This document shows positions 1 through 64,000 of a stretch of 64,000 bases of DNA, in pieces. The stretch is from contig JANXYG010000118.1 of the NCBI GenBank assembly GCA_025350245.1, positions 482 to 64,481 on the forward strand. The letters are read 5' to 3'. The first letter of the stretch is position 1; each line of letters opens with the position of its first letter. The translations under genes and the position numbers were made by a program. Origin of the DNA: Betaproteobacteria bacterium. Lineage in GTDB: Bacteria > Pseudomonadota > Gammaproteobacteria > Burkholderiales > Ga0077523. The notes beneath the pieces are model-generated. The model was given only the letters and a program-made list of their open reading frames with translations, was not told the DNA's origin and searched no databases.

Positions 1-1
1 G

Positions 2-915
2 TTATGGCGTTGCTCGGACACGCGGCAGTTGCCGGTGCTACAAATGTTCGACGACGGCTCTTTCATCAGCAGCATCAGCCCCTCGGCAGGCGGCGGCAAA
101 CAAGCGCCCGAGCAAGCCATCACCGTGCGGGTCATCGAGTACACGATGCCAGGCGACGCCCAAGCGCAGCCGCGCTACCGGCTGCTGACCACGCTGCTAG
201 ACGCCAAGGCAGCCCCTGCGCTGGAACTCGCCGCGCTGTACCACCAGCGCTGGGAGGTCGAATCCGTGTTCGACGAACTCAAGACTCACCTGCGGCAAGG
301 CCGCAGGGTGCTACGCAGCAAGACACCGGAGTTGGTGCGCCAGGAGTTCTACGGCTGGGTGCTGGCCCACTACGCGGTGCGCTGGCTGCTGCACCAGGGC
401 GCCGCACGGGAACGACAGCCACATGCCGAGTTGTCCTTCAAAGGCCATGTAGAGCTCCTGCGCCGCTCACAGCCCCGATCCGGGGCCTTTCCCCCCCAGA
501 GCAACCCAGACGCGCGAAACGATGGCTTCGTGAACTGCTTGATGCCAGTACCAAATTGACAGCAACCAGGACGATCAACAAGCGCTCACCCCGAATGGTC
601 AAGCGCCGCAACTCCCCGTACGCCCCGCATGACCGCCGGGAGCCAACTCGCGTACCCATCGACAACACTCCGGTCGCCGCCGCGCCTCGCACACCAACCC
701 GCCGCCCCCGCGCCCGTCGAACGGACTCGCGCCTCTGGTCCGCTGCGAAACCGCACGGCGATTTCTTCTACAGCAACAGTATTTGGTCAGGTCCGGCACT
801 GCAACACCACCGCTCTCTGGCAACGCGCCCGGGGTCGGGCTCTACGGTGCGGCAGCGCCTCCTCTGGCATGACATCGGTCGACTCAGTCTGAGCCACCCG
901 CTGCCTGCGACCTGA
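2..915 (+). pseudogene. IS4-family DDE transposase; 5' part lies beyond the window edge; frameshifted at a C7 run
   Basis: Frame 2 is open from nt 2 and reads ..VRVIEYTMPGD..YRLLTTLLD..ELAALYHQRWEVESVFDELKTHL.. (IS4-type C-terminal catalytic region), then stops at 559. Frame 1 continues from the C7 run (491-497) with PPEQPRRAKRWLRELL..KRSPRMVKRRNSPY, the basic tail usual in these transposases. One extra C would join the frames. The true 3' end and IS terminus cannot be determined by eye. Confidence 0.65.
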
Positions 916-1054
916 ACATCTGATTCAGCGGGGAGTCGTTGATGAAGTCCGCGGGTACATCTGCCTGGTCACCAATGGCAGGTTCCAGGACGCCGCAATA
1001 GTTGCGGACGTAGCACTTTAGTGCTACTTTTTCCATTCGCTTGGAGGACAATGA

Positions 1055-1339
1055 ATGTCTACCACCACGATCCGAATCGAAGATGAGTTGAAGGCGCGCA
1101 TTGCCGCGGCGGCAGAGCGTGCCGGCAAGACCGCTCACGCCTATATTCTCGACGCCATCGCACGGACCGTCGAGCAGGCCGAACTCGATGACGAGTTTCA
1201 CCGACTCGCCGACAAGCGCTGGGCCAACATCCTGGCAACCGGCAGGACGGTGCCGTGGGATCAGGCGAGAAACTATCTGGAGGCTCGCGCCCGCGGCGAG
1301 AGCCCGCGCAGGCCCGCGGCGCGCACACTCAAGGGCTGA
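1055..1339 (+). CDS. Ribbon-helix-helix (CopG/ParD-type) antitoxin
   Basis: 94-aa ORF with ATG at 1055 and a GGAGGA RBS at 1044-1049. The N-terminus TTIRIEDELKARIAAAAERAGKTAHAYILDAI is a typical RHH strand-helix-helix. A ParE-like ORF follows after an 8-nt gap. Confidence 0.75.
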   Translation: MSTTTIRIEDELKARIAAAAERAGKTAHAYILDAIARTVEQAELDDEFHRLADKRWANILATGRTVPWDQARNYLEARARGESPRRPAARTLKG

Positions 1340-1347
1340 CCGCGTGC

Positions 1348-1647
1348 ATGGCTCGAATCGAGCTGGCCTCCGAGGTCTTCGACGACTTCGATCGCTTCTT
1401 CGACTACCTAACCCGGTTCGAGATCGGTTCCGCGCAGGAGCGGATCGTGGAGATCCTGCAGGCCATACAGATCCTCGCCACCAGCCCGCTGATCGGCCGG
1501 CCCGCCGGCGGCGGCAAGCGCGAATTGATCATCGGGCACGCTTCGCGAGGCTATGTGGCGCTGTATCGCTACGTCCCGGACATCGATGTTGCCTTCGTCC
1601 TTGGTGTTCGCGGTCAGCGGGAGTCCGGGTACCAGCGCGACAGTTGA
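1348..1647 (+). CDS. RelE/ParE-superfamily toxin (ParE-like)
   Basis: 99 aa from the internal ATG at 1348 of the 1255..1647 ORF. MARIELASEVFDDFDRFFDYL..PLIGRP..RELIIGHASRGYVALYRYVPDIDVAFVLGVRGQRE matches the ParE-type pattern. It sits directly downstream of the RHH antitoxin. Confidence 0.75.
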   Translation: MARIELASEVFDDFDRFFDYLTRFEIGSAQERIVEILQAIQILATSPLIGRPAGGGKRELIIGHASRGYVALYRYVPDIDVAFVLGVRGQRESGYQRDS

Positions 1648-1691
1648 ACCTTTTGCGCGGGATCCGAGCGGGCGAACCAGGGCAACGACCT

Positions 1692-2027
1692 CTACTCAAA
1701 AACCTCCGCCGGCCGGATGCCGAATGCGCTCCTGTCCACCTTGCCTTCAGGCCGATGGATTTCGAGGCTTCGGGCGCTCGGGACAACAATCCACGCCTCG
1801 GTCGCCCCTGCCGCCAGGTACCCCGACGCCTTTTCGCGGAGCTTGGGCATCGCGTTACCCGGCGAAGCGATCTCGATGCACAGCTCGGGCGCCGCGGAAA
1901 GCGGAGCGTCTTCGGGATGCGCCGCAAGGAACGCGTCGGAGCACCAGGCAACGTCCGGTGCCCGGATTCCCGCTGCCGTCAGGATTCCGACGTCGACCAT
2001 CGCCTTACCACCCGGTTTTCGCATCAA
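1692..2027 (-). pseudogene. Uma2-family (DUF820) endonuclease, 3' two-thirds only; second copy of the gene at 18851..19369
   Basis: The 111 codons align almost residue-for-residue with aa 62-172 of the full-length ORF at 18851..19369 (GGKAMV[DE]VGILTAAGIRAPDVAWCSDAFL..EIHRPEGKVDRSAFGI[RQ]PAEVFE). About a dozen nt differences over ~340 nt. The N-terminal ~61 codons and a real start codon are missing. Confidence 0.85.
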
Positions 2028-2043
2028 CAGGAACGGTATTGGG

Positions 2044-2678
2044 TCAGGTCTTGCCCCGCAACACTGCCGCCTTCATCACCCTCACCCGTGGCCACAACAC
2101 CACGACCCCGATCGCCACGAACAGCCAGGATGCCGGCTCCGGGATAACCGCGATGTGCACCGGCAACGACAGCGACAGCGACAGCGTACTGGGGCTGGGG
2201 CTGTCCGTCACCACCGGCATCCCTGTGGCATCGAGTTCGATCACCGGGTCAGGGGTCACATCGATCGTGACGTTGAAATTCAGGCGGACCGGTGCGCCGT
2301 TCAGCACCCTCAAGGTGCCAATCAGGAAGGTGAGCTCCCCACCGGCGATGACGGTCACCGGTCACGGTGAACGCGCAGGGCTCGGTGTCCAGCGTCGCGG
2401 TCTTGCCGTCGGTCGGAATCCCGTCCTTGAACGACGGCGTGTAGAACTCGGCGCCGTTGTACTTCTGCCGCGTGAGATAGTTGACGCTGGAGATTCGAAA
2501 TCGAGCCACCAGTCCGGACCGCTCCCGGCGTTGTCACGGCTCACCGTGAGCGACTTGAGCCGTCCAAGGTTGTTCGAGGGAATGGCCAGGTAGTTGGCGG
2601 TGTCGCGGTAGGCAGAAGAACCCGCACGGCAGCCACCCACACCACCGCAAACGCGGACCAAACGCGCTTTCTGAACAT
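2044..2678 (-). pseudogene. PEP-CTERM protein gene with at least three frameshifts
   Basis: ATG at 2678 opens a signal peptide (MFRKRVWSAFAVVWVAAVRVLLPTA) that stops after 47 codons. The protein-like sequence then continues in the other two frames (..NYLAIPSNNLGRLKSLTVSRDNAGSGPDWW.. / ..ISSVNYLTRQKYNGAEFYTPSFKDGIPTDGKTATLDTEPCAFTVTGD..). It ends in the 2044..2358 frame with a canonical PEP-CTERM tail, VIPEPASWLFVAIGVVVLWPRVRV. Confidence 0.6.
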
Positions 2679-3099
2679 GCCACCCCCCCGACATCTGCAG
2701 CAAGTGCCGCAGACGCGGCGATCGGGAGGACATTTTCGTTGCCGAGCACTCGTTTATGACGGGATACCAGGCTTCGAATCTGATAAACGTCAAGCTCGTG
2801 GGGTCAACTGCATTCCCATGTTGACAAGTCGACTATCCGGCTTGAAACTTCATCCGTGGGCCATGTTTGGATGTGACATCTGCATACATTTTCTGCTGGT
2901 GAACGTCATACCGGAGGCTGCAATTGTTACGGTCGCACAGACGACTGAGCGACCATATGGTGAATCCGTTGCCACCGGCAACGCTTGGCCGGATTTGCAA
3001 CCAGGGATCGCCCCTGGAACGTGGGCTGTCAGGAATCGGATTCGGACGGATTTCATCACCCTGCTGGTCCATCGTCATTCGCCCCACAAGGAGACAAAG

Positions 3100-4089
3100 T
3101 TGAAAATTTCCAGACGAGAAAAGAACCGCGGGCAGGTCCGCATCTATCCTGCCCTCGCCGGCTTGGCGCTTGCCATGTCATTCGGCACCTCCCCTTCAGC
3201 CATGGCCGGCGGCGGCGGTACCCCCTTTCCCTCCCAGGGCGACGACACCACCTTCTCGCTGGGGCAATTCCGCATCGCCGTGGACGCGAAGTTCCAGCCG
3301 TTTCTCTCTGGTGCGCCGGGCTACGACAGCACCACGCACAGATTGACCAGCCCCCTCCTGTTCGATCCGTCCACCAAAATCGGCCGAAGCAATCCGATCA
3401 TCGCCGGCAGCGCCGATGATCTGCTCGGGACACCCGTCGGATCCGCCGGCACCATCGTCAAGGATTCAGACCATACGCTGGTGCCTGTGGGCTTCGAGAA
3501 CGCCGGCGACACCACCTCGCGGGAAGTGCATACGCAGATCATCGACTTCAACCTGGGCCGGGGCTCGGGCGGGCCGGCAGTGCGCGCCGGTCTGAGCGCA
3601 CCGGATCGTCCGGCGAGCGTCGGCGAGGTCGAATCGCTCAGTACCAGCGGCAAACCCGACAAGGACTTCTCCGCGCGCAGTTTCTTCGACGTGTTCGTCG
3701 ATGTGGATCTGCCCGGCTTTGGCACCCTGTACAACAAAGCCCCTCTCCTGATCGAAAACGATCTGATCACCGGCTTCCCGCCGACCGTCGTCTACATCCA
3801 TGGCGGGACGAGCGCGATCCCGCTGTTGTTCTCGGCCAACGATCCGAACGGACACTGGTTGAAGGACGACCGCTTCGGGTATCTGGTGCTCGCCGGGCAC
3901 GGGGTCGGGTTTGCCCCTGCAGGACATGGGCATGGCGGCGAGCCGGGCGAGGTAGAGTTCGAAACGGAACTGAATCGTCATGGCGAGTTGCCGATCCCGG
4001 TTCCGGAGCCGTCGTCGGCCCTGCTCCTGGGTATCGGCCTGGCTGCCGTCGGCCTCGCCTATGGCAGGAAGCGTTCGCAGCAGGCCTAG
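3100..4089 (+). CDS. PEP-CTERM sorting-domain protein (secreted, exosortase substrate)
   Basis: In-frame TTG at 3100 with an AAGGAG RBS about 7-8 nt upstream (3089-3094). The signal peptide ends ..LALAMSFGTSPSAMA. The C-terminus PVPEPSSALLLGIGLAAVGLAYGRKRSQQA has PEP, a TM helix and a basic cluster. The long upstream part of the 2677..4089 ORF is not protein-like. Confidence 0.8.
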   Translation: MKISRREKNRGQVRIYPALAGLALAMSFGTSPSAMAGGGGTPFPSQGDDTTFSLGQFRIAVDAKFQPFLSGAPGYDSTTHRLTSPLLFDPSTKIGRSNPIIAGSADDLLGTPVGSAGTIVKDSDHTLVPVGFENAGDTTSREVHTQIIDFNLGRGSGGPAVRAGLSAPDRPASVGEVESLSTSGKPDKDFSARSFFDVFVDVDLPGFGTLYNKAPLLIENDLITGFPPTVVYIHGGTSAIPLLFSANDPNGHWLKDDRFGYLVLAGHGVGFAPAGHGHGGEPGEVEFETELNRHGELPIPVPEPSSALLLGIGLAAVGLAYGRKRSQQA

Positions 4090-4112
4090 CCCGCGCGCCG
4101 CGATCCGCCCAA

Positions 4113-4145
4113 GCCCCCGGCGCGTTTCGCGCGGGGCTTTTTCTT
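4113..4145 (+). terminator. Rho-independent terminator after the PEP-CTERM gene
   Basis: GC-rich hairpin gcccc(cg)gcgc-gtttc-gcgcggggc followed by tttttcttg, 24 nt after the stop at 4089. It lies between convergent genes. Confidence 0.6.
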
Positions 4146-4189
4146 GTGGCCCCGCCGCCACGCCGACGCCGCCAGTTGAGAAAGATGGG

Positions 4190-5908
4190 CTAGATGGCGT
4201 TGCCGACCTTCACGCCATCGTGGAATTCGATGTCCTCGAGGCGTCGATGTCGTGTCTCGACACCGAACACGACCATGGCCACGAGCGCGATGGTCATCGA
4301 GATCCCGCCGATGATGGCGATGCCGGCCATCGATGGCGGCGCAATGCCGAACACGACCAGACAAATGATACCGACGCCGCCTGCCTTGCACGCCCCGGCG
4401 TAGAAGCCGGATCCTTTCGCGCGTATCCGGGTCGGGTAGATCTCCGAGCAGTAGACCGACACGACCGCGGTCACCGAATTGATCCCCCAGATCGGGACCA
4501 CCAGCAACCCGTAGAGCAATGCGCGATTGCCCACGATCGCGTCACCCGCCAGCACAAAGCCGAACATGGCAGCCGCAGTGATCGCCGCCAGCAGGACGAT
4601 GGTCTTCTTGCTGCTCCAGAATCCGTACAGCCACGACACCACGAACGTCAACGGAAAGCCGAGCAATGCGGCGTTGCGAAGGATCGTGTCGGCATCGGCC
4701 AGCCCCAGCTTGCGCAGGTTGGTCGGCATCCAGAAATTGAACCCGAACAATATGAAACCGGTGCCGATGCCCAGACTGGCGATGACCAGTGTCAGCGCCA
4801 GATGTGCACGGCTCCAGCGTCGCCACTGGCGCGGAACCGGGTGGTCCGCCTGCCCATCGGGTTGAGCCTGGGTCACCACCGCCGCCCCGTAGCGCCGCAT
4901 CACGGCGCCGGCCTCGTCGATCCGGCCATATGCCAGCAGATACCGAGGAGATTCCGGAATCCAGCGGTTGAGCATGATGAACAGCACGCCGGTGGGCAAG
5001 CCGATCAGCCACAGGATGCGCCAGCTGTAGACCGGCACCAGTTCGGCAGCGATCCAGCTGGTGAGGATGTACGCCCCCGCGATGTCAGCGCCGATCAGTA
5101 CCGACAGCCATCCGCGATGCCGGGCGGGGATGGTTTCGGCAAGCAGCGTATAGGCAATGGGCAACATGCCCCCAACGCCTAGCCCCATCAGGAAACACAT
5201 GGCCACGTTCCAGTAGAAGTCTGGCATGGCCCCGCAAATCGAGGTCGCGATGAAGCTGATCCCGGCGTACAGGATCGAAGCCCTTCTGCCGATCTTGTCG
5301 CCCAGCCATCCCCACACCATGGAACCGATGACCGTGCCGGTGATCCCGGCAAGCGCCAGATAGGCAGCCGGAATGGTCCCCGCCGGATTCAGGGGTGACT
5401 TCAGGCCGTACTCCGCGGTCATGCCGGGAACCACGAAGGCGAGCGAGGTCGGCTTCATGATGTCGATCGTGACGGCCACCGCCATGCTGAGCAGCAGTGC
5501 CACGTGCGCGAAGCTCAACGTCGCGTCGTCGAGGGCAGCCACGCGCAGCGACCGGTCGCCCCTCTTGCCGTCGCCACCGCCCTTCGGGAACAGACCGTAC
5601 AGGCTGACCGCCATCCCCGCGATGATGACGACCATGCCGAGCGTCATCGACCAGTCCATCGGCATGCCGACGAGCCGGTAGCCGTTGTGTCGCCCATGCA
5701 GGTACATCGGCAGGTGCAGCAGCACGCCGGCGATCACGGCGGTCACGCCGATCCAGAAGGCGACGGGGCGATGAAACGTTACGCCACCCAGTTCGCCGGA
5801 TAGGGTCCGAAGACGCCCGAGGGAATCGCGTCGGGTTTCCGGCTTGCGCGTCACGCCATCGACCGGGGGGACCTGCCGTCGCTCAGCATGGCGCACCGTC
5901 GGGCGCAC
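4190..5908 (-). CDS. MFS transporter (putative exporter of the PKS operon)
   Basis: 572-aa ORF with many hydrophobic helices. MFS motif A is GWLGDKIGRRASIL, and there is a sugar-porter-like PESPRYLL. The first codon is GTG at 5908, 6 nt after the UnbU-like stop. The exact start is uncertain (about 60-aa basic N-terminal extension). Confidence 0.8.
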   Translation of the reverse strand: MRPTVRHAERRQVPPVDGVTRKPETRRDSLGRLRTLSGELGGVTFHRPVAFWIGVTAVIAGVLLHLPMYLHGRHNGYRLVGMPMDWSMTLGMVVIIAGMAVSLYGLFPKGGGDGKRGDRSLRVAALDDATLSFAHVALLLSMAVAVTIDIMKPTSLAFVVPGMTAEYGLKSPLNPAGTIPAAYLALAGITGTVIGSMVWGWLGDKIGRRASILYAGISFIATSICGAMPDFYWNVAMCFLMGLGVGGMLPIAYTLLAETIPARHRGWLSVLIGADIAGAYILTSWIAAELVPVYSWRILWLIGLPTGVLFIMLNRWIPESPRYLLAYGRIDEAGAVMRRYGAAVVTQAQPDGQADHPVPRQWRRWSRAHLALTLVIASLGIGTGFILFGFNFWMPTNLRKLGLADADTILRNAALLGFPLTFVVSWLYGFWSSKKTIVLLAAITAAAMFGFVLAGDAIVGNRALLYGLLVVPIWGINSVTAVVSVYCSEIYPTRIRAKGSGFYAGACKAGGVGIICLVVFGIAPPSMAGIAIIGGISMTIALVAMVVFGVETRHRRLEDIEFHDGVKVGNAI

Positions 5909-5914
5909 CGGCCG

Positions 5915-6847
5915 TCACTCCTGCGCCCTCGCCGTCGATCCGATGGCCGGCGTGGCATGGGACGCCTTCGCGAGCCACGAGGTTGCACCGATCAGCGCAC
6001 CGCGGCCAGCGCAGGTGACGCACAGCGAGAAGAACAGGCCGAACACGATGCCGGCGTGCGACATCAACCCGTATACGCTGGCAGTGGCGACGCCGAAGAT
6101 GATCTGCCCCCGTGTGCTGCGCGGCGTCGTGACCGGGTCGCTGATCATGTAGAACGTGAACAGCACGAAAGCCATGCCGCTCATCGGCTCGAGCAGCGTC
6201 GCGAAATCCTGCATCGAGAACAACGAACGCGCCGCCGCCTGTCCGACGAAACCCGCGAGCCAGGCAAGTACCAGGATGATCCGCTTGGTGGCCCGTATGT
6301 TCAGGAAGGAGCCGCTGCACACGATGGCCACCGGGATCACCCAGTCGAGAGCGCCGCTCACATTCTCGGTAAACTGATAGGGCTGTGCCACCCCCACCCA
6401 GTTGCTGAACAGCAGCAGCGTTGCCGCGATCCCGAAGTTGGACGGGTTCATGAAGTGCGTCGTGACGCCCGGCGGCGCGTTCGGCACCGGCACCCGCAAC
6501 AGGACCTTCGAGAAGATCGCGAGCGATGCCGCGAAAGCAACGATCACGAATCGCTCGTTAGTGTAGAGGAGCATGCCTACCGCCAATCCGGTGATGTGGG
6601 CCGGCAGCAGGAACACGACCAGGTGGCGGACACTGCCGCGAAACCGCGCGCGTTGCCAACCGTTGATCGCGAGCTCGATGCCGATTTCAGAAAGATAGGC
6701 CGCGAACACGGCGACCAGCGGCGTGAGCCATGCCTGTTCGAAGCCGAGCCAGGTGTGCCCGAGAACATTGAGCGCCGTGATCGCGATTGCGAAAGGCACT
6801 ATGCCCGGCCGGGGCAACGGCGGTTTGGTGTTCGAGGTCGTGCTCAT
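5915..6847 (-). CDS. UnbU-like polytopic membrane protein (enediyne-cassette E5 type)
   Basis: 310 aa from ATG 6847 (GGGAGAG RBS), inside the spurious 578-aa ORF 5915..7651. About 8-9 hydrophobic helices (..FAIAITALNVLGHTWLGFEQAWLTP..HFMNPSNFGIAATLLLF..FTFYMISDPVTTP..). Its position after the UnbV-like gene matches the conserved cassette. The family call is from recall, not a search. Confidence 0.65.
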   Translation of the reverse strand: MSTTSNTKPPLPRPGIVPFAIAITALNVLGHTWLGFEQAWLTPLVAVFAAYLSEIGIELAINGWQRARFRGSVRHLVVFLLPAHITGLAVGMLLYTNERFVIVAFAASLAIFSKVLLRVPVPNAPPGVTTHFMNPSNFGIAATLLLFSNWVGVAQPYQFTENVSGALDWVIPVAIVCSGSFLNIRATKRIILVLAWLAGFVGQAAARSLFSMQDFATLLEPMSGMAFVLFTFYMISDPVTTPRSTRGQIIFGVATASVYGLMSHAGIVFGLFFSLCVTCAGRGALIGATSWLAKASHATPAIGSTARAQE

Positions 6848-6861
6848 GGACGCTCTCCCGT

Positions 6862-8931
6862 TCAGGGTTGCAGCAATGCAACCACTTGTTGTCCGACGTG
6901 CACCGATTCGAATCGGGCTTCCTTGACACCGGCGCTGCCGGAACGCCACGTGATCAGGAGATCGGCCGTCGTGCCGGCCGGGACACGCCCGAGGCCGATA
7001 TGAATGTCCGGGCTGCGCTTGCCCGAGTGCCCGTTGCCGCCGTCGACCTCGGCCGAGAACACCCGCCCGTCGCTCAATCGGATCGATACCCGGGCGCCCA
7101 GGGCCGGGCGCGACCGGATCCGCACGTCGCTCGCCTCCGCCGCGCTCATGAGGTGCGGTCGCCCACCGGAATCCCCGACCACGAATCGCGGGCTGATGCC
7201 GATGAAGGCGTTCTCGCCGGCGGCGCGCGATGTGTTGTGGTGAAACTCGGGCGCGGCATATTGCCGCGCCTCGATATAGTCGAGACGGCCATCCTGGTCC
7301 GCATCGGCGATGGCCAACCCTCGCGTCGGTGCCGGTGCGCCATGCACCAGATGATGGAGCTGCGGCGAGACGTCGACGAAGCGTCCCGAGGGGCGCATCA
7401 CGAAAAACGGATTGCGGCGCGAGTTGCCGCTCAGGTCGCACCCCAGGCCCGATGTGTCCTGTTCCATGCGGAACCAGGCAGCGGCATGCTTCAACAGGCT
7501 GTCGTTCGAGGTTGCCAGTTCCTGCAACATCGCCCAGCAGCTCTTGCGCCAGACCAATCCGGCGTCGGCATCGCGTCCGCGCACGAACCCCACCGCCTGC
7601 AGGGCCTCGACTTTTCCGTCGTTGTCGAAATCGGCAAGCTTCGCATCCCATGCCCAGCCACTGCGCGACACGCCGTAGGCTTCACTTTCGTCGGAAAACG
7701 GCGCGACGCCCCGCTGCACCAGATCGGTATCGATCTTCCGGCCGTCACTGACGAACAGGAACTGGCTTTCCTGCAGTGCCCACTTCTCGGTGATGTTGCT
7801 CACGTAGATGTCGGGCAGGCCGTCGCCATTCACATCGCCGAAGTCGACGCCCATGCCCTTGAAGGAGTCACGCCCGATGACCTTGGAGCGAGGTTTCGAC
7901 AGGGTGCGCCTGCCCTCGATCATCCGGAACGACACCGGTCCGTCGAGAGGGAAACAGCCGAGTTTCGCGCGCGTGCGGCCGAAACTTTCCTGGGCCCGGG
8001 AGCAGTTCATCAGCATCCGGTCAGGGCCGAAGTCATTGGCGAAGTAGAGGTCCGGAAGGCTGTCGCCGTTCAGGTCCTGGGCGCCGATCGCCAGGGTCCA
8101 GGCGTTCGCTACTTCGGGCGCGAACGGCGCCGGCGCGGCGACGAACAACACCGCCGGCTGCGACCCGCCGGCGGCGGATTTCCACAGGAGGATGCGATTG
8201 GTGCCACCATTGTAGGCGCGCGACATGGAATCCTGCATCACCGGATGCGGGCACACCGGCGCCGTCGTGTTCGCATCGAGGATGCGACCATCGTCGCAAA
8301 AATAGTTGCCGACCACGAGGTCGGCGTGGCCGTCGCCATCGACGTCCGCGAGCAGCGCCGTGTTGGTGAACCATCTCTGCTCGCTCGCGACCGGCACGGC
8401 AACATAGCTGTCCGCACCGGGGCGTTCGCTCGCCGTCGTCGGCCCATGATCGATCCGCAGGAAAGCCACCGGCGGCCGCCCCCAGTAATAGGTGAGCAGA
8501 TCGGCGAGGCCGTCCTCGTTGAGATCGGCGATGAGGCAGCCCATGGGCGCGATGGTGCGCGGATCGGCGGTACCCGCCGGCAACGGCAGCCGGAACGATT
8601 GGTACCGGTCGGTGAGCAGCGCGGCGACCACCACCTGATTGATGCGGGTGTCGACGTAACATGTGTCATCGGGTTTCAGATTGCCGTCCACATCGCCGAT
8701 TGCGGCGGCAGCGCCGACCGACGAAATCCAGGGGCCGATGCGTTGCAGGTCGGGATGCACGTCGCGCGTTTGGCGCGCCGTGAGGCCGAACCGGTTGTCG
8801 AGCGTAGTGCTGCTGAACGAGAACCGTGCCTTCACCTCGGCATCGGACACCGTCTCGCCCGGCAGACCAGCGGCGGCGCCGAGCGAGAACAGGACGGCGA
8901 CGCCTAGAATTCGAGCTCTGAGAACTGACAT
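6862..8931 (-). CDS. UnbV-like / CRTAC1-family secreted FG-GAP repeat protein with a C-terminal ASPIC-UnbV segment
   Basis: 689 aa from ATG 8931 with signal peptide MSVLRARILGVAVLFSLGAAAG. At least 7 FG-GAP/VCBS-type loops: DVDGNLKPDD, DLNEDGLADL, DVDGDGHADLVVGNYF, DLNGDSLPDLYFANDFG, DVNGDGLPDIYVSN, DFDNDGKVE, DADQDGRLDYIE. The C-terminal DGGNGHSGKRSPDIHIGLG resembles the ASPIC/UnbV domain. Confidence 0.75.
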   Translation of the reverse strand: MSVLRARILGVAVLFSLGAAAGLPGETVSDAEVKARFSFSSTTLDNRFGLTARQTRDVHPDLQRIGPWISSVGAAAAIGDVDGNLKPDDTCYVDTRINQVVVAALLTDRYQSFRLPLPAGTADPRTIAPMGCLIADLNEDGLADLLTYYWGRPPVAFLRIDHGPTTASERPGADSYVAVPVASEQRWFTNTALLADVDGDGHADLVVGNYFCDDGRILDANTTAPVCPHPVMQDSMSRAYNGGTNRILLWKSAAGGSQPAVLFVAAPAPFAPEVANAWTLAIGAQDLNGDSLPDLYFANDFGPDRMLMNCSRAQESFGRTRAKLGCFPLDGPVSFRMIEGRRTLSKPRSKVIGRDSFKGMGVDFGDVNGDGLPDIYVSNITEKWALQESQFLFVSDGRKIDTDLVQRGVAPFSDESEAYGVSRSGWAWDAKLADFDNDGKVEALQAVGFVRGRDADAGLVWRKSCWAMLQELATSNDSLLKHAAAWFRMEQDTSGLGCDLSGNSRRNPFFVMRPSGRFVDVSPQLHHLVHGAPAPTRGLAIADADQDGRLDYIEARQYAAPEFHHNTSRAAGENAFIGISPRFVVGDSGGRPHLMSAAEASDVRIRSRPALGARVSIRLSDGRVFSAEVDGGNGHSGKRSPDIHIGLGRVPAGTTADLLITWRSGSAGVKEARFESVHVGQQVVALLQP

Positions 8932-8941
8932 GGTTTTCCGA

Positions 8942-9952
8942 TCAGTTGAAATCGCGGCGCGCGCGCGGCAACGCACCGCACTGCTGCTGAATGGCGAACC
9001 GCCAGCGCTGGTAGGCCCCGATGCTTTCCTCGCCCGCCGGTATGCAGGCAATCGCGATGTCGGCGGCCGACGTCAACGACATGCCCAGCAGTTCGGCACA
9101 CGCGAGTTCCGCATGCGGCACCGGATTCGCGGCTTTCCGCCGCGCCTCCGCGGCAAAGACGATGCCCTGGGCCAGTGCCGGAAAGTGCGCTCCCGCGCGA
9201 TCACGCAGGATGCGCAATGCCTCGGGATCGGTGCTGCCCGCATAGGTTGCCGCGAGCCCCACCCCCGCCCAGAGGTCGGCGCGGCGATCTTCCTCGAACG
9301 TGCCGATGGCCGCAGCCACGGCGACCGGCTCGGCGCCCCGAACGAACCACAGGCTGCGCCCCAGTCCCTGGTCGAAGATGCGCGCGGCATCGGCGTCGAG
9401 GCCGCGCGGTCGGCGCCGGCCGACGATGGATTGTCGCCAGCGGAAGTAGCCCTCGTGAAAGCCGTAGCCGTCGAATGCGAGCCACTTGTTGAGCGAGCGA
9501 TGGCGCGCCAGGGTCCGCATGGGCGACACCGGCATGCGGGCGATGAACCAGCCCAGGCCAACCCACGACATGTAGTCGTGGTGGCTGGCGGCACCGGCGA
9601 TGTAGGCATCGAAAAAATGCTGCCCGGGCGTCATGAAGTCGGCAATTGCCAGGCCCATGGCCGCGCCTTCGTACTCGAAGCCGACATCGGCAGCCGGTCG
9701 GAGCGACAGGGCCTCGGTGAGTTCAGGCAGACTCGCGCACCGCACGGCACGGTTGTAGCCCCAGGCGAAGTGCGCGCCGATGGCTTCGAGGCGCTCGACG
9801 ACCTCGGCACGCTCGACGGTAAAGCCGCGGGTCGAGACCTTCGTCTCCTTGTCGGCCAGACCTGCCACGCGACCGACGAACCCGGCCCAGAGCCGTCGCA
9901 GGGCGGATGGCCTGTCCGCCATCGGGACCGTACCACCGGCGCGGTCATTCAT
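8942..9952 (-). CDS. UnbL-like protein (DUF1702; enediyne-cassette E3 type)
   Basis: 336-aa ORF with ATG at 9952, overlapping the thioesterase stop by 8 nt. Soluble and helical (..VSTRGFTVERAEVVERLEAIGAHFAWGYNRAV..FEYEGAAMGLAI..WLAFDGYGFHEGYF..). The position and size fit the UnbL slot of the cassette. Assignment is from recall. Confidence 0.6.
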   Translation of the reverse strand: MNDRAGGTVPMADRPSALRRLWAGFVGRVAGLADKETKVSTRGFTVERAEVVERLEAIGAHFAWGYNRAVRCASLPELTEALSLRPAADVGFEYEGAAMGLAIADFMTPGQHFFDAYIAGAASHHDYMSWVGLGWFIARMPVSPMRTLARHRSLNKWLAFDGYGFHEGYFRWRQSIVGRRRPRGLDADAARIFDQGLGRSLWFVRGAEPVAVAAAIGTFEEDRRADLWAGVGLAATYAGSTDPEALRILRDRAGAHFPALAQGIVFAAEARRKAANPVPHAELACAELLGMSLTSAADIAIACIPAGEESIGAYQRWRFAIQQQCGALPRARRDFN

Positions 9953-10370
9953 AGTTGCGCACCGCCTTCATCAGCACCGGTGGAATCTCGCACAGATCCC
10001 AGCGGGTGCCTTCGCGCCGCAGGAACTTGATGTCCTGCCGGCCGCGCGCGAGCGTATCGGTCACCGCACTCCTGCGGCTATAGTCGAAATTCAGGCTGAC
10101 CCCGTAGGCGATGAAACGATTCAGGCTCATCCGCACCACCACCTCGTCGAAGGCCGTGAACTCATCGACGAAATCGCAGCTCGCGTGCGCCGTCACCAGA
10201 CGAAGTTCACCGTTCTGCAGCGCTACCAGCGTCTCGGGGGCGTGTTCCCGCAGGAACATCTCGCGACATCGCCCCTGCCAGGAGAAGTAGTTGGTGTAAT
10301 AGACATTGCCCACGAGGTTGGTCTCCTCGAAGGTGACCACGTGGTCCATGTCGAATGTTCGCCTGCTCAT
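9945..10370 (-). CDS. Hot-dog fold (4HBT-type) thioesterase, enediyne TEBC/E10-like
   Basis: 141 aa with ATG 10370 sharing ATGA with the PKS stop. VTFEETNLVGNVYYTNYFSWQGRCREMFLREH is the N-terminal signature I recall for the thioesterases coupled to PKSE. Confidence 0.75.
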   Translation of the reverse strand: MSRRTFDMDHVVTFEETNLVGNVYYTNYFSWQGRCREMFLREHAPETLVALQNGELRLVTAHASCDFVDEFTAFDEVVVRMSLNRFIAYGVSLNFDYSRRSAVTDTLARGRQDIKFLRREGTRWDLCEIPPVLMKAVRNYE

Positions 10371-13300
10371 GCCGGTGTGCTCACGCGCTCGTCGGCAGCC
10401 CGCTGCGCATCGGTGGCGTCCACGAGGCGCGCATCACCGGCCGCCGCGACGCCCTCCACCGCCACGGCCAGCATGGCTGGTCGGGGCGCGTCAGCCGACG
10501 CCAGCTTCAGCAACATGACGGCCATGCGCCGCGATCCTTGGTCGAAGAACCAGACCGGCCCCATGTGCGATGTCTCGACACGCTGGAACGACGTGGTCGC
10601 GAGCTGCCAATCGGCACAGCCGAGCTTGATCAGGCACTCCGACAGGGTCCAGACGATGAGCATCGCGTCCGCGAGGCTCGCAAGCCCCTGCCGCGCCAGG
10701 TGCTCGGCGAACCCGGACCGCGGCTCGCCGAGCATCACGCGCCAATCGTCGATCGGGTAATCCGGCTGGAACTGCAGGTCGACGGCGACCGGTCCCGCCG
10801 TCCGGGCCAGTGCCACTGTCACATCGTTGGCGTGGGACGTGCTCACACTGGCGCCTTCGACGCGAACCGCTCCATCGGGCGCGCGACCGGGATCGACCGG
10901 TCGGCCTAACGCGAGCGAAAGCGCTGCACCGGAACGCCGGTCGCGAGCTTGCCCGAACACGACACCGGCGGTCGCGTCATGCGCGCCGAGTTCATCGACC
11001 GCGAGCCGCACCAGCAGCGGCTGGAGCAACTCGCGCGGGAGCACACATGGCGCTTCCGATGCCGACGCCGCGACCGACCGCAACAACTCCAGTCCGATCC
11101 ATTGCTCGGCCACCATGCCTGCGGCGTCGCAGACCTGGATGTCGAAGACGAATCGCCGGCCGTCGCTGAACGTCTGGCGCGCATCGATCGTGTATTCGAC
11201 GTCGGTGGCGAGGCGGCCGAGCCGGATCGTCGCCGCACCGACCGGCAGCACCACCTGGTGCGGCACGCACATCTGCAGCCCGTGCAACACGGCATCGCGA
11301 AGGGAAAGGTCGCCGGACCAGAGCCGCTGCGGCAACAACGGGCCGTACCAGTCGCTGTTCGGGCCCGGGCCGGTGCGGAACCGGCAATGCGTTGCGCTGA
11401 CCGCGACGACCGTTGCCACGCGGCGGAATCTCGGGCCGTGAAAGCACAAACCCTGGTAAAGCACGCCGGCTGCGGGCACGCCGGGCCCGAGATCATATGC
11501 CCCGGCCATCGGGGTGAACGCCGGTGCAGCCCAGGTCAGGCGGGCGGAGAAGTGAACGACATCGAAACCGGTGGTGTCCGATCGGACCTGGAGGTGAACC
11601 GACCCGTCGGCGCGCACCAAGGCAGCGGTGCGCAACACGAAACGCTGGCCGAGCGTGCACGAGACGGCCTCGCCGATGCTCAATTCTGTGACCACCGGCA
11701 AATCCTGGCGCTCGCAGACGCATTGCCCGGCGCTCACCATGGCTTCGAGGGCACAGACCACCGGGAACACCGGCACGTGGAACGGCGCGTGGTCCCTCAG
11801 GTATCGATCGCCGTCACTGCATATCTCGGCGTCGGCGACCAGTTCGACGCCCGGGTAGAACACCCGCGGACGTTCGAGATACCGATGGGCCTGCAATGGC
11901 CCCAGTTCGGTCGCGGGGTCGATGGTGCGCCCGTATCGCCCGGTCACGATCACGGGCACCTGGCTGCTGTGGCTCAACAATTGGCGCAGGGCATCGATGG
12001 CTTCCGTGCTGTCGATCGGCCGGGTGCCAGCCCGCCGCAGACCGTCGAGAACGCCTTCCAGGCGAACGGCCATGCCGGCCTCGCCCCAGGCGGACCAGCA
12101 GATCGGGATCACCCGGCAGTTCGGCAGATCGCCCGCGACTCGCGAGAGCAGGTTGTTCAACCACTCGTTGGCCAGGGCGTAGTGCGATTCGCCGGCAAGA
12201 CCCAGCTCGCCGATGATGGAGCTGTAGCCGATCACGAGCTCGAGCCGCCGGCACGAAAGATGGGCGAGCAAGTTGTCCAGCGATGCGACCTTGCTTGCGA
12301 CCGTCGCCTTGATCTCGTCCAGCGTGAGTTCGGCCACGCCCGACGGCCGATTGATGCCGGCCGAATGGATCACCGCGCATACCTGACCTGATCCAGCCTC
12401 GATGTCGGCCACGATCGTGCCTGCCTGGGCATCATCGGACAAGTCGCCCCGGTAGTACCGGACATCGCTACCGGCCGCCTGCAAGGTGGCAACCGTGGCC
12501 ACGATCTGGGGATCATCCGCCGGGGTCCGGCCGACCAGGGCGAGGCGGCACTGGAACCGTTGCGCCAGGGCCAGTGCAGTGGCGGCGCCGATGCCCCTCG
12601 CCCCGCCGGTGACCACGACGGTGGTATCTGGTGGCGGCGCCCAGGACGACGGGCATTCCTGCAGTGCTGTCGCCGCAAGCCGCCGCCGCTGCTGCGATCG
12701 ACCGCGCAGGCGCAATTCACTGAAGCCATGGTCGCGTCGCGCGAATTCCACCACGGCGCATTCCAGCGTTGCCGGATCGAGTTGTTCGTATTCGACCACG
12801 CACCACCGGCGGTTCGGCACTTCGGCCGCAATCGAGCGCAGGAATCCGTTGGCAAGCTGCGCGCCCTGCAGCACGAGCAAGCCGGCGCCGTCGGCTGCGG
12901 ACGTCACGCGCATGGCGCACTCCAGCAAAGCCGCAAGCGCATGGTCGGATCCGAGGCTCGGCAATACCAGCAAGAACATGCCGGCACCGCCAACGTCGGG
13001 CGGCGTGCAGAGGCAGGACCGACAGGCGTCCGGAAGCGGCGCGAGTGAATCCTCCAGTGCGACCGGCCACGGCCATCCGGCTATCTCGACCGGGACCACT
13101 TCCGCATCGACCCATCGATGGTCGAACAGACGCAACCAGGGTTCGAGCCCGGCGGGCACCGCATCATCGTCGTCCGGCGCCGAATGCCGCAGGCCGTCGA
13201 GATAGGCCGCGATGTCGTCGAGGGTCGCCTTGGCGAGCTTTGAAAGATCGAAGGGGAGCTGGGCCAGTCCGAGCAGGCGCGCGGTGGTGGCGATGGCGTG

Positions 13301-16213
13301 CCGGGCGCGGATGGAATTCAGGTGCAGGTCACCGAGGAGCCGAAGGTTGCCGTCGAGTCCGCCCGCGCCGAGCCCCGTGACGTCGGCAAGCACCGTGCGC
13401 AAGGCGTCGATGGAGGCGACATCGCTGCGCACGCGCAGGCTCGATCGGTCAGGCATGGCGGGTGTTTCAGCCACGGCGTCCGGCAACGCGACGGGCGCCT
13501 GATCACCGACTGGCAGTCCGCACGGGTTCGCCAGGAACACGGGGTGGTCGTCGATGCCGCAAGGCCGCATCGACCGACCGTCATACAGCGTGTCACGCCC
13601 GAGTTCTCCGCCAAAAGTCCAGAACGCCCCCATGGCCAGCAACATCGACACCGGCGAGTCGGCGAACAACTCGAGGGACAGCGCGTGACCGCCCTTTCGT
13701 TCTGCAACCAATCCGACCAGTGATGCGCTCGCGCCGACCTCGATGACCAGGTCCGCGTCGCCGATCGCGTCCAGCGCGTCTGCGAACTTCACCGGTGCCA
13801 CCACTTGTCGCGCCAGCAGCGTCGGCAGATGCTCAGCCCCGTCGAGCATGATTCCGGTGATGCTGGACACCATGGGCGCGCGCGCCGGCAGCCAGTTCAC
13901 GGTGGCGAGATGGGTCGAGAAAGCATCGCTGGCCGCCTGCATGAGGCGCGAGTGGAATGCCCGCGAGGTCGGCAGGATGTCGGCCGCGATTCTCGCCTCC
14001 GAACACGCCGCCGCAACCGCGTCGATCCGTGTGGTCTCGCCGGCCAGGACGTACCGGTTGGCCCCGTTTTCGCAGGCGAGGTCGACGCCGTGCGCAGCGG
14101 TCAGCGCGATCACACGGTCGCGCGGTGCACGTAACGCGATCATCGCGCCGCGCGCGGCGCTGGCGCTCATCACTTGCCCGCGCGCATCCGCCATCGCACG
14201 AAATGCCGCGACATCGATGCGGCCCGAGGCCAGGAGCGCCGACAATTCACCGAAGCTGTGCCCGAAGACGACTGACGGTTCGATGCCGAACTGCGCGAGC
14301 AGTTGCAGTCCCGCCACGGCAACCTCGCCGAGCAGCGGCTGCACCACTGCGGTGTCGCTCAGGTCGCGTGCCGCCAACGTCGACGCTCGCGAAGCCGCAG
14401 CGGCAAGCGACGGAAAACGAGCCGCCCACGGGCCGGGCGTCATCTGCAGCGGCAGGCCCTGTCCGGGGAAAAGCAGCGCCACCCTGGGGCTGGCGGTGGC
14501 CGGCGCCGACCAGCAGAACCGGGCGCCGATGTGCCGCTGCTTCCCGGTGCGTTCGCGCAGCGATTCGACGGCGGCATCCGCAGCCGTCTGAAGTTCTTGG
14601 GGCGTGGCCGCAACCAGGCTCGCGCGCCAGCACGCCGGATCGGCGGAAGGGTTCAGGGCGAAGGCCAGATCCCCCATCTGCGCGCGGGACAGCGTACGTG
14701 CCCGATTGGCCATCGTCGCGAGCAGGGCTGCAAGGCTGTCGTCATCAACGGCCTGCAACTGGAACAGCTCGCCGGGCAGCAGCGACAGGTCACGCAACGG
14801 CAGCGCCATCGCGGTCGGGTGGTGCGGTTCGGCGTCTTCCGCGCCCTGAATCACCACGTGGCAGTTGACGCCGCCGAAGCCGAACGAATTGACGCCGACA
14901 ACAATCGGCTCGGCGTGCGAGACCAGCTCGGCCCGGGAACGGACGTTCACGCGACGTCCGGTGTCTCCCTGCAGGATGGCATGCGGTATCTCGCAGCCGG
15001 TGGTCGGCGGAATGATCCGCTCGCGACAGATGGCGATGGCCTTGAGCAGGCCGGCCATGCCGGCAGCGGCCTTGGTATGGCCGATGTTGCCCTTGATCGA
15101 ACCCACCGGTATCGGCCGGTCCGGAACCGTAGTGCCCAGGAGTCCGGCAAGACCGGCCAGTTCGACCGGGTCGCCGGTCGGTGTACCGGTGCCATGCGCC
15201 TCGAAATAGTCGGCCGCTGCCGCGGACAGGCCCGCGCGGGCCCACGCGCGTTGCGCAGCCAGCGTCTGGCCTTCGACTGTCGGTCGGGTAAGGGCGCCTT
15301 CCCCGTCGGTCGACATGGCTGCGCCACGCACCCAGGCGAGTACCGGCCAGCGTCGTCGTGCGACGACTTCCTCGGACGCCAGCACCAGGAATCCGCATCC
15401 CTCGCCTGGCCAGAAGCCGTCGGACTTTTCATCGAAGATACGCATCGACTGTCGCGCGAGCGCCCCATTGCGCGCAAAACCCACCAGCTCGAACGGATCA
15501 AGGCTCAAGTCAACGGCACCGACCACGACGCAACCGATGTCGCCCATCGCGAGTCGCTCGAAGGCGGTGACGACCGCCACGAGCGACGAGGCGCAGGCGC
15601 CGTCCACCGTGTGCGCGCCGCCGCGCAGGCCGTGATGGTTGGCGATGCGGCCCGCGATCGTGTTCGACAACCCACCGGCCAGGCTGTCTTCGTCAGGCGC
15701 CGGAAACGGCGCCTTGTAAGCTGCCTCGAGCGCCCTGATGCCGGATTCCGGGATAACCGGTGACTGATCGTCGTTGCGCATGTCGCGAAGCAGGCGCTCG
15801 ACGTAGGGCCAGCGATAGCGCATGAGGTGCGATCGGCTGAACTCGCCGGTCAAGGTATTCGCGACGATCACGGCCGTCGTGTCGCGCTCCGCAGCCATGC
15901 CGGCGGGATCCAGATCCGACAGCGCCCGCGTGGCGACATCGAGCGCGAGCCAGTGAGCCATGTCCGTGCGTTCGAAGGCGGACTCGGGCACGCGAAAGCG
16001 CTCCCGATCGAATCGATAGCCCTCAAGAAGAGCAGCCTCTATGGGATAGATACTGTCAGGCCCTGTGGCTGCGCGGACATAGTCGTCGACAATCAGACGC
16101 TCGGCGGGAATCCGCCGGAAACTGCGCCTGCCGTGCAGCACCGTCGCCCACAACTCCCGGAGCGTTCGCGCATCGGGGAATTCGCACGCTGCCGCTACAA
16201 CCGCCACGTTCAT
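10367..16213 (-). CDS. Iterative type I polyketide synthase of the enediyne PKSE architecture (KS-AT-ACP-KR-DH-PPTase)
   Basis: 1948 aa, ATG 16213 with GGGAGG 9 nt upstream. Motifs in order:
- KS: DGACASS (Cys207), EAHGTGT (His340), KGNIGHT (His379)
- AT: GHSFGE (Ser653), AFHS
- single ACP: LGDLHLNSI (Ser967)
- KR: VVVTGGARGIGAA (1199-1211), SHYALAN (Tyr1345)
- DH: LRDHAPFHVPVFP (His1475)
- C-terminal PPTase-like: VAVDLQ..WTLSECLIK (1809-1863). Confidence 0.9.
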   Translation of the reverse strand: MNVAVVAAACEFPDARTLRELWATVLHGRRSFRRIPAERLIVDDYVRAATGPDSIYPIEAALLEGYRFDRERFRVPESAFERTDMAHWLALDVATRALSDLDPAGMAAERDTTAVIVANTLTGEFSRSHLMRYRWPYVERLLRDMRNDDQSPVIPESGIRALEAAYKAPFPAPDEDSLAGGLSNTIAGRIANHHGLRGGAHTVDGACASSLVAVVTAFERLAMGDIGCVVVGAVDLSLDPFELVGFARNGALARQSMRIFDEKSDGFWPGEGCGFLVLASEEVVARRRWPVLAWVRGAAMSTDGEGALTRPTVEGQTLAAQRAWARAGLSAAAADYFEAHGTGTPTGDPVELAGLAGLLGTTVPDRPIPVGSIKGNIGHTKAAAGMAGLLKAIAICRERIIPPTTGCEIPHAILQGDTGRRVNVRSRAELVSHAEPIVVGVNSFGFGGVNCHVVIQGAEDAEPHHPTAMALPLRDLSLLPGELFQLQAVDDDSLAALLATMANRARTLSRAQMGDLAFALNPSADPACWRASLVAATPQELQTAADAAVESLRERTGKQRHIGARFCWSAPATASPRVALLFPGQGLPLQMTPGPWAARFPSLAAAASRASTLAARDLSDTAVVQPLLGEVAVAGLQLLAQFGIEPSVVFGHSFGELSALLASGRIDVAAFRAMADARGQVMSASAARGAMIALRAPRDRVIALTAAHGVDLACENGANRYVLAGETTRIDAVAAACSEARIAADILPTSRAFHSRLMQAASDAFSTHLATVNWLPARAPMVSSITGIMLDGAEHLPTLLARQVVAPVKFADALDAIGDADLVIEVGASASLVGLVAERKGGHALSLELFADSPVSMLLAMGAFWTFGGELGRDTLYDGRSMRPCGIDDHPVFLANPCGLPVGDQAPVALPDAVAETPAMPDRSSLRVRSDVASIDALRTVLADVTGLGAGGLDGNLRLLGDLHLNSIRARHAIATTARLLGLAQLPFDLSKLAKATLDDIAAYLDGLRHSAPDDDDAVPAGLEPWLRLFDHRWVDAEVVPVEIAGWPWPVALEDSLAPLPDACRSCLCTPPDVGGAGMFLLVLPSLGSDHALAALLECAMRVTSAADGAGLLVLQGAQLANGFLRSIAAEVPNRRWCVVEYEQLDPATLECAVVEFARRDHGFSELRLRGRSQQRRRLAATALQECPSSWAPPPDTTVVVTGGARGIGAATALALAQRFQCRLALVGRTPADDPQIVATVATLQAAGSDVRYYRGDLSDDAQAGTIVADIEAGSGQVCAVIHSAGINRPSGVAELTLDEIKATVASKVASLDNLLAHLSCRRLELVIGYSSIIGELGLAGESHYALANEWLNNLLSRVAGDLPNCRVIPICWSAWGEAGMAVRLEGVLDGLRRAGTRPIDSTEAIDALRQLLSHSSQVPVIVTGRYGRTIDPATELGPLQAHRYLERPRVFYPGVELVADAEICSDGDRYLRDHAPFHVPVFPVVCALEAMVSAGQCVCERQDLPVVTELSIGEAVSCTLGQRFVLRTAALVRADGSVHLQVRSDTTGFDVVHFSARLTWAAPAFTPMAGAYDLGPGVPAAGVLYQGLCFHGPRFRRVATVVAVSATHCRFRTGPGPNSDWYGPLLPQRLWSGDLSLRDAVLHGLQMCVPHQVVLPVGAATIRLGRLATDVEYTIDARQTFSDGRRFVFDIQVCDAAGMVAEQWIGLELLRSVAASASEAPCVLPRELLQPLLVRLAVDELGAHDATAGVVFGQARDRRSGAALSLALGRPVDPGRAPDGAVRVEGASVSTSHANDVTVALARTAGPVAVDLQFQPDYPIDDWRVMLGEPRSGFAEHLARQGLASLADAMLIVWTLSECLIKLGCADWQLATTSFQRVETSHMGPVWFFDQGSRRMAVMLLKLASADAPRPAMLAVAVEGVAAAGDARLVDATDAQRAADERVSTPA

Positions 16214-16322
16214 GGGCTCAGGACCTCCCGGTTTCGCTGCGGCGGCGCCTCGCTGCGATCTTGAGTGGGACGTGACTCAGCGTGGGCGCGTCATCGACGC
16301 TGTCGCCAAATCAGAAACAATT

Positions 16323-16352
16323 TGGAACAATTGCGACTGGAACAATTGCGAC
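16323..16352. repeat. Perfect tandem 15-bp direct repeat (tggaacaattgcgac x2) upstream of the PKS operon
   Basis: Read directly: 16323-16337 and 16338-16352 are identical. Each unit contains the palindromic core caattg. It lies 110-140 nt upstream of the PKS ATG in a locally AT-rich stretch. Confidence 0.9.
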
Positions 16353-16593
16353 AGTTTTCCTATTGGAGAACTCTCACGATTCGATACATTGGCAACAAAT
16401 CATCGGTCGCCAACTTGCCTTGTGTCAAGCTTTGAAGGTATTCACCTGGCATCCACACGCGGCAGACCTGCGCACGATGCGACGCTGACAGGATGGTCGG
16501 CCATGCGCCTAGTCTGCGCCAGCCCGGGGCCGCAGCGCGCTGATCGTATGGTGGCGCTATCGGGGCAGGGCGTTGCGACCCGCGATGCGCCGC

Positions 16594-16725
16594 TCAGTTC
16601 GTGACTGCTTCCGCCACCCGCGACGTATCGAAGTTCTGCGCCTTCAGCCACTGCGTGAGCACGGTGTCCATGGTGGCGTGGCTGCAGAACCCGTTGCCCA
16701 GTTCCTGCGCCAGCACCTCACCCAT
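16594..16725 (-). pseudogene. Bacteriohemerythrin 3' fragment (last ~43 codons); second copy of the gene at 19497..19919
   Basis: The minus strand reads MGEVLAQELGNGFCSHATMDTVLTQWLKAQNFDTSRVAEAVTN*, aligning with ..KVLAQELGNWFCSHAATMDTMLAQWLKAQNFDTSREGEAVTS* of the full gene. About 5 substitutions plus one 3-nt indel over ~105 nt (16618-16718 vs 19521-19624). An in-frame stop lies just upstream (16756-16758). Confidence 0.8.
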
Positions 16726-16834
16726 TTTGGGATAGACAACGGGAACTGCCAGGGATCAGACTGATATCTTGGGGAAGGTAACTTCCGTGTGGGGGGGGGC
16801 CAACTCCGTAACCACAACCAAAGGAGACATTTAC

Positions 16835-17632
16835 ATGAAATCGTCAAGTTCTTCCTATCAGGTGGGCACCGCAGTGGCGCTGGCCCTGGCCGCCGCAGTG
16901 GCCGCCGGCCCGGCTCGCGCCGACATCGTGTTGCTGGGTGCGGACTACTTCGCGACCATCCAGCCGACTTTGTTCACGCCGCTCGGTGCCCTTAACCCGC
17001 TGGCTGGGTTGCCCTTCGGCCCCGGCATCACCGACACCATCGTGCACCGCCAGGGTGATTGCTCTCTGGGCCTCGCCGTCGCGGGGTCGAACTGCACCAT
17101 CCCGATCGAGTTGGTGAAGCTGTCGCTGATCAGTACGGTCGACCCGATGGTGCGCCTGCGCGAGTCACCGACGCTTGCCAGCAGCGGGGAGATGACCATC
17201 ATGAGCAACGGCTCGGGCACCGGCGGCACTTTCAATTCGTTCTTCAACGTCTTCTTTGAATTGAGCTTCAACGGCGGCAGCACTTTCACCCCGGAGGGCC
17301 CGCTGCGCTTGTCGTCGTCGGACACCGCCTGGACGACGATCGAACCGCAAACGGGGCTGGTCGACGGTCTGGTTGGCGATCAAAACGCCAACCGCCACAC
17401 CGACAAGGGTGGCAGCTTCGACTTCTACCTCGGGAACGGGAACGGGAACCTCATGAACCTCGTGACGGAGAGGCACCCTGACGGCAGCGTGCACACCGCG
17501 ATCCCCGTCCCCGAGCCGAGCACCTGGGCGCTGTTCGGCCTGGGGTTGGCAGCGATGGCCGGGCTGGTAGGTCGCCGTGCACGCCGCGTGGACGCAGGCC
17601 ATGGGCCTGGCACAGAGCCGCAGCGATCCTGA
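16835..17632 (+). CDS. PEP-CTERM sorting-domain protein
   Basis: ATG 16835 with an AAGGAGA RBS. Signal peptide ..ALALAAAVAAGPARA. C-terminal IPVPEPSTWALFGLGLAAMAGLVGRRARR plus a 14-aa tail. It shares an internal ..SFF[DN]VF[VF][DE][VL].. block with the protein at 3100..4089. Confidence 0.85.
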   Translation: MKSSSSSYQVGTAVALALAAAVAAGPARADIVLLGADYFATIQPTLFTPLGALNPLAGLPFGPGITDTIVHRQGDCSLGLAVAGSNCTIPIELVKLSLISTVDPMVRLRESPTLASSGEMTIMSNGSGTGGTFNSFFNVFFELSFNGGSTFTPEGPLRLSSSDTAWTTIEPQTGLVDGLVGDQNANRHTDKGGSFDFYLGNGNGNLMNLVTERHPDGSVHTAIPVPEPSTWALFGLGLAAMAGLVGRRARRVDAGHGPGTEPQRS

Positions 17633-17663
17633 TGGTCTTGCGTATCGCATCCCAAAGCAGATC

Positions 17664-18466
17664 CTGATTAGCGACCAACCTCAGCAGGCTCATCTGGTGA
17701 GCCACTGAGGTTGGATGATGAGCACACCGATACCGGAGGTGTGCGATGGCGATGGTGTGCGATGGCGATGAACCGGGTGCAATTTCAACCCGCACTTTCG
17801 ATGAGCGAGTTCTTTGAACGCTACGAAACCGAGGATAAATGCGAGGCGGCGCTGTTCGCCTCGCGCTCGCCGTAGGGCTGGCGCTGTCCGGTGTGCCAGT
17901 GCGCCCGTCGAGCAGCTTTATCCGCAATGGCCGACGCTACTGGCAGGGCAGTGCCCGTCACCACCAGAGCACGGTGATCAGCAGCACCGTCTTCGAGGCC
18001 ACCAAGCTGCCTCTGACCCGCTGGTTCCAGGCTATGCACCTGCTGACCCAGGCAAAGAACAATCTGTCGGCGCTGGATCTCATGCGCCACCTCGGGGTTT
18101 GCTACAAGACCGCGCTGCTCATGAAGCACAAGCTCATGGAGGTCATGCGCCTGCGCGAAGACTCCCGCCAGCTCACCGGGCGCGTCGAGATCGACGACGC
18201 CTATCTCGGGGGCGAGCGCGCCGGCGGCAAGCGTGGCCGGGGCTCGGAGAACAAGGTGCTGAGCAATCTGAAGACCGCCCTGGCCGGCACCTACCATTCG
18301 TTCCACTTCGCCAAGTATGCGCATCGTTACCTCGCCGAGGCCCAGTACCGCTTCAACCGTCGTTTCGATCTCGCCGCAATCTTGCCGCGACTGTTGCGGG
18401 CTGCCGCGGTGACCAGGCCACAGCCGGGGCGCCTGCTGCGCGCGGCTGAGGTTGGTCGCTAATCAG
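17664..18466 (+). mobile_element. Internally deleted, non-autonomous IS1595-family element with perfect 22-bp terminal inverted repeats
   Basis: IRL ctgattagcgaccaacctcagc (17664-17685) is the exact reverse complement of IRR (18445-18466). The inner ORF has the IS1595 N-terminal Zn-ribbon region (MSEFFERYETEDKCEAALFASR..WRCPVC) with an in-frame TAG, and zinc cysteines lost (YWQGSARHHQ). ..GRGSENKV is joined directly to the C-terminal ..YHSFHFAKYAHRYLAEAQYRFNRR, so the DDE core is deleted. A 16-bp tandem duplication lies at 17739-17770. No matching target-site duplication is seen. Confidence 0.75.
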
Positions 18467-18659
18467 CTTCCCAATCCCGCACGCGGGAAAGGCGTTCTCG
18501 AAGAAACAAAGGGTTAGCGATTTTTTTCCTCGAGAGAGGAAAGGCTTTTAACATCAGCTGCAGGTCTTCGATATTGCGATTTCTGGGTCCGCTTCCAGAG
18601 GCGAGCGGCCAAAGGAGAACCGACGCTCGCCTTGGCGATACTCGACGGAGTCCAACTCG

Positions 18660-18806
18660 ATGAACAAGCCACCTTCCGCCAAGGCCCGGCCTGACGTCCC
18701 CGACGACGCGCCCGTGCGCCGTTCTGACATCGCCGCTGGCAGGCTGGTGCTCCGCAAGCGCGACCAGAACGGCGCGGTGCTGCCGAGACCTACTCGCCAA
18801 TCGTGA
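18660..18806 (+). CDS. Small hypothetical ORF (48 aa) convergent with the Uma2 gene
   Basis: ATG 18660 with GGAG about 9 nt upstream: MNKPPSAKARPDVPDDAPVRRSDIAAGRLVLRKRDQNGAVLPRPTRQS. It is below the ORF-track cutoff. No family recognised; it could be non-coding. Confidence 0.2.
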   Translation: MNKPPSAKARPDVPDDAPVRRSDIAAGRLVLRKRDQNGAVLPRPTRQS

Positions 18807-18850
18807 TCTGACTGGTCGGGCACCGAGTGGGTGTACTCGAGCAACCGTCT

Positions 18851-19369
18851 CTACTCGAACACCTCCGCCGGCTGGATGCCGAATGCGCTCCTGTCCACCT
18901 TGCCTTCAGGCCGATGGATTTCGAGGCTTCGGGCGCTCGGGACAACAATCCACGCCTCGGTCGCCCCTGCCGCCAGGTAGGCCGACGCCTTTTCGCGGAG
19001 CTTGGGCATCGCGTTACCCGGGGAAGCGATCTCGATGCACAGTTCGGGCGCCGCGGAAAGCGGAGCGTCTTCGGGATGCTCCGAGAGGAACGCGTCGGAG
19101 CACCAGGCAACGTCCGGTGCCCGGATTCCCGCTGCCGTCAGGATTCCGACTTCGACCATCGCCTTACCACCCAGTTTTCGCATCAAAAGAACCGAGAGCG
19201 CTACCGCCAGCAACCCGTGCGCTTTTCCCACTGGACTCATCAGGATTTCTCCCCACTGGGTGAGCTCGATCTTTCCCGGCACGTCCTCGAAGGTCGGATC
19301 GATGCACATACTCCGCCATCTCTCGGACAATTCGAGCGGGCTCAACGGCACCTCTATGACGTCAACCAC
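18851..19369 (-). CDS. Uma2-family (DUF820) putative restriction-endonuclease-like protein, full length
   Basis: 172-aa ORF whose first codon is GTG. ..KIELTQWGEILMSPVGKAHG..VGILTAAGIRAPDVAWCSDAFL..PELCIEIASPGN..KREKASAYLAAGATEAWIVVP.. fits the Uma2 PD-(D/E)xK-like pattern (D..E.S). Confidence 0.75.
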   Translation of the reverse strand: MVDVIEVPLSPLELSERWRSMCIDPTFEDVPGKIELTQWGEILMSPVGKAHGLLAVALSVLLMRKLGGKAMVEVGILTAAGIRAPDVAWCSDAFLSEHPEDAPLSAAPELCIEIASPGNAMPKLREKASAYLAAGATEAWIVVPSARSLEIHRPEGKVDRSAFGIQPAEVFE

Positions 19370-19496
19370 TCTGCATATACCTCATCAAGGGTGATGGCCC
19401 GACGTTACGCCTGGCCCAAAAATGCCGCAAGGCTACCCTGGAGAGGCCCCGTTGCGGGCCACTTTGAGGTGGCTACATTCTTGGTTTGCGCATTGC

Positions 19497-19919
19497 TCAA
19501 CTCGTCACCGCCTCACCCTCCCGCGACGTATCGAAGTTCTGCGCCTTCAGCCACTGCGCCAGCATGGTGTCCATGGTGGCGGCGTGGCTGCAGAACCAGT
19601 TGCCGAGTTCCTGCGCCAGCACCTTGCCCACCTTGAACTTGCCTTCGACCACGTAGCCGCGCGTTTCGTGAATGGCGTTGAGCACGCCGTCGTGTTCATC
19701 GAGATGGCAATGCGTCGGCGGAAAATCGGTCGCGGCCATCCAGCGCTGCTCCTGCCCGAAGTGCTCTTCGGTGTGAGCGATCAGCGCGTCGATCGCGGCG
19801 AGCATCGTATCGTCGGTGGCATCGCCGACAACATTGAGCATGTCGACAAATTCGCGGTGCGTCTCGTCGATGCGGGCGTCGCCGAGGGCGAGTTCAGGGG
19901 TCCAGTCCAGCGTTGCCAT
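19497..19919 (-). CDS. Bacteriohemerythrin
   Basis: 140 aa from ATG 19919. MATLDWTPELALGDARIDETHREFVDML.. and ..LIAHTEEHFGQEQRWM..HCHLDEHDGVL carry the H..HxxxE..HxxxH..HxxxxD iron ligands typical of hemerythrin-like domains. Confidence 0.85.
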   Translation of the reverse strand: MATLDWTPELALGDARIDETHREFVDMLNVVGDATDDTMLAAIDALIAHTEEHFGQEQRWMAATDFPPTHCHLDEHDGVLNAIHETRGYVVEGKFKVGKVLAQELGNWFCSHAATMDTMLAQWLKAQNFDTSREGEAVTS

Positions 19920-19957
19920 GCTTCCGTTTCCAGTCGTTTGATGTTGTTGGCGGTCAA

Positions 19958-22402
19958 TCAATACCGATTCGGATCGGCATAGTTCTCGAACCGCGTGTTC
20001 TCCCCCCGGAACGTCAGCTTCACCGTTCCGATCGGGCCGTTGCGCTGCTTGCCGATGATGAGCTCAGCCAGCCCCTTGTCGGCGCTGTCGGGGTTGTAGA
20101 CCTCGTCGCGGTAGATGAACAGGATCAGGTCCGCGTCCTGTTCGATGGCGCCGGAGTTGTGGCTGACGATGCCATCGGCGAGCCAGGAGGCCGGGCCGGG
20201 AACGGTGAGATCGAACACCGCTTCCTCACCGGCGGAAACCACCTTCACCACGCGATCCCAGAAGACATCGTTGTCGCTGCCGTGCCCGACATCCCGCGCG
20301 TTGCCGGCCGCCTCGCCGTCCGAGCCGTTGCTCGGCGCCCCTGATCCCGTATCCGACGACCCGCTCTCGGCTGCGCTGTCAGCCCGCCCTGCACTGGCTT
20401 GCATGGTGGTGCCGCCACCAGCCCGCAACTGCTCGCACCCACGGTCGAAAGCCGCAACGGGCATGGCGTCGACGTTGGCCGATCGCTCCGTGCGCACCGT
20501 CGACAGAAAGGTCGCCTGGTCGCGTCCGCACACGCTCACCGTGTATTCATCGCGAACGCCGGACGACACCACACGCCGGATGCGCCCAACCATGCGCAAG
20601 CGTTGCAGCAACGCGGCAACGTCGCGGGCAAGACCGTGGCTCGCGGTGGAGAAGCGGATGTACGCGGCGCCGTCTTCGTTGGCAGCATTCGGCGTGACCC
20701 GGCCACCAACCGTCCAGAGGTGGCGCAGGAGCACGATGATCTGCGCATTCGCCAGCCGGAACACGTCGGCGGGCAGGCGCTTTTGATCGGATTCGAGGCG
20801 GCCAACCCCCAGGCCGGACAGCCATTCGGCGACCCCTGCCCGCGCCGGACGATGGCCGGCGATCACGTGGGCGAGCAGCACGAGTTGATGCGCCGGCCAT
20901 GTGATCGGTGCGACGGCGTCGGGCACCTGGCGCGCCATCGCCAACTGGTCGCCGACGGCGATGTCGTCCACTCGCGCCCAGCCGGCCCCGCTCAACAGCC
21001 GGTGCTTGCCGGTGGCGACGATCTCGCGCCCGCTCGCGAGGCTGATGCGGAACACGTGGCGCCGGCCCACCGCCCACACCTTGTCGCTCTTCGCCGCGAT
21101 GATCCGTCCGTCGTCGGACAGCGCCCAGACCTCGGGCTCGGTGCCGACCAGATCGCTGATCGGCACGCGCCGGCCATCGGTGAGATTGACCAGCGTGTCG
21201 CCCGGCACGCACTCGCGCAGATCGGACATCACCGGCCGCTTGTTGGGCCGCTGCTCCAGGCTGCGGTTGAGCTGCGACAGCGCCACCACCGGCACCGCGA
21301 GCTCTTTGGCCAGGGCCTTGAGCGAGCGCGACATCTCGGAGATCTCGGTGGCGCGGTTTTCGGAGGAGCTGGTGGACGACATCAGTTGCAGGTAGTCGAC
21401 GACGATCAGGCCGAGCTTGCCGTAGTCGCGATGCAACCGGCGCGAGCGCGCGCGAATCTCGAGCGAGTTGAGCGCGGCGCTTTCGTCGATCTGGATCGGG
21501 GCGTCATTCAGGCGGCCCACGGCGTGGGTCAGCCGCTGCCAGTCTTCGTCGAGCAGCCGGCCGGTACGCAGCCGGTGCTGGTCGAGGCGCCCGAGCGAGC
21601 CGAGCAGGCGCATCACCAGTTGCGTGGCCGACATTTCCATGGAGAACACCGCCACCGGCAAGCCGGCTTCGAGCGCGACATGCTCGGCGATGTTGAGCGC
21701 CAGCGCGGTCTTGCCCATCGACGGGCGCCCGGCAATGATCACGAGGTCGCCGGGCTGCAAACCGGAGGTCTTTTCGTCGAGGTCGGCATAGCCGGTGGGC
21801 ACGCCGGTGATGTCGCTCGGGTTGTCGCGGTTGTAGAGCATGTCCACCCGGTCGACCACCTGCGTGAGCAGGGGGCCGATGGGCACGAAGCCCTGCTTGC
21901 CGCGCGCGCCCTGCTCGGCGATCTCGAACACTTTCGACTCGGCCTGGTCGAGCAACTGGGCAGCCTCGCGCCCGAGCGGGTTGTAGGCCGAGTCGGCAAT
22001 GGCGGTGCCCACCTCGGCCAGGCGCCGCATGATGCTGCGCTCGCGCACGATCTCGGCGTAGCGCTTGATGTTGGCGGCCGAGGGGGTGTTCTGGGCCAGC
22101 GCCGCCAGATAGGCGAGACCGCCGGCGTTGGCGAGCTCGGCGCTACGTTCCAGGCTTTCGGAAACGGTGAGCACGTCCGCCGGCCGGTTGGCGTCGATCA
22201 GCCGCGAGATGTGCCGGTATACGAGCCGGTGATCGGACCGGTAGAAGTCCTGCTCCTCGACCTTGTCGGCGATGCGTTCCCAGGCGCTGTTGTCGAGCAG
22301 CAGCCCACCCAGCACCGATTGTTCGGCTTCGAGCGAGTGCGGCGGCAGCCGGATGGCGTCGACCGACGGATCGGAATGCAGGGAGGTGACGGACTGGACC
22401 AC
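19958..22402 (-). CDS. dnaB: Replicative DNA helicase DnaB containing one in-frame intein
   Basis: 814-aa ORF whose first codon is GTG. Walker A GRPSMGKTALALN, ..VFSMEMS.., ..IVVDYLQLM.., SQLNRSLEQRPNKRPVMSDLRE | intein | SGAIEQDADLILFIYRDEVYN. The spliced extein would be 462 aa. Confidence 0.95.
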   Translation of the reverse strand: MVQSVTSLHSDPSVDAIRLPPHSLEAEQSVLGGLLLDNSAWERIADKVEEQDFYRSDHRLVYRHISRLIDANRPADVLTVSESLERSAELANAGGLAYLAALAQNTPSAANIKRYAEIVRERSIMRRLAEVGTAIADSAYNPLGREAAQLLDQAESKVFEIAEQGARGKQGFVPIGPLLTQVVDRVDMLYNRDNPSDITGVPTGYADLDEKTSGLQPGDLVIIAGRPSMGKTALALNIAEHVALEAGLPVAVFSMEMSATQLVMRLLGSLGRLDQHRLRTGRLLDEDWQRLTHAVGRLNDAPIQIDESAALNSLEIRARSRRLHRDYGKLGLIVVDYLQLMSSTSSSENRATEISEMSRSLKALAKELAVPVVALSQLNRSLEQRPNKRPVMSDLRECVPGDTLVNLTDGRRVPISDLVGTEPEVWALSDDGRIIAAKSDKVWAVGRRHVFRISLASGREIVATGKHRLLSGAGWARVDDIAVGDQLAMARQVPDAVAPITWPAHQLVLLAHVIAGHRPARAGVAEWLSGLGVGRLESDQKRLPADVFRLANAQIIVLLRHLWTVGGRVTPNAANEDGAAYIRFSTASHGLARDVAALLQRLRMVGRIRRVVSSGVRDEYTVSVCGRDQATFLSTVRTERSANVDAMPVAAFDRGCEQLRAGGGTTMQASAGRADSAAESGSSDTGSGAPSNGSDGEAAGNARDVGHGSDNDVFWDRVVKVVSAGEEAVFDLTVPGPASWLADGIVSHNSGAIEQDADLILFIYRDEVYNPDSADKGLAELIIGKQRNGPIGTVKLTFRGENTRFENYADPNRY
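20156..21211 (-). other. DnaB intein (352 aa, Cys398 to Asn749) with a degenerate homing-endonuclease region
   Basis: It starts CVPGDTLV (block A Cys), has ATGKHRLL (block B TxxH) and ends ..VFDLTVPGPASWLADGIVSHN followed by the +1 Ser. It sits inside the conserved SDLRE/SGxIEQDAD helicase motif. The central LAGLIDADG-like motifs (LLAHVIAGHRP, LLRHLWTVGGRV) lack the acidic residues. Confidence 0.85.
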
Positions 22403-22480
22403 GCTGAAGTTATCGGGCTCGAGTGATGGAACGGGCTGACCGCAATTCTACGACCGGCAGGCGTCGACCGACGCGCAGAA

Positions 22481-22512
22481 ACGAAAAGGGACCGCGGCTG
22501 CGGTCCCTTTTC
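22481..22512 (-). terminator. Rho-independent terminator downstream of rplI (A/T runs on both sides, so potentially bidirectional)
   Basis: Perfect 8-bp stem gggaccgc / gcggtccc (22488-22495 / 22500-22507) with a 4-nt loop. On the minus strand it is followed by ttttcgtttc. It lies 35 nt after the rplI stop. Confidence 0.75.
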
Positions 22513-22541
22513 CTGCGCGGCAACGTCGCCGTGCGGCTTGC

Positions 22542-22988
22542 CTACTCCCCGACCACCGTCACCGTCACCGTGGCATGAACGTCGCCCGGGAAATCGACGA
22601 TCACCGCATGGTCGCCCACCTGCTTCAGCGGGCCGTCGGGCATGCGAAACGCGCTCTTGTCCACTTCATGGCCCAGCGCCTGGAGCGCGTCGGCGATGTC
22701 ATGACCGGTGACCGAACCGAACAGGCGGCCGTCGGGGCCCGCCTTCTGGGTGATCGAGAGCACCACGCCATCGACCTTGGAGGCCTTGGCGATGGCCGCC
22801 GCTACCGCTTCGGCGTGGGCTTTCTCCAGCACGGCGCGGCGCCCTTCGAACTCCGCCAGGTTGGCGGGCGTGGCGCGCTTGGCCTTGCCGGTCGGGATCA
22901 GGAAGTTGCGGGCATAGCCCACCTTGACCTTGACGACATCGCCGAGCTGGCCGAGGTTGACGACTTTCTCGAGAAGAATGATCTGCAT
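22542..22988 (-). CDS. rplI: 50S ribosomal protein L9
   Basis: 148 aa, [36 protein letters not shown].., last gene of the rpsF-priB-rpsR-rplI operon. Confidence 0.95.
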
Positions 22989-23002
22989 GGCGTGGGTCCT
23001 TG

Positions 23003-23284
23003 TCAGTGCAGGTCGGTGTACGGCAGCAGCGCCAGGAACCGCGCGCGCTTGATGGCCGTGGACAACTGCCGCTGGTAGTGCGCTTTCGTGCCGGTGATGC
23101 GCGCCGGGATGATCTTGCCGTTCTCGTTGACGAAGTCTTTCAGGATCTCGATGTCCTTGTAATCGACTTCCTTGATCTTCTCCGCGGTGAAGCGGCAGAA
23201 CTTGCGCCGCTTGAACAGCGGGCGATTGCCCTTGTCGTCGCGCTTGCGATCCTTGCCTTTGCCCTTGCCTTTGCCGAATGCCAT
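23003..23284 (-). CDS. rpsR: 30S ribosomal protein S18
   Basis: 93 aa, ..[64 protein letters not shown]. Confidence 0.95.
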
Positions 23285-23321
23285 TTCGTGTTCCTCGCTG
23301 TCTGGTCGGAATGTCGGGTCG

Positions 23322-23636
23322 TCAGTTCTCGTCGACCCGGGTTTCGACCTTGAGTGTCTGTATGTGCAGCACCGGATACTCGCTGTTGCGACCGGCCCGC
23401 GCCATGAATCCCATCACCTGCACCGGCGATCCCGCCGGCGCGTTGCCCACCTGCTCGGCCACGGGGCCCACGGCAACTGCTCGCATCACCACCTGTACTG
23501 CCCGCTGGATACCGGCCTCGTCCTGGATCGACTCGTGCCGCACCGCGAACCTCACGGAAGCAATGCCCGCCGGGGAAACCCGCAGGGCTTCGACGTCCTG
23601 CAGCGTGCCGGCGATCTCGATCCGGTTGCGCTGCAA
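23322..23636 (-). CDS. priB: Primosomal replication protein N (PriB), OB-fold
   Basis: 104 aa (first codon TTG) between rpsF and rpsR, the conserved priB slot. ..[33 protein letters not shown].. is an SSB-like OB fold. Confidence 0.8.
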
Positions 23637-23657
23637 ACCGCCGCTGCCCGTGCCGGG

Positions 23658-24065
23658 TCAGGCCGCCGGCGCCGTTTCGGGCACCGCAGTGGCTTCACCC
23701 TCGGTGGGTGCCGCCGCAGGCTGCGGGCTGGTGAGCGAGCGCGACTTCTCTTCTTTCATCATGGGCGACGGGGCCGACTCGGCTTCGCGCTTGACGATGG
23801 TGAGATGGCGCAGGATCGCGTCGTTGAACTTGAAGATGTGCTCGAGCTCGTCGAGCGTTTCCTGGTCGCATTCCACGTTCATCAGAACGTAGTGCGCCTT
23901 GTGGATTTTCTGGATCGGGAAGGCCAGTTGGCGTCGCCCCCAGTCTTCGAGACGGTGAATCTTGCCCGCCCGGCCGGTTACCGTCGCGCGGTAGCGTTCG
24001 ATCATGGCGGGTACCTGCTCGCTCTGATCAGGATGGACGATGAACACGATTTCATAGTGACGCAT
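23658..24065 (-). CDS. rpsF: 30S ribosomal protein S6
   Basis: ATG 24065 with a GAGGAG RBS 6 nt upstream. [25 protein letters not shown].. The acidic/Ala-rich C-terminal tail is typical. Confidence 0.95.
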
Positions 24066-24159
24066 GCACACTCCTCATGGGTAAAGCCCCCCGACATGCG
24101 TGTTCGGTGGAGCAAGGTTGGCGCCGCAAGACAGTCACGGCGCCTCGAAAAGAGCGCGG

Positions 24160-24187
24160 ATTATACGGGAAAGGCCTGCCCGATCAA
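24160..24187 (-). promoter_or_regulatory. Candidate sigma70 promoter of the rpsF operon (TTGATC-16 nt-TATAAT)
   Basis: On the minus strand, TATAAT lies at 24165-24160 and TTGATC at 24187-24182, leaving a ~90-nt leader before the rpsF ATG. The -35 overlaps the rlmB stop codon. Confidence 0.5.
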
Positions 24188-24951
24188 GGCTTTCCAACCA
24201 GCTTTCCGGGGGCGACTGCGCGCCGCTGCCGGCACGCCTCATAGAGGCAGATGCCGGTGGCCACCGAAACGTTCAGGCTCTCGATCCCACCGCCGATCGG
24301 GATGTTGGCCAGCACGTCGCAGCGTTCGCGCGTGAGGCGCCTCAGCCCGGTGCCCTCGGCGCCGAGCACCAGCGCCAGCGCGCCACCGAGCGCGGCGTCT
24401 TCCAGCGGGGTGTCACCATCCCCGGCCAGCCCCACCACCAACAGGTCACGCTCGCGCAGCTCGTTGAGCGTCCGGGCGAGGTTGGTGATCATGATGTAGG
24501 GCACGGTCTCGACCGCGCCGCTCGCCACCTTCTCGACCACCGGGGTGATGCCGACCGCCCGGTCTTTCGGTGCCACGACGGCATGCACGCCCATGGCGGC
24601 GGCCGATCGCAGGCAGGCGCCGAGGTTGTGGGGGTCCTGTACGCCATCCAGCACCAGCAGCAGCGGCGCCTCGGTCAGGTCGTCGAGGATGTCGTCGAGA
24701 TGCGGGGCGCGCTCGTCCGCGCTCACCACGCAGGCCGCGCCCTGGTGCCGCACTCCTGGCAGCATACCGTCGATACGTTCGCCCGGGATCTGCTGCACGC
24801 GGACACCGCGCTCCCTGGCCAGGGCCAGGAGGCTGCGAGCACGCGCATCTTCGCGGCCGCTGTCGAGATAGACCTCGCGTACCGAGTCGGCCCGCTGGCG
24901 CAGGCGCGCCATCACGGCATGGAAGCCGTAGACCAGCCGCCCTTCGCTCAT
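24184..24951 (-). CDS. rlmB: 23S rRNA (guanosine-2'-O)-methyltransferase RlmB (SpoU/TrmH family)
   Basis: 255 aa from ATG 24951, which shares ATGA with the rnr stop. MSEGRLVYGFHAV..LVLDGVQDPHNLGACLRSA..LVLGAEGTGLRRLT..IPIGGGIESLNVSVATGICLYE. Confidence 0.9.
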   Translation of the reverse strand: MSEGRLVYGFHAVMARLRQRADSVREVYLDSGREDARARSLLALARERGVRVQQIPGERIDGMLPGVRHQGAACVVSADERAPHLDDILDDLTEAPLLLVLDGVQDPHNLGACLRSAAAMGVHAVVAPKDRAVGITPVVEKVASGAVETVPYIMITNLARTLNELRERDLLVVGLAGDGDTPLEDAALGGALALVLGAEGTGLRRLTRERCDVLANIPIGGGIESLNVSVATGICLYEACRQRRAVAPGKLVGKP

Positions 24952-27206
24952 CGCGACTTGTATTCCTTGGTTGATTTTCCGGCCTTGGGCGCCTTTGCCG
25001 CCTTGTCCGGCTGCCCGGCCGGGACAAAATCGAGCCGTGACGATTCCATGTCGACTCGCACCAGCTTCACGGCCAGACGGTCGCCCAGGCGGTAGCGCTG
25101 GCCGGTGCGTTCGCCCAGCAGATGGTGCTTGGCGGCGTCGAAATGGAAGTAGTCGGTGCCCAGCTCCGAGATGTGAACCAGGCCTTCGACGTAGACCGAA
25201 TCCAGCGCCACGAACACCCCGAAGCCGGTGACGCCACTGATGGTGCCGTCGAACACCTCGTTCACGCGGTCCTGCATGTAGAAGCACTTGAGCCACGCTT
25301 CGACCTCACGCGTGGCGTCGTCGGCGCGCCGCTCGGTCATCGAGCAGTGGCGGCCGATCTCGGCCAGATCGCCCATTTTCTTCTGATCACCGGCCAGCAC
25401 CGCGCGGATGGCGCGATGGATCACCAGATCGGGATAGCGCCGGATCGGCGAGGTGAAATGCGTGTACGACTCGTAGGCGAGACCGAAGTGGCCGAGCGCC
25501 TCGGGGCGGTATTGCGCCTGCTGCAGCGACCGCAGCATTACGGTCTGCAACAGTTCGGCGTCGGGCCGCGACCTGATGCGCGCCAGCAGTTGCGCGTAGT
25601 CCTTGGCGTGGGGTTCGTCGCCGCCTTCGAGCTGGAGGCCGAACTCGCGCAGAAACTCATGCAGGCGTTCGAGCTTCTCCGGGGTGGGACCTGCGTGCAC
25701 CCGGTAAAGCGCAGGCTGTTCGTGTCCCTGGAGAAACGCCGAGGCGCAGACGTTGGCCGCCAGCATGCATTCTTCGATGATGCGATGCGCGTCGTTGCGC
25801 GAGGTGCGCTCGATGCGGCTGATCTTGCCGCGGTCGTCGAAGATCATGCGCGTCTCGACCGTTTCGAAGTCGATCGCGCCACGCTTGGCACGCGCTGTCA
25901 GCAGCACGCCGAACAGGTGGTTGAGCGCCTCCAGTTGCGGCCGCACCGGCGCCAGCCGTTTGGCCGTTTCGCTGGCGGGCGCCGACAGCGCCTCCCAGAC
26001 CTCGGTGTAGGTCAGCCGCGCATGCGAGTGCATCACCGCCGGGTAGAACTCATATTTCGTGATCTCGCCGCGGGCATCGATGTCCATCTCGCACACCATG
26101 CACAGCCGGTCCACGCCCTGGTTGATCGAGCAGATGCCGTTCGACAAGGCCTCCGGCAGCATCGGGATCACCCGGCGCGGGAAGTAGACCGAGTTGCCCC
26201 GCTCACGTGCCTCGCGATCGAGCGCGGAACCCACCGGCACGTAGTGGCTCACGTCGGCGATCGCCACATGCAGCCTGAAGCCCTTGCCGATGACTTCGCA
26301 ATGCACCGCGTCGTCGAAGTCGCGCGCGGTTTCGCCGTCGATCGTGACCAGCGGTACTTCGCGCAGATCGCGTCGGCCGTGCACGTCGCGCGCGCCCACC
26401 CGCTCTGGAATCCGGGCGGCTTCGGCCTCCACCTCGGGCGAGAACTCGTGCGGCAGCTTGTGCTTGCGCAGCGCGATCTCGATTTCCATGCCCGGATCGG
26501 TGGCGTTGCCCAGCACCTGCACGATGCGGGCGATCGGCGGACTGTGGCGGCCGGGCTGCTGGACGATCTCGGCCATGACGATCTGGCCATGCGCCGCGTC
26601 GCCACTCGCGTCGGCGGGTACCAGCATGTCGTGATGCAGCCGGCGATCGGCCGGCTCGATCCGGCCGATGCCGTGCTCCAGGTGAAAGCGCCCGACGATG
26701 GTGGCGTTGGCGCGCTCCAGCACCTCGACGATCTCGCCTTCGACGCGCCCGCGCCGGTCGATGCCCGCCTGGCGCACCATGACGCGGTCACCGTGCAGCA
26801 CCTTCGACATCTCGCCGGGATTGAGGAACATGTCGGGTTCCTCGTCGTCGCGGATGAGAAAGCCGAAACCGTCTGGATGGCCTTGCACGGTGCCGGCCAC
26901 GAGGTCGATCTTCTCGGCGACGCACAGGGCGCGGCGCCGGTTGACGATGATCTGGCCGGCACGGGCCATGGCCTGGAGCCGCCGGGCGAAGAACTCGATC
27001 TCGTCGTCGGTGATGGCGAGGCGCTCGATCAATTCTTCCTGCTGCAACGGCGCGCCCTCGGCTTCCATCACCTGCAGGATGAATTCCCGCGATGGCAAGG
27101 GATCCTGGTAGGTCGCGCGCTCGCGCTCAAGAAACGGGTCGGACTGCCGCAGCGCCATGGCGGCGCGCTGGCTGGCGGTGAGGGATTGGGATTTTTTCGG
27201 GGGCAT
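24948..27206 (-). CDS. rnr: Ribonuclease R
   Basis: 752 aa. It has an RNB catalytic domain (..VTIDGETARDFDDAVHCE..), a C-terminal S1 domain (..GTISGVTGFGVFVALD..GLVHISEL..) and a Lys-rich tail. Confidence 0.95.
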   Translation of the reverse strand: MPPKKSQSLTASQRAAMALRQSDPFLERERATYQDPLPSREFILQVMEAEGAPLQQEELIERLAITDDEIEFFARRLQAMARAGQIIVNRRRALCVAEKIDLVAGTVQGHPDGFGFLIRDDEEPDMFLNPGEMSKVLHGDRVMVRQAGIDRRGRVEGEIVEVLERANATIVGRFHLEHGIGRIEPADRRLHHDMLVPADASGDAAHGQIVMAEIVQQPGRHSPPIARIVQVLGNATDPGMEIEIALRKHKLPHEFSPEVEAEAARIPERVGARDVHGRRDLREVPLVTIDGETARDFDDAVHCEVIGKGFRLHVAIADVSHYVPVGSALDREARERGNSVYFPRRVIPMLPEALSNGICSINQGVDRLCMVCEMDIDARGEITKYEFYPAVMHSHARLTYTEVWEALSAPASETAKRLAPVRPQLEALNHLFGVLLTARAKRGAIDFETVETRMIFDDRGKISRIERTSRNDAHRIIEECMLAANVCASAFLQGHEQPALYRVHAGPTPEKLERLHEFLREFGLQLEGGDEPHAKDYAQLLARIRSRPDAELLQTVMLRSLQQAQYRPEALGHFGLAYESYTHFTSPIRRYPDLVIHRAIRAVLAGDQKKMGDLAEIGRHCSMTERRADDATREVEAWLKCFYMQDRVNEVFDGTISGVTGFGVFVALDSVYVEGLVHISELGTDYFHFDAAKHHLLGERTGQRYRLGDRLAVKLVRVDMESSRLDFVPAGQPDKAAKAPKAGKSTKEYKSR

Positions 27207-27233
27207 GGCGGGGGCGGAAGCGTTCCGGCTGGT

Positions 27234-27262
27234 TTGACAAGGCGCGCCGTAGCGGCTAAATT
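27234..27262 (+). promoter_or_regulatory. Candidate sigma70 promoter for tRNA-Leu (TTGACA-17 nt-TAAATT) with a GC-rich discriminator
   Basis: ttgaca at 27234-27239, a 17-nt spacer, taaatt at 27257-27262, then tcgcgccc. The mature tRNA 5' end lies 14 nt after the -10. Confidence 0.55.
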
Positions 27263-27275
27263 TCGCGCCCGTTGT

Positions 27276-27362
27276 GCCGAGATGGCGGAATTGGTAGACG
27301 CACCAGGTTCAGGTCCTGGCGGGGGCAACCCTGTGGAGGTTCGAGTCCTCTTCTCGGCACCA
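27276..27362 (+). tRNA. tRNA-Leu (anticodon CAG), long variable arm, encoded CCA
   Basis: 87 nt. Acceptor stem GCCGAGA/TCTCGGC, anticodon arm CCAGG-TTCAGGT-CCTGG (anticodon CAG), long variable arm, T arm GGAGG-TTCGAGT-CCTC(T), 3' ACCA. Confidence 0.95.
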
Positions 27363-27408
27363 AATTTTGGGGGTCAGGTCTTGCAGCAACGCATCTGCGG
27401 GCGATGCG

Positions 27409-29935
<2,527 letters not shown>

Positions 29936-29970
29936 GGGTGTTGGAATGAAGCGGGTGGAAAGCGTAAGGA

Positions 29971-30162
29971 TCAGCCGGCGCGCGCCAGGGCGAGGACGAG
30001 CAGGCCCGCCAGCATCGAGGTCAGGCCCATGAAGCGCAACTGGCCGTCGGACAGCTCGGTGAGCTTGCGAAAGGCATCGCGCCAGACGCCGGGCACGAGG
30101 AACGGCAGCAGCCCTTCCAGCACCAGCAGCAGCGCCAGCGCGGTCAGCAACGAGTCGCTCAC
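29971..30162 (-). CDS. DUF2065 small membrane protein
   Basis: 63 aa (GTG start) with two hydrophobic helices. ..[20 protein letters not shown].. It occupies the usual position after hflC. Confidence 0.75.
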
Positions 30163-30199
30163 GGCCCCTCCGTGGCGCGGGCGGCGCTAAGCCTTGCGC

Positions 30200-31072
30200 T
30201 CAGCGCTTGCCCGCCCCTTTGAGGTACTTGAAGAAATCCGACGTGGGTTCGAGCACCAGCACGTCGCTCTTGTTCTTGAAGCTCTGCCGGTAGGCTTCGA
30301 GGCTGCGATAGAAGGCGTAGAACTCGGGGTTCTGCTGGAACGCCTGGGCATAGATGGCGGCGGCCTTGGCGTCACCGTCACCCTTGATGCGCTGGGCGTC
30401 GCGATAGGCTTCGGCGATGATGACTTCGCGCTGTTTGTCGCCCTCGGCACGGATTTTTTCAGACTCGGCGAAACCGAGCGAGCGCAGTTCCTTCGCGACG
30501 CGCTGGCGTTCGGCCTCCATGCGGCGATACACCGAATCGCTCACCTCCTGCGGCAGGTCGACGCGCTTGAGGCGCACGTCGAGCACCTGCACCCCGATCT
30601 CGCGGGCCGCGGCATCGGCGCGTTCGCGCATGATCGACATGACCTGGTCGCGCTCGCCAGAAACGACATCGTGGATGGTGCGCTTGCCGAACTCGTCGCG
30701 CAGGCTGTCGTTCACTTTCTGCATCAGGCGGCGTTTGGCGTCTTCTTCGTTGCCGCGCACCGAGATGTAGTATTGCTTCACGTCGACGATGCGCCACTTG
30801 ACGAACGAATCGACCAGGACGTTCTTCTTTTCGGAGGTGATAAAGAGATCCGGCTCGTCGGTGTCGATGGTGAGAATGCGCGTGTCGAATGTGGTCACGC
30901 GGTCGACCAGCGGCACCTTGAAATACAGCCCGGGCTTGTCTTTCACGCTCACCACCTCACCCAGCCGCAGCACGATCACGCTCTGGCGCTGGTCGACGGT
31001 ATAGAGCGACAGGCTCGCGATGACCAGCAGCAGAATCACGCCGGTCAGGATGGCACCGAGATTGCGGCTCAT
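30200..31072 (-). CDS. hflC: Protease modulator HflC (SPFH/band-7)
   Basis: 290 aa with an N-terminal TM helix and an SPFH domain. It follows hflK. Confidence 0.9.
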   Translation of the reverse strand: MSRNLGAILTGVILLLVIASLSLYTVDQRQSVIVLRLGEVVSVKDKPGLYFKVPLVDRVTTFDTRILTIDTDEPDLFITSEKKNVLVDSFVKWRIVDVKQYYISVRGNEEDAKRRLMQKVNDSLRDEFGKRTIHDVVSGERDQVMSIMRERADAAAREIGVQVLDVRLKRVDLPQEVSDSVYRRMEAERQRVAKELRSLGFAESEKIRAEGDKQREVIIAEAYRDAQRIKGDGDAKAAAIYAQAFQQNPEFYAFYRSLEAYRQSFKNKSDVLVLEPTSDFFKYLKGAGKR

Positions 31073-31238
31073 GGCGAGGCTTCCGAAAAAGACTGGGAGT
31101 GGCAGGAGATCATCGGGTGGCTCATGGGCGCGGCCTCATATCCCGCTCGCGAGAATTCAAGCACCTCGTGTCGGCCGCCGGCGCCCATCGCCTGACCGCC
31201 GATCCCCACGCTGCGCGTGGGGCCCCTCGTCGGGTGGC

Positions 31239-32459
31239 TCATGGGCGCCCCTCCCTTTCCCGCCCGCGAAGGGCTTCGCGCGACCTCGCGACATCGGGCA
31301 CCGCCGGCTGCTGTACCGCCGTGGGCTCGTTCATGGGCGACGGCTTGGCTGCGCCCTGTTCGATGACGCTGACACCGGCCCCGGCAACCGCGCCGCTCAT
31401 CTGCATGATCTTGTCGAGCGGCAGGAACAGCATGTTGCTGCCGGATTTCTGGTCGACAATCACCTTGCTCACATTGGACAGCACGGTCTGCATCATGTCG
31501 AGGTAGAGCCGGTCGCGCGTGACGCCCGGCGCCTTGGAATACTCGGTGAGAATCTGCTTGAAGCGCGAGGCCTCGCCCTCGGCGGTGGCGACCACCCGCT
31601 GGCGATAGCCTTCGGACTCCTGCATCAGCCGCGACGCCGCGCCGCGGGCCTTGGGCACCACGTCGTTGGTGTAAGCCTCGCCTTCGTTCTTCTGCCGTTC
31701 GCGATCCTGGCTGGCCTTGACCGCATCGGCGAAGGCAGCCTGCACCTGCTCCGGCGGCTGCGCGTTCTGCATGGTCACCTGGTTGATGCTGATGCCGGTC
31801 TTGTAACGATCGAGCATTTCCTGCATCAGCACGCGCGCCTCGGCGGTGATCTTGGCGCGGCCTTCGTACAGCACCACGTCCATGCGCGACCGGCCGACAG
31901 CTTCGCGGATGGCGCTTTCGGCCACCTGCTTGACCGACTCGTCGGGGCTACGGTTGTTGAAGAGGTAATCCTGAGGGTCTTTCAGCAGGTACTGCACCGC
32001 GAACTGCACATCGACGATGTTCTCGTCGTCGGTGAGCATCAGCGACTCTTTCGGGACCTTGCTGCGGACGTCGTTGCGGTAGCCGATCTCGACCGTGCGC
32101 ACGCCCGACACGTTAACGGCTTCGGCCGACTCGATCGGGTACGGCAGGTGCCAGCGCGGCCCCGGATCGGTGATCTCGGTGAACTTGCCGAAGCGCAGCA
32201 CCACGCCGCGCTGCGCGGCATCGACGATGTAGAAGCCGCTCGCGATCCACACCAGAAAAACCAGCGCGACCAGCAGGGCGGCGCCGCCACCCAGTTGGCG
32301 CAACCCGCCGCCGGGACCACCGCCACCGCCCGGTGCAGGCGGTTTGCCCTTGCCACCGAACAGAGCGTTGAGCTTCTGGTTGAAGCGTGCCCAGATTTCA
32401 TCGAGATCGGGCGGACCATCGCCACGCTTGCGTCCCCAGTTGGGATCGTTCAATGCCAT
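31239..32459 (-). CDS. hflK: FtsH protease activity modulator HflK (SPFH/band-7)
   Basis: 406 aa. MALNDPNWGRKRGDGPPDLDEIW.., a Gly-rich linker, a TM helix and an SPFH domain. Confidence 0.9.
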   Translation of the reverse strand: MALNDPNWGRKRGDGPPDLDEIWARFNQKLNALFGGKGKPPAPGGGGGPGGGLRQLGGGAALLVALVFLVWIASGFYIVDAAQRGVVLRFGKFTEITDPGPRWHLPYPIESAEAVNVSGVRTVEIGYRNDVRSKVPKESLMLTDDENIVDVQFAVQYLLKDPQDYLFNNRSPDESVKQVAESAIREAVGRSRMDVVLYEGRAKITAEARVLMQEMLDRYKTGISINQVTMQNAQPPEQVQAAFADAVKASQDRERQKNEGEAYTNDVVPKARGAASRLMQESEGYRQRVVATAEGEASRFKQILTEYSKAPGVTRDRLYLDMMQTVLSNVSKVIVDQKSGSNMLFLPLDKIMQMSGAVAGAGVSVIEQGAAKPSPMNEPTAVQQPAVPDVARSREALRGREREGRP

Positions 32460-32556
32460 TCGGTGGATGTCCTGTGCGGAATCGGGGGAAAGTGATGCGT
32501 CGCGCGGTGGCGTTTGCGGCTTAAGGGGTAGGGGAAGACAGGCGGTGGAGGGAAGA

Positions 32557-33681
32557 TCAGGCGGCTTCGAGGCGACCCTCGCGTAGCGCTTCGCTGGCGG
32601 GGCCGGCGAGCTGGTCGAGCACTGCCCTGAGATGCTCCAACCCGGCGCCGGTCAGGGCGCTCAACCTTAGCGCCGAAACTCTACCATATTCATCGGTCTC
32701 CACACCCGGCGCGATGCCGGTGCGGTCGATCTTGTTGTAGACCACGATCTGGCGCGCGGCATCGGCGCCGATGTCGGACAGCACCCGCCCGACCTCGCGC
32801 ATCTGGGCATCGCGATCGGGGCTGGCGGCGTCGACCACATGCAGCAGCAGGTCGGCGCGCGCGGTTTCTTCCAGCGTGGCGCGAAAGGCCTCGACCAGGG
32901 CATGCGGCAGATGGCGGATGAACCCCACGGTGTCGGACACGATCACGGGGCCGTGCTCGCCCCGGACCCGGCGCGACGTGGTGTCGAGCGTGGCGAACAG
33001 CTTGTCGGCGGCATAGGTACCGGTGTGGGTGAGCGCATTGAACAGCGTCGACTTGCCGGCATTGGTGTAGCCCACCAGCGAAACCGTGGGCACGCTGTTG
33101 CGATCGCGCGAGCGGCGCTGGGTTGCCCGCTGGCGGCCCAGCCGTTCGAGCTTCTCCTTGAGCACCTTGACGCGCTTGCCGAGCAGCCGGCGGTCGGTTT
33201 CGAGCTGGGTTTCGCCCGGGCCGCGCAGCCCGATGCCGCCCTTCTGGCGTTCGAGGTGGGTCCAGCCGCGGACCAGCCGCGTGGCCAGGTGTTCGAGCTG
33301 GGCGAGTTCGACCTGGAGCTTGCCGTCGTGGCTCTTGGCGCGCTGGGCGAAGATGTCGAGGATCAGGCTGGTGCGGTCGACCACACGGCATTCGAGCTTG
33401 CGTTCGAGGTTGCGCTCCTGGGCCGGCGACAGCTCGTGGTTGAAGATGACGATCGAGGCTTCGGTGCCGGCAACGGCGTCGGCGATCTCCTGCACCTTGC
33501 CGCTGCCGGCGAAGGTGGAGGGGTCGGCGCGCTTGCACTGTCCGGCGACGTCGGCCACCACTGCCACCCCGGCACTGCGGGCGAGTTCGCGCAGTTCGGC
33601 AGCGGCTTCGGCGGCTTCGGGCTCGCCGTTGAGCAGGCTCACGAGGACCGCACGATCACCACCGGCGTGACGTTCGAACAT
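32557..33681 (-). CDS. hflX: GTPase HflX
   Basis: 374 aa with G1 GYTNAGKST and G3 DTVGF. It lies directly after hfq. Confidence 0.9.
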   Translation of the reverse strand: MFERHAGGDRAVLVSLLNGEPEAAEAAAELRELARSAGVAVVADVAGQCKRADPSTFAGSGKVQEIADAVAGTEASIVIFNHELSPAQERNLERKLECRVVDRTSLILDIFAQRAKSHDGKLQVELAQLEHLATRLVRGWTHLERQKGGIGLRGPGETQLETDRRLLGKRVKVLKEKLERLGRQRATQRRSRDRNSVPTVSLVGYTNAGKSTLFNALTHTGTYAADKLFATLDTTSRRVRGEHGPVIVSDTVGFIRHLPHALVEAFRATLEETARADLLLHVVDAASPDRDAQMREVGRVLSDIGADAARQIVVYNKIDRTGIAPGVETDEYGRVSALRLSALTGAGLEHLRAVLDQLAGPASEALREGRLEAA

Positions 33682-33722
33682 GCCGTCAGTGACGCCGCAG
33701 TGAACGACCCGCGCGGGCTACG

Positions 33723-33962
33723 TCAGATCTCAGGGGGGGGCTCGGAAGTGAAGTTGACGGGACGGGACGGCACCACGGTCGAGATGGCATGCTTGTAGAC
33801 CATCTGGGTGACGGTGTTCTTGAGCAGCACCACGTACTGGTCGAAGGATTCGATCTGGCCCTGCAACTTGATGCCGTTGACGAGGTAGATCGATACCGGG
33901 ACATGTTCCTTGCGCAACGTGTTCAGGAATGGGTCTTGTAGCAACTGCCCTTTGCCGCTCAT
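33723..33962 (-). CDS. hfq: RNA chaperone Hfq
   Basis: 79 aa, [65 protein letters not shown]. Confidence 0.97.
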
Positions 33963-34056
33963 CGCCTATCTCCTTTTTATCCGGGTTTGAAGGCATCTCT
34001 AATCTACGTCAAATTATCGGCTAATACCACTTGGGGGCCGTGGTGTCCTGAAGCGA

Positions 34057-34135
34057 CCCCTCATCCCCAGCCCTCCCGGGGGGAGAAGGGAGCAGGAGAC
34101 TTCCCTCTTCCCTCGGAAGGAACCGAGGGTGAGGG
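34057..34135. repeat. Interspersed GC-rich palindromic intergenic element (short member; related to 43346..43540 in inverse orientation)
   Basis: cccctcatcccc..cccggggggagaagggagcaggagac..cctcggaagg..gagggtgaggg. Its reverse complement matches both ends of the 43.3-kb element (ccctcaccctcgg.. and ..gtcctgctcccttctcccccgggaaagggccggggatgaggg). Confidence 0.7.
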
Positions 34136-34165
34136 ACGCCAAGCAATGTCGCTAATTCAGCGGAA

Positions 34166-35497
34166 TCAAAGCTTGCGCCGATCGGCGAACGGATTTCTAC
34201 CGTGCTTGAACTGGACTCGCAACGGTGTGCCGGCCAGCGAAAACGCATCGGCAAACGCATGCTCGAGGTAGCGCCGATAGCTCTCGGGCACATGGTCGAG
34301 CGCGTTGCCGTGAATGATGATCAGGGGCGGATTCGAGCCGCCCTGATGGGCGTACCGCAGTTTCGGCCGGACCGGACCGGTGGTGCGCGGCGGTTGCTGT
34401 TTGGCGACGGCCTCCATCAGCACCCGGGTGAGCCGGGGGGTGGGCAGCTTGACCATCGCGGCGGCGAAGGCAGCATCCACCGAGGTCATGACACCTGACA
34501 ATCCCGTGCCATTCAACGCCGAAATCTGGTGGACGCGCGCGAACCCGAGAAAGTTCAGCTTGCGCGCAAAATCGCGCTTCACCTGCTCGCGCACACCGGG
34601 ATCGAGGCCTTCCCATTTGTTGATGGCGACCACCAGCGCCCGGCCTGCCTCGACGATGAAACCGGCGATGTGGGCATCCTGATCGGAAACGTCCTGACGC
34701 GCGTCGAGCACCAGGATCACCACGTTGGCATCCTCGATCGCCTGCAGGGTCTTGAGCACCGAGAACTTCTCGACCGCCTCCTCGATCTTGCCGCGGCGGC
34801 GCACGCCGGCGGTGTCGATCAGGGTGTAACGGCGACCGTTGCGCTCGAAATCGATGTGAATGCTGTCGCGCGTGGTGCCGGGCTGATCGAAGGCGATCAC
34901 CCGCTCCTCGCCGAGGATGGCGTTGACCAGGGTGGACTTGCCGACGTTCGGTCGGCCGACCACCGCGATGCGCGGCGCGTCGGTTTCCGGTTCGGGCTCG
35001 GCCACCGGAATCGACTCGAGCACCAGTTCGATCAGTTCGCGCACCCCGTCGCCGTGAGCGGCGGAAATGGCCAGCGGATCGCCCAGGCCGAGCTCGTGGA
35101 ACTCGGCGGCGGCGATTTCGCTGCGCATGCCCTCGGCCTTGTTCACCACCAGCCACAGCTTGCGGCCGCTGCGCCGCAAGCGCTCGGCCACGTCGCGGTC
35201 CTGCGGGGTCAGGCCCTGGCGCCCGTCGACCAGCATCACCACGGCGTCGGCTTCATCCACCGCCTGCATGGTCTGCCGCGCCATCTGGTGCAGGATGCCG
35301 TCCTTGGCCACCGGTTCGAAGCCGCCGGTGTCGACCACCAGGTGCGGCTTGTCGCCGAGCCGGCCGTGGCCGTAATGACGGTCGCGGGTGAGCCCGGGCA
35401 GATCGTGCACGATGGCGTCACGGCTGCGCGTGAGCCGGTTGAACAAGGTCGACTTGCCCACGTTGGGCCGACCGACCAGGACCACGGTAGGTTTCAT
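34166..35497 (-). CDS. der: Ribosome biogenesis GTPase Der (EngA), two GTPase domains
   Basis: 443 aa with two P-loops (GRPNVGKST at aa 9-17 and again near aa 183) and a KH-like C-terminus. Confidence 0.95.
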
Positions 35498-35507
35498 GGG
35501 CGGCGCT

Positions 35508-36650
35508 TCAGCGCACGGTCACCGCGTACAGACTTCCCTCGCGGGTCTGCACGATCAGGTTGCCCTCGCCCACATACTGCGGCGCCGAGCTGATCGGACC
35601 GCCGTCGGTGGCCAACCGCGTGACCAGCGCCCCATCCTCGCGATCGAAGAAATGCAGATAGCCCTCGAAATCGCCGACCACGATGTAGCGGCCGATCACG
35701 CCCGGCGAGCCGAGCGAACGGTGGGCGAGGATGTCCTGCTTCCAGATGCTGGCGCCGGTGTCGCGGTCGACCGCGTGCAGGTTGCTGGCCTCGTCGACAT
35801 AGTAGAAATAGCGGCCGTCGGCGCCGAGCCCGCCGGTCCCCGAGGCGTCGCGCGCCCAGACCAGCGCACCGCGCACGGCGTCGAAGCAGCCGATCCGGCC
35901 CTGGAAGGCGATGGCGCAGACCTGCCCGTCTGCCACCACCGGCGTGCTCACGACGTCGGTCACGCGCTCGAGCTCGGTGTTGCCACGCGGCTGCGAAACG
36001 GCTGACTCCCACAACAGCGTGCCGGTGGACAACGACAGGGCAATCAGCTTGCCGCCCGCCATACCGGCGAACACCGAGCCCTTCGAAATCGCCACGCCGG
36101 CCGGGGTGCGGATGAGCAGCGCGGGCAGCGTGCCCACATACTCCCAGCGCCGGATGCCGTCAGCGGCATCGAGCCCGTGGATATGGCCATCGCTGGTGCG
36201 GACCACCACCACGCCGTCGTCGAACGCGGGCGGACTCAGCACTTCGCTCGACACCTGCGATGTCCACTTCGGCTTGCCGTCGGCGGTATAGGCCAGCACC
36301 ATGCCCTTGGACGTGCCGACCGTCACCAGGCCGCTGAAGGCTTCGGTGCCGCCCGACACCGGGGACTTGGCGTCGACCCGCCATTTCTGCTTGCCGCTGC
36401 GGGCATCGAACCGCACGATCGCACTGTCGGTGCCCGCGGCGAATACATCGCCATCCCAGATGGCGGGGGTGAACACATAGGGGCCGGCGTCGCCCACCGA
36501 TGCCCGCCAGGCCACCTTCGCGTTTGCCCGGGGTTTGAACTCCTTCAGCTCGGTCGGTTTCGGACCGGAGTCGCTGGCGCAGCCGGCAACCGCCATCGCG
36601 GTCGCCGCGGCGACCAGCCAGACCCATGGCTTGACGCGCGCCGATGTCAT
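35508..36650 (-). CDS. bamB: Outer membrane protein assembly factor BamB (PQQ-like beta-propeller lipoprotein)
   Basis: 380 aa with lipobox ..AMAVAGC and repeated W/G propeller blades. It occupies the conserved yfgM-bamB-der position. Confidence 0.85.
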
Positions 36651-37282
36651 TTGGCGCCGAGCGCGTCGCGCTTGATCTCGACCAGATTGCGGTACTGGTT
36701 CGACTTGGGCAGCTTGTCGAGCGCGACCTGATAAGCGCCGCGGGCCTCGTCGACCTTGCCCTGCGCGACGAAAACATCGCCGCGCGCATCGGCGAAGAGC
36801 GCGACGAACGATGCCGGCGCCGCCACCGACAAGGCCTGCAAGGCCTCCGGATACTTCTTCTGTTCTTGCAGCACCGCGCCCAGTCGCAGGCTCGCGAGCG
36901 CGCTGGTCTGGGGATCACGCGCGTTGGCGACCGCCCAGCGCAATTGTTCCTCGGCGGCGGTGAGCTGGTGGCCATCGAAGCTCTGCTTCGCCATCAGCAG
37001 CGCGCCGCGCGCGCCGTAAGCCGTGCGCGAAAAATCCGTCATCAGCCTGCGCGACAGCTCAAGGCTGTGCTTGGCGTCGTTGATGCGCACCGCCTCTTCC
37101 AGCTCGGCGAATACGCCCGCCGCCTTCAATGCCTGTTCCTGCTGGTAGTAGCGCCAACCCTGGATGCCGGCGACACCGAGGACGAAGGCGATCGCTGCGG
37201 CGATGACCAGGCGGCCATACTGATTCCACCACGCCTTGAGGTTGTCGATGTTTTCCTGTTCTTCGAGATCGTAGACCGCCAT
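36647..37282 (-). CDS. YfgM-like TPR membrane protein (ancillary SecYEG-associated)
   Basis: 211 aa. MAVYDLEEQENIDNLKAWWNQYG, a TM helix, then TPR-like repeats. It shares ATGA with bamB. Confidence 0.75.
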   Translation of the reverse strand: MAVYDLEEQENIDNLKAWWNQYGRLVIAAAIAFVLGVAGIQGWRYYQQEQALKAAGVFAELEEAVRINDAKHSLELSRRLMTDFSRTAYGARGALLMAKQSFDGHQLTAAEEQLRWAVANARDPQTSALASLRLGAVLQEQKKYPEALQALSVAAPASFVALFADARGDVFVAQGKVDEARGAYQVALDKLPKSNQYRNLVEIKRDALGAK

Positions 37283-37288
37283 GTTTCC

Positions 37289-38557
37289 CTATCCTCTTCC
37301 GTGACCGATGCACGCGGCCAGGTCGGCGACCTTGACCCGCGTCTGTTGTGTGGCTTCACGCAGCGGCTTGACGCTCGCCTCGCCGGCCTGCGCCTCGTCG
37401 TCGCCGATGATGACGGCGTAGCGCGCGCCGCTCGCGTCGGCGCGCTTCATTTGCGACTTGAAGCCGCCACCACCGTAATGCAGCGCCACCGAAATGCCGG
37501 CGTCGCGCAAGTGTTCGGCAACATGCCATGCGTGCGCTTCGGCCTGCTCGCCGCTCCAGACGAGGTAGGCCTCGGCAGCAGCGTTTGCCGTGACGGCGCC
37601 ACCTGCTTCGAGCAGCGCGATCAGGCGTTCGACGCCCATCGCGAATCCGCAGGCGGGTGCCGGCTTGCCGCCGATCTGCTCGATCAAGCCGTCGTAGCGG
37701 CCACCAGCACACACGGTGCCCTGGGCGCCGAGTTCGGTGGTCACCCACTCGAACACGGTGCGATTGTAATAGTCGAGCCCGCGGACCAGTCGCGGATTGA
37801 TGCGAAAGCTTACGCCCGCGATGCGCAGCAGGCGCTGGACGTCGTCGAAATGGCGTCGCGAGTCGTCGTCGAGATCATCGTCCAGACGTGGGGCACCCTC
37901 GATCACGGCTTGCAGCGCGGGGTTCTTGCTGTCGAGTACGCGCAACGGATTGGTGAGCAGGCGGCGTTTCGAGTCGGCATCGAGCACCGCCTCATGCTGC
38001 GAGAGATAGTCGACCAGCCGCGAGCGGTAACGCGCCCGCGCTTCGGTCGAGCCGAGGCTGTTGATCTCCAGCGCGATGCCGCTCAAGCCGAGGTCGCGCC
38101 AGAGGCGATCGACCATCACCATGTGCTCGGCGTCGACATCCGGCCCGGCATAGCCGAGCGCCTCGACCCCGATCTGGTGGAACTGCCGGTAGCGGCCCTT
38201 CTGCGGTTTCTCGTGCCGGAACATGGGGCCTGCATACCAGAGCCGCTGACCGCCGCCGTAGAGCAGATTGTGCTGGACCACCGCCCGCACGCACGATGCC
38301 GTGCCTTCGGGCCGCAGGGTCAGGCTGTCGCCGTTCAACCGGTCGGTGAAGGAGTACATCTCCTTCTCGACGATGTCGGTGACTTCGCCGATCGAGCGCA
38401 CGAACAGGTCGGTGTTCTCGACCACCGGCAGGCGGATCTGGCGGTAACCATAGCGGCGCAGCCAGGCACGCACGGTGTCCTCGAAGAAGTCCCACACGGG
38501 AGCCTCGTCGGGCAGCACGTCTTTCATGCCACGGATGGCCTGGAGGGTTTCTGTCAT
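37289..38557 (-). CDS. hisS: Histidine--tRNA ligase
   Basis: 422 aa from ATG 38557. ..[38 protein letters not shown].. Confidence 0.95.
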
Positions 38558-38603
38558 GGATGCACGCTGGACGGCAAACCGCGCGAACCGGTGTCGGCTG
38601 GCG

Positions 38604-39866
38604 TCAAGCGCCGACGCTGGCGGGATTCTCCGCGGGCGACGGCACCGCGCCATAGCGGCGCACCACGTAGTTATCGACGATCGCCTGAAATTGCTCGGCG
38701 ATGCGATCGCCCTTGAGCGTCACGGTCTTGCGGCCATCGACATAGACCGGCGCGACCGGATTTTCACCGGAACCCGGCAGGCTGATGCCGACATTGGCCT
38801 GCTTGCTCTCGCCCGGGCCATTGACCACGCAACCCATGACCGCAACGTGCATGTCTTCGACGCCGGGATAGTGCCCGCGCCACACCGGCATCTGCTCACG
38901 CAGCCAGCTCTGGATGCGCGCGGCGAGTTCCTGGAAGACCGTGCTGGTGGTGCGACCGCAGCCGGGGCACGCGATGACCAGCGGCGCGAACGAGCGCAGC
39001 CCCATGGTCTGCAAGAGTTCCTGGGCGACGACGACTTCACGGGTGCGGTCGCCGCCCGGTTCAGGCGTGAGCGACACGCGGATGGTGTCGCCGATGCCCT
39101 CCTGCAGCAGCACCGCCATGGCCGCCGACGAGGCCACGATGCCCTTCGACCCCATGCCGGCTTCGGTCAGGCCCAGATGCAGGGGATAGTCGCAGCGGGC
39201 GGCCAGATTGCGGTAGACCCAGATCAGATCCTGCACGCCGCTCACCTTGGCCGACAGGATGATGCGGTCGCCCGGCAGCCCGAGCGCCTCGGCCGACGCC
39301 GCGCTCTCGAGCGCCGAGGCGATGAGTGCCTCACGCGTGACCTGCGCGGCTTCCAGCGGCTGCGCCCGGCGCGCATTCTCGTCCATCAGGCGGGCAAGCA
39401 CCTCGGCATCGAGGCTGCCCCAGTTCACGCCGATGCGCACCGGCTTGTCGTGGCGGCAGGCCATGTCGATCATGGTGGCGAACTGCTCGTCGCGTTTCGA
39501 TCCTTTGCCGACGTTGCCGGGGTTGATGCGGTATTTCGCCAGCGCCCGGGCGGCCTCGGGGTACTGGGTGAGCAGACGGTGGCCGTTGAAATGGAAATCG
39601 CCCACCAGCGGCACGTTGCAACCCATCGCATCGAGTCGCTCACGGATCTCGGCGACTGACGCGGCCGCTTCGGGCGAATTGACGGTGATGCGCACCACCT
39701 CCGAACCGGCGCGCGCCAGATCGAACACCTGCCGGGCCGTGCCGGTGGCGTCAGCGGTGTCGGTGTTGGTCATCGACTGCACCATGACCGGCGCGTCGCC
39801 ACCCACGAAGAGGTGTCCGATCCGGACCTGGCGCGACCGGCGGCGCGGTGTGGGTGTCAGGGCCAT
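38604..39866 (-). CDS. ispG: 4-hydroxy-3-methylbut-2-en-1-yl diphosphate synthase IspG (GcpE)
   Basis: 420 aa. ..[39 protein letters not shown].. The C-terminus holds the ..ACPGCGRT.. Fe-S cysteines. Confidence 0.95.
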
Positions 39867-39870
39867 GCGG

Positions 39871-40821
39871 TCACTCCAGGGTCAGGTGCGCGATATCGGT
39901 GCGCGTATACGGCGCAAGGTCGATGTCGCGCCCGTCGAACGCGACCGCCACGCCGGAGGCGTTGCCGACCACCAGCGAAAACGGGGGTGTGCCACGAACC
40001 ACGCGCTGCGCCCCCGCGGGGCTCAACTGCGAAAACACCACGGCGCCGCTGCGGTCGCGAATCTCGACCCAGGCAGCGCGTGTGAACGACAGGCGAATGG
40101 CGGGGCCGGCCCCGGCGTCGGCCGGGTCGGCGGCAGCGACCACGGCAGCGCCCTGCGGCGGCGCGACGAGATCGGCAGGCGCGGCGCCGACGGCGCGTTC
40201 CACGGTTTGGCCGCCCGACACGCCTGCGGCGGCGTCGGCGGTGCCCTGCGCCGATGGCGCCGGTGCGGCCTCGCTCGCGGACCCGGCCGCTGGCGGCAAC
40301 GTCACCGCGACCACCGAGCCGTTCGGGGCCGAGGCCGACTGATGCAACAACAGGTAGCCCACCAGCACCGCCACTATCATCACGACGGCCCCGATGACCC
40401 AGCGGTGCGAGCGGACGTTGTCGCTCGCGGACAGGGGCATCGGCACCACGATGTCTCCGCCGTGCGGCGCAATGACGGCGGCGACGGCTTGGGCTTTCGC
40501 GGGGGCGATGATCGCGGGGAGCCCGTCGGTGGACGCTTCGAGCGCGACACCGGCCATCTCGAGCAACGGCCGGGCGTCGATGCCGAGTACCCGCGCATAG
40601 TTGCGGATGAAGCCGCGCACGAATACCCGGCCCGGCAGGGCGGCAAAGTCGTCGCGCTCCATGGCTTCGACCTGCCGCGGGAACAACTTGAGCTGGCGCG
40701 CCACGTCGGCGATCTCGAGCCCCTGCTGCAGTCGCGCCGCGCGCAACTGATCACCTGGGCCAGGCAGGGTTGGCGGCGCCAAGCGCTCGGCGGCAGGCGC
40801 CACGCTGAATTCATCGCTCAC
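39871..40821 (-). CDS. rodZ: RodZ-like cytoskeleton protein (HTH + TM + DUF4115)
   Basis: 316 aa (GTG start). HTH ..[50 protein letters not shown], a central TM helix and a C-terminal beta domain. It occupies the conserved slot between pilW and ispG. Confidence 0.8.
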
Positions 40822-41618
40822 TCGAACCGTCCTTCGTTCAGCGCGCGCGTCTCGGGGGCGCTCGGGAAACGGCCGCGCAGCTGGCTACTGTACGACGCCA
40901 TCGCGTTGCGGTCACCCAGCAATCGTTCCATCCGCACGCCGAGCCACAGCGCGGAGGCATCCGGGTTCTGCACCACCTGCATGTACCGGGAGAGCGCGGC
41001 GCTGGATTTTTCGAGATCGCTCTGCTGGTAGTAGAGCTGGGCGAGGTTGATGAGCGCCCGTGGATCGCTCGGCTGCAATTGCAGCGCTTTCTGAAAATAC
41101 TGCTCGGCGGTCTTCTCGTCGCCCGACCGCCGGGTGCAGACGCCGGCGTTGACATAGGCTTCCCAGGGGCTCTTGTACAGCGGGTTCTTCAACGCCGCCA
41201 GGAAGTACCGCACCGATTCCTTCTCGAACCGGCGATCGCACAGGAACATGCCGAAGTTGTTATTGGCGTCGGAGTCGTTGCCATCAAGCCTGAGCGCGCG
41301 CTCGAAACTCGCGCGCGCCTTGTCGTCCTGGCGCAGGCCCATGTAGACCAGCCCCAGCGAGTTGTGCGCAGGTACGTATTTCGGATCGGCCTCGATCGCC
41401 TGATTGAGTTCGTCAAGCGCTACGCCGAACTGGCCGATCTGGTAGTAGCTGGCGCCGAGCTCGGTGTGGATGCGCGCCCGTTCGGCCGGGGTGGCCGGCG
41501 TGGGTTGCGGGCTCGACTGCACCGGCTGCGGGGCGGGTTCCTCGCGCCTCGGCGCCGACGAGCCGCAGCCGGCCAGCGTGAATCCGAGCAGCGTCGCCGC
41601 CAGCGTCCATTGCCTCAT
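40818..41618 (-). CDS. pilW: Type IV pilus biogenesis/stability TPR lipoprotein PilW (PilF)
   Basis: 266 aa from ATG 41618, which shares ATGA with the rlmN stop. Lipobox LLGFTLAGC and TPR repeats (..[16 protein letters not shown]..). The 115-codon upstream extension of the ORF overlaps rlmN. Confidence 0.75.
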
Positions 41619-42781
41619 GGCGAAGCCGGCAGGCTGTCGCGACGCGCCAGGCGGCTGGTGCGATCGACCACGCGGCCAGCCAGTTGGCCGCAGGCGCCAT
41701 CGATGTCGTCGCCCCGAGTCCGGCGCACGGTGGTGACGAAGCCCGCGGACAACAGCACCCCCTGGAACGCCACGACCGCGTCGCGCGACGAACGCCGGAA
41801 ACCCGAATCCGGAAACGGGTTGAACGGGATCAGGTTGAACTTGCACGGCAGGTCGCCGACCAGATCGACCAGCTCGTGCGCCTGCACCACCGAATCGTTC
41901 ACGCCGTCGAGCATCACGTATTCGAAGGTGACGAAGTCGCGGGGCGAACCCTGCCGCTGCCATTTTACCTTTGGAGCTACCACGGGCGCTGCGTCATCGG
42001 ATTGGTCGGATCCGCTGCCGGCGGTGTCGATGTAGCGGCGGCAGGCGGCGAGCAGTTCCGCCAGCGGCCACTTGCGGTTGATCGGCACCAGCTCGTCGCG
42101 CAGCTTGTCGTTCGGGGCGTGCAGCGACACCGCCAGCGATACCGGAAGCGCTTCGCGCAGCCGGTCGATCCAGGGGACCATGCCGGACGTGGACAGCGTG
42201 ACCCGACGGCGGGACAAGCCGTAGGCATCGTCGTCGAGCATGATCCGCATGGCGGTCACAACCGCATCGAAATTGGCGAGCGGCTCGCCCATGCCCATCA
42301 TCACCACGTTGGTGATCGGGCGATCGCCATGGGCAAGATCGGCACCGAGCGCGCGATTCGCGAGCCACAATTGACCGATGATCTCGCCGGCGTCGAGATT
42401 GCGGTTGAACCCCTGGCGACCGGTGGAGCAGAACGCGCATTCGAGCGCGCAGCCCACCTGGCTTGAGATGCACAAGGTGCCGCGAGAAGCTTCAGGAATG
42501 TAGACGGTTTCGATGCCGTTGGCGGTGCCCGCGGCCAGCAGCCACTTGCGGGTGCCGTCGGCCGCGACCGAGTCGCTCATGATGGACGGCGCCTCGATGT
42601 GCGCGAGCGTTGCGAGGCGCTCGCGCAGCGCCTTGGGCACATCGGTCATCTGCTCGAACGACGCCGCGCCGCCGCGATGCATCCATCGCATCAGTTGGCG
42701 GGCGCGAAACGGCTTTTCGCCGAGTTCACCCAGCCAGGCGGCCAGCGTCGGGGAATCGAAGTCGAGCAGGTTGACGGGCAT
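41615..42781 (-). CDS. rlmN: 23S rRNA/tRNA m2A methyltransferase RlmN (radical SAM)
   Basis: 388 aa with radical-SAM [11 protein letters not shown] and C-terminal ..[12 protein letters not shown]. It carries an extra ~28-aa acidic/Ser-rich segment (aa 252-279). Confidence 0.95.
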
Positions 42782-43206
42782 CAGCGCGAATAGATGTTGA
42801 GCGCGGGAAAGAAGTAGGCGATCTCGTGGGCGGCGGTTTCCGGCGCATCGGAACCGTGCACCGCATTGGCGTCGATCGAGTCGGCGAAGTCGGCGCGGAT
42901 CGTGCCCTTGTCGGCCTTCTTGGGGTCGGTGGCGCCCATCAGATCGCGGTTGCGGGCGATGGCGCCCTCGCCTTCGAGCGCAGTCACCATGACCGGACCG
43001 GAGATCATGAACGTGACCAGGTCGTTGAAGAACGGGCGGGCCTTGTGGACGGCGTAGAAGCCTTCGGCGTCGGCGCGCGACAGGTGGATCATGCGGGCCG
43101 CGATGACCTTCAGACCGGCCGACTCGAAGCGACTATAGATCTGTCCGATCACGTTCTTGGCTACCGCATCGGGCTTGATGATGGACAGGGTACGTTCAAC
43201 CGCCAT
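42781..43206 (-). CDS. ndk: Nucleoside-diphosphate kinase
   Basis: 141 aa, [22 protein letters not shown].. Confidence 0.97.
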
Positions 43207-43345
43207 GTTGCTTCTCCGAGAAAGTGTTTTCCGGAATCGAACCGGAAAGAATTATTTAGCTAATTCATGAGGATAGCACAAGCCCTACCGCTGCGGAACG
43301 TTCCGTGCCGCAAAGCGGGGCCTGATTGGCAGCGTGGCTAGGCTT

Positions 43346-43540
43346 CCCTCACCCTCGGTCCCTCTCCCGGAGAGGGATGCCTCCAACTCCCTGGCCCTTT
43401 CCCACAGAAACAGGAAGGTGTCCTGCTCCCTGGCCCTTTCCCGCGTAGACAGGGGGGTGTCCTGCTCCCTTCTCCCCCTCGCAAGAAGACAGGAAGGCGT
43501 CCTGCTCCCTTCTCCCCCGGGAAAGGGCCGGGGATGAGGG
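43346..43540. repeat. Expanded member of the GC-rich palindromic element family, with internal ~39-nt tandem units
   Basis: The ends ccctcaccctcgg.. / ..ggggatgaggg are imperfect inverted repeats. Inside are 3.5 tandem units at 43387-43425, 43426-43464, 43465-43504 and 43505-43540 (ctccct[gt][gc]cc..acagg[ag]ag?g[tc]gtcctg). It lies between ndk and the TRAP operon. Confidence 0.8.
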
Positions 43541-43600
43541 AAACCGGAGCGTTGATCGCACGGCTGCGTCGTTGTGGGTCAGCCTTGTGGTTTGTTCCAG

Positions 43601-44893
43601 CTAGCGAACGCCCAGCACATGAGGCAACCAAAGGGAAACGGCCGGCACGTAGGTCACCAGTACCAGGTACAGCAGCATCACCCCCACCCACGGCAGACAG
43701 GCGAGCGACACCTCGGTCATGCCCATCTTCGCCATGTGGCTCGCCACGAACAGGTTCAGGCCGACCGGCGGGTGGATCATGCCAATCTCCATGTTGACGG
43801 TCATGATCACGCCGAGGTGGATCGGATCGATGCCCAGGCTGTTCGCGATCGGCAGGAACAGCGGCGCCAGGATCAGCACGATCGAACTGGGCTCCATGAA
43901 CTGCCCGGCCAGCAGCAGCGCCACGTTGACCGCGATCAGGAACATCCACGGCGACAGGTGCTGCGCGACCACCCATTCCGACATCACCTGCGGAATCTGC
44001 TCCGAGGTCAGCAGGTAGGAGAACAGCATCGCGTTGGTCACGATGTAGAGCAGCATCGCGCTGGTGCTGGCGGCCGACAGCAGCACGCGGAAGCACTCGC
44101 GCAGGCGCAGATCCCGATAGATGAACACCGCCGCGACGAACGCATACACGGCGCTCACCGCCGCGGCCTCGGTCGGCGTGAAGATGCCGCCATAGATGCC
44201 GCCCATGACGATGACGACCAGCAGCAGGCCCCAGAAGGCCTTGCGAAACGAGGTGCGAATCTCGCTGGCCCCGGCGCGCGGCAAGGTGGGATAGCCGCGA
44301 CGTTTCGCGGTGATGCCGGCCACCGCCATCAGCAGCGCCGCCAGCAGGACACCCGGCACGACACCGGCGATGAACAGCTTGCCGGCACTGGTGCTGGTGC
44401 TGACGGCATAGATGATCATCACGATCGACGGCGGGATCAGGATGCCGAGCGAGCCGGCCGTGGTGATCACGCCGACCGCGAACCGCTTCGGATAGCCGTG
44501 CTTGATCATCGCCGGCAGCATCACCGAGCCGATCGCCGCCACCGTTGCCGGGCTCGACCCCGAGATCGTGGCGAAGAAGGCGCAGGCGAGCACCGCCGCC
44601 ATCGCGAGTCCACCGGGCATCCACCCCACCAGCGAAATCGCGAAGCGGATGATGCGGGCCGCGATGCCGCCTTCGGTCAGGAAGGTACCGGCGAGGATGA
44701 AGAACGGGATCGCCATCAGCGGAAAGCTTTCCAGCCCGGTGAACAGCCGCTGCGAGACGATGTCCACGATCTCCATCGAGAACGACGAGAACACCGCGAG
44801 GTAGGTGAGCACCGTCAGGCCGAGCGCGATCGAGATCGGCGTGCCGGTGGCGAGCAGCGCCAGCAGGATCAGGATGATGACGACGACGGTCAT
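43601..44893 (-). CDS. dctM: TRAP transporter large permease (DctM family)
   Basis: 430 aa, highly hydrophobic (~12 TM). It overlaps the dctQ stop by 4 nt. Confidence 0.9.
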   Translation of the reverse strand: MTVVVIILILLALLATGTPISIALGLTVLTYLAVFSSFSMEIVDIVSQRLFTGLESFPLMAIPFFILAGTFLTEGGIAARIIRFAISLVGWMPGGLAMAAVLACAFFATISGSSPATVAAIGSVMLPAMIKHGYPKRFAVGVITTAGSLGILIPPSIVMIIYAVSTSTSAGKLFIAGVVPGVLLAALLMAVAGITAKRRGYPTLPRAGASEIRTSFRKAFWGLLLVVIVMGGIYGGIFTPTEAAAVSAVYAFVAAVFIYRDLRLRECFRVLLSAASTSAMLLYIVTNAMLFSYLLTSEQIPQVMSEWVVAQHLSPWMFLIAVNVALLLAGQFMEPSSIVLILAPLFLPIANSLGIDPIHLGVIMTVNMEIGMIHPPVGLNLFVASHMAKMGMTEVSLACLPWVGVMLLYLVLVTYVPAVSLWLPHVLGVR

Positions 44894-45453
44894 GGCGTCG
44901 TTTCACCCGTGTCGACCGTCGGCCCGCCGTGCGTCGGCAGCTCATCGGTCCGGGCGAAATGCCAGCACACCTGCAGGAACCGATAGCACATCAACCCGGA
45001 ACCGAACGGGATGCACAGGTAGATCATCCAGCGCGGCCATTCGAGGTCGGGCGAGACCTGCCCGGTCTCGTGCATGAACAGCACCCAGCGCGCGCCGAGG
45101 AAAGCGATGATCGCGGTGAACAGCGCGCCGAGCAGCAGGCCCAGCATCACCAGACGCCGCCGCCACGGCGGACTCGCGTTGGTCACCAGCAGGTCGACGC
45201 CGATGTGGATGCCGGTGCGCACGCCGTAGGCAGCGCCGAACTTGGCCATCCAGATGAAGAGCAGGATGCACAGCTCCTGCGCCCAGGTAAGATCGAGGCG
45301 GCCCGTGTAGTCCCACAGCCACGGGACCTGGGCGCTCATCCGGTGCAGCACCGCCACGAAGATGATCAGCGTGGCCACCGCCATGAAGCTGGCGATCAGC
45401 CATTCCTCGAGGTGATCGAGGACGCGGTTCAGACCCGCCAGCAGGGATTTCAC
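44890..45453 (-). CDS. dctQ: TRAP transporter small permease (DctQ family)
   Basis: The proposed GTG start at 45453 shares GTGA with the dctP stop, giving 187 aa. ..LNRVLDHLEEWLIASFMAVATLIIFVAVLHR.. It has 4 TM helices. The Gly/Ala-rich upstream extension of the ORF overlaps dctP. Confidence 0.75.
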   Translation of the reverse strand: MKSLLAGLNRVLDHLEEWLIASFMAVATLIIFVAVLHRMSAQVPWLWDYTGRLDLTWAQELCILLFIWMAKFGAAYGVRTGIHIGVDLLVTNASPPWRRRLVMLGLLLGALFTAIIAFLGARWVLFMHETGQVSPDLEWPRWMIYLCIPFGSGLMCYRFLQVCWHFARTDELPTHGGPTVDTGETTP

Positions 45454-46463
45454 TGCCGCTTGCGCCGCTCCGCCTGCACCTGTGCCGCCACCGCCTGCAC
45501 CGACTGGATCAGCTCGCGCCCGATCACCGGCTCGAACTCCTGCTGCACCGGCAGCAGCGCCTTCTTCCACTCCGCACGCTCAGCCTCGGGCAACACGTAG
45601 ACCTCGGTGGTGCCGGCCTGCCGCACCAGCGCCAGCGCATCGGCATTGTCCTTGGCGGCAATGGCACGCTCGTAGCGGGTGGCATCTTTCATGGCGCCTT
45701 CCAGCGCGCTGCGGATGTCGGCCGGGAGCCCTTCCCAGAATTTGCGGTTGACGATGACGGCATAGGTCAGATAGCCGTGATCGGAAATGGTGAGGTGCTT
45801 CTGCACCTCGTGCATCTTCTGGGTGTAAATGTTGGAAACCGAGTTCTCGCCACCGTCGACCACGCCCTGCTGCAACGCCGTGTAGACCTCGCTGAAGGCC
45901 ATCACCTGGGGCACCCCGCCGAGCTGGCGCACCGAAGCCGCGAGCACTTTCGACGATTGCACGCGCAGCTTCATGCCGCGAAAATCGGCGAGCTTCCGCA
46001 ACGGGCGATTGGCGGAATACTGCTTGAAGCCGTTGTCCCAGTAGGCCAGCCCCTTGATGCCCTTGGCATCGAGCTTCGCGAACAGCTTCTGGCCGATGTC
46101 GCCATCGGTCACCCGATGCACGCTTTCGACGTCGGGCAACAGATACGGCAGATCGAACACCTCGAAGTCGCGCACGCCCAGCGGCCCGAACTTCGACACC
46201 GACGGCGCCACCATCTGCACCGCGCCGCGCTGCAACGCCTCGAGTTCGTCGCCGTCGCGATAGAGCTGGCTGTTGGGGTATAGCTCGACCTTGACGCGCC
46301 CCTTGGTCGCGGCTTCAGCGAGCTGCTTGAAGCGCTCCGCGGCCTTGCCCTTGGGCGTGTCGGCAGCCACCACGTGACTGAACTTGATGGTGATGACCTG
46401 GGCGTGCGCCGCGGCGGCGAACGGCAGGAGCACGAAGACACAGAGCAGTCGCAGCAGGCGCAT
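45450..46463 (-). CDS. dctP: TRAP transporter substrate-binding protein (DctP family)
   Basis: 337 aa with a signal peptide ending AAAHA. ..ITIKFSHVVAADTPKGKAAERFK..NSQLY..ELEALQ.GAVQM.. is the typical DctP N-terminal region. Confidence 0.9.
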   Translation of the reverse strand: MRLLRLLCVFVLLPFAAAAHAQVITIKFSHVVAADTPKGKAAERFKQLAEAATKGRVKVELYPNSQLYRDGDELEALQRGAVQMVAPSVSKFGPLGVRDFEVFDLPYLLPDVESVHRVTDGDIGQKLFAKLDAKGIKGLAYWDNGFKQYSANRPLRKLADFRGMKLRVQSSKVLAASVRQLGGVPQVMAFSEVYTALQQGVVDGGENSVSNIYTQKMHEVQKHLTISDHGYLTYAVIVNRKFWEGLPADIRSALEGAMKDATRYERAIAAKDNADALALVRQAGTTEVYVLPEAERAEWKKALLPVQQEFEPVIGRELIQSVQAVAAQVQAERRKRQ

Positions 46464-46505
46464 GACGTTATCCCGAAAAATGGCGCGCGGAGTGTAGCAC
46501 CGGGG

Positions 46506-47837
46506 TCAGCGGTGACCCACGCGAGGCAGCACGCCGGGTTGGCCCGGTCCCGCGGCAAAGACCGCGTCGATGCCGATCCCGTCGACCCAGGCAAGGTCGT
46601 CGCCGATGGTGAGCAGCGGCAGACGACTGCGCTCCCACGGCGGCATCCCTGCCTCCTGCAGCAGCTTCTTCAGCGCGCGTCGCGGTCGGTTGGCGGCCAG
46701 TTGCAGGCGTTCGCCGCCGGTACGAAATCCGATGGCGACCGGCAATCCGCCAGTGAGTGTCGCGCGGGCCAGGCCGTTGCCGACGACAGCATCGAAATGC
46801 AACGTCCTGCCATCCGGCAATGCCAGCGCGGCTTCGCCGTTCCAGCACGCCCGCCAACCCGGCGGCGTGGCGGCAGCCCCATCGAGCAGCAAGCGGCCGG
46901 CGTGGCGGCGCAAGGTGGCGCCTCCCAGCATGGCGCAAGGCGTGCCATCACCACGGGCGTCGAGCAACTGGGCCAATCCCGCTTCGAGACGCTGGCGCGA
47001 CGGCATTGCGATGCCCTGCCCCCGCAGCCAGTGACGGACGACGTTGAGACGTCGCGCCGGGGTCAGCGCCAGGACACCCGCCACCAGCAGACCATCGGCG
47101 TCGAGCACGCGCGCCAGATCCGCCGCCGCCAGTGCCGCGGCCAGCTCGCCCGCATCGGCGGCGTTGACCGCCACCCGCGCCAGGGTTTCGCGCCAGGCCG
47201 GAAAACGGGTCTCGATCAATGGCAGCACCTCCGCCCGCAGGAAATTGCGCGCATGCCGGACATCGGTATTCGACTCGTCGGTGATCCAGCGCACCTCGCG
47301 CTCGATCGCGGCTTCGTGCAACGCGGAGCGCGTGAACTCGAGCAGCGGACGGACCAGCAGCGGGCCATCGGCACCGAGCGATCGCCCGACCGGCATCGCC
47401 GCCATCCCTTCGACCCCGGCGCCGCGCAGCACGTGCAGCAACACCGTCTCGGCCTGGTCGTCGAGATGATGGGCCGTGACCACGACATCCGCGCCGCTCG
47501 CGCGCAGGCATCGATAGCGCTCGTGGCGGGCGGCTGCTTCGAGCCCCAGGCCCGAGTCGCGCGCCACCTGGACCTGCTCGACGCGCAACGGGATGCCGCG
47601 CCTTGCGCACTCGCGTTCACAGAAGCCGGCCCAGTCGTCGGCGTGCGGGCTCAAGCCGTGATGGACGTGCATTGCCGACAGATGGAACCCCAGCTTCGGC
47701 GCCAGGGTGCCGAGCACGTCGAGCAGCACCATCGAGTCCATGCCGCCGCTCAAGGCCAGCGCGAGCGTGCGTCCGTTCACACCAGCCGTCGCGAGGCGCC
47801 GTTCGACGGTGCGCAACAGCGACGCGAACCCGCTCAT
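46506..47837 (-). CDS. tilS: tRNA(Ile)-lysidine synthase
   Basis: 443 aa with the PP-loop LALSGGMDSMVLL. Confidence 0.9.
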   Translation of the reverse strand: MSGFASLLRTVERRLATAGVNGRTLALALSGGMDSMVLLDVLGTLAPKLGFHLSAMHVHHGLSPHADDWAGFCERECARRGIPLRVEQVQVARDSGLGLEAAARHERYRCLRASGADVVVTAHHLDDQAETVLLHVLRGAGVEGMAAMPVGRSLGADGPLLVRPLLEFTRSALHEAAIEREVRWITDESNTDVRHARNFLRAEVLPLIETRFPAWRETLARVAVNAADAGELAAALAAADLARVLDADGLLVAGVLALTPARRLNVVRHWLRGQGIAMPSRQRLEAGLAQLLDARGDGTPCAMLGGATLRRHAGRLLLDGAAATPPGWRACWNGEAALALPDGRTLHFDAVVGNGLARATLTGGLPVAIGFRTGGERLQLAANRPRRALKKLLQEAGMPPWERSRLPLLTIGDDLAWVDGIGIDAVFAAGPGQPGVLPRVGHR

Positions 47838-47859
47838 GGCGAAGGCGGCATGGCAACGA

Positions 47860-48828
47860 CTACCGCGGCGTGACTTCCTTGTACTTGCCGAAATCGAGCA
47901 GGCGTTCGAAACGCGTTTCGAGCAGATCGTCGATGCTCTTCGATTGGGTGTCGCGCAGCGCCTCGGTCAGCGCCTTGCGCGCGGACTGCATGACCGCGCC
48001 CTGATCGCGATGCGCGCCGCCCAGCGGTTCGGGGATGACCTTGTCGACCAGGCCCAGCGTCTTGAGCCGACTCGCGGTGATGCCCAGGGTCTCGGCCGCC
48101 TCCGGCGCGCGATCGGCGCTCTTCCAGAGAATGGACGCGCAGCCTTCGGGCGAGATCACCGAATACACCGAGTATTGCAGCATCATCAGCGTGTCGCCCA
48201 CGGCGATGGCCAGCGCGCCACCGGAGCCGCCCTCGCCGATCACGGTGCAGATGATCGGCACCCGCAGCTCGGCCATCAAGAACAGGTTGCGGCCGATGGC
48301 CTCGGACTGGCCGCGCTCCTCCGCGCCCACGCCCGGATAGGCGCCCGGCGTGTCGACGAAGGTGAACACCGGCATCTCGAACTTCTGCGCGAGGTGCAGC
48401 AGGCGCAGCGCCTTGCGGTAGCCCTCCGGCTTGGGCATGCCGAAGTTGCGGTAGATCTTGTCCTTGGTGTCGCGGCCCTTCTGGTGGCCCATGACCACGC
48501 AGGGACGGCCGCCGAAGTTCGCGATGCCGCCGATGATCGCCGGATCGTCGGCGAACGAACGGTCGCCGTGCAGCTCCTCGAAATCGGTGAACAGGTTCTG
48601 GATGTAGTCGAGCGTATAAGGCCGCTGCGGATGACGCGCCACCTGCGAAATCTGCCAGGCCGACAGCTTCGCGTAAATCTCCTTGGTGAGCACGTTGCTC
48701 TTCTTCTGCAGGCGCGCGATTTCTTCGGAGATGTCGAGCGCGGAGTCGTCCTGCACGTAGCGCAGCTCTTCGATCTTCTGCTCGAGCTCCGCGATCGGCT
48801 GCTCGAAATCGAGGAAGGTGGTTTTCAT
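47860..48828 (-). CDS. accA: Acetyl-CoA carboxylase carboxyltransferase subunit alpha
   Basis: 322 aa. [41 protein letters not shown].. Confidence 0.95.
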
Positions 48829-48883
48829 CGGCGGCGAGTATAGCCGCGATCGGATCGGCGTTTGATAAACCGAAGACGATCAG

Positions 48884-49174
48884 CTACTTGCCGTAGTTGG
48901 CGGACAAGTAATCCGCGATGCCTTTGGCGTCTGCCTCGGTGATCGGCGCGCCCATCACCTTGATCATCTTGTTGACCGAACCCTCCCAGCCCTTGCGGTC
49001 GAGGAACGGCGAGTTCATCTGGATGTAGTCGAGGCTGTGGCAGGCAACGCAGTTGGCCTGGACCAGTTCGCGCCCGGCGCCGGCCTTGAGTTCGATGGCG
49101 TCCTCGCCGGCGACGGCGGCACCCGCGGCAAGCAGCCAGGTGACTCGAAAAATCCATCCAGCGAGATTGGTCAT
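48884..49174 (-). CDS. Small mono-haem c-type cytochrome
   Basis: 96 aa from ATG 49174 with a signal-like N-terminus and a single CVACH haem motif (..ANCVACHSLDYIQMNSPFL..). Confidence 0.75.
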   Translation of the reverse strand: MTNLAGWIFRVTWLLAAGAAVAGEDAIELKAGAGRELVQANCVACHSLDYIQMNSPFLDRKGWEGSVNKMIKVMGAPITEADAKGIADYLSANYGK

Positions 49175-49292
49175 GGCGACTTTCGGTGAGGTCGGACGGA
49201 AGGTGACACGATCACCAAGCGGCGGGGGGAAGTCAAGAGATGGCTGACACGGTATGCCTATGGCCGACCTGCGCGACAAGGGGTAGCACTCC

Positions 49293-49778
49293 TCAGTAAC
49301 GCTGGCGGGCGACGAGCGCCATGACTGGATAGGCTACAAGCGCGATAGCGGAACACAAGAGATTGAACCGAAGGCTTGGCCACGGGCTGCGCCAAGCGTA
49401 GACATCCGGGGAGTCGGGCAAGTAAGTCACAACGTCCAATCTACCGATGGCCAAAGAACCGCAGACGAGGGGAGAAATCTCGTCTCGCGCCACGCCGCTG
49501 AGGGCATGACCATCAACAGCGTACTCAAAGTGAACGTATCGCCTGCCCTGCGCTGGGCACTCCAGCGAGACGATCTTGGCTGGCGCCGTGACCCCAGAAA
49601 CCAGAAGAGCGACGAGCGGCGCTGTCCAGATTGAGATGATGGCAACGACCACCCCGGCAAACACAACGGCATGCCGGAGTCGCTCGCTGGGCTCAGGAAA
49701 CCCAGAGCGCCACAGATACAGGAGCGCAACCGCCGCTGAAGCTCCGAGGGCGATCTGAATGGCCAGCAGGGGGTTCAT
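49293..49778 (-). CDS. Hypothetical membrane protein (TM - beta-rich domain - TM; DUF3592-like topology)
   Basis: 161 aa with lower GC than the core. It has hydrophobic helices at both ends flanking ..AKIVSLECPAQGRRYVHFEYAVDGHALSG... The family guess is weak. Confidence 0.5.
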   Translation of the reverse strand: MNPLLAIQIALGASAAVALLYLWRSGFPEPSERLRHAVVFAGVVVAIISIWTAPLVALLVSGVTAPAKIVSLECPAQGRRYVHFEYAVDGHALSGVARDEISPLVCGSLAIGRLDVVTYLPDSPDVYAWRSPWPSLRFNLLCSAIALVAYPVMALVARQRY

Positions 49779-49896
49779 TGAACGCTCAAAAGAGTCAGGC
49801 TCGTATTCGCGTCATGCAATAGAGCCGACGATGGCGGATCGACAAACATCGACATCGTCGCGGCACCAAGATCCTCGCCCCATTGCCTTCTCACCG

Positions 49897-50259
49897 TCAG
49901 GCGTCGCCTTGCATGTACTCCGATAACTCGCGGTGAACGTCCCAGATGAACTGTGCGATCTTCGTCAACTTCGTATAGTGTGCCGCCGATAGTGACGCGG
50001 CGAGCCGACCGTCGTGGAATTGACTTGGTGGCGACTCGGTCGCCATGCTGTAGAGGCTTGCAAAGTTCGTCCTAATGGAACCATGCTCAGGGAGGTCTTT
50101 CTCGCGAAGTGAGTAATATTCGGGATCAATTGCGCCAAGGCGTGACCGAAGGTTCCCGTTCTCACAGCACAGTGTGTGGATCGCTTCGATACTGAGCGTG
50201 TAAGCCACAGAGTAGCGGAGCACCCCGGCGAGCGCTGGATTCGTGGTGGTTTTTTGCAT
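49897..50259 (-). CDS. Hypothetical protein
   Basis: 120-aa ORF in a lower-GC stretch. No motif recognised. Confidence 0.4.
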   Translation of the reverse strand: MQKTTTNPALAGVLRYSVAYTLSIEAIHTLCCENGNLRSRLGAIDPEYYSLREKDLPEHGSIRTNFASLYSMATESPPSQFHDGRLAASLSAAHYTKLTKIAQFIWDVHRELSEYMQGDA

Positions 50260-50379
50260 GAGACGAACGATCCCTTAGGCAGGGGCGTCTTTGACGCCGA
50301 CGCTCAGCGAACGCCGGAGACGATCCAACGCGACGCGAAACGAGCCGAATGCCAAGGGACACGCAATTGCGGCTGGTCA

Positions 50380-50514
50380 TCAGACCCCGCTCTTTGCAAC
50401 GAGCGGCGACGCGTGAAGCTGGAGCCCGAGTGCCGACACAACTTTGAGAATCGTGGCGAACTCCGGATTACCGGCTGGCGAGAGCGCCTTGTGCAGCACG
50501 ATCGGGCCACTGTG
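50380..50514 (-). pseudogene. C-terminal remnant (~40 aa) of an addiction-module antidote (HigA-family, TIGR02684-type) gene
   Basis: The tail of the 50380..50868 ORF reads ..VLHKALSPAGNPEFATILKVVSALGLQLHASP.., the conserved C-terminus of these antidote proteins. Everything upstream is replaced by the HigA-2-like gene, which ends at 50517. Confidence 0.55.
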
Positions 50515-50516
50515 AA

Positions 50517-50813
50517 TCAGACGGCCTGCAAGGCTTTTTGAACCGCCTTGGGCGCGCGTTCGATGACGAGGAGATAAGCCCGTGTCGGCCCCTCCGGTTG
50601 GCGCGAACCCTGTTCCCAATGGCGCAGTGTGTTGACGCTGAACCCGAACCGGCCCGCGAATTCTTCTTGCGTCATGTCCAAACTCGTCCGGATCGCCTTC
50701 ACGTCGATCTTCACCGGCACACGGACGCGATAGACGCTCTCGTCCGCCTTTCCCTCGGCGTAGACCACCGCTTCTCGAAGGCCGCGTCGGATACTGTCGG
50801 CAACCTTGCTCAT
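50517..50813 (-). CDS. HigA-2-like XRE-type HTH antitoxin
   Basis: 98 aa. ..VKAIRTSLDMTQEEFAGRFGFSVNTLRHWEQGSRQPEGPTRAYLLVIERAPKAVQKAL matches the Vibrio HigA-2/COG2944 pattern. It shares ATGA with the upstream toxin. Confidence 0.8.
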   Translation of the reverse strand: MSKVADSIRRGLREAVVYAEGKADESVYRVRVPVKIDVKAIRTSLDMTQEEFAGRFGFSVNTLRHWEQGSRQPEGPTRAYLLVIERAPKAVQKALQAV

Positions 50814-51171
50814 TGCTTTCTCCTTTTGAATTCCCCAACCAGCAACGACGTAAGCTGCCGGAAGTCATTGCGATCCTGCTGGCTCAGATCGTCCTGCTCA
50901 TTCTTGGCGTAGGCGGTGAGCGCGAACAGCGGCATCCCGAGGTCGTGGTAAAAATAGATCACCCGCGCGCCACTACGCTTGCCTCGCCCCTCCAAACCCC
51001 ATCTCAGCTTCCGCACGCCACCTGTTCCAGGAATCAGGTCGCCGGACGGGATGTAGGGTTGAAAGCGAGATAATCCACAAGAAGCGCCCGCTCGTCGTCG
51101 GTCATCAACTTGCGGGTCGCGGACAGGAACTCCGGGGTCTCGACAACGCTGATCGGAACCGTTCGGGCCAT
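50810..51171 (-). pseudogene. HigB-2-like (RelE superfamily, COG4737) toxin gene with a single frameshift
   Basis: ATG 51171 opens MARTVPISVVETPEFLSATRKLMTDDERALLVDYLAFNPTS.. and hits a stop. The rest (..GDLIPGTGGVRKLRWGLEGRGKRSGARVIYFYHDLGMPLFALTAYAKNEQDDL..) lies in the 50810..51205 frame. The junction is near the G-run at 51048-51050. One added nt would restore ~119 aa. Confidence 0.75.
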
Positions 51172-51900
51172 GAAAAACTGTACTCCAATGGATCAGTTGA
51201 AGCAAGCATCACTGCAATCCATTCGATCATCTAGCCCGCGCCGCCTATCCGTCGCAATCGGAGCGCTGACGGAGGAAAAAGCGGCCGGCTTCCATTCGCA
51301 ACGGTGCCGAGCCAACATTGATGGGCCGACACGTTATCAGGGCCAGCGCCTTGAAAACGAGAGCCCTTTTTCGTTTGTGTGTTCATGCAAGACGCGACCC
51401 CGTAGCTCACCGGTGCCGTCACGCCGTCCAACCGGGCACGCCAACGCCGCGCGTGGGCACACCAACTCGACAGCGACCTGAGCGCCACCGCGAGTTCGCG
51501 CGTCGCGAAGATCGACCGCCGGGTCACGCGGTTTCGCAGCACCTTGCCCTCGAAGGTCACCGCCTGCCAGTGGCGATCGTGGCCCCAGAGCGCCGGATGC
51601 TCGACCTCTTCGATGCGGTAGCCGAGCACAAGGTCGAACAACCGAAGATGGCTGACGTTGTCCCGCCTGGGGTCTGGCTTTGCCCTTGATCTTCGGGACG
51701 CTCCTGACGCCCACCGGTTCGAAGCGCAACTGCGTGCGCGCCTCGAATACGCTCTGCACCACGGAGAAGCGGAGCGCCGAGAAGTCCACCGCGCTTGCCC
51801 GGTCTTGACTGGCCAGCAGCGTCCGGTGGCCCGCCCGTGCTTCGAGCAAATTGATCAGGCCGGAGCCGCCGTCAAGCTAAGGCAATTCTTGAAGGTCGGC

Positions 51901-53025
51901 CTACCCTGGTGAGTCGTTCAGCTTATAGCTGGTGCTGCGGCCACCCGCATCTGATTTCCGCAGGACGCCACGGGCTAGCAGTTCAGTGATGTCTCGCAGC
52001 GCGGTGTCCGGCGAACACTTGGCGATCGCCGCCCATTTGCTGCTGGTGAGCTTGCCCTCGAAGCCATCAAGTAGCCGATTGACCAACTTCACCTGTCGCT
52101 CGTTCAGCGGCGTTGTTGCCCAGCACTGCCAGAACCGCGTCTTGACCAGCACGGCATCCAGCGTGTGCTGTGCCTGATCGACGGCGCGATGCAGTGTGGC
52201 GAGGAACCACGCGAGCCACTCGGTGACATCCAATGATTGCTTTTGCGTGCGCGCCAGGATGTCGTAGTAGGCCTTGCGCTCGCGCTGGATCTGCGCCGAC
52301 AGGCTGTAGAAGCGCTGGGGGCTGCCATCCGCACGGGCCAGGAACAGATCGCCGACGGCACGCGCGATGCGGCCGTTGCCATCATCGAACGGGTGCAGGG
52401 TGACAAACCACAGGTGCGCGAGCCCGGCCTTGATCAGCGGTGGCTCGCTTGACGCGCTGTTGGCCCAGGCCAGAAAGCGGTCGGTTTCGGATTCCAGTCG
52501 GTCAGCCGGCGGCGCCTCGAAATGCACGCGTTGGCGCCCCAGCGGCCCAGACACCACCTGCATCGGACCGGTGGCATCGTCGCGCCAGCCGCCCACGTTG
52601 ATTCGGACAAGGCCCGAATAGCCCGTAGGGAAAAGGGCGGCGTGCCACCCGAACAAGCGATCCCGGGTGACCGGAGCGTTGCAGTTGGCGGTGGCGTCTA
52701 GCACCATCTCGACCACGCCTTCGACGTGGTGATCCACCGGGGCCAGGGCACCGCTGTCGACGCCGAGTCTGCGCGCGATGGAGGAGCGCACAGACTCGAC
52801 GTTGAGCTGCTCACCCTCGATCTCGCTGGTCTTGATGACGTCCTCGGTCAACACCGACAGGCTGGCCTGGTCGCGCAGGGCCATGCCGACGTCGGCCAGT
52901 CGCCCCATCAACAGACCCTGGGCGCGGCTGACATCGGCCAATGGTTGAGCCAGCGTAGCCAGGTTAAAGCGCCAAGTTGGCCAGTCTCTGGCCTGCCAGA
53001 TGTAGGTGTAATCTCCGCCCTTCAT
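51901..53025 (-). CDS. Fic-family AMPylase-type protein (class II, N-terminal inhibitory helix; C-terminal wHTH)
   Basis: 374 aa. The Fic motif HPFDDGNGRIARAV is intact. The inhibitory [ST]xxxE[GN] motif is present as TSEIEG at aa ~66. The N-terminus ..YIWQARDWPTWRF.. is typical of the DUF4172-Fic architecture. Confidence 0.85.
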   Translation of the reverse strand: MKGGDYTYIWQARDWPTWRFNLATLAQPLADVSRAQGLLMGRLADVGMALRDQASLSVLTEDVIKTSEIEGEQLNVESVRSSIARRLGVDSGALAPVDHHVEGVVEMVLDATANCNAPVTRDRLFGWHAALFPTGYSGLVRINVGGWRDDATGPMQVVSGPLGRQRVHFEAPPADRLESETDRFLAWANSASSEPPLIKAGLAHLWFVTLHPFDDGNGRIARAVGDLFLARADGSPQRFYSLSAQIQRERKAYYDILARTQKQSLDVTEWLAWFLATLHRAVDQAQHTLDAVLVKTRFWQCWATTPLNERQVKLVNRLLDGFEGKLTSSKWAAIAKCSPDTALRDITELLARGVLRKSDAGGRSTSYKLNDSPG

Positions 53026-53194
53026 GCGGAGATTATGAGGTGCATTCTCCGCATGCGCAAGTTATTCGCCGTATGAAGTGCGGCGAATGAATTCTGTACT
53101 CACCGCACAGGAGAAGTCGTGAGAGCAGGCGCACACCCCTGGAATGGGTGTAAACGGGTGTGACTCTGGTCGCCGTAAACGCTGAGACCTGTCC

Positions 53195-53704
53195 TCAGAG
53201 ACGCTCCGCGAAACTCGCGAACGGCATCGTGTATCGGTTTTCGGCAAGCACGACCTTGTACCCGTCGGCTTGCGCCACAGTGATATGACCGCAGCGGATA
53301 GCTTGCAGGAGTAAATCCTCTGTTCCGAGTATTCGAGCCTCACCGATCAATTCGATGGCTTTGCGACGAAAGCGCTTTTTCTCGTCCGAGGCAAGATGGC
53401 ACCCAACGATTGCGGCCAGCGCCAGACAGGCGGCTTCACCGCGCCCCATCAGATCGCGCAGCTCACCGAATAGGGCAAGCGCATCCAGAGCATCGATGAC
53501 CAGTAGATCAAGTTGACCCGCGGCAATGGCGTTATCGACGGCCGCTCTCTGCCCAGGTTCAGTCAGCTCCTGCAGCACCTCGGTCGACAATTGAAACCGG
53601 TACGCGGGCAACTCGCCGAGCAGCGCCAACTGGCCGATATGCAGAAAATTGATCAGCACATTGGTATCGGTGATAACGATGGCTGTCACAGCCAGCGCAG
53701 ACAT
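53195..53704 (-). CDS. PIN-domain nuclease-like protein (DUF3368-like)
   Basis: 169 aa. ..IVITDTNVLINFLHIGQLALLGEL..STEVLQEL..GEAACLALAA..LASDEKKRFRRKA..ILGTEDLLL.. follows the PIN acidic-residue pattern. It starts 13 nt after the HTH-ImmA gene. Confidence 0.65.
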   Translation of the reverse strand: MSALAVTAIVITDTNVLINFLHIGQLALLGELPAYRFQLSTEVLQELTEPGQRAAVDNAIAAGQLDLLVIDALDALALFGELRDLMGRGEAACLALAAIVGCHLASDEKKRFRRKAIELIGEARILGTEDLLLQAIRCGHITVAQADGYKVVLAENRYTMPFASFAERL

Positions 53705-53719
53705 GGGACGTTCCGGCCG

Positions 53720-54979
53720 TCATGCCTGATCGAGGCCAGCGGATGAGAGCACGCGCTCGACATCATGTCGACCCACACCCACCATCGCGGCCAATTCGGT
53801 CAGTTTGCTCTGGGTGATCTCCTCGCGCCGATTGGCTTCCAGCGCAAGCCCCAGAAAACGGCGACGGAACTCATCTCGCGTTCCCCGCTCCTCCACCGGG
53901 TCATCGGCAGCCAGGAAGTCGGCGATCGCCCTGCCCGCCCCGGTATCCTCTTCGGACTTCAGGCGCTGGAACTCGCGCTCATCGATCAGGCGTAAGTTCT
54001 TCAGGCGATACAACGCCGAAATGCGGCTCACCCCAAAGTGATGAGCAAGCAGCGCGACATCGTATAGCTGGATGTCCTGACTGCCAGGGGTCGCGCGCTG
54101 TTCCACCTGAACCACATCGGACTCATCGAAAACGGCGACTTGCGCACGGCTCGCGCCACCCTTGCCCAGTGCCTGAACGAACTGGGCTACGCCCTCGGCA
54201 GGCATCATGAATTCAGCCGCAAAGGCATTAGCTCTGACTTCGAGCAGTTCGGCCCGATTCTCGGCACGGCTGATGGCACCGGATCTCTCGCGATCAATCA
54301 ACACATGCGCGTATTCGTGTGCCAGTGAGAAGCGGCGGCGTAGCGCAGAGTGATCGCTGTTGATGACCACGAAAATGCCGATCTTGTTATCCCACAAGGT
54401 CAGGCCGGAAATGTTATCGGGGAGCGTAACCAAACCGGTGCGCACGCCCTGCGACTCGAACAGTTCGATCAGATCCCCAGCGGGGGACACACCGAGCCCC
54501 AGCCGCTGCCGCTCCGCAGTTGCGACACGCTGACCTTGTTGAATGGCGTCCCAGCGTGATTTGGATGCGGGCCGTTCATAGACTGCCGCACGCAGTTGTG
54601 CTCGGTCGATTTCCAGCAGCCGTTCCAGATTGGTCATCTCTCGCCCGAGAGCCAAACAATCCTGCAGGGCGCGCCGTAGCTCGGCTTGCTCGGCAAGCTG
54701 CGCCTCGGTACGAAACAGGGCTGCCAAAGCATCCTGCTCAACGAAAGCGTCGGCAAAGAACGCCTTGATGTCGCGACCGACAGCATAGGCGATACGGTCC
54801 AGCTCGATGCTGGATACCGACCGGCTGCTGGATTCGATCTGGCCAACGGCAATGCGTGATAACTCGACCGCTTCGCCTAACTGCTCCTGAGTTAGGCCAC
54901 AACTCTCTCGTGCGGAACGAATGCGCCGCCCAAGCTCTTCTCTAGTGAGCGGAATGACGTTCTCCTTGGTTGAGGCCAT
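53720..54979 (-). CDS. Fusion protein: XRE-type HTH + ImmA/IrrE (COG2856) zinc metallopeptidase + C-terminal extension
   Basis: 419 aa from ATG 54979. HTH LGRRIRSARESCGLTQEQLGEAVELSRIAVGQIE. HExxH in FSLAHEYAHVLID, with the downstream ..ANAFAAEFMMP typical of ImmA/IrrE. Confidence 0.8.
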   Translation of the reverse strand: MASTKENVIPLTREELGRRIRSARESCGLTQEQLGEAVELSRIAVGQIESSSRSVSSIELDRIAYAVGRDIKAFFADAFVEQDALAALFRTEAQLAEQAELRRALQDCLALGREMTNLERLLEIDRAQLRAAVYERPASKSRWDAIQQGQRVATAERQRLGLGVSPAGDLIELFESQGVRTGLVTLPDNISGLTLWDNKIGIFVVINSDHSALRRRFSLAHEYAHVLIDRERSGAISRAENRAELLEVRANAFAAEFMMPAEGVAQFVQALGKGGASRAQVAVFDESDVVQVEQRATPGSQDIQLYDVALLAHHFGVSRISALYRLKNLRLIDEREFQRLKSEEDTGAGRAIADFLAADDPVEERGTRDEFRRRFLGLALEANRREEITQSKLTELAAMVGVGRHDVERVLSSAGLDQA

Positions 54980-55190
54980 GTTGAAATGATACAAAACTAC
55001 TCTACACTTGGCAAGTATCGGATTTCTAGTTAGATATTTTAACACCCGTCTCTCGGTAAATCCCGGATTTCACCCACATCGGAGCATGAAATGGCGAAGA
55101 ACAAACCAGTCGATGACGGTGCCCGCGCCGTGACACCACCGCTTTACGAAAGGGAAATGTGTTCGTGGGAGACTTGACCCCGCAGCTTGG

Positions 55191-55565
55191 TCAAAGCTGG
55201 TCGAGCTCATGATCGCTCTGAGCATCGTGTACGTGGCGGCGGAAAATTTCTTCGAGCGCGACATCGGTCGGCGCTGGATCCTCACGTTCTGCTTCGGCCT
55301 GATCCATGGTTTCGGCTTTGCCTCCACGTTGCGCGAGTGCGGGATCCCGCAAGGCAAGGTCGGCTGGGCGCTGGGCGCTTTCAGTCGGCGTGGAAGTCGG
55401 TCAGTTGGTGATCGTAGCGATCGCTTTCACCGCGCTGCTGGGTGTGGATGCATGGAGCCGGCGTCATGATGAGGCGGGCATGGGTCAGCGAAGTCGAGCG
55501 GTCGTGTGGAGCGTCTCAGCGGGCATTTTCCTGTTGGGACTGTTCTGGGCGTGGGAGCGCACTGA
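55191..55565 (+). pseudogene. HupE/UreJ_2-family membrane protein, C-terminal fragment with a frameshift
   Basis: ..LVELMIALSIVYVAAENFF..RRWILTFCFGLIHGFGFASTLRECGIP.. then a frame change near 55380 to ..VGVEVGQLVIVAIAFTALLG..GIFLLGLFWAWER. No N-terminal half or start codon. Confidence 0.65.
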
Positions 55566-55570
55566 GCGGC

Positions 55571-55957
55571 GTTACCGGTCCGCGCAGCGCCGTTGCCGGC
55601 CAGGCCGTCGCGCACGAAGTCGACATAGGTGTGCTCGGCGTCCGTGGGCCAGTGGCGATGGAAGTCCTCCAGGAACGTGGGCCAGTCGGGCGGCAGCCGA
55701 TGCACCTCAAAGTAGCGCTGCGGAAAGGAAAACCCGTGATCGATGCCGACGATCGTCTGGACGTCTTCCACGAGCCGCTCGGCCAACCAGTGCGCGATGC
55801 CGCGTCGCGTCCAGTACTTGCGAGGGCTGGGCGGCGGCGGTACCTCACTCGCCACGGACTCGCCGACGGCGTAGTAGACACGCAGGCCCCTGAGACTGGA
55901 CTCGGGCATCTCAGCCCCGGAATAGTCGATGCCGACGTAGCGGGAAAAGGCGGCCAT
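55571..55957 (-). pseudogene. Conserved-hypothetical gene, 3'-truncated (N-terminal ~129 codons)
   Basis: MAAFSRYVGIDYSGAEMPESSLRGLRVYYA..PPPSPRKYWTRRGIAHWLAERL..IVGIDHGFSFP.. looks like a real N-terminus. Beyond about 55570 the ORF runs antisense through the HupE fragment and is not protein-like. Confidence 0.45.
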
Positions 55958-55974
55958 CGAGATCTGTGGCCGAC

Positions 55975-56334
55975 TCAGGACACCTCGGTCAGCAGACTCT
56001 CGTAGGGGATCTTCAGCCCGTCGTGCAGCCGCTTGACCATCCGCAGGCTGAGCGGCCGCTTGCGGTTCAGCACCTCGGACACCCTCCCACTCGGACCGAT
56101 GAACGGTTCCAGGTCACGAGGGGTCAGCCCCTCCTGCTCCATGCGGAACTTGATGGCATCCACCGGGTCCGCGGGCCCGAAGTCGTAGTGCATGTTCTCG
56201 TACGCCTCGACGAGCGTCACCAGGACGTCGCGCTCATCGGCCTGCGCCGTGCCCTCCTCGGCCTGGAAGATCTTCTCCAGTCGGCGGAACACCTTCTTCA
56301 GGTCGTCATCGTTTCGGATCGGCTTAATAGTCAT
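55975..56334 (-). CDS. higA: HigA-type HTH antitoxin (COG5499-like)
   Basis: 119 aa. MTIKPIRNDDDLKKVFRRLEKIF..VLVTLVEAYE.. plus the C-terminal HTH ..GPSGRVSEVLNRKRPLSLRMVKRLHDGLKIP.. It overlaps the higB stop by 11 nt. Confidence 0.8.
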   Translation of the reverse strand: MTIKPIRNDDDLKKVFRRLEKIFQAEEGTAQADERDVLVTLVEAYENMHYDFGPADPVDAIKFRMEQEGLTPRDLEPFIGPSGRVSEVLNRKRPLSLRMVKRLHDGLKIPYESLLTEVS

Positions 56335-56632
56335 TCACGGACTCCACGTCGATGCGGTCGTACTGCGCATGCGTCCCGACGAACTTCACCCAGACGATCC
56401 CCGCTTGGTACTGCACTTCGACCACGAGCCTGTACTTGTTGCCGCCCACGTTGAACACCACGCGGTTGTTGCCGCAGATGCTTGCGCTGGCGAACTGAGC
56501 CTTGATGTCCTGCGGCGTGCGCCACTTCGCCTTGAGTGCCTCGTCGTACCAGCTGTGCAGCGGGCCTCGCGCATCGGCGCAACCGGGGTGCTCCCAGAAC
56601 TTCTTCAGGCCGCTCTTGGCGATGACCCTCAT
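56324..56632 (-). CDS. higB: HigB-family mRNA-interferase toxin
   Basis: 102 aa from ATG 56632. MRVIAKSGLKKFWEHPGCADARGPLHSWYDEALKAKWRTPQDIKAQFASASICGNNRVVFNVGGNKYRLVVEVQYQAGIVWVKFVGTHAQYDRID is the HigB_toxin pattern. The order is toxin-first. Confidence 0.85.
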   Translation of the reverse strand: MRVIAKSGLKKFWEHPGCADARGPLHSWYDEALKAKWRTPQDIKAQFASASICGNNRVVFNVGGNKYRLVVEVQYQAGIVWVKFVGTHAQYDRIDVESVNDY

Positions 56633-56978
56633 CACGGGCAGTATCTCCCATTTTGGGAGATAGATCAATGGAAGTCAAATCGGTATCCAGATGCTCCCCG
56701 TCACCGCTGCGAGCGGTGCCGTTGCAAATCTGAACACCGCCTGAATGCCCGCCTCTTCCTACCGCACCCCGGCACTTTTCTTCCGAATTCCGTATCTTGG
56801 AACCAAGGCAGCGGCTCGCCACCGATGCGCATCACCGAAGCCAGATGGCCGGAGACGACGAAGATGCAAGCCAGAAGTCCGTAGAGAGCGTCACCATTGA
56901 GGATCCCTACTCCCACTCGATCATCAACGAGCCTTCTAAGTTGTTGATTTGCCATGTGCTCGCCCCTGCCTCGCAGAC

Positions 56979-57001
56979 TTTTACCGTCATTTTTACCGTC
57001 A
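56979..57001. repeat. Direct repeat ttttaccgtca x2 (12-nt period); a third degenerate copy at 57202-57212
   Basis: Read directly: copies at 56979-56989 and 56991-57001, plus ttttaccgtta at 57202-57212. They sit in a 630-bp stretch without credible ORFs. Confidence 0.85.
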
Positions 57002-57064
57002 ACCTGTCAGGCACCAGCATTGGCGCGGGTTTGCGGGCGGTTCGACGAAAAGCGACCTTTCGAG

Positions 57065-57084
57065 ATCTATCGACATCTATCGAC
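57065..57084. repeat. Perfect tandem 10-mer atctatcgac x2
   Basis: Read directly: 57065-57074 and 57075-57084. Confidence 0.85.
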
Positions 57085-57297
57085 TCCTGCGGCGCTTGAC
57101 GACACCGTGGATGAGGTGTTCATGTGGGCCAGAGAAGTGCCGAAAAACGGTCGGCATCAAACGCCTTAAGCTATTGTCCCGGCTAACTTTTTCGCCTCTT
57201 TTTTTACCGTTATGACGCCGCACGCGCGGCACTGTTCAGAGTCGTCAGCGCAAGTACAGCGCAGCGGGGCGCGCTCAACTGTCCGGGGTGACCGCAC

Positions 57298-57870
57298 TCA
57301 AATGTGAAGATAGGCCAACGCGCCGACCGTCACACCCACCGCGCTCATGCCAAAGACGGCGTATTCCAGCCATCGGCGTCTGGTGAGCAAGGCGATGGCC
57401 GCCATCGCGATGGCGATCTGCAGTGCAGTGGTCGCCTGCGCCCAGCGGTGGTGCTGGTGCATCTGGCCCGCGCTCTTCTCATCGAACTCGGTCGACTGCT
57501 TCTCGAGCGCCTCGGCAGCGAGCTTGATCCCGGCCTTTTCGGTCTGATAGCGCTTGACCTGCTCTTCGAAGAACGCCTTGTCCGCGCCATTGGCCAACCG
57601 CATCCCCATTTCACTCAGGTTCTGCTTTCCACTCTTTGCCTGGTAGTAGTTCCACTGATTCGAGGCTTCCGTCTTCTTGATCGCCGCGTCGTTCTTGAGC
57701 AAGGCGGCTTCGGCCTGGGTCGCCCCCGCCATATACGAGAACATCGCCCCCACCGTAGCCAGGATCGCCGTCATGACGGCCAGCTGTCCGGCCATCCCCT
57801 TGGGCTCGCGCTCAGCAGCCTCGTCCAAGCGTTCTTCGTGGGCACCGCGAACGTCGAATTCCTCGGACAT
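57298..57870 (-). CDS. DUF4337 domain protein
   Basis: 190 aa. It has a TM helix, then ..NDAAIKKTEASNQWNYYQAKSGKQNL.., a coiled region and two C-terminal TM helices, which is the DUF4337 layout. Confidence 0.7.
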   Translation of the reverse strand: MSEEFDVRGAHEERLDEAAEREPKGMAGQLAVMTAILATVGAMFSYMAGATQAEAALLKNDAAIKKTEASNQWNYYQAKSGKQNLSEMGMRLANGADKAFFEEQVKRYQTEKAGIKLAAEALEKQSTEFDEKSAGQMHQHHRWAQATTALQIAIAMAAIALLTRRRWLEYAVFGMSAVGVTVGALAYLHI

Positions 57871-58105
57871 GTTGTTCTCCAGTGACGTCGTGAGATCTTG
57901 TCCGCCCGAAGTACGAGTCAGTCACCACTTGGCGCTTGCGCGTCGGGTGCCGTTGCCGTCGCCCATTGGCCCGGCACCGATCGATCCGATGCGTTCCTTC
58001 ACCGCTCATCCTTTCGTGTGATCTGCCGACGGCCTGTGTGACGGGCCGATGCGAGCGGTGCGGCAGGACTCGAGACCGGCGTAGTCGTGGCGAATGCCGC
58101 GGCAG

Positions 58106-59152
58106 TCAGCGGCCCCTGCGCCGCATTGCCGATCGAGCCGCAGGCACGGCGCACAGCCCCACCAGGAACATCCACCCTGTGCCCGGCTCCGGGACGGCGC
58201 TCGCGCCGAGATTCTTGAACTGCACCTGGGCGATTGGCAACTCGTCGAGGACGCTCGGACCCGGAGGATCGATGCTCACCGGGGAATACACGATGGCCAG
58301 TGCCTGCTTCGATTCCGCACCAAGGTAGGCGTGCGACACCTGGCCGAAAACATGCAGATAGGGGGCAATGGGCGAATCTTTGTCGAGTAAGCTCGAGTCA
58401 CTCAAGCGGAACCAACCCCCGCTGAAGTGTCCCTCCAGGACCACGGTACTGAACAACCGCCTCGTTTCCCGCAAGACCTCGAAGCTGCCGCCGGGGAGGG
58501 TCAGGGTTCCCGAGCCATCGACAACGACGGACCCTAACAGCGTCTCGCTGATGCGATAGCGATCGATCAGATTGCCGGGGTTCTGAAGGACGAGGCCCGG
58601 AATGTCGGCCGGGGAGATTTCCGCACTGAACGACGTGCTGAAGGTGCGGATGTCGAAGAATGCAGTCGGCGCCTCGCTGACCACCACGCCCGGCTGAAAC
58701 CGCGTGACGCTCGGCACGCCCACATTGAGCACGCCAGGGCCGCCGTGGAAGCCCAGCAGCGAAACCGCCGTGTCCGTGACCTTGAGGTATGCCTCGGTGG
58801 CGTTGCTGCCCGGGATGTTCGGGAAGCTGGAGGGACCAGTCTGGGTGTAGACCAGCGTGGCATCCGGAAAGCTCGACGCACCGGCGCCGGTTGCGGCCGG
58901 CCGCATCACCTCGGTCCACGTCGCCGATCGCTGGAGGCTGCTGAAGTCCCAGACCTGATTGGGGCCGGGGGGCGTATTCACGATCTGCGGGCCGGGGTGT
59001 GTGTCGATGGCCCAGGAGAAGGTGTCACCGGCGACCGGGAAGACACTGTTGGTCAGGGTGATCTGGGCCTGCGCGAGGCCGGGCCCCAGGAGCCCTGCCA
59101 AGCCAGCAGACAGCGCCAGCACCACGAACGAACCCACGAAACCGCGCTTCAT
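58106..59152 (-). CDS. PEP-CTERM sorting-domain protein
   Basis: 348 aa from ATG 59152. Signal peptide MKRGFVGSFVVLALSAGLAGLLGPGLAQA. C-terminus AVPEPGTGWMFLVGLCAVPAARSAMRRRGR. Confidence 0.8.
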   Translation of the reverse strand: MKRGFVGSFVVLALSAGLAGLLGPGLAQAQITLTNSVFPVAGDTFSWAIDTHPGPQIVNTPPGPNQVWDFSSLQRSATWTEVMRPAATGAGASSFPDATLVYTQTGPSSFPNIPGSNATEAYLKVTDTAVSLLGFHGGPGVLNVGVPSVTRFQPGVVVSEAPTAFFDIRTFSTSFSAEISPADIPGLVLQNPGNLIDRYRISETLLGSVVVDGSGTLTLPGGSFEVLRETRRLFSTVVLEGHFSGGWFRLSDSSLLDKDSPIAPYLHVFGQVSHAYLGAESKQALAIVYSPVSIDPPGPSVLDELPIAQVQFKNLGASAVPEPGTGWMFLVGLCAVPAARSAMRRRGR

Positions 59153-59324
59153 GCCAAGCCCTTTTATTGCGCAGATGCGTGCGCCGATGCCTATCACCGA
59201 TCAACCATCGTCCGTCAGTGGCAGCAGGCCCAGCAAGAACCCACCCCAGCTGCGGCGAAAGATAGCATCAACCGAGTGACCCGGCGCATGCCGTTGCCAT
59301 CTGAGTGTGAACCCGCACGCGTCG

Positions 59325-59600
59325 CCTGACGTGCCGACCGCTGCGGAAGCAGGCCTGCCGGATTTCACCCAGACGTCATGGGCTGGCTACTTCGCGCCGA
59401 AGGGCACGCCGCCGGACATCGTGGCCAGGTTGCAACAGGAACTCGCCCCCATCATCAAGGGCAAGGAATTCTCGGAGTGGCAGGCGAGTCTGGGTAGCGA
59501 AGCCGTTGGCAGTACTGCGGCGGAGTTCGCAGCATTCATCAAGGAGGATTGCCCGAAGTGGCGCAAGATCGCCACCGAGGCGAACATTCAGCTCGAATAG
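59325..59600 (+). pseudogene. Bug/TctC-family tripartite tricarboxylate transporter substrate-binding protein, C-terminal ~90 codons only
   Basis: ..DVPTAAEAGLPDFTQTSWAGYFAPKGTPPDIVARLQQEL..GSTAAEFAAFIKEDCPKWRKIATEANIQLE is the conserved C-terminus. There is no N-terminal ~230 aa. Confidence 0.75.
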
Positions 59601-59885
59601 CGCGGACCGTCGCCAGACCGCCGATGGTTTGAGCGTCGCTCGGCCGGTCCAATGAGAGGTCAACGCCTTGCCGAATCGCGGATGCGAGCCTCCGAATGTC
59701 GGTCGCGACTATCTCGACGAGAAGGTGACACCCGAGCAATGCGCTGCTGCCGCGCAGTTGGCCGCCAGGACCTGGAAGCCGGTCATCTCGTCGACCTGGC
59801 CATGAAGCAGCCGGAGGTGTTTGAGCAGCCGGAGAATCAGTTGACGGAATGCACCTGAGGCTGGTTGCAGGCACCGTCAATGAGT

Positions 59886-60509
59886 TCAGGAGTCCGCTAA
59901 GTGAGGTACGCGATGCCTTTTGGCACGATCAGACCGTACATTGGCGTGCTTGCGGATGTTCTTGCTGTCCACGGGCTCGCCCTTCGCCCGGCGCTCGCCC
60001 AGGTCTAACCACGCGCTGGCCTTGAGCGGAATCAGCCTGTCCTCGCCGACCCATGGCAAGCCGTCAACTTCCCTGCGACCTGCACGGATGAACTCGTAGT
60101 ACGCGTCATCGAGCAGGATGGCGGACAGACTTGCAACGGCCTCGTCGATCGGGATCGGCGTGAGGTGAGTGCCTTCGGCGAGGTTGATTCCCGCTGGAGC
60201 CCTGCAGAACAACTCCAGCATGACCGGGAAGCGCTCGTCGGCTGGCTTCTGGAATCGGTAGAACACGGGCTTTCCGGTGTCGCCGGCCTGCCGGATTTCG
60301 TAGCCGCCGGCGTCGACGAAGCTCCAGAACACTTCGCCGAACGACCGGCTGAGCGCTTCGACATGCAAGACGATGTCGAGGTCCTTCGTGGCACGAAACT
60401 CGAGCCCTGCCTCTTCCATCGCGAGCGTCGCAGCCGTGCCGCCGATCAGCACGAACTGATCAGCGTGGCCGGCGAAGTAGTCGCGAAAGACGTCCAGTCC
60501 CCTCACCAC
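59886..60509 (-). CDS. Nucleotidyltransferase-fold protein, AbiEii/AbiGii-toxin-like
   Basis: 207 aa. The NTase signature is FVLIGGTAATLAMEEAGLEFRATKDLDIVLHV (GG..x..DLD). It overlaps the upstream gene by 7 nt. The last ~20 aa (KHANVRSDRAKRHRVPHLADS) look atypical, so the 3' end may be altered. Confidence 0.6.
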   Translation of the reverse strand: MVRGLDVFRDYFAGHADQFVLIGGTAATLAMEEAGLEFRATKDLDIVLHVEALSRSFGEVFWSFVDAGGYEIRQAGDTGKPVFYRFQKPADERFPVMLELFCRAPAGINLAEGTHLTPIPIDEAVASLSAILLDDAYYEFIRAGRREVDGLPWVGEDRLIPLKASAWLDLGERRAKGEPVDSKNIRKHANVRSDRAKRHRVPHLADS

Positions 60510-61459
60510 GGAAAGCGCTCCTTCAACTCATCGAGTGCAAGTTGAACACGCTCGTCGGCGTTGTCCTGAAGGCTGAGCATCAAGGAAAGCGGATCGACCG
60601 ATTCGCTGCCCGGCATGAGCGCAGGGTTGTAGTGCCAGAGTTCCCATTCGAATGCCCCCGGCAACGGCTCAGGCAGGAGCTCGATACCGGCCTGTGTTGC
60701 GGCCTTCCACTGCGCGGCGCTGACGGCATAGATCGGCCACTGCGGCTCGGAAAGCATCGAATATCGGGCCAGAGCGCTCAAGCCCGCCAGCTTCACGTGG
60801 GGCGGCTTCCACTTGGGGACGGGACGGGTCCAGAATCGCCGCTTGATCGGGCTGCGCAGCAAAGGCTTCGCTCTCTCCCACGTCGCCGCGGCAGTGCGCT
60901 CGGTGTGCAGCCATCGCGCCCTGCCCTCGGTGCGCAACGTCGCAATGCCGGCGGCCGTGAGCTCCTTGACGGCCCGGGACTGGGTCATCGCGGTGTAGCC
61001 CAGGTCGCTGACCACCTCGGCGGGCTGCCACTGGGCGCGCCACGGCTGTCGCAGCAGGACGGTAATCAGCATTGCCTGCGTCGCCGGGCTCAGTGCGGTG
61101 TCCGGCGCGGGGGGCGGCTTGCGAAAGTACTCGCGCAAGTCGATCCCGAGATCCGGCAGATAGAGCTGGTTGCCCGGCACCAGGAACGGTACCTTCTGCT
61201 CGATGAGGCGCTTGCGCTCGTAGGACGCGAGGGTGCCGGTCACGTAGACCACCGGCATCCCGGCCAGTTGGCGCAGCTTGTCCATCTGGCCTCGGACGTT
61301 CGCCAGACCCGGCTTGTCGGCCCGCTTGCCGATCGCCAGGAGCATCTGCAGATCCATGAGCGTCAGCTCCCGGACGTCGAAGGTGTCCTGTAGAAAGTAA
61401 GGAAGCTTGCCGGCACCCGGCCACGCCCGAACCCCTAGCGCGGATTCCCAAGGTTTCAT
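60503..61459 (-). CDS. Putative cognate regulator/antitoxin (AbiEi-like role) with a central winged-helix segment
   Basis: 318 aa from ATG 61459 (an alternative GTG lies at 61492). ..AEVVSDLGYTAMTQSRAVKELTAAGIATLRTEGRARWL.. resembles a MarR-type wHTH. It is coupled to the NTase gene. The family was not firmly recognised. Confidence 0.5.
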   Translation of the reverse strand: MKPWESALGVRAWPGAGKLPYFLQDTFDVRELTLMDLQMLLAIGKRADKPGLANVRGQMDKLRQLAGMPVVYVTGTLASYERKRLIEQKVPFLVPGNQLYLPDLGIDLREYFRKPPPAPDTALSPATQAMLITVLLRQPWRAQWQPAEVVSDLGYTAMTQSRAVKELTAAGIATLRTEGRARWLHTERTAAATWERAKPLLRSPIKRRFWTRPVPKWKPPHVKLAGLSALARYSMLSEPQWPIYAVSAAQWKAATQAGIELLPEPLPGAFEWELWHYNPALMPGSESVDPLSLMLSLQDNADERVQLALDELKERFPW

Positions 61460-61510
61460 GCAGGTACGCGTGGACCAGAGCGTCCACTGCACGTTCTGGG
61501 GCGGCTTTAT

Positions 61511-61567
61511 ATAACATAACTAAAGAACGATAACATGACGTGCGTTATCGTGATAACTGACGTTATC
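61511..61567. promoter_or_regulatory. Cluster of GATAAC/GTTATC inverted repeats (candidate operator) in a divergent promoter region
   Basis: acgataac-N9-gttatcgt (61527-61551) is followed immediately by gataac-tgac-gttatc (61552-61567). The direct ataacataac sits at 61511-61520. The cluster starts about 20-50 nt upstream of the candidate start codons (61492/61459) of the AbiEi-like gene. Confidence 0.45.
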
Positions 61568-61711
61568 CTAAACGCCTGCGAGGGCCCCGAGCCCGCCGGT
61601 CGGAAAGCAAGGGGCTGCCTCCGAACCGTTCAGGCGCCAGCCTCTCAGCATGACAAAGATTTCACGAAAATCCCCTCATGTTGGACGTCGATTCGGGTTA
61701 GCTTAGTCGGG

Positions 61712-62005
61712 ATGTCGAACAAGTCTTGGATCATTCTGGCAATCTCCTATGCTGCCTTCTGTGTGCTGGTGACTTATGTCGAAGGGCCGGGCTTTCACCA
61801 CGAGGGGTTGTCAACGCGGTTGGATAAGTTGCTCGCCGCTCCGTTCCCCTGGGGCCTGATGTCGCACGGACTTCAATTTGGATATGTGCGAGGCCGGTTC
61901 TCGACAGTCGAACGCGACCACAGCCCCGTCACGTATTGGGTGAATATCGTCTTGCTCTTTCTGTTGGGACTCTTCTTTGTGTGGTGGAGCGCAACGAGCA
62001 AGTGA
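61712..62005 (+). CDS. Small hypothetical membrane protein
   Basis: 97 aa from the internal ATG at 61712. It has two hydrophobic helices (SWIILAISYAAFCVLVTYV; VNIVLLFLLGLFFVWW) and lies in a low-GC segment. Confidence 0.4.
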   Translation: MSNKSWIILAISYAAFCVLVTYVEGPGFHHEGLSTRLDKLLAAPFPWGLMSHGLQFGYVRGRFSTVERDHSPVTYWVNIVLLFLLGLFFVWWSATSK

Positions 62006-62217
62006 CTGAATAAGCTGACCGGCACACGACAAATTTTGGGCAGCCAGCCCGCTCGATAGCGGTCGGACGCGACCGGCAGGAGATGGCCGACTTTGTCCCC
62101 CGCGGTTTCGAGGGCTCAGGCTAAACGTCCCGTCGTCAGGCAGCGTCGGCACACGCCGGCACCCGACAATCACTCAGTCAGGGTGGAGGAGTTTGGGGTG
62201 GCCACAGGTGGGGGAGT

Positions 62218-62697
62218 TTGGGTGGCCGCCGGGGGTGGGTCGCCCACTGCAAATCCGCCGGCACCGGCCGCCCGGCGCTGATCTATCTCGGGCGCTATCT
62301 GTATCGCGGCGTGATCCGCGAGAACGACATCCTCGCCGTCGACAACGGCCAGGTGCGCTTCCGCTTCCGCAATGCCAAGACCGGCAGGTTCGAACACCGA
62401 ACCCTGCCCGGCGCGGACTTCCTGTGGCTCATCCTGCAGCACGTGCTGCCCAAGGGCTTTCGTCGGGCGCGCAACTTCGGCTTCCTGCACCCGAACTGCA
62501 AGCGCCTGATCGCGCTGCTGCATCTGCTGCTGCGCTTCGATCCTCAACGCGCCACGGAAGGGACAAGCAACGTGCGCCGATTCTGTGTGCGGGTGCTGTG
62601 GTGCGGTGATGACGATCGTGCGAACGCGGATTCGATCCACAGAATCAACACGCGTCACGACGCCGATTCCCACCGAGGGAACCTGCTGACCGTGTGA
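62218..62697 (+). pseudogene. IS91-family transposase, C-terminal fragment with a late frameshift
   Basis: ..WVAHCKSAGTGRPALIYLGRYLYRGVIRENDILAVDNGQVRFRFRNAKTGRFEHRTLPGADFLWLILQHVLPKGFRRARNFGFLH.. is the IS91 C-terminal region. The expected Cys-rich end (..CADSVCGCCGAVMTIVRTRI) is in another frame from about 62560. There is no N-terminal HUH domain. Confidence 0.7.
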
Positions 62698-63078
62698 CCG
62701 ATCACCAATCGATGGGTGCCTGGAGTTCAGTATCCGAAAGCTGAGGGACGAACTCGTCTCGAGCCACACTCCATCGGCGCACAAACGCTGATCTCACGTG
62801 CCTGTTGCCGCAACGGCAGCCATGACACGCGCGATCCAGCGCGCGACACACCGGTCACCACGTCAGACCGGGCTTACTCCTCGAGAGATATCTTCTGTGG
62901 CTGCCGACCGCCGCCCGTGGGCCGGGCTCGTCCAACAAACGGTTCAGACCGTGGCGTCGCTTCGCTCGCACGATCTAACCTTAGTCGTTAGGTGCCCCTG
63001 CTAATGATTGGTGCATTTGGCAATGCCACCACTTTCCGCGCATCAGACCGTTAAGCAGAATGGCACTTACTTTGGCCG

Positions 63079-64000
63079 CTACGCATGACCGTACCTGATG
63101 ACGTGTTGACGAGCCTGTGCGCGAGGCACCTTGAGCCAAGGGTAGGGTTTGGGGCGTCGTTTTCGCATTCGTGGCTCGATACGTCCAGGCCGATGGCCGA
63201 CCTTGCATTGAGCGATCGAGGCAAACAGACGCTGGCGGTCATTCGTGCTGGAAAGTCCGCGCGCGGTCCATTCCGTCCATAGCTGCACCGTGTGCTTGAA
63301 GCTCAAGCTGCGTGGGTCCACATTGGCATTGCAGGCGGCCTGCGCCATGAGCAGCCGAATCACGTTGTAGGCCAGCAGATGAACCCACAGCTGTTTGTCG
63401 TTCATCTGCGGCGTCTGGCAGCTCAGGACGTCCATGCCCGTGGTGGTCTTGAGGTTGCGCAGGTCCAGCTCGACGTTCCAGCGTCGCGCGTACAGCGCCG
63501 CGAGATCAGCCTTGCTGACCCGCCGATGATCGAGCAGCGTGGTGACCAGCACCTGATGCGCGACGTTGACTTCACGCAGCGTGATTGCATCGGGCGCGTT
63601 GGCGTATTGCTCGGGCGTCATCCACTCGGGACGGGTCGCCGGCTTGGGCCAGCGCACGATGTGATCGCGCGTGCCAAGCGACTGTCCGCGCCGGAAGTCG
63701 GTGATGCGCGAACCGTGTTGCTCGAACAGCACATCCACGCCTCGGGCCATCAGATCGGCGACCAGGAAGTAGTTGCAGTACAGCGCATCGGCGAGCATCA
63801 CATCGCCTGGGTTGAAACCATTGAGCAGGCCGCGCACCAGGCCGAGTTCTCCGCTGCCTTTGCCCTGATGCGGCCCGATCGCCATATCCAGCGCGGCACC
63901 GGTGGCCAGGCAACTCACCATCACCAGCCGCGCCAGCGGAAAGCCAACGCCAGCGGCCTGCGAGCTGGGCTGGGGATACGCCGCTTGGTTCTCCGCGGTA
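63079..64000 (-). CDS. IS4-family DDE transposase, 5' end beyond the window edge
   Basis: The frame is open to the window end (..QPSSQAAGVGFPLARLVMMVSCLATGAALD..). ..DVMLADALYCNYFLVADL..LAALYARRWNVELDLRNLKTT..RKRRPKPYPWLKVPR.. It belongs to a different lineage from the IS4 fragment at 2..915 (clearly different sequence). Confidence 0.8.
   Translation of the reverse strand, partial: TAENQAAYPQPSSQAAGVGFPLARLVMVSCLATGAALDMAIGPHQGKGSGELGLVRGLLNGFNPGDVMLADALYCNYFLVADLMARGVDVLFEQHGSRITDFRRGQSLGTRDHIVRWPKPATRPEWMTPEQYANAPDAITLREVNVAHQVLVTTLLDHRRVSKADLAALYARRWNVELDLRNLKTTTGMDVLSCQTPQMNDKQLWVHLLAYNVIRLLMAQAACNANVDPRSLSFKHTVQLWTEWTARGLSSTNDRQRLFASIAQCKVGHRPGRIEPRMRKRRPKPYPWLKVPRAQARQHVIRYGHA

What the first reader, a model, noticed from the sequence alone, without database searches (positions are those of the whole stretch)
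1690..19624. The PKS/PEP-CTERM module sits between partial second copies of the adjacent hemerythrin-Uma2 locus (direct repeats ~17 kb apart)
The native pair is hemerythrin (19497-19919) and Uma2 (18851-19369).
- A second copy of the last ~43 hemerythrin codons lies at 16594-16725. It differs from the native copy by about 5 substitutions and one 3-nt indel over ~105 nt.
- A second copy of the last 111 Uma2 codons lies at 1690-2030 (vs 18849-19190). I count about 12 mismatches in ~340 nt.

Both copies have the same orientation as the originals. The ~14.5 kb between the two fragments holds the PKS operon, one intact PEP-CTERM gene and the decayed one. The third PEP-CTERM gene and the deleted IS1595 element fill the gap to the native copy.

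This looks like an island inserted into, or brought in with, a diverged copy of the same locus. The same-orientation repeats could mediate deletion of the whole module by homologous recombination.
Basis: seen in the sequence. Interest (0 to 1): 0.7.

Follow-up and report, generated by a model that had tools for sequence, protein, structure and literature searches.

The report
PKS island bracketed by Uma2 repeats
A 17-kb accessory DNA segment carrying an enediyne-type polyketide gene cassette sits in a variable spot next to the replicative helicase gene of an uncultured Burkholderiales bacterium, flanked by real partial gene duplicates that record how it got there; it is a well-documented but ordinary kind of genomic island.

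Summary
Both repeats are real. Uma2: 1658-2030 vs 18817-19189, 93.6% overall and 96.4% in the coding part. Hemerythrin: 16592-16724 vs 19495-19630, 86.8%. Both pairs are direct repeats. An independent short-read contig is 100% identical to window 1962-16646 and breaks inside both repeats.

Comparison with relatives shows the two fragments have different histories.
- PKS-less relatives (L069, L070) read dnaB-hemerythrin-Uma2-toxin/antitoxin genes. This is the empty frame, so the "native pair" is ancestral.
- In the closest lineage (L001+L063 and four more assemblies) the same module lies between hemerythrin and an intact Uma2.
- The hemerythrin fragment sits at the same place in all of these, 97-98% identical. 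It is an old relic that belongs to the module.
- Only the Uma2 truncation and duplication are specific to this genome.
- The module is on average more similar between lineages (97.2%) than the essential-gene backbone (93-94%).

Best reading: an accessory segment without its own recombinase, placed by homologous recombination through Uma2 (single crossover of a circle, or unequal crossover), then eroded by deletions. Only the Uma2 pair (17,159 nt apart, 106-nt perfect run) could delete the whole module. The hemerythrin pair is 2.9 kb apart and does not bracket the PKS. This is a new member of a known kind, of moderate interest.

The parts
29..559 (+). C-terminal remnant of an IS4-type DDE transposase, beyond the distal end of the module
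   Evidence: Pfam DDE_Tnp_1 E=2.4e-9
1055..1339 (+). ParD-like ribbon-helix-helix antitoxin; part of the ancestral frame
   Evidence: Weak Pfam hits: TacA1 passes its cut-off (E=4.4e-5); ParD and RHH_1 are below their cut-offs. 78% aa identity to the ParD(-) downstream of Uma2 in PKS-less relative L070
1348..1647 (+). ParE toxin, convergent with the truncated Uma2; part of the ancestral frame
   Evidence: Pfam ParE_toxin E=4e-7; 65% aa identity to L070 ParE(-)
1658..2030 (-). Uma2' : 5'-truncated copy of Uma2 (last 111 codons at 1692-2027, plus ~33 nt of 3' flank); distal direct repeat
   Evidence: BLASTN 93.6%/373 nt to 18817-19189; 12/336 coding differences, 6 synonymous and 6 nonsynonymous; Pfam Uma2 E=1.5e-15; junction reproduced in L056
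2031..2041 (.). Illegitimate deletion junction (~11 nt filler) joining the end of the decayed PEP-CTERM gene to Uma2 codon ~62. Relatives carry a ParD-like gene, a spacer and the Uma2 5' end here
   Evidence: Junction sequences compared; relatives' layout
2044..2358 (-). Decayed PEP-CTERM gene; internally deleted version of a 380-aa ORF in relatives
   Evidence: Translation ends in VIPEPASWLFV...; only the ends match L061's 380-aa ORF
3100..4089 (+). PEP-CTERM protein (329 aa as called in relatives)
   Evidence: Pfam/NCBIfam PEP-CTERM; 99% aa identity to the L061 329-aa protein
4190..5908 (-). MFS transporter
   Evidence: Pfam MFS_1/Sugar_tr
5915..6847 (-). E5/UnbU-like membrane protein (310 aa)
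   Evidence: Weak NQR2_RnfD_RnfE hit; six hydrophobic segments; position in the cassette
6862..8931 (-). E4/UnbV-like protein (FG-GAP repeats + UnbV_ASPIC)
   Evidence: Pfam
8942..9952 (-). E3/UnbL-like protein (DUF1702)
   Evidence: Pfam DUF1702 E=5.6e-90; several homologues are named 'enediyne biosynthesis protein E3' by JGI
9945..10370 (-). E10-like hot-dog (4HBT) thioesterase
   Evidence: Pfam 4HBT_2
10367..16213 (-). Iterative type I PKS, 1948 aa, KS-AT-(ACP)-KR-DH; enediyne-PKS-like
   Evidence: Pfam domains; PfaA-like KS; DynE8 AT domain 4amn E=3.7e-35; weak ACP hit
16592..16724 (-). hem' : relic of the last 43 codons of a hemerythrin gene, fixed at the PKS-proximal end of the module
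   Evidence: BLASTN 86.8% to 19495-19630; present and 97-98% identical in L061-L065
16769..17632 (+). Third PEP-CTERM gene. The block of ~97% identity with relatives ends at 17662
   Evidence: Pfam PEP-CTERM; relatives align from 17662 down to 2595
17663..18817 (.). Stretch specific to this genome: IS1595-family transposase remnant (17839-18462, +) and orf96 (18554-18844, -). Relatives have a different ~1.3-kb spacer here
   Evidence: Pfam DDE_Tnp_IS1595; no nucleotide match in relatives; orf96 is 47% aa identical to a stretch after the L001 hemerythrin
18818..19488 (-). Intact Uma2 unit: upstream spacer 19370-19488, gene 18851-19369, ~33-nt 3' flank; proximal direct repeat
   Evidence: Pfam Uma2 E=9e-21; whole unit 87% identical to the relatives' unit; the hemerythrin-spacer-Uma2 arrangement is shared with L069
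19497..19919 (-). Resident hemerythrin gene; last gene of the conserved backbone
   Evidence: Pfam/NCBIfam; dnaB-hemerythrin synteny in L001-L006, L069, L070; homology with L001 ends at the stop codon
19958..22402 (-). dnaB with a LAGLIDADG intein; backbone anchor
   Evidence: Pfam

Best explanation
The stretch between the two Uma2 repeats (repeat period 17,159 nt, roughly window 2031-19189) is an accessory segment. It lies in a hypervariable spot directly downstream of the conserved rpsF-priB-rpsR-rplI-dnaB-hemerythrin backbone of an uncultured Burkholderiales lineage.

Its cargo is an enediyne-type iterative PKS cassette (PKS, hot-dog thioesterase, DUF1702/E3, UnbV/E4, UnbU-like/E5), an MFS transporter and three PEP-CTERM genes.

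Shown:
- The ancestral frame is dnaB-hemerythrin-Uma2-toxin/antitoxin genes.
- In this genome the segment sits inside that frame, after the intact Uma2 and before a 5'-truncated Uma2 that keeps a ParE/ParD flank.
- In the sister lineage the same segment sits one gene earlier, between hemerythrin and an intact Uma2.
- The hemerythrin fragment is part of the segment in all lineages.

Inferred:
- The segment has no recombinase of its own. It was placed by homologous recombination through Uma2: either a single-crossover (Campbell-type) integration of a circular copy, or an unequal crossover/tandem duplication later trimmed.
- About 0.65 kb was then lost at the distal end (ParD-like gene, spacer and Uma2 5' end), and the neighbouring PEP-CTERM gene suffered internal deletions.
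- The hemerythrin fragment is an older scar from a time when the PKS cassette directly abutted the 3' end of a hemerythrin gene.
- The two Uma2 coding parts were homogenised by the crossover or by gene conversion, because identity falls from 96% to ~61% exactly at the stop codon.

Consequence: RecA-type recombination between the Uma2 copies would delete the whole 17.2 kb and restore hemerythrin-Uma2-ParE-ParD. Recombination between the hemerythrin copies would delete only 2.9 kb and place the PKS directly behind a hybrid hemerythrin gene.
For: - Repeats are real and direct; island-side junctions are reproduced in an independent assembly (L056).
- Empty frames: L069 reads dnaB-hemerythrin-Uma2-VapBC..., L070 reads dnaB-hemerythrin-Uma2-...-ParE(-)-ParD(-); neither has a PKS. 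The hemerythrin-Uma2 spacer is homologous in the window and L069; in L070 the spacer is a run of N.
- Sister lineage: L001 (dnaB-hemerythrin) overlaps L063 by an identical 141-mer, and L062 spans the join. This gives hemerythrin - ~1.3 kb - PEP-CTERM - hem' - PKS ... ParD-like - spacer - intact Uma2 - IS4 transposase.
- The module aligns to the window from 17662 to 2595 at 97.2%.
- hem' is 97-98% identical between lineages but 12-18% from the resident hemerythrin genes.
- The two Uma2 copies are each other's closest relatives: 105/111 aa, against at most 98/111 for any database homologue. Unique changes fall on both copies, 7 and 5.
- The longest perfect run is 106 nt for Uma2 and 39 nt for hemerythrin.
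- Module 97.2% vs backbone 93-94% identity to the same MAG, p~5e-35, with overlapping 1-kb bins.
- No tRNA or integrase at the module.
Against: - The order of events is not resolved.
- A simple Campbell event with a donor like the sister lineage predicts that one Uma2 copy per segment is donor-type (~88%). Both copies are of this genome's type, so gene conversion or a closely related donor has to be added.
- The Uma2'-ParE junction has no independent assembly support.
- No circular form, deletion variant or hybrid Uma2 was observed.
- No donor hemerythrin with a fragment-like C-terminus was found (only three candidates were scored).
- GC content does not set the module apart.
- The sister-lineage contigs end in an IS4 element, so what follows their Uma2 is unknown.
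Confidence: 0.55

Rival explanations
1. Secondary copy model. The ancestor of this genome had the sister-lineage layout (hemerythrin - module - Uma2). The Uma2 unit next to hemerythrin is a later internal duplication of the distal Uma2, whose original was then truncated. The hemerythrin-Uma2 adjacency here is therefore convergent, not ancestral.
For: The closest lineage has no Uma2 beside hemerythrin. The two window copies are sisters and both are ~88% to the sister lineage's Uma2. Tandem duplication plus deletions can produce the layout.
Against: It requires re-creating by chance the exact hemerythrin-spacer-Uma2 arrangement, with a homologous spacer, that is seen in the more distant PKS-less L069 (L070 has the same gene order but its spacer is N). 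It needs at least three events. A recent duplicate should share the 3' flank, yet identity collapses at the stop codon.
Confidence: 0.2
2. Decayed site-specific integrative element. An element carrying its own copy of the hemerythrin 3' end integrated into hemerythrin and displaced the original end (hem'), as prophage e14 does at icd in E. coli. The hemerythrin repeats are attL/attR remnants, and the integrase was later lost.
For: The direct repeat covers exactly a gene's 3' end up to the stop codon, and the resident gene stays intact. The repeat is diverged, as expected for an element-borne gene end. IS remnants lie between the repeats.
Against: No integrase or excisionase lies between or beside the repeats. 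The DNA between the hemerythrin repeats is only 2.9 kb here and ~2.2 kb in relatives, and it excludes the PKS. The model does not explain the Uma2 duplication.
Confidence: 0.15
3. Assembly artefact. The contig is a chimera of two strains or molecules joined through the shared Uma2 sequence. For example, an empty-frame chromosome plus a separate, possibly circular, copy of the module.
For: The source appears to be a metagenome-derived contig. The 106-nt identical run could mislead a short-read assembler. The Uma2'-ParE junction is not independently confirmed.
Against: The two copies differ at 12 sites spread over the repeat, and both are present in one contig. L056 independently reproduces the module-Uma2' and module-hem' junctions at 100% identity, and it breaks as expected if both copies co-occur in the sample. 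The PEP-CTERM - hem' - PKS order is reproduced in five other assemblies.
Confidence: 0.07
4. Chance or family-level similarity: Uma2 is a multi-copy family and the fragments are unrelated paralogues.
For: Uma2 homologues are very numerous in metagenomes (274 hits at E<=1e-20 among only 397 candidates scored).
Against: E-values are 2e-161 and 2e-40. The two copies are closer to each other than to any of the listed homologues. The adjacent gene is duplicated as well, and no other Uma2 copy exists in the window.
Confidence: 0.01

Closest known systems
Genomic islands / biosynthetic gene clusters in chromosomal hotspots, flanked by direct repeats made from partial copies of the target gene (Campbell-type or unequal-crossover products)
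   Same: Accessory cargo is absent from related genomes with an otherwise syntenic frame. Same-orientation repeats derived from the target gene bracket the insert: one intact copy and one truncated copy. IS remnants and toxin-antitoxin genes lie at the edges. The cargo is more similar between lineages than the core genes are.
   Different: No integrase, relaxase or tRNA target, and no compositional contrast. The repeat is a protein-gene fragment of 340 nt rather than a short att core. The same segment occupies shifted positions (before or after Uma2) in sister lineages.
Integrative elements that carry a substitute 3' end of their target gene (e14 at icd in E. coli K-12; from memory: Hill, Gray & Brody 1989, not checked here)
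   Same: The hemerythrin fragment is a displaced or duplicated 3' gene end. It runs exactly to the stop codon, is diverged from the functional end, and is in direct orientation.
   Different: No integrase. The DNA between the hemerythrin copies is small and lacks the PKS. The fragment is conserved together with the PKS module rather than with the interposed DNA.
Enediyne PKS gene cassette E3/E4/E5/E/E10 (PMC5181780)
   Same: All five gene types are present and contiguous: a 1948-aa KS-AT-(ACP)-KR-DH PKS, a hot-dog thioesterase, DUF1702, UnbV_ASPIC and a 310-aa membrane protein.
   Different: The host is a betaproteobacterium. Enediynes are reported only from Actinobacteria and ascidian extracts, although enediyne-like KS domains occur in Proteobacteria (PMC10308959). 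There are no tailoring, self-resistance or apoprotein genes. The gene order is E-E10-E3-E4-E5. The C-terminal PPTase domain was not detected by Pfam. The product is unknown and may be a polyene rather than an enediyne.
Uma2 family (PF05685), annotated by Pfam as a putative restriction endonuclease
   Same: Both copies match the family model.
   Different: No activity or mobility is known for this gene. Here it serves only as the homology shared by the two ends of the insert.

Membership tests
Repeat-flanked genomic island in a chromosomal hotspot | Same-orientation repeats at both ends of the insert | tested here: met
   Uma2 pair, 373 nt, 93.6% (96.4% in the coding part), 17,159 nt apart
Repeat-flanked genomic island in a chromosomal hotspot | Related genomes with the same flanking frame but no insert (empty site) | tested here: met
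   L069 and L070: dnaB-hemerythrin-Uma2 followed by toxin-antitoxin genes, no PKS. L002-L006: dnaB-hemerythrin, with no module within 4.7-10 kb of sequence available downstream
Repeat-flanked genomic island in a chromosomal hotspot | Evidence of horizontal exchange (cargo history differs from core history) | tested here: met
   Module 97.2% vs backbone 93-94% identity to the same MAG, p~5e-35. The 1-kb bins overlap: 94.7-99.6 vs 91.4-96.4
Repeat-flanked genomic island in a chromosomal hotspot | Atypical base composition | tested here: not met
   GC 0.63-0.70 in the module vs 0.60-0.69 around it
Site-specific integrative element (phage/ICE/IME-like) | Integrase or recombinase gene at one end | tested here: not met
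   None among the ORFs of 1-22.4 kb or in the relatives' flanks; only IS transposase remnants. DNA left of the window start is unseen
Site-specific integrative element (phage/ICE/IME-like) | Short identical att cores at the repeat edges, or a tRNA/tmRNA target | tested here: not met
   The only tRNA is at 27276. The repeats are long diverged gene fragments with illegitimate outer edges
Composite transposon / IS-bounded translocatable unit | Two copies of the same IS bounding the segment | tested here: not met
   A single IS1595 remnant lies inside, and an unrelated IS4 remnant lies outside. There are no IS-sized self-repeats
Enediyne PKS cassette (E3/E4/E5/E/E10; PMC5181780) | PKSE with KS-AT-ACP-KR-DH-PPTase | tested here: inconclusive
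   KS, AT, KR and DH are clear. ACP is weak, E=0.1. No PPTase hit, only a WTLSECLIK motif. DynE8 AT domain E=3.7e-35
Enediyne PKS cassette (E3/E4/E5/E/E10; PMC5181780) | E10 thioesterase, E3 (DUF1702) and E4 (UnbV) adjacent to the PKS | tested here: met
   4HBT_2, DUF1702 (E=5.6e-90) and UnbV_ASPIC
Enediyne PKS cassette (E3/E4/E5/E/E10; PMC5181780) | E5 (UnbU) membrane protein | tested here: inconclusive
   310 aa, six hydrophobic segments, weak RnfD-like hit. Not compared directly with a characterised E5
Enediyne PKS cassette (E3/E4/E5/E/E10; PMC5181780) | Production of an enediyne core | not testable with these tools
   Needs chemistry

The most novel reading that the evidence does not exclude
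The ~17-18 kb PKS/PEP-CTERM segment may be a recombinase-less translocatable unit. It would circulate among related Burkholderiales as a circle and re-enter chromosomes by homologous recombination at Uma2 genes. That would explain its shifted positions (before or after Uma2) in sister lineages, the Uma2 sequences on both sides in two independent configurations (this window and L061), and its higher between-lineage similarity than the core genes. The Uma2 nuclease itself might stimulate the exchange by cutting at or near its own locus.
Probability: 0.12. Interest if true: 0.6.

Novelty: new member of a known kind. Interest (0 to 1): 0.35.

Why it matters
It gives a concrete, well-anchored case of how a biosynthetic gene cluster is gained, shuffled and potentially lost in uncultured Burkholderiales without any dedicated mobility gene. 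The empty site, a sister-lineage configuration and two datable scars (an old hemerythrin relic and a young Uma2 duplication) are all identified.

It also yields testable predictions: a 17,159-nt deletion leaving one hybrid Uma2, and a 2.9-kb deletion fusing hemerythrin to the PKS upstream region.

The cargo is a compact enediyne-type PKS cassette in a phylum with no known product of this class, which is of some interest for natural-product mining. None of this changes current understanding of island biology.

Tried and rejected
- tblastx of relatives' flanks against the window gave only GC-rich noise and was discarded; only its blastn rows were used.
- Exact-sequence look-ups found nothing for the window's hemerythrin (two start choices), Uma2, ParD and ParE. 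So the outer frame junctions could not be checked in independent assemblies, and no deletion variant could be sought.
This was circumvented through cluster members.
- The metagenome scan with Uma2 returned only homologues of 65% identity or less, too distant to help.
- The peptide search with the hemerythrin fragment returned only the fragment ORFs, so no donor was identified.
- NCBIfam gave no specific names for the cassette genes.
- A literature search for UnbL/UnbV/UnbU found nothing in the held library.
- Rejected: chance similarity; a tRNA-targeted island; a composite transposon (no paired IS); a single recent duplication producing both fragments (divergences differ, p=0.003, and hem' is shared with relatives).
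- Considered and dropped as too weak: that the ~33-50 nt after the relatives' Uma2 represent a second orf96 copy. All three Uma2 contexts share this short 3' flank, so it is more likely the gene's own 3' untranslated region.

Full report
**1. Observation**

A self-BLASTN of the window finds exactly two direct-repeat pairs in the region.
- 1658-2030 vs 18817-19189: 93.6%, 373 nt, ungapped, E=2e-161.
- 16592-16724 vs 19495-19630: 86.8%, 136 nt, one 3-nt gap, E=2e-40.

The only other self-match in 64 kb is a short inverted REP-like pair.

Base-level alignments show abrupt edges. Pfam confirms that the first pair is the 3' part of a Uma2 gene and the second is the 3' end of a hemerythrin gene.
- Uma2: native gene 18851-19369, truncated copy 1692-2027, both on the minus strand.
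- Hemerythrin: native gene 19497-19919; the fragment is the last 43 codons.

The hemerythrin count of about 5 substitutions holds only for the central ~105 nt. The whole fragment has 15 substitutions plus the 3-nt deletion.

An independent short-read contig, L056 from SRR23617308, is 100% identical to window 16646-1962. It ends 54 nt into the hemerythrin fragment and 69 nt into the Uma2 fragment. Those are about the points where the first long runs shared with the native copies begin. So the island-side junctions are real and both copies co-occur in that sample.

**2. Gene content**

From the dnaB side outward:
- dnaB, with a LAGLIDADG intein
- hemerythrin
- a 9-nt gap
- the Uma2 unit: 119-nt spacer, gene, ~33-nt 3' flank
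- orf96
- IS1595 transposase remnant
- PEP-CTERM gene
- hemerythrin fragment
- a 1948-aa KS-AT-(ACP)-KR-DH PKS
- hot-dog thioesterase
- DUF1702 protein
- FG-GAP/UnbV_ASPIC protein
- 310-aa membrane protein
- MFS transporter
- PEP-CTERM gene
- decayed PEP-CTERM gene
- truncated Uma2
- ParE and ParD, convergent with Uma2
- IS4 transposase remnant

The five genes from the PKS to the membrane protein match the defining enediyne PKS cassette E/E10/E3/E4/E5 (definition in PMC5181780). Supporting hits are the DynE8 AT domain at E=3.7e-35 and homologues of the DUF1702 protein that JGI labels 'enediyne biosynthesis protein E3'. The ACP is weak and the C-terminal PPTase is not detected. Enediyne-like PKSs in Proteobacteria are known from metagenome surveys, with no product known (PMC10308959).

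No tRNA or integrase lies at the module.

**3. Relatives**

A genome scan with the hemerythrin protein found Burkholderiales MAGs with conserved dnaB-hemerythrin synteny (L001-L006). None has Uma2 next to hemerythrin. Homology between the window and the closest one (L001, DnaB 96% aa) ends exactly at the hemerythrin stop codon, so the variable region starts there.

The DUF1702 protein led to contigs carrying the same module. L061-L065 align to the window continuously from 17662 to 2595 at 97.2%. That block includes the third PEP-CTERM gene and the hemerythrin fragment.

In these relatives the module continues differently from the window:
- an intact version of the decayed PEP-CTERM gene
- a ParD-like gene
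- a spacer
- a full-length Uma2
- an IS4-type transposase

L063 belongs to the same MAG as L001. The last 141 nt of L001 are identical to the first 141 nt of L063, and L062 spans the join. The sister lineage therefore reads: dnaB - hemerythrin - ~1.3 kb - PEP-CTERM - hemerythrin fragment - PKS module - ParD-like - spacer - Uma2.

**4. Empty sites**

Context look-ups for more distant Uma2 homologues gave two PKS-less frames.
- L069: dnaB-hemerythrin-Uma2-VapBC-..., with no PKS.
- L070: rpsF-priB-rpsR-rplI-dnaB-hemerythrin-Uma2-methyltransferase-...-ParD-ParE-ParE(-)-ParD(-). The last pair is homologous to the window's left flank (78% and 65% aa).

Their backbones are 82-85% identical to the window. 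The hemerythrin-Uma2 spacer of L069 is homologous to the window's; in L070 the spacer is a scaffold gap of N. Hemerythrin-Uma2 adjacency is therefore ancestral. The window's outer frame, hemerythrin-Uma2 ... Uma2'-ParE-ParD, corresponds to an empty site interrupted by ~17.2 kb.

**5. The two fragments have different histories**

The hemerythrin fragment:
- 97-98% identical between the window and the sister lineage, like the rest of the module
- 12-13% diverged from the window's resident gene end
- 17-18% diverged from the sister lineage's resident gene end

It is thus older than the split of the two module copies, and it travels with the PKS.

The Uma2 copies:
- 96.4% identical to each other, and mutually closest among all homologues found (105/111 aa, against at most 98/111)
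- unique changes on both copies, 7 and 5
- each only ~88% identical to the sister lineage's Uma2, even though the adjoining module DNA is 97% identical
- identity between the two copies drops from 96% to ~61% right at the stop codon, which marks a recombination or conversion tract boundary

The divergences of the two repeat pairs differ significantly (p=0.003).

The truncation junction (2031-2041) is an illegitimate join with ~11 nt of filler. It removes the ParD-like gene, the spacer and the first ~61 Uma2 codons that relatives retain.

**6. Module versus backbone**

The module is on average 97.2% identical to the sister lineage (1-kb bins 94.7-99.6%). The backbone, which includes ribosomal protein genes and dnaB, is 93-94% identical (bins 91.4-96.4%). 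The difference is highly significant, p~5e-35. This points to exchange of the module between the lineages after they diverged.

**7. Mechanism**

Shown:
- an accessory segment in a hotspot
- empty sites
- permuted placement relative to Uma2 in two lineages
- one intact and one 5'-truncated Uma2 in direct orientation

Inferred: the segment was placed by homologous recombination through Uma2, either by single-crossover integration of a circular copy or by unequal crossover followed by trimming. Deletions followed.

Both routes require that the 3' flank of one Uma2 became joined to the proximal end of the segment (orf96). This is the joint seen at 18817-18850.

The hemerythrin fragment is best read as a scar of an earlier state in which the PKS cassette directly followed a hemerythrin gene. 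Whether that was in a donor genome or in an ancestor of this lineage is unresolved. A search for a full-length hemerythrin with a fragment-like C-terminus found only the fragment ORFs.

L061 shows a further configuration in the sister population: a Uma2 pseudogene (5' 90 codons) and a methyltransferase lead into the same module at a 141-mer branch point. Uma2 sequences thus flank the module in two independent layouts.

**8. Consequences**

- The Uma2 pair has a 106-nt perfect run and is 17,159 nt apart. It is a plausible RecA substrate, and the product would be hemerythrin-hybrid Uma2-ParE-ParD, an empty frame.
- The hemerythrin pair has a 39-nt perfect run at 87% identity and is 2.9 kb apart. 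It is a poor substrate, and recombination there would remove only Uma2/orf96/IS remnant/PEP-CTERM, leaving the PKS.
- No deletion or circular variant could be searched for with the tools available.

**9. Caveats**

- The Uma2'-ParE junction is supported only by the window assembly.
- The sister-lineage contigs end in an IS4 element.
- The DNA left of the window start is unseen, so a recombinase there cannot be excluded.
- The order of events and the need for gene conversion remain inferences.

**10. Verdict**

This is a repeat-bracketed genomic island of a familiar kind, unusually well documented by comparative data. Its moderately interesting features are the enediyne-type cargo in a betaproteobacterium and the apparently recombinase-free, Uma2-anchored placement.

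Noticed in passing
window 19958-22402 (dnaB); L001-L006, L069, L070: The DnaB intein (Intein_splicing + LAGLIDADG_3) is polymorphic among relatives. It is present in the window, L001, L069 and L070. It is absent in L002, L003, L004 and L006, where DnaB residues 1-398 and 750-814 are contiguous. In L005 the DnaB alignment is ~70 columns longer (887 vs 814 aa), which may mean a different or longer insert.
   Followed up: partly
window 34058-34104 and 43492-43540; also L001 10950-11044, L062 20-114, L070 13906-13969: A short REP-like repeat occurs as an inverted pair in the window. It recurs in the variable spacers of relatives next to the hemerythrin/module locus.
   Followed up: no
window 5915-16213: A compact enediyne-type PKS cassette (PKS, hot-dog thioesterase, DUF1702, UnbV, UnbU-like) plus an MFS transporter, with no tailoring or resistance genes, embedded among three PEP-CTERM genes in a betaproteobacterium. 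The product is unknown. The PKS C-terminus has no detectable PPTase domain, only a WTLSECLIK motif.
   Followed up: partly
L061 1-1732: In one sister-population assembly the module is entered from a different context: a ParE fragment (91% nt to window 1512-1621), a methyltransferase and a Uma2 pseudogene (5' 90 codons). The path branches from the dnaB-hemerythrin path at a shared 141-mer. This is either a second copy or a strain variant.
   Followed up: partly
window 2044-2607 vs L061 17218-19051: The distal end of the module is eroding in this genome. About 560 nt (a 122-aa ORF region) and about 745 nt inside the 380-aa PEP-CTERM ORF of relatives are missing or replaced. The relatives' 380-aa ORF itself has an Arg-rich stretch that looks like an out-of-frame translation, and it is called differently in different assemblies.
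   Followed up: partly
window 1055-1647; L061 19118-19396; L070 12602-13851: ParD/ParE-type toxin-antitoxin genes recur at the edges of this hotspot in different arrangements: a solo ParD-like gene upstream of Uma2 in the sister lineage, and two ParDE pairs in L070. L069 has VapBC, PemK/MazE and BrnT/BrnA instead.
   Followed up: no
window 27276-27362: The only tRNA gene in the window is tRNA-Leu(CAG). It lies on the backbone side, ~5 kb beyond dnaB, and is not associated with the module.
   Followed up: no
window 19497-19636 vs L001 10284-10423: The resident hemerythrin genes of the window and L001 are 94% identical in the first 283 nt but only 89% in the last 140 nt. Divergence therefore rises toward the edge of the variable region.
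   Followed up: no

Follow-up and report, generated by a model that had tools for sequence, protein, structure and literature searches.

A minimal enediyne polyketide synthase (PKS) cassette composed of E3/E4/E5/E/E10 is the core common to all enediynes, and identities among the known cassettes are 33-69% (PMC5181780). The enediyne core derives from the synthase PKSE (E), the thioesterase (TE, E10) and E3-E5 (PMC10760148), and PKSE and TE give a heptaene, the precursor of this core (PMC9992847). The steps carried out by E3, E4 and E5 are the most poorly understood part of core biosynthesis. A listing of 2014 (PMC4480864) already contained cassettes from beyond the actinomycetes, some of them "cassette only" cases and one from a Methylomicrobium genome, and enediyne-type KS domains were mapped across many phyla in 2023 (PMC10308959). 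The same five genes are found outside Actinobacteria in Methylomicrobium alcaliphilum, Herpetosiphon aurantiacus, Haliangium, Cyanothece and Bacillus.

The DNA studied here (the window) is a stretch of 64,000 nucleotides from a 64.9-kb contig. Six minus-strand ORFs of the same direction occupy positions 4190-16213, and an ORF check returned the coordinates that had been given in a preliminary description of this DNA. The best explanation overall, to which we assign a probability of about 0.6, is that a distinct Burkholderiales lineage has here a functional enediyne-type PKS cassette, organized as one operon E-E10-E3-E4-E5-MFS. The window shares with the actinomycete cassettes (sgc, cal, dyn and tnm) the same five families, the PKSE architecture, the TE type, a secreted E4 and a membrane E5, and its identities to actinomycete loci (PKSE 33-40%, E3 39-43%, E4 37-39%, E5 40-49% and TE 43-47%) are within or near the 33-69% range of known cassettes. 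It differs from them in the order E-E10-E3-E4-E5, in translational coupling, in a diderm betaproteobacterial host and in an MFS gene joined to the cassette. While complete enediyne clusters carry genes for cyclisation/tailoring, peripheral moieties and resistance/apoprotein, the window locus has no linked ones. The preliminary description had regarded the locus as the five-gene set conserved in actinomycetes; all five families are present, but their order differs from the canonical one, which had passed unremarked.

Polyunsaturated fatty acid (PUFA) synthases of the PfaA/PfaC type have KS and AT domains related to those of the window PKSE. In contrast to them, the window locus has a single ACP, a C-terminal PPTase and a CalE7-type TE, and no PfaB, PfaC or PfaD partner was found at the locus.

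Operon layout and encoded proteins

The order of genes in the window is E-E10-E3-E4-E5 followed by MFS, and inspection of the sequence showed all five junctions to read as previously described. The PKSE stop and the TE start have a common ATGA (10370-10367), TE and E3 overlap by 8 nt (ATGAATGA, 9952-9945), and gaps of 10, 14 and 6 nt lead from E3 to E4 (ATG at 8931), from E4 to E5 (ATG at 6847) and from E5 to the MFS gene (GTG at 5908). Because the TE start is called differently in metagenome gene calls, giving 141 aa (L086) or, from 21 nt further downstream, 134 aa (L001), the ATGA coupling of TE is likely but not certain. A candidate promoter-like site, a pattern match (10/12) in a consensus scan, lies upstream of the PKSE gene on the minus strand (TTGACA, 18 nt, GATGAT; 16399..16428), and a terminator-like hairpin (4120-4132) is located between the MFS gene and a convergent PEP-CTERM gene.

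The PKSE (10367..16213, minus strand, 1948 aa) is predicted to be an iterative type I PKS with the architecture KS-AT-ACP-KR-DH-PPTase. KS, AT, KR and DH were found by Pfam and carry the active-site motifs DGACASS, HGTGT, NIGHT, GHSFG, TGGARGIG and HYALAN. Since Pfam gave no match for ACP and PPTase even at E <= 10, both were assigned by motif alignment with actinomycete PKSEs, to which the single ACP motif DLHLNSI and the PPTase motifs SxSH, xDLQ and WTLSECLIK (W(T/S)xxECLxK) align. In the Burkholderiales lineage Gln replaces Glu in the PPTase metal-binding motif, and self-activation of the PKSE is therefore not assured. The protein is collinear with PKSEs of canonical cassettes from residue 2 to about 1865 at 33-37% identity, and its linker-AT region has DynE8 as the best PDB match (126 bits, versus 84 for the next). 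The KS region matches a PUFA synthase KS (PDB 6RIW), but the score against the PfaA model TIGR02813, 363.6 bits, is under the cut-off of 1010.1, which speaks against grouping with PUFA synthases, the outcome named beforehand as able to overturn the enediyne assignment.

The TE (E10; 9945..10370, minus strand, 141 aa or 134 aa from the downstream ATG) is a CalE7/DynE7-type hot-dog thioesterase. It matches the solved structures of DynE7, CalE7 and SgcE10 over its whole length with E values of 1.6e-33 to 8e-31, and positions N18 and R36-E37 are conserved.

E3/UnbL (8942..9952, minus strand, 336 aa) belongs to DUF1702 (PF08012, E 5.6e-90) and is predicted to be cytoplasmic and all-alpha; its AlphaFold2 model (pLDDT 92) is entirely helical and has no fold neighbour in PDB at E <= 0.001. 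An alignment of 28 sequences has 46 invariant columns. Weak fold matches of E3 to R2 proteins of ribonucleotide reductase (E about 1, TM 0.15) were dismissed as noise.

E4/UnbV (6862..8931, minus strand, 689 aa) is a putative secreted FG-GAP beta-propeller with a C-terminal UnbV_ASPIC domain (Pfam FG-GAP_3, FG-GAP and UnbV_ASPIC), and its single hydrophobic segment is N-terminal (residues 3-21). Its identity is 63-73% within the Burkholderiales lineage, except for a Hydrogenophaga locus (L090) at 41%, and 37-49% to loci outside the lineage. E5/UnbU (5915..6847, minus strand, 310 aa) is a polytopic membrane protein with at least six hydrophobic segments and is distantly RnfD/NqrB-like (PF03116, NQR2_RnfD_RnfE, 29.5 bits against a cut-off of 27.7). 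It is 40-58% identical to other loci, actinomycete ones included, and in 65 sequences H131, NPSN134-137 and PPYxFTEN are conserved; a search of E5 for SGAT, the flavin-attachment motif of RnfD/NqrB, did not find it. The family assignments in the preliminary description (hot-dog TE, UnbL, UnbV and UnbU) are borne out by Pfam and PDB searches, its enediyne-type PKS by the domain set, motifs, collinearity and DynE8 match described above, and its UnbV signal peptide and polytopic UnbU by the patterns of hydrophobic segments.

The MFS transporter (4190..5908, minus strand, 572 aa; Pfam MFS_1 and Sugar_tr) has about 14 hydrophobic segments, two of them extra at the N-terminus. Its best NCBIfam matches are an aromatic acid/H+ symporter family (109.6 bits) and sugar-porter families, all under the cut-offs, and it is not a member of the DHA1/DHA2 drug-efflux subfamily models of NCBIfam, with the efflux models EmrB and DHA2 giving 22-36 bits against cut-offs of 230-925. 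An MFS gene is in the operon, but the "pump" of the preliminary description is unproven; because the likeness is to importer-type families, export is an assumption. The MFS gene is found 3' of E5 also in L007 and L088 at 69-70% identity.

As judged by these searches and alignments, the five cassette families are present and intact and their catalytic motifs are conserved. Comparison with the copy in L086 (95-97% protein identity) gave dN/dS of 0.12-0.35 for each of the six genes, and at this level of comparison all six are under purifying selection.

Distribution, lineage and genomic setting

The comparison set was composed of 80 cassette loci, actinomycete ones included, and nine actinomycete loci served for comparisons of flanks and of the secreted protein CAP described below. 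In a genome scan, relatives of E3 were detected in at least 576 species-level genomes of many phyla, and the cassette was found in hundreds of species of Acidobacteriota, Planctomycetota, Verrucomicrobiota, Cyanobacteria and Proteobacteria, which widens its range to hundreds of species beyond actinomycetes. The stand-alone cassette is therefore present as first described, but with these numbers and the listing of 2014 it is neither rare nor a newly recognised class.

The canonical order E3-E4-E5-E-E10 is present in at least 48 surveyed loci, and sampled non-actinomycete loci keep it, unlike the Burkholderiales locus of the window. Among the surveyed loci, the order E-E10-E3-E4-E5 is confined to the Burkholderiales lineage, where the unit occurs with unrelated flanks in Rugamonas, Hydrogenophaga luteola, Ideonella and Burkholderiales MAGs. 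The survey of relatives proposed in the preliminary description thus recovered the same five-gene order in several Burkholderiales and the MFS gene in three divergent members of the lineage. PKSE identity within the lineage is 40-52%, and gene order and coupling are retained. The window lineage is related to Rugamonas and Hydrogenophaga, which are culturable genera.

In a KS-AT tree constructed without a PUFA synthase outgroup and rooted at the midpoint only, the Burkholderiales PKSE lineage is the most divergent and is parted from all other PKSEs by the root, so that the window PKSE, unlike those of actinomycetes, branches outside all canonical-order cassettes. Methylotuvimicrobium (L010), Herpetosiphon (L063), cyanobacterial, Acidobacteriota and Planctomycetota loci, all of canonical order, cluster with one another and with actinomycetes, away from the Burkholderiales lineage. 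On this tree the locus is assigned to a separate, deep-branching Burkholderiales cassette lineage. Because this PKSE lineage is the most divergent, its chain length or product could differ from those of other cassettes.

Hfq of the window falls in a 90%-identity cluster, the named members of which are betaproteobacterial plus one partial Providencia protein, and its S18 falls in a cluster of S18 proteins of Burkholderiales MAGs plus LptA-named proteins. Since the membership of these clusters is mixed, the placement of the host is suggestive; the betaproteobacterial origin proposed before agrees with them, while "chromosome" was an inference. The identical operon is present in several SRA assemblies. 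Its GC content is 0.655-0.688, core-like as had been claimed, and that of the adjoining 2-4 kb and 16-20 kb is about 0.62. Flanking genes encode PEP-CTERM proteins, an IS1595 transposase fragment, Uma2, hemerythrin and DnaB. When the window ORFs outside 4190-16213 were compared with the ORFs lying up to 10 kb from the cassettes of nine actinomycete loci and of Herpetosiphon, no match was found. The claim that tailoring and resistance genes are absent accordingly stands for homologues of these flanks in the 64-kb window; tailoring genes may be located in other parts of the genome, of which the contig covers only some 65 kb.

Predicted product and competing explanations

By analogy with actinomycete enzymes, the PKSE would phosphopantetheinylate its own ACP and then, from acetyl- and malonyl-CoA, iteratively assemble a conjugated polyene bound to this ACP. 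The chain would be freed by the hot-dog TE, with decarboxylation to a C15 heptaene, and E3 in the cytoplasm, E5 in the inner membrane and E4 in the periplasm may turn the heptaene into linear conjugated polyynes, possibly halogenated. The MFS protein might help to move or handle the product in the envelope. In a paper of 2024, the actinomycete five-gene cassette alone was reported to give iodoheptaene, diiodotetrayne and pentaynes. The earlier statement that the product of such a cassette is unknown is outdated for actinomycete cassettes in view of that report, but holds for non-actinomycete ones, for which no product is on record in the searched literature. Since cyclisation, tailoring and resistance genes are not nearby, we consider a linear C15 hydrocarbon, either a polyene or a polyyne, to be the most likely end product, handled in the envelope, rather than a mature 9- or 10-membered enediyne. 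A coupled operon of six genes without tailoring genes is simpler for studies of E3-E5 function than actinomycete clusters of at least 60 genes.

It is rather unlikely that the pathway ends at the polyene, which would serve as a pigment or envelope lipid, protective like aryl polyenes, with E3-E5 acting in membrane insertion, transport or modification and not in alkyne formation. Such an end point is in keeping with the sufficiency of PKSE and TE for the heptaene (PMC9992847), with E4 and E5 being envelope proteins, with the association of the cassette with surface PEP-CTERM proteins in diderm phyla and with E3 having no recognisable catalytic fold. E3-E5 are, however, orthologous (37-58% identity) to the proteins of core formation in actinomycetes. 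The reported formation of polyynes by the actinomycete cassette alone also argues for a role of these proteins beyond the polyene. We regard as unlikely, too, that a complete but split enediyne pathway has its core here and its cyclisation, tailoring and self-resistance genes elsewhere in the genome, and that a true 9- or 10-membered enediyne is made. All enediynes have these five genes as their core (PMC5181780), and no more than about 65 kb of this genome can be inspected; nevertheless, the flanks of six independent relatives are unlike each other and unlike actinomycete clusters, the unit travels compactly as a cassette without a linked apoprotein or resistance gene, and enediynes are unreported from these phyla (PMC10308959).

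The midpoint-root split of the lineage from other PKSEs and the PUFA-synthase-like N-terminus of the KS (6RIW match, 363 bits with the PfaA model) would suit a chain that differs in length or in its pattern of reduction, such as a PUFA-like lipid or some other lipid, the likeness to enediyne synthases being only ancestral. This is very improbable in view of the single ACP with C-terminal PPTase and the CalE7-type TE, which are PKSE hallmarks that PfaA-type enzymes do not have, of a PfaA score far under the cut-off, and of the co-divergence of E3-E5 with the PKS. The least credible explanation is a silent or decaying passenger, i.e., a horizontally acquired operon without current function. The operon does lie in a variable stretch with low-GC flanks, next to the IS1595 transposase fragment and the Uma2 gene, and a group II intron reverse transcriptase adjoins the Hydrogenophaga copy. 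All six ORFs, one of them of 5.8 kb, are nonetheless intact, the low dN/dS values and the conserved catalytic motifs do not suit decay, and an old, internally diverse lineage has kept its order and coupling. The functional, distinct cassette remains our preferred reading of the locus.

The secreted neighbour CAP

The gene of a cassette-associated secreted protein, designated CAP (16835..17632, plus strand, 265 aa), is divergent from the PKSE gene, and a 620-bp gap lies between them. CAP is predicted to have an N-terminal signal peptide, a beta domain of about 200 aa with two conserved Cys, and a PEP-CTERM anchor with PEP motif, hydrophobic helix and basic tail, ending in VPEPSTWALFGLGLAAMAGLVGRRARR (PF07589, 28.6 bits with a cut-off of 20.7; TIGR02595, 24.1 bits with a cut-off of 16). 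With an HMM of the CAP domain built without signal peptide and anchor, ORFs were matched in 37 of the 80 cassette loci, and 32 of these ORFs are less than 600 bp from a cassette gene; beside the cassettes of the nine actinomycete loci the domain was found in none. We therefore propose CAP as a previously unnamed secreted family and a candidate sixth component of the cassette in non-actinomycete phyla. The preliminary description had treated the PEP-CTERM genes on both sides as the bounds of the operon: the motifs are present in both, but the one at 16835 is found next to such cassettes again and again and is more than a boundary. The other one (3100..4089, plus strand), which is convergent with the MFS gene, is kept only in the 95%-identical relative L086, is absent in L007 and L088, and is probably context and not part of the cassette system.

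The Rugamonas and Hydrogenophaga cassettes have no CAP gene, and of four close CAP homologues on long contigs, three are without a cassette within 10 kb. The core segment of CAP is also present as 5-15 tandem repeats in giant proteins. Among ten other cassette-linked proteins, none reached a curated PEP-CTERM family. A match of CAP to the NCBIfam model EDSAP-1 over 120 residues, at 28 bits against a cut-off of 100, was not taken to mean "enediyne synthase-associated", this expansion of the acronym being uncertain.

DynF/Sgd15 of the dynemicin and sungeidine pathways is an eight-stranded beta-barrel with bound palmitate and has been proposed to hold the heptaene or polyene. The AlphaFold2 model of CAP (pLDDT 85) is all beta, and a Foldseek search among 350,542 chains placed DynF (6UBL) first, at a non-significant level (E 0.41, prob 0.63, TM 0.34/0.41), with prob <= 0.13 for the remaining matches. 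By sequence, two CAP-domain profiles (A2 and A3) gave no match to DynF at E <= 10 among PDB sequences. Both proteins are all-beta and of similar size, and their genes are next to enediyne-type cassettes; CAP, however, is predicted to be exported and PEP-CTERM-anchored, whereas the DynF paper mentions no signal peptide and DynF is soluble in E. coli. More speculatively, CAP might bind the product and serve to carry the chain, which is hydrophobic and reactive; the family offers a testable idea on the handling of such a product outside the cell.

A wider proposal, which we put forward tentatively and hold to be possible but doubtful, is that the "enediyne" cassette of diderms is a six-part envelope system and not an antibiotic remnant, with the chain loaded onto secreted beta-domain proteins, and that actinomycete enediynes arose later as an elaboration of this widespread system. 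In the cytoplasm, PKSE and TE would then produce the conjugated C15 chain, and its processing by E3, E5 and E4 would extend through the inner membrane into the periplasm; the carriers, either PEP-CTERM-anchored single domains or giant multi-repeat forms, may be structurally akin to DynF, and the outcome may be a surface-displayed chromophore or warhead.

A supposed remnant of an HTH regulator in the 620-bp gap upstream of PKSE was discarded, because tblastn gave only E 3.2 at 16736-16662. In three other loci (L088, L092 and L094), a small HTH gene is divergently paired with a PEP-CTERM gene.

Identity of the cassette and its gene order

The cassette finding is real and the cassette has been correctly identified, while its class is already known in outline. 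The window holds a Burkholderiales variant of its own, in which the gene order is rearranged and tightly coupled, an MFS gene is linked, and a recurrent, undescribed secreted partner lies alongside. All six co-directional minus-strand open reading frames listed in the preliminary description were found at 4190-16213: PKS (10367-16213, 1948 aa), thioesterase (9945-10370, 141 aa), E3 or UnbL (8942-9952, 336 aa), E4 or UnbV (6862-8931, 689 aa, from ATG 8931), E5 or UnbU (5915-6847, 310 aa, from ATG 6847) and the MFS gene (4190-5908, 572 aa, from GTG 5908). Direct reading of the junctions bore out every detail reported for them, with ATGA at 10370-10367, the thioesterase/E3 overlap ATGAATGA at 9952-9945 and gaps of 10, 14 and 6 nt. 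The thioesterase start varies between a 141-aa and a 134-aa form among gene calls made independently on metagenome contigs that are identical or nearly so. As pattern matches only, a promoter-like site (TTGACA-18 nt-GATGAT, 16428-16399) was found within the 620-bp stretch that precedes the PKS gene, and the interval separating the MFS gene from the PEP-CTERM gene convergent with it contains a hairpin with a T-run after it.

The KS, AT, KR and DH domains of the PKS were recognized by Pfam; its ACP and C-terminal phosphopantetheinyl transferase gave no Pfam match, even at E <= 10. When the protein was aligned with 15 PKSs of other cassettes, including actinomycete ones, the ACP motif DLH(L/M)(N/S)S(I/L) proved to be conserved, and SxSH, CD(I/V)E and W(T/S)xxEC(L)xK were seen for the transferase. 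Residues 2 to about 1865 are collinear in one piece with the PKSEs that canonical cassettes encode; the identity of 33-37% falls inside the 33-69% range among known enediyne PKS cassettes (PMC5181780). For the linker-AT region, the enediyne synthase DynE8 was the top solved-structure match by a wide margin (126 bits, versus 84 for the next), whereas the PKS scored 363 bits on the PUFA synthase model TIGR02813, for which the cut-off is 1010. The thioesterase matches DynE7, CalE7 and SgcE10 over its full length (E about 1e-33 to 1e-31). At PKSE residues ~1805-1812 (within 10367-11100, minus strand) the CD(I/V)E motif reads VDLQ; Gln replaces Glu in most members of the Burkholderiales clade, and Glu is kept in all other cassettes sampled.

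E3 is a DUF1702 protein (302 bits, Pfam), E4 combines FG-GAP repeats with UnbV_ASPIC and has one hydrophobic segment, at the N-terminus, and E5 is polytopic and lies barely above the Pfam threshold for RnfD/NqrB. In 65 E5 sequences, H131, NPSN and PPYxFTEN are kept, and the RnfD/NqrB flavin-attachment motif is absent. Since Pfam, motif and solved-structure matches agree with them, the family assignments first made for the PKS, the thioesterase and E3-E5 are right. The E3 model is confident (pLDDT 92, pTM 0.90) and all-helical. The PDB gave no neighbour for it at E <= 0.001, and no TM exceeded 0.26; judged from this model, solved structures appear to include no example of the fold. There is no mechanism to borrow for E3.

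Distribution and the Burkholderiales variant

The class is far commoner than was assumed in the preliminary description. More than 2000 E3 relatives were found among the candidates scored in a protein collection, the named ones including Rugamonas, Telluria, Hydrogenophaga, Methylotuvimicrobium, Methylothermus and Planctomycetaceae, and scanning a single genome for each species gave at least 576 stretches encoding an E3 relative. The best 80 of these were surveyed as loci and come from Acidobacteriota, Planctomycetota, Verrucomicrobiota, Cyanobacteria, Methylococcales, Burkholderiales, Rhodocyclaceae, Armatimonadota, Chloroflexi and actinomycetes; PKSE, thioesterase, E4 and E5 adjoin E3 in nearly all of them with enough sequence. 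In 2014, 7 of 61 known cassettes were already outside Actinomycetales, including those of Methylomicrobium alcaliphilum and Herpetosiphon, and the same survey had a "cassette only" category (PMC4480864); the Herpetosiphon locus was recorded in 2011 (PMC3368417). No compound is known from any non-actinomycete cassette (PMC10308959).

The canonical order E3-E4-E5-E(-E10) was found in at least 48 of the best 80 loci. The window has E-E10-E3-E4-E5, an order common to its 95%-identical relative, Rugamonas sp. A1-17, Hydrogenophaga luteola, an Ideonella MAG (L007), a Burkholderiales MAG (L006) and two metagenome contigs (L088 and L094). In a neighbour-joining KS-AT tree (60 sequences, 923 columns, midpoint-rooted without an outgroup), the sampled members with this order form one clade apart from all other cassettes, including actinomycete ones, and other Proteobacteria, a Rhodocyclaceae MAG and Methylococcales, group with canonical-order cassettes. 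All five cassette proteins have higher similarity inside the clade than outside it, and therefore the cassette diverged as a unit. The flanks are wholly different between clade members (phosphoglucose isomerase, phospholipase D, group II intron reverse transcriptase with RadC, and others), a pattern of sequence that fits a compact mobile unit.

The same MFS gene also follows E5 in L007 and L088, with 69-70% identity. Since the E3 proteins of these divergent loci are only 53-59% identical to that of the window, the linkage is conserved. The "MFS pump" proposed earlier stands as an MFS gene in the operon; "pump" is still an assumption. Aromatic-acid/H+ symporter and sugar-porter families match the protein best, none of them reaching its cut-off, scores on drug-efflux models are very low, and there are two extra N-terminal hydrophobic segments. 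In Rugamonas sp. A1-17 (L089:14022-16822), E5 is followed by co-directional genes of 102, 124, 387 and 309 aa, and in Hydrogenophaga luteola (L090:14121-19579) by genes of 399, 129, 327, 42 and 753 aa, with no MFS gene in either. These genes, which may be alternative accessory genes, match no Pfam family at normal strength, and the 399-aa one has a faint TPR_16 match.

A secreted PEP-CTERM protein beside the cassette

The PEP-CTERM gene at 16835-17632 (plus strand), divergent from the PKS, had been described as bounding the operon, but its domain recurs beside cassettes. Its product of 265 aa, here called CAP (cassette-associated secreted protein), combines a signal peptide and a PEP-CTERM anchor with a ~200-aa domain in which two Cys are conserved. 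Homologues with 52-54% identity lie directly upstream of PKSE in L007 and L088, another is in L094, and the one that L006 carries directly upstream of PKSE is more distant, seen by the domain HMM only (109 bits). This HMM, built from the domain alone with signal peptide and anchor left out and iterated on the loci, matches open reading frames in 37 of the best 80 loci, 32 of these 37 matches lying no more than 600 bp away from a cassette gene; the matches include 26 of 44 non-actinomycete loci of at least 18 kb and none of nine actinomycete loci. At trusted cut-offs the domain falls outside all Pfam and NCBIfam families. A full HMMER search (E <= 1e-10) gave 976 clusters at 50% identity, and many of the proteins are 1000-4400 aa long with 5-15 repeats of a core of ~70 residues. 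The link to the cassette is not absolute: no CAP gene was found at the Rugamonas and Hydrogenophaga cassettes, and of four close CAP homologues whose contigs are long, three, one of them from Candidatus Accumulibacter, lack a cassette within 10 kb.

Six cyanobacterial loci (L008, L009, L011, L013, L015 and L049) carry a tandem array of two to six PEP-CTERM genes between E4 and E5, their products being about 250-310 aa long, and several of these inserts are CAP-domain paralogues. In Verrucomicrobiota-type loci (L050:3498-9932, L052:1419-9875 and L025:2-3145), a giant protein (1048 to 2819 aa) in which the CAP domain core is repeated 3-12 times is encoded directly upstream of E3. The PEP-CTERM proteins encoded directly upstream of E3 in Methylococcales (L010:8836-9915 and L014:5622-6413) were not recognized by the CAP-domain HMM (E > 1), and therefore more than one PEP-CTERM family occupies this position.

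The AlphaFold2 model of CAP (pLDDT 85) consists of beta structure only, and its long strands number about eight. Among 350,542 PDB chains its rank 1 match was DynF, at a non-significant level (E 0.41, prob 0.63, TM 0.34/0.41); all other matches had prob <= 0.13, and two profiles gave no link between CAP and DynF by sequence. DynF of the dynemicin pathway is an eight-stranded barrel, with its own fold, which was crystallised with palmitate and proposed as the holder of the PKSE heptaene, and sungeidine production requires its orthologue Sgd15 (PMC8725005). The likeness of the modelled CAP to DynF is a lead, not a result.

Probable products and genomic surroundings

The observed part of the mechanism consists of gene content, motifs, topology, synteny and selection. 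By analogy with characterised actinomycete enzymes, the PKS would activate its own ACP and build a conjugated polyene, which the thioesterase would free to give a C15 heptaene, the precursor of enediyne cores (PMC9992847). E3-E5, which participate in enediyne core formation (PMC10760148), would by the same analogy act here as in actinomycetes. Because nothing else is linked, the operon would stop at a linear polyene or polyyne, which are the most likely end products on this analogy. A 2024 paper reportedly obtained iodoheptaene, diiodotetrayne and pentaynes from the actinomycete cassette by itself. Processing of the linear products of the operon would take place at the inner membrane and in the periplasm; the MFS protein would move them, and CAP might perhaps hold them.

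A pathway making only a polyene pigment or lipid is an unlikely reading of the five-gene cassette, though the foremost of the alternatives. Slightly less probable is a full enediyne pathway split between loci. The window is part of a 64.9-kb contig, to which extent the genome is seen, and open reading frames elsewhere in the 64 kb bear no resemblance to those lying up to 10 kb from the cassette at nine actinomycete loci and in Herpetosiphon; the earlier remark that nothing else typical of enediyne clusters is present therefore holds for the window. We give very little weight to a different chain product of the PKS, and least of all to a silent passenger, the dN/dS of each gene against the 95%-identical copy being 0.12-0.35. 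The operon is mainly of value as a simple system for working out the roles of E3-E5 and for finding products of cassettes in Gram-negative bacteria.

The operon resembles the core in GC, as first described (both 0.65-0.69), versus about 0.62 in the immediate flanks. Hfq and S18 fall in 90%-identity clusters in which the members named Hfq and S18 come mostly from betaproteobacterial MAGs, including Burkholderiales. On the MFS side lies the convergent PEP-CTERM gene (3100-4089, plus), and further open reading frames there have no Pfam match. This gene and the one at 2044-2358 (minus) end in PEP-CTERM-like tails, making three such genes within 16 kb; neither is conserved beside the cassette beyond the 95%-identical relative. 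The gap between PKSE and the divergent PEP-CTERM gene contains a 44-codon open reading frame (16595-16730, minus), at the position where relatives have an HTH_23/28/29 gene paired with a PEP-CTERM gene; similarity between the two is non-significant (E 3.2). On the PKS side, an IS1595-family (ISXO2-like) transposase fragment (17839-18462, plus), a Uma2-family gene for a putative endonuclease (18851-19369, minus) and a hemerythrin gene (19497-19961, minus), together with the lower GC, suggest a variable insertion region between the cassette and dnaB (19958-22402, minus). The latter encodes the replicative helicase (814 aa) with an intein, in which Intein_splicing and LAGLIDADG_3 (homing endonuclease) domains lie between the DnaB_C halves.
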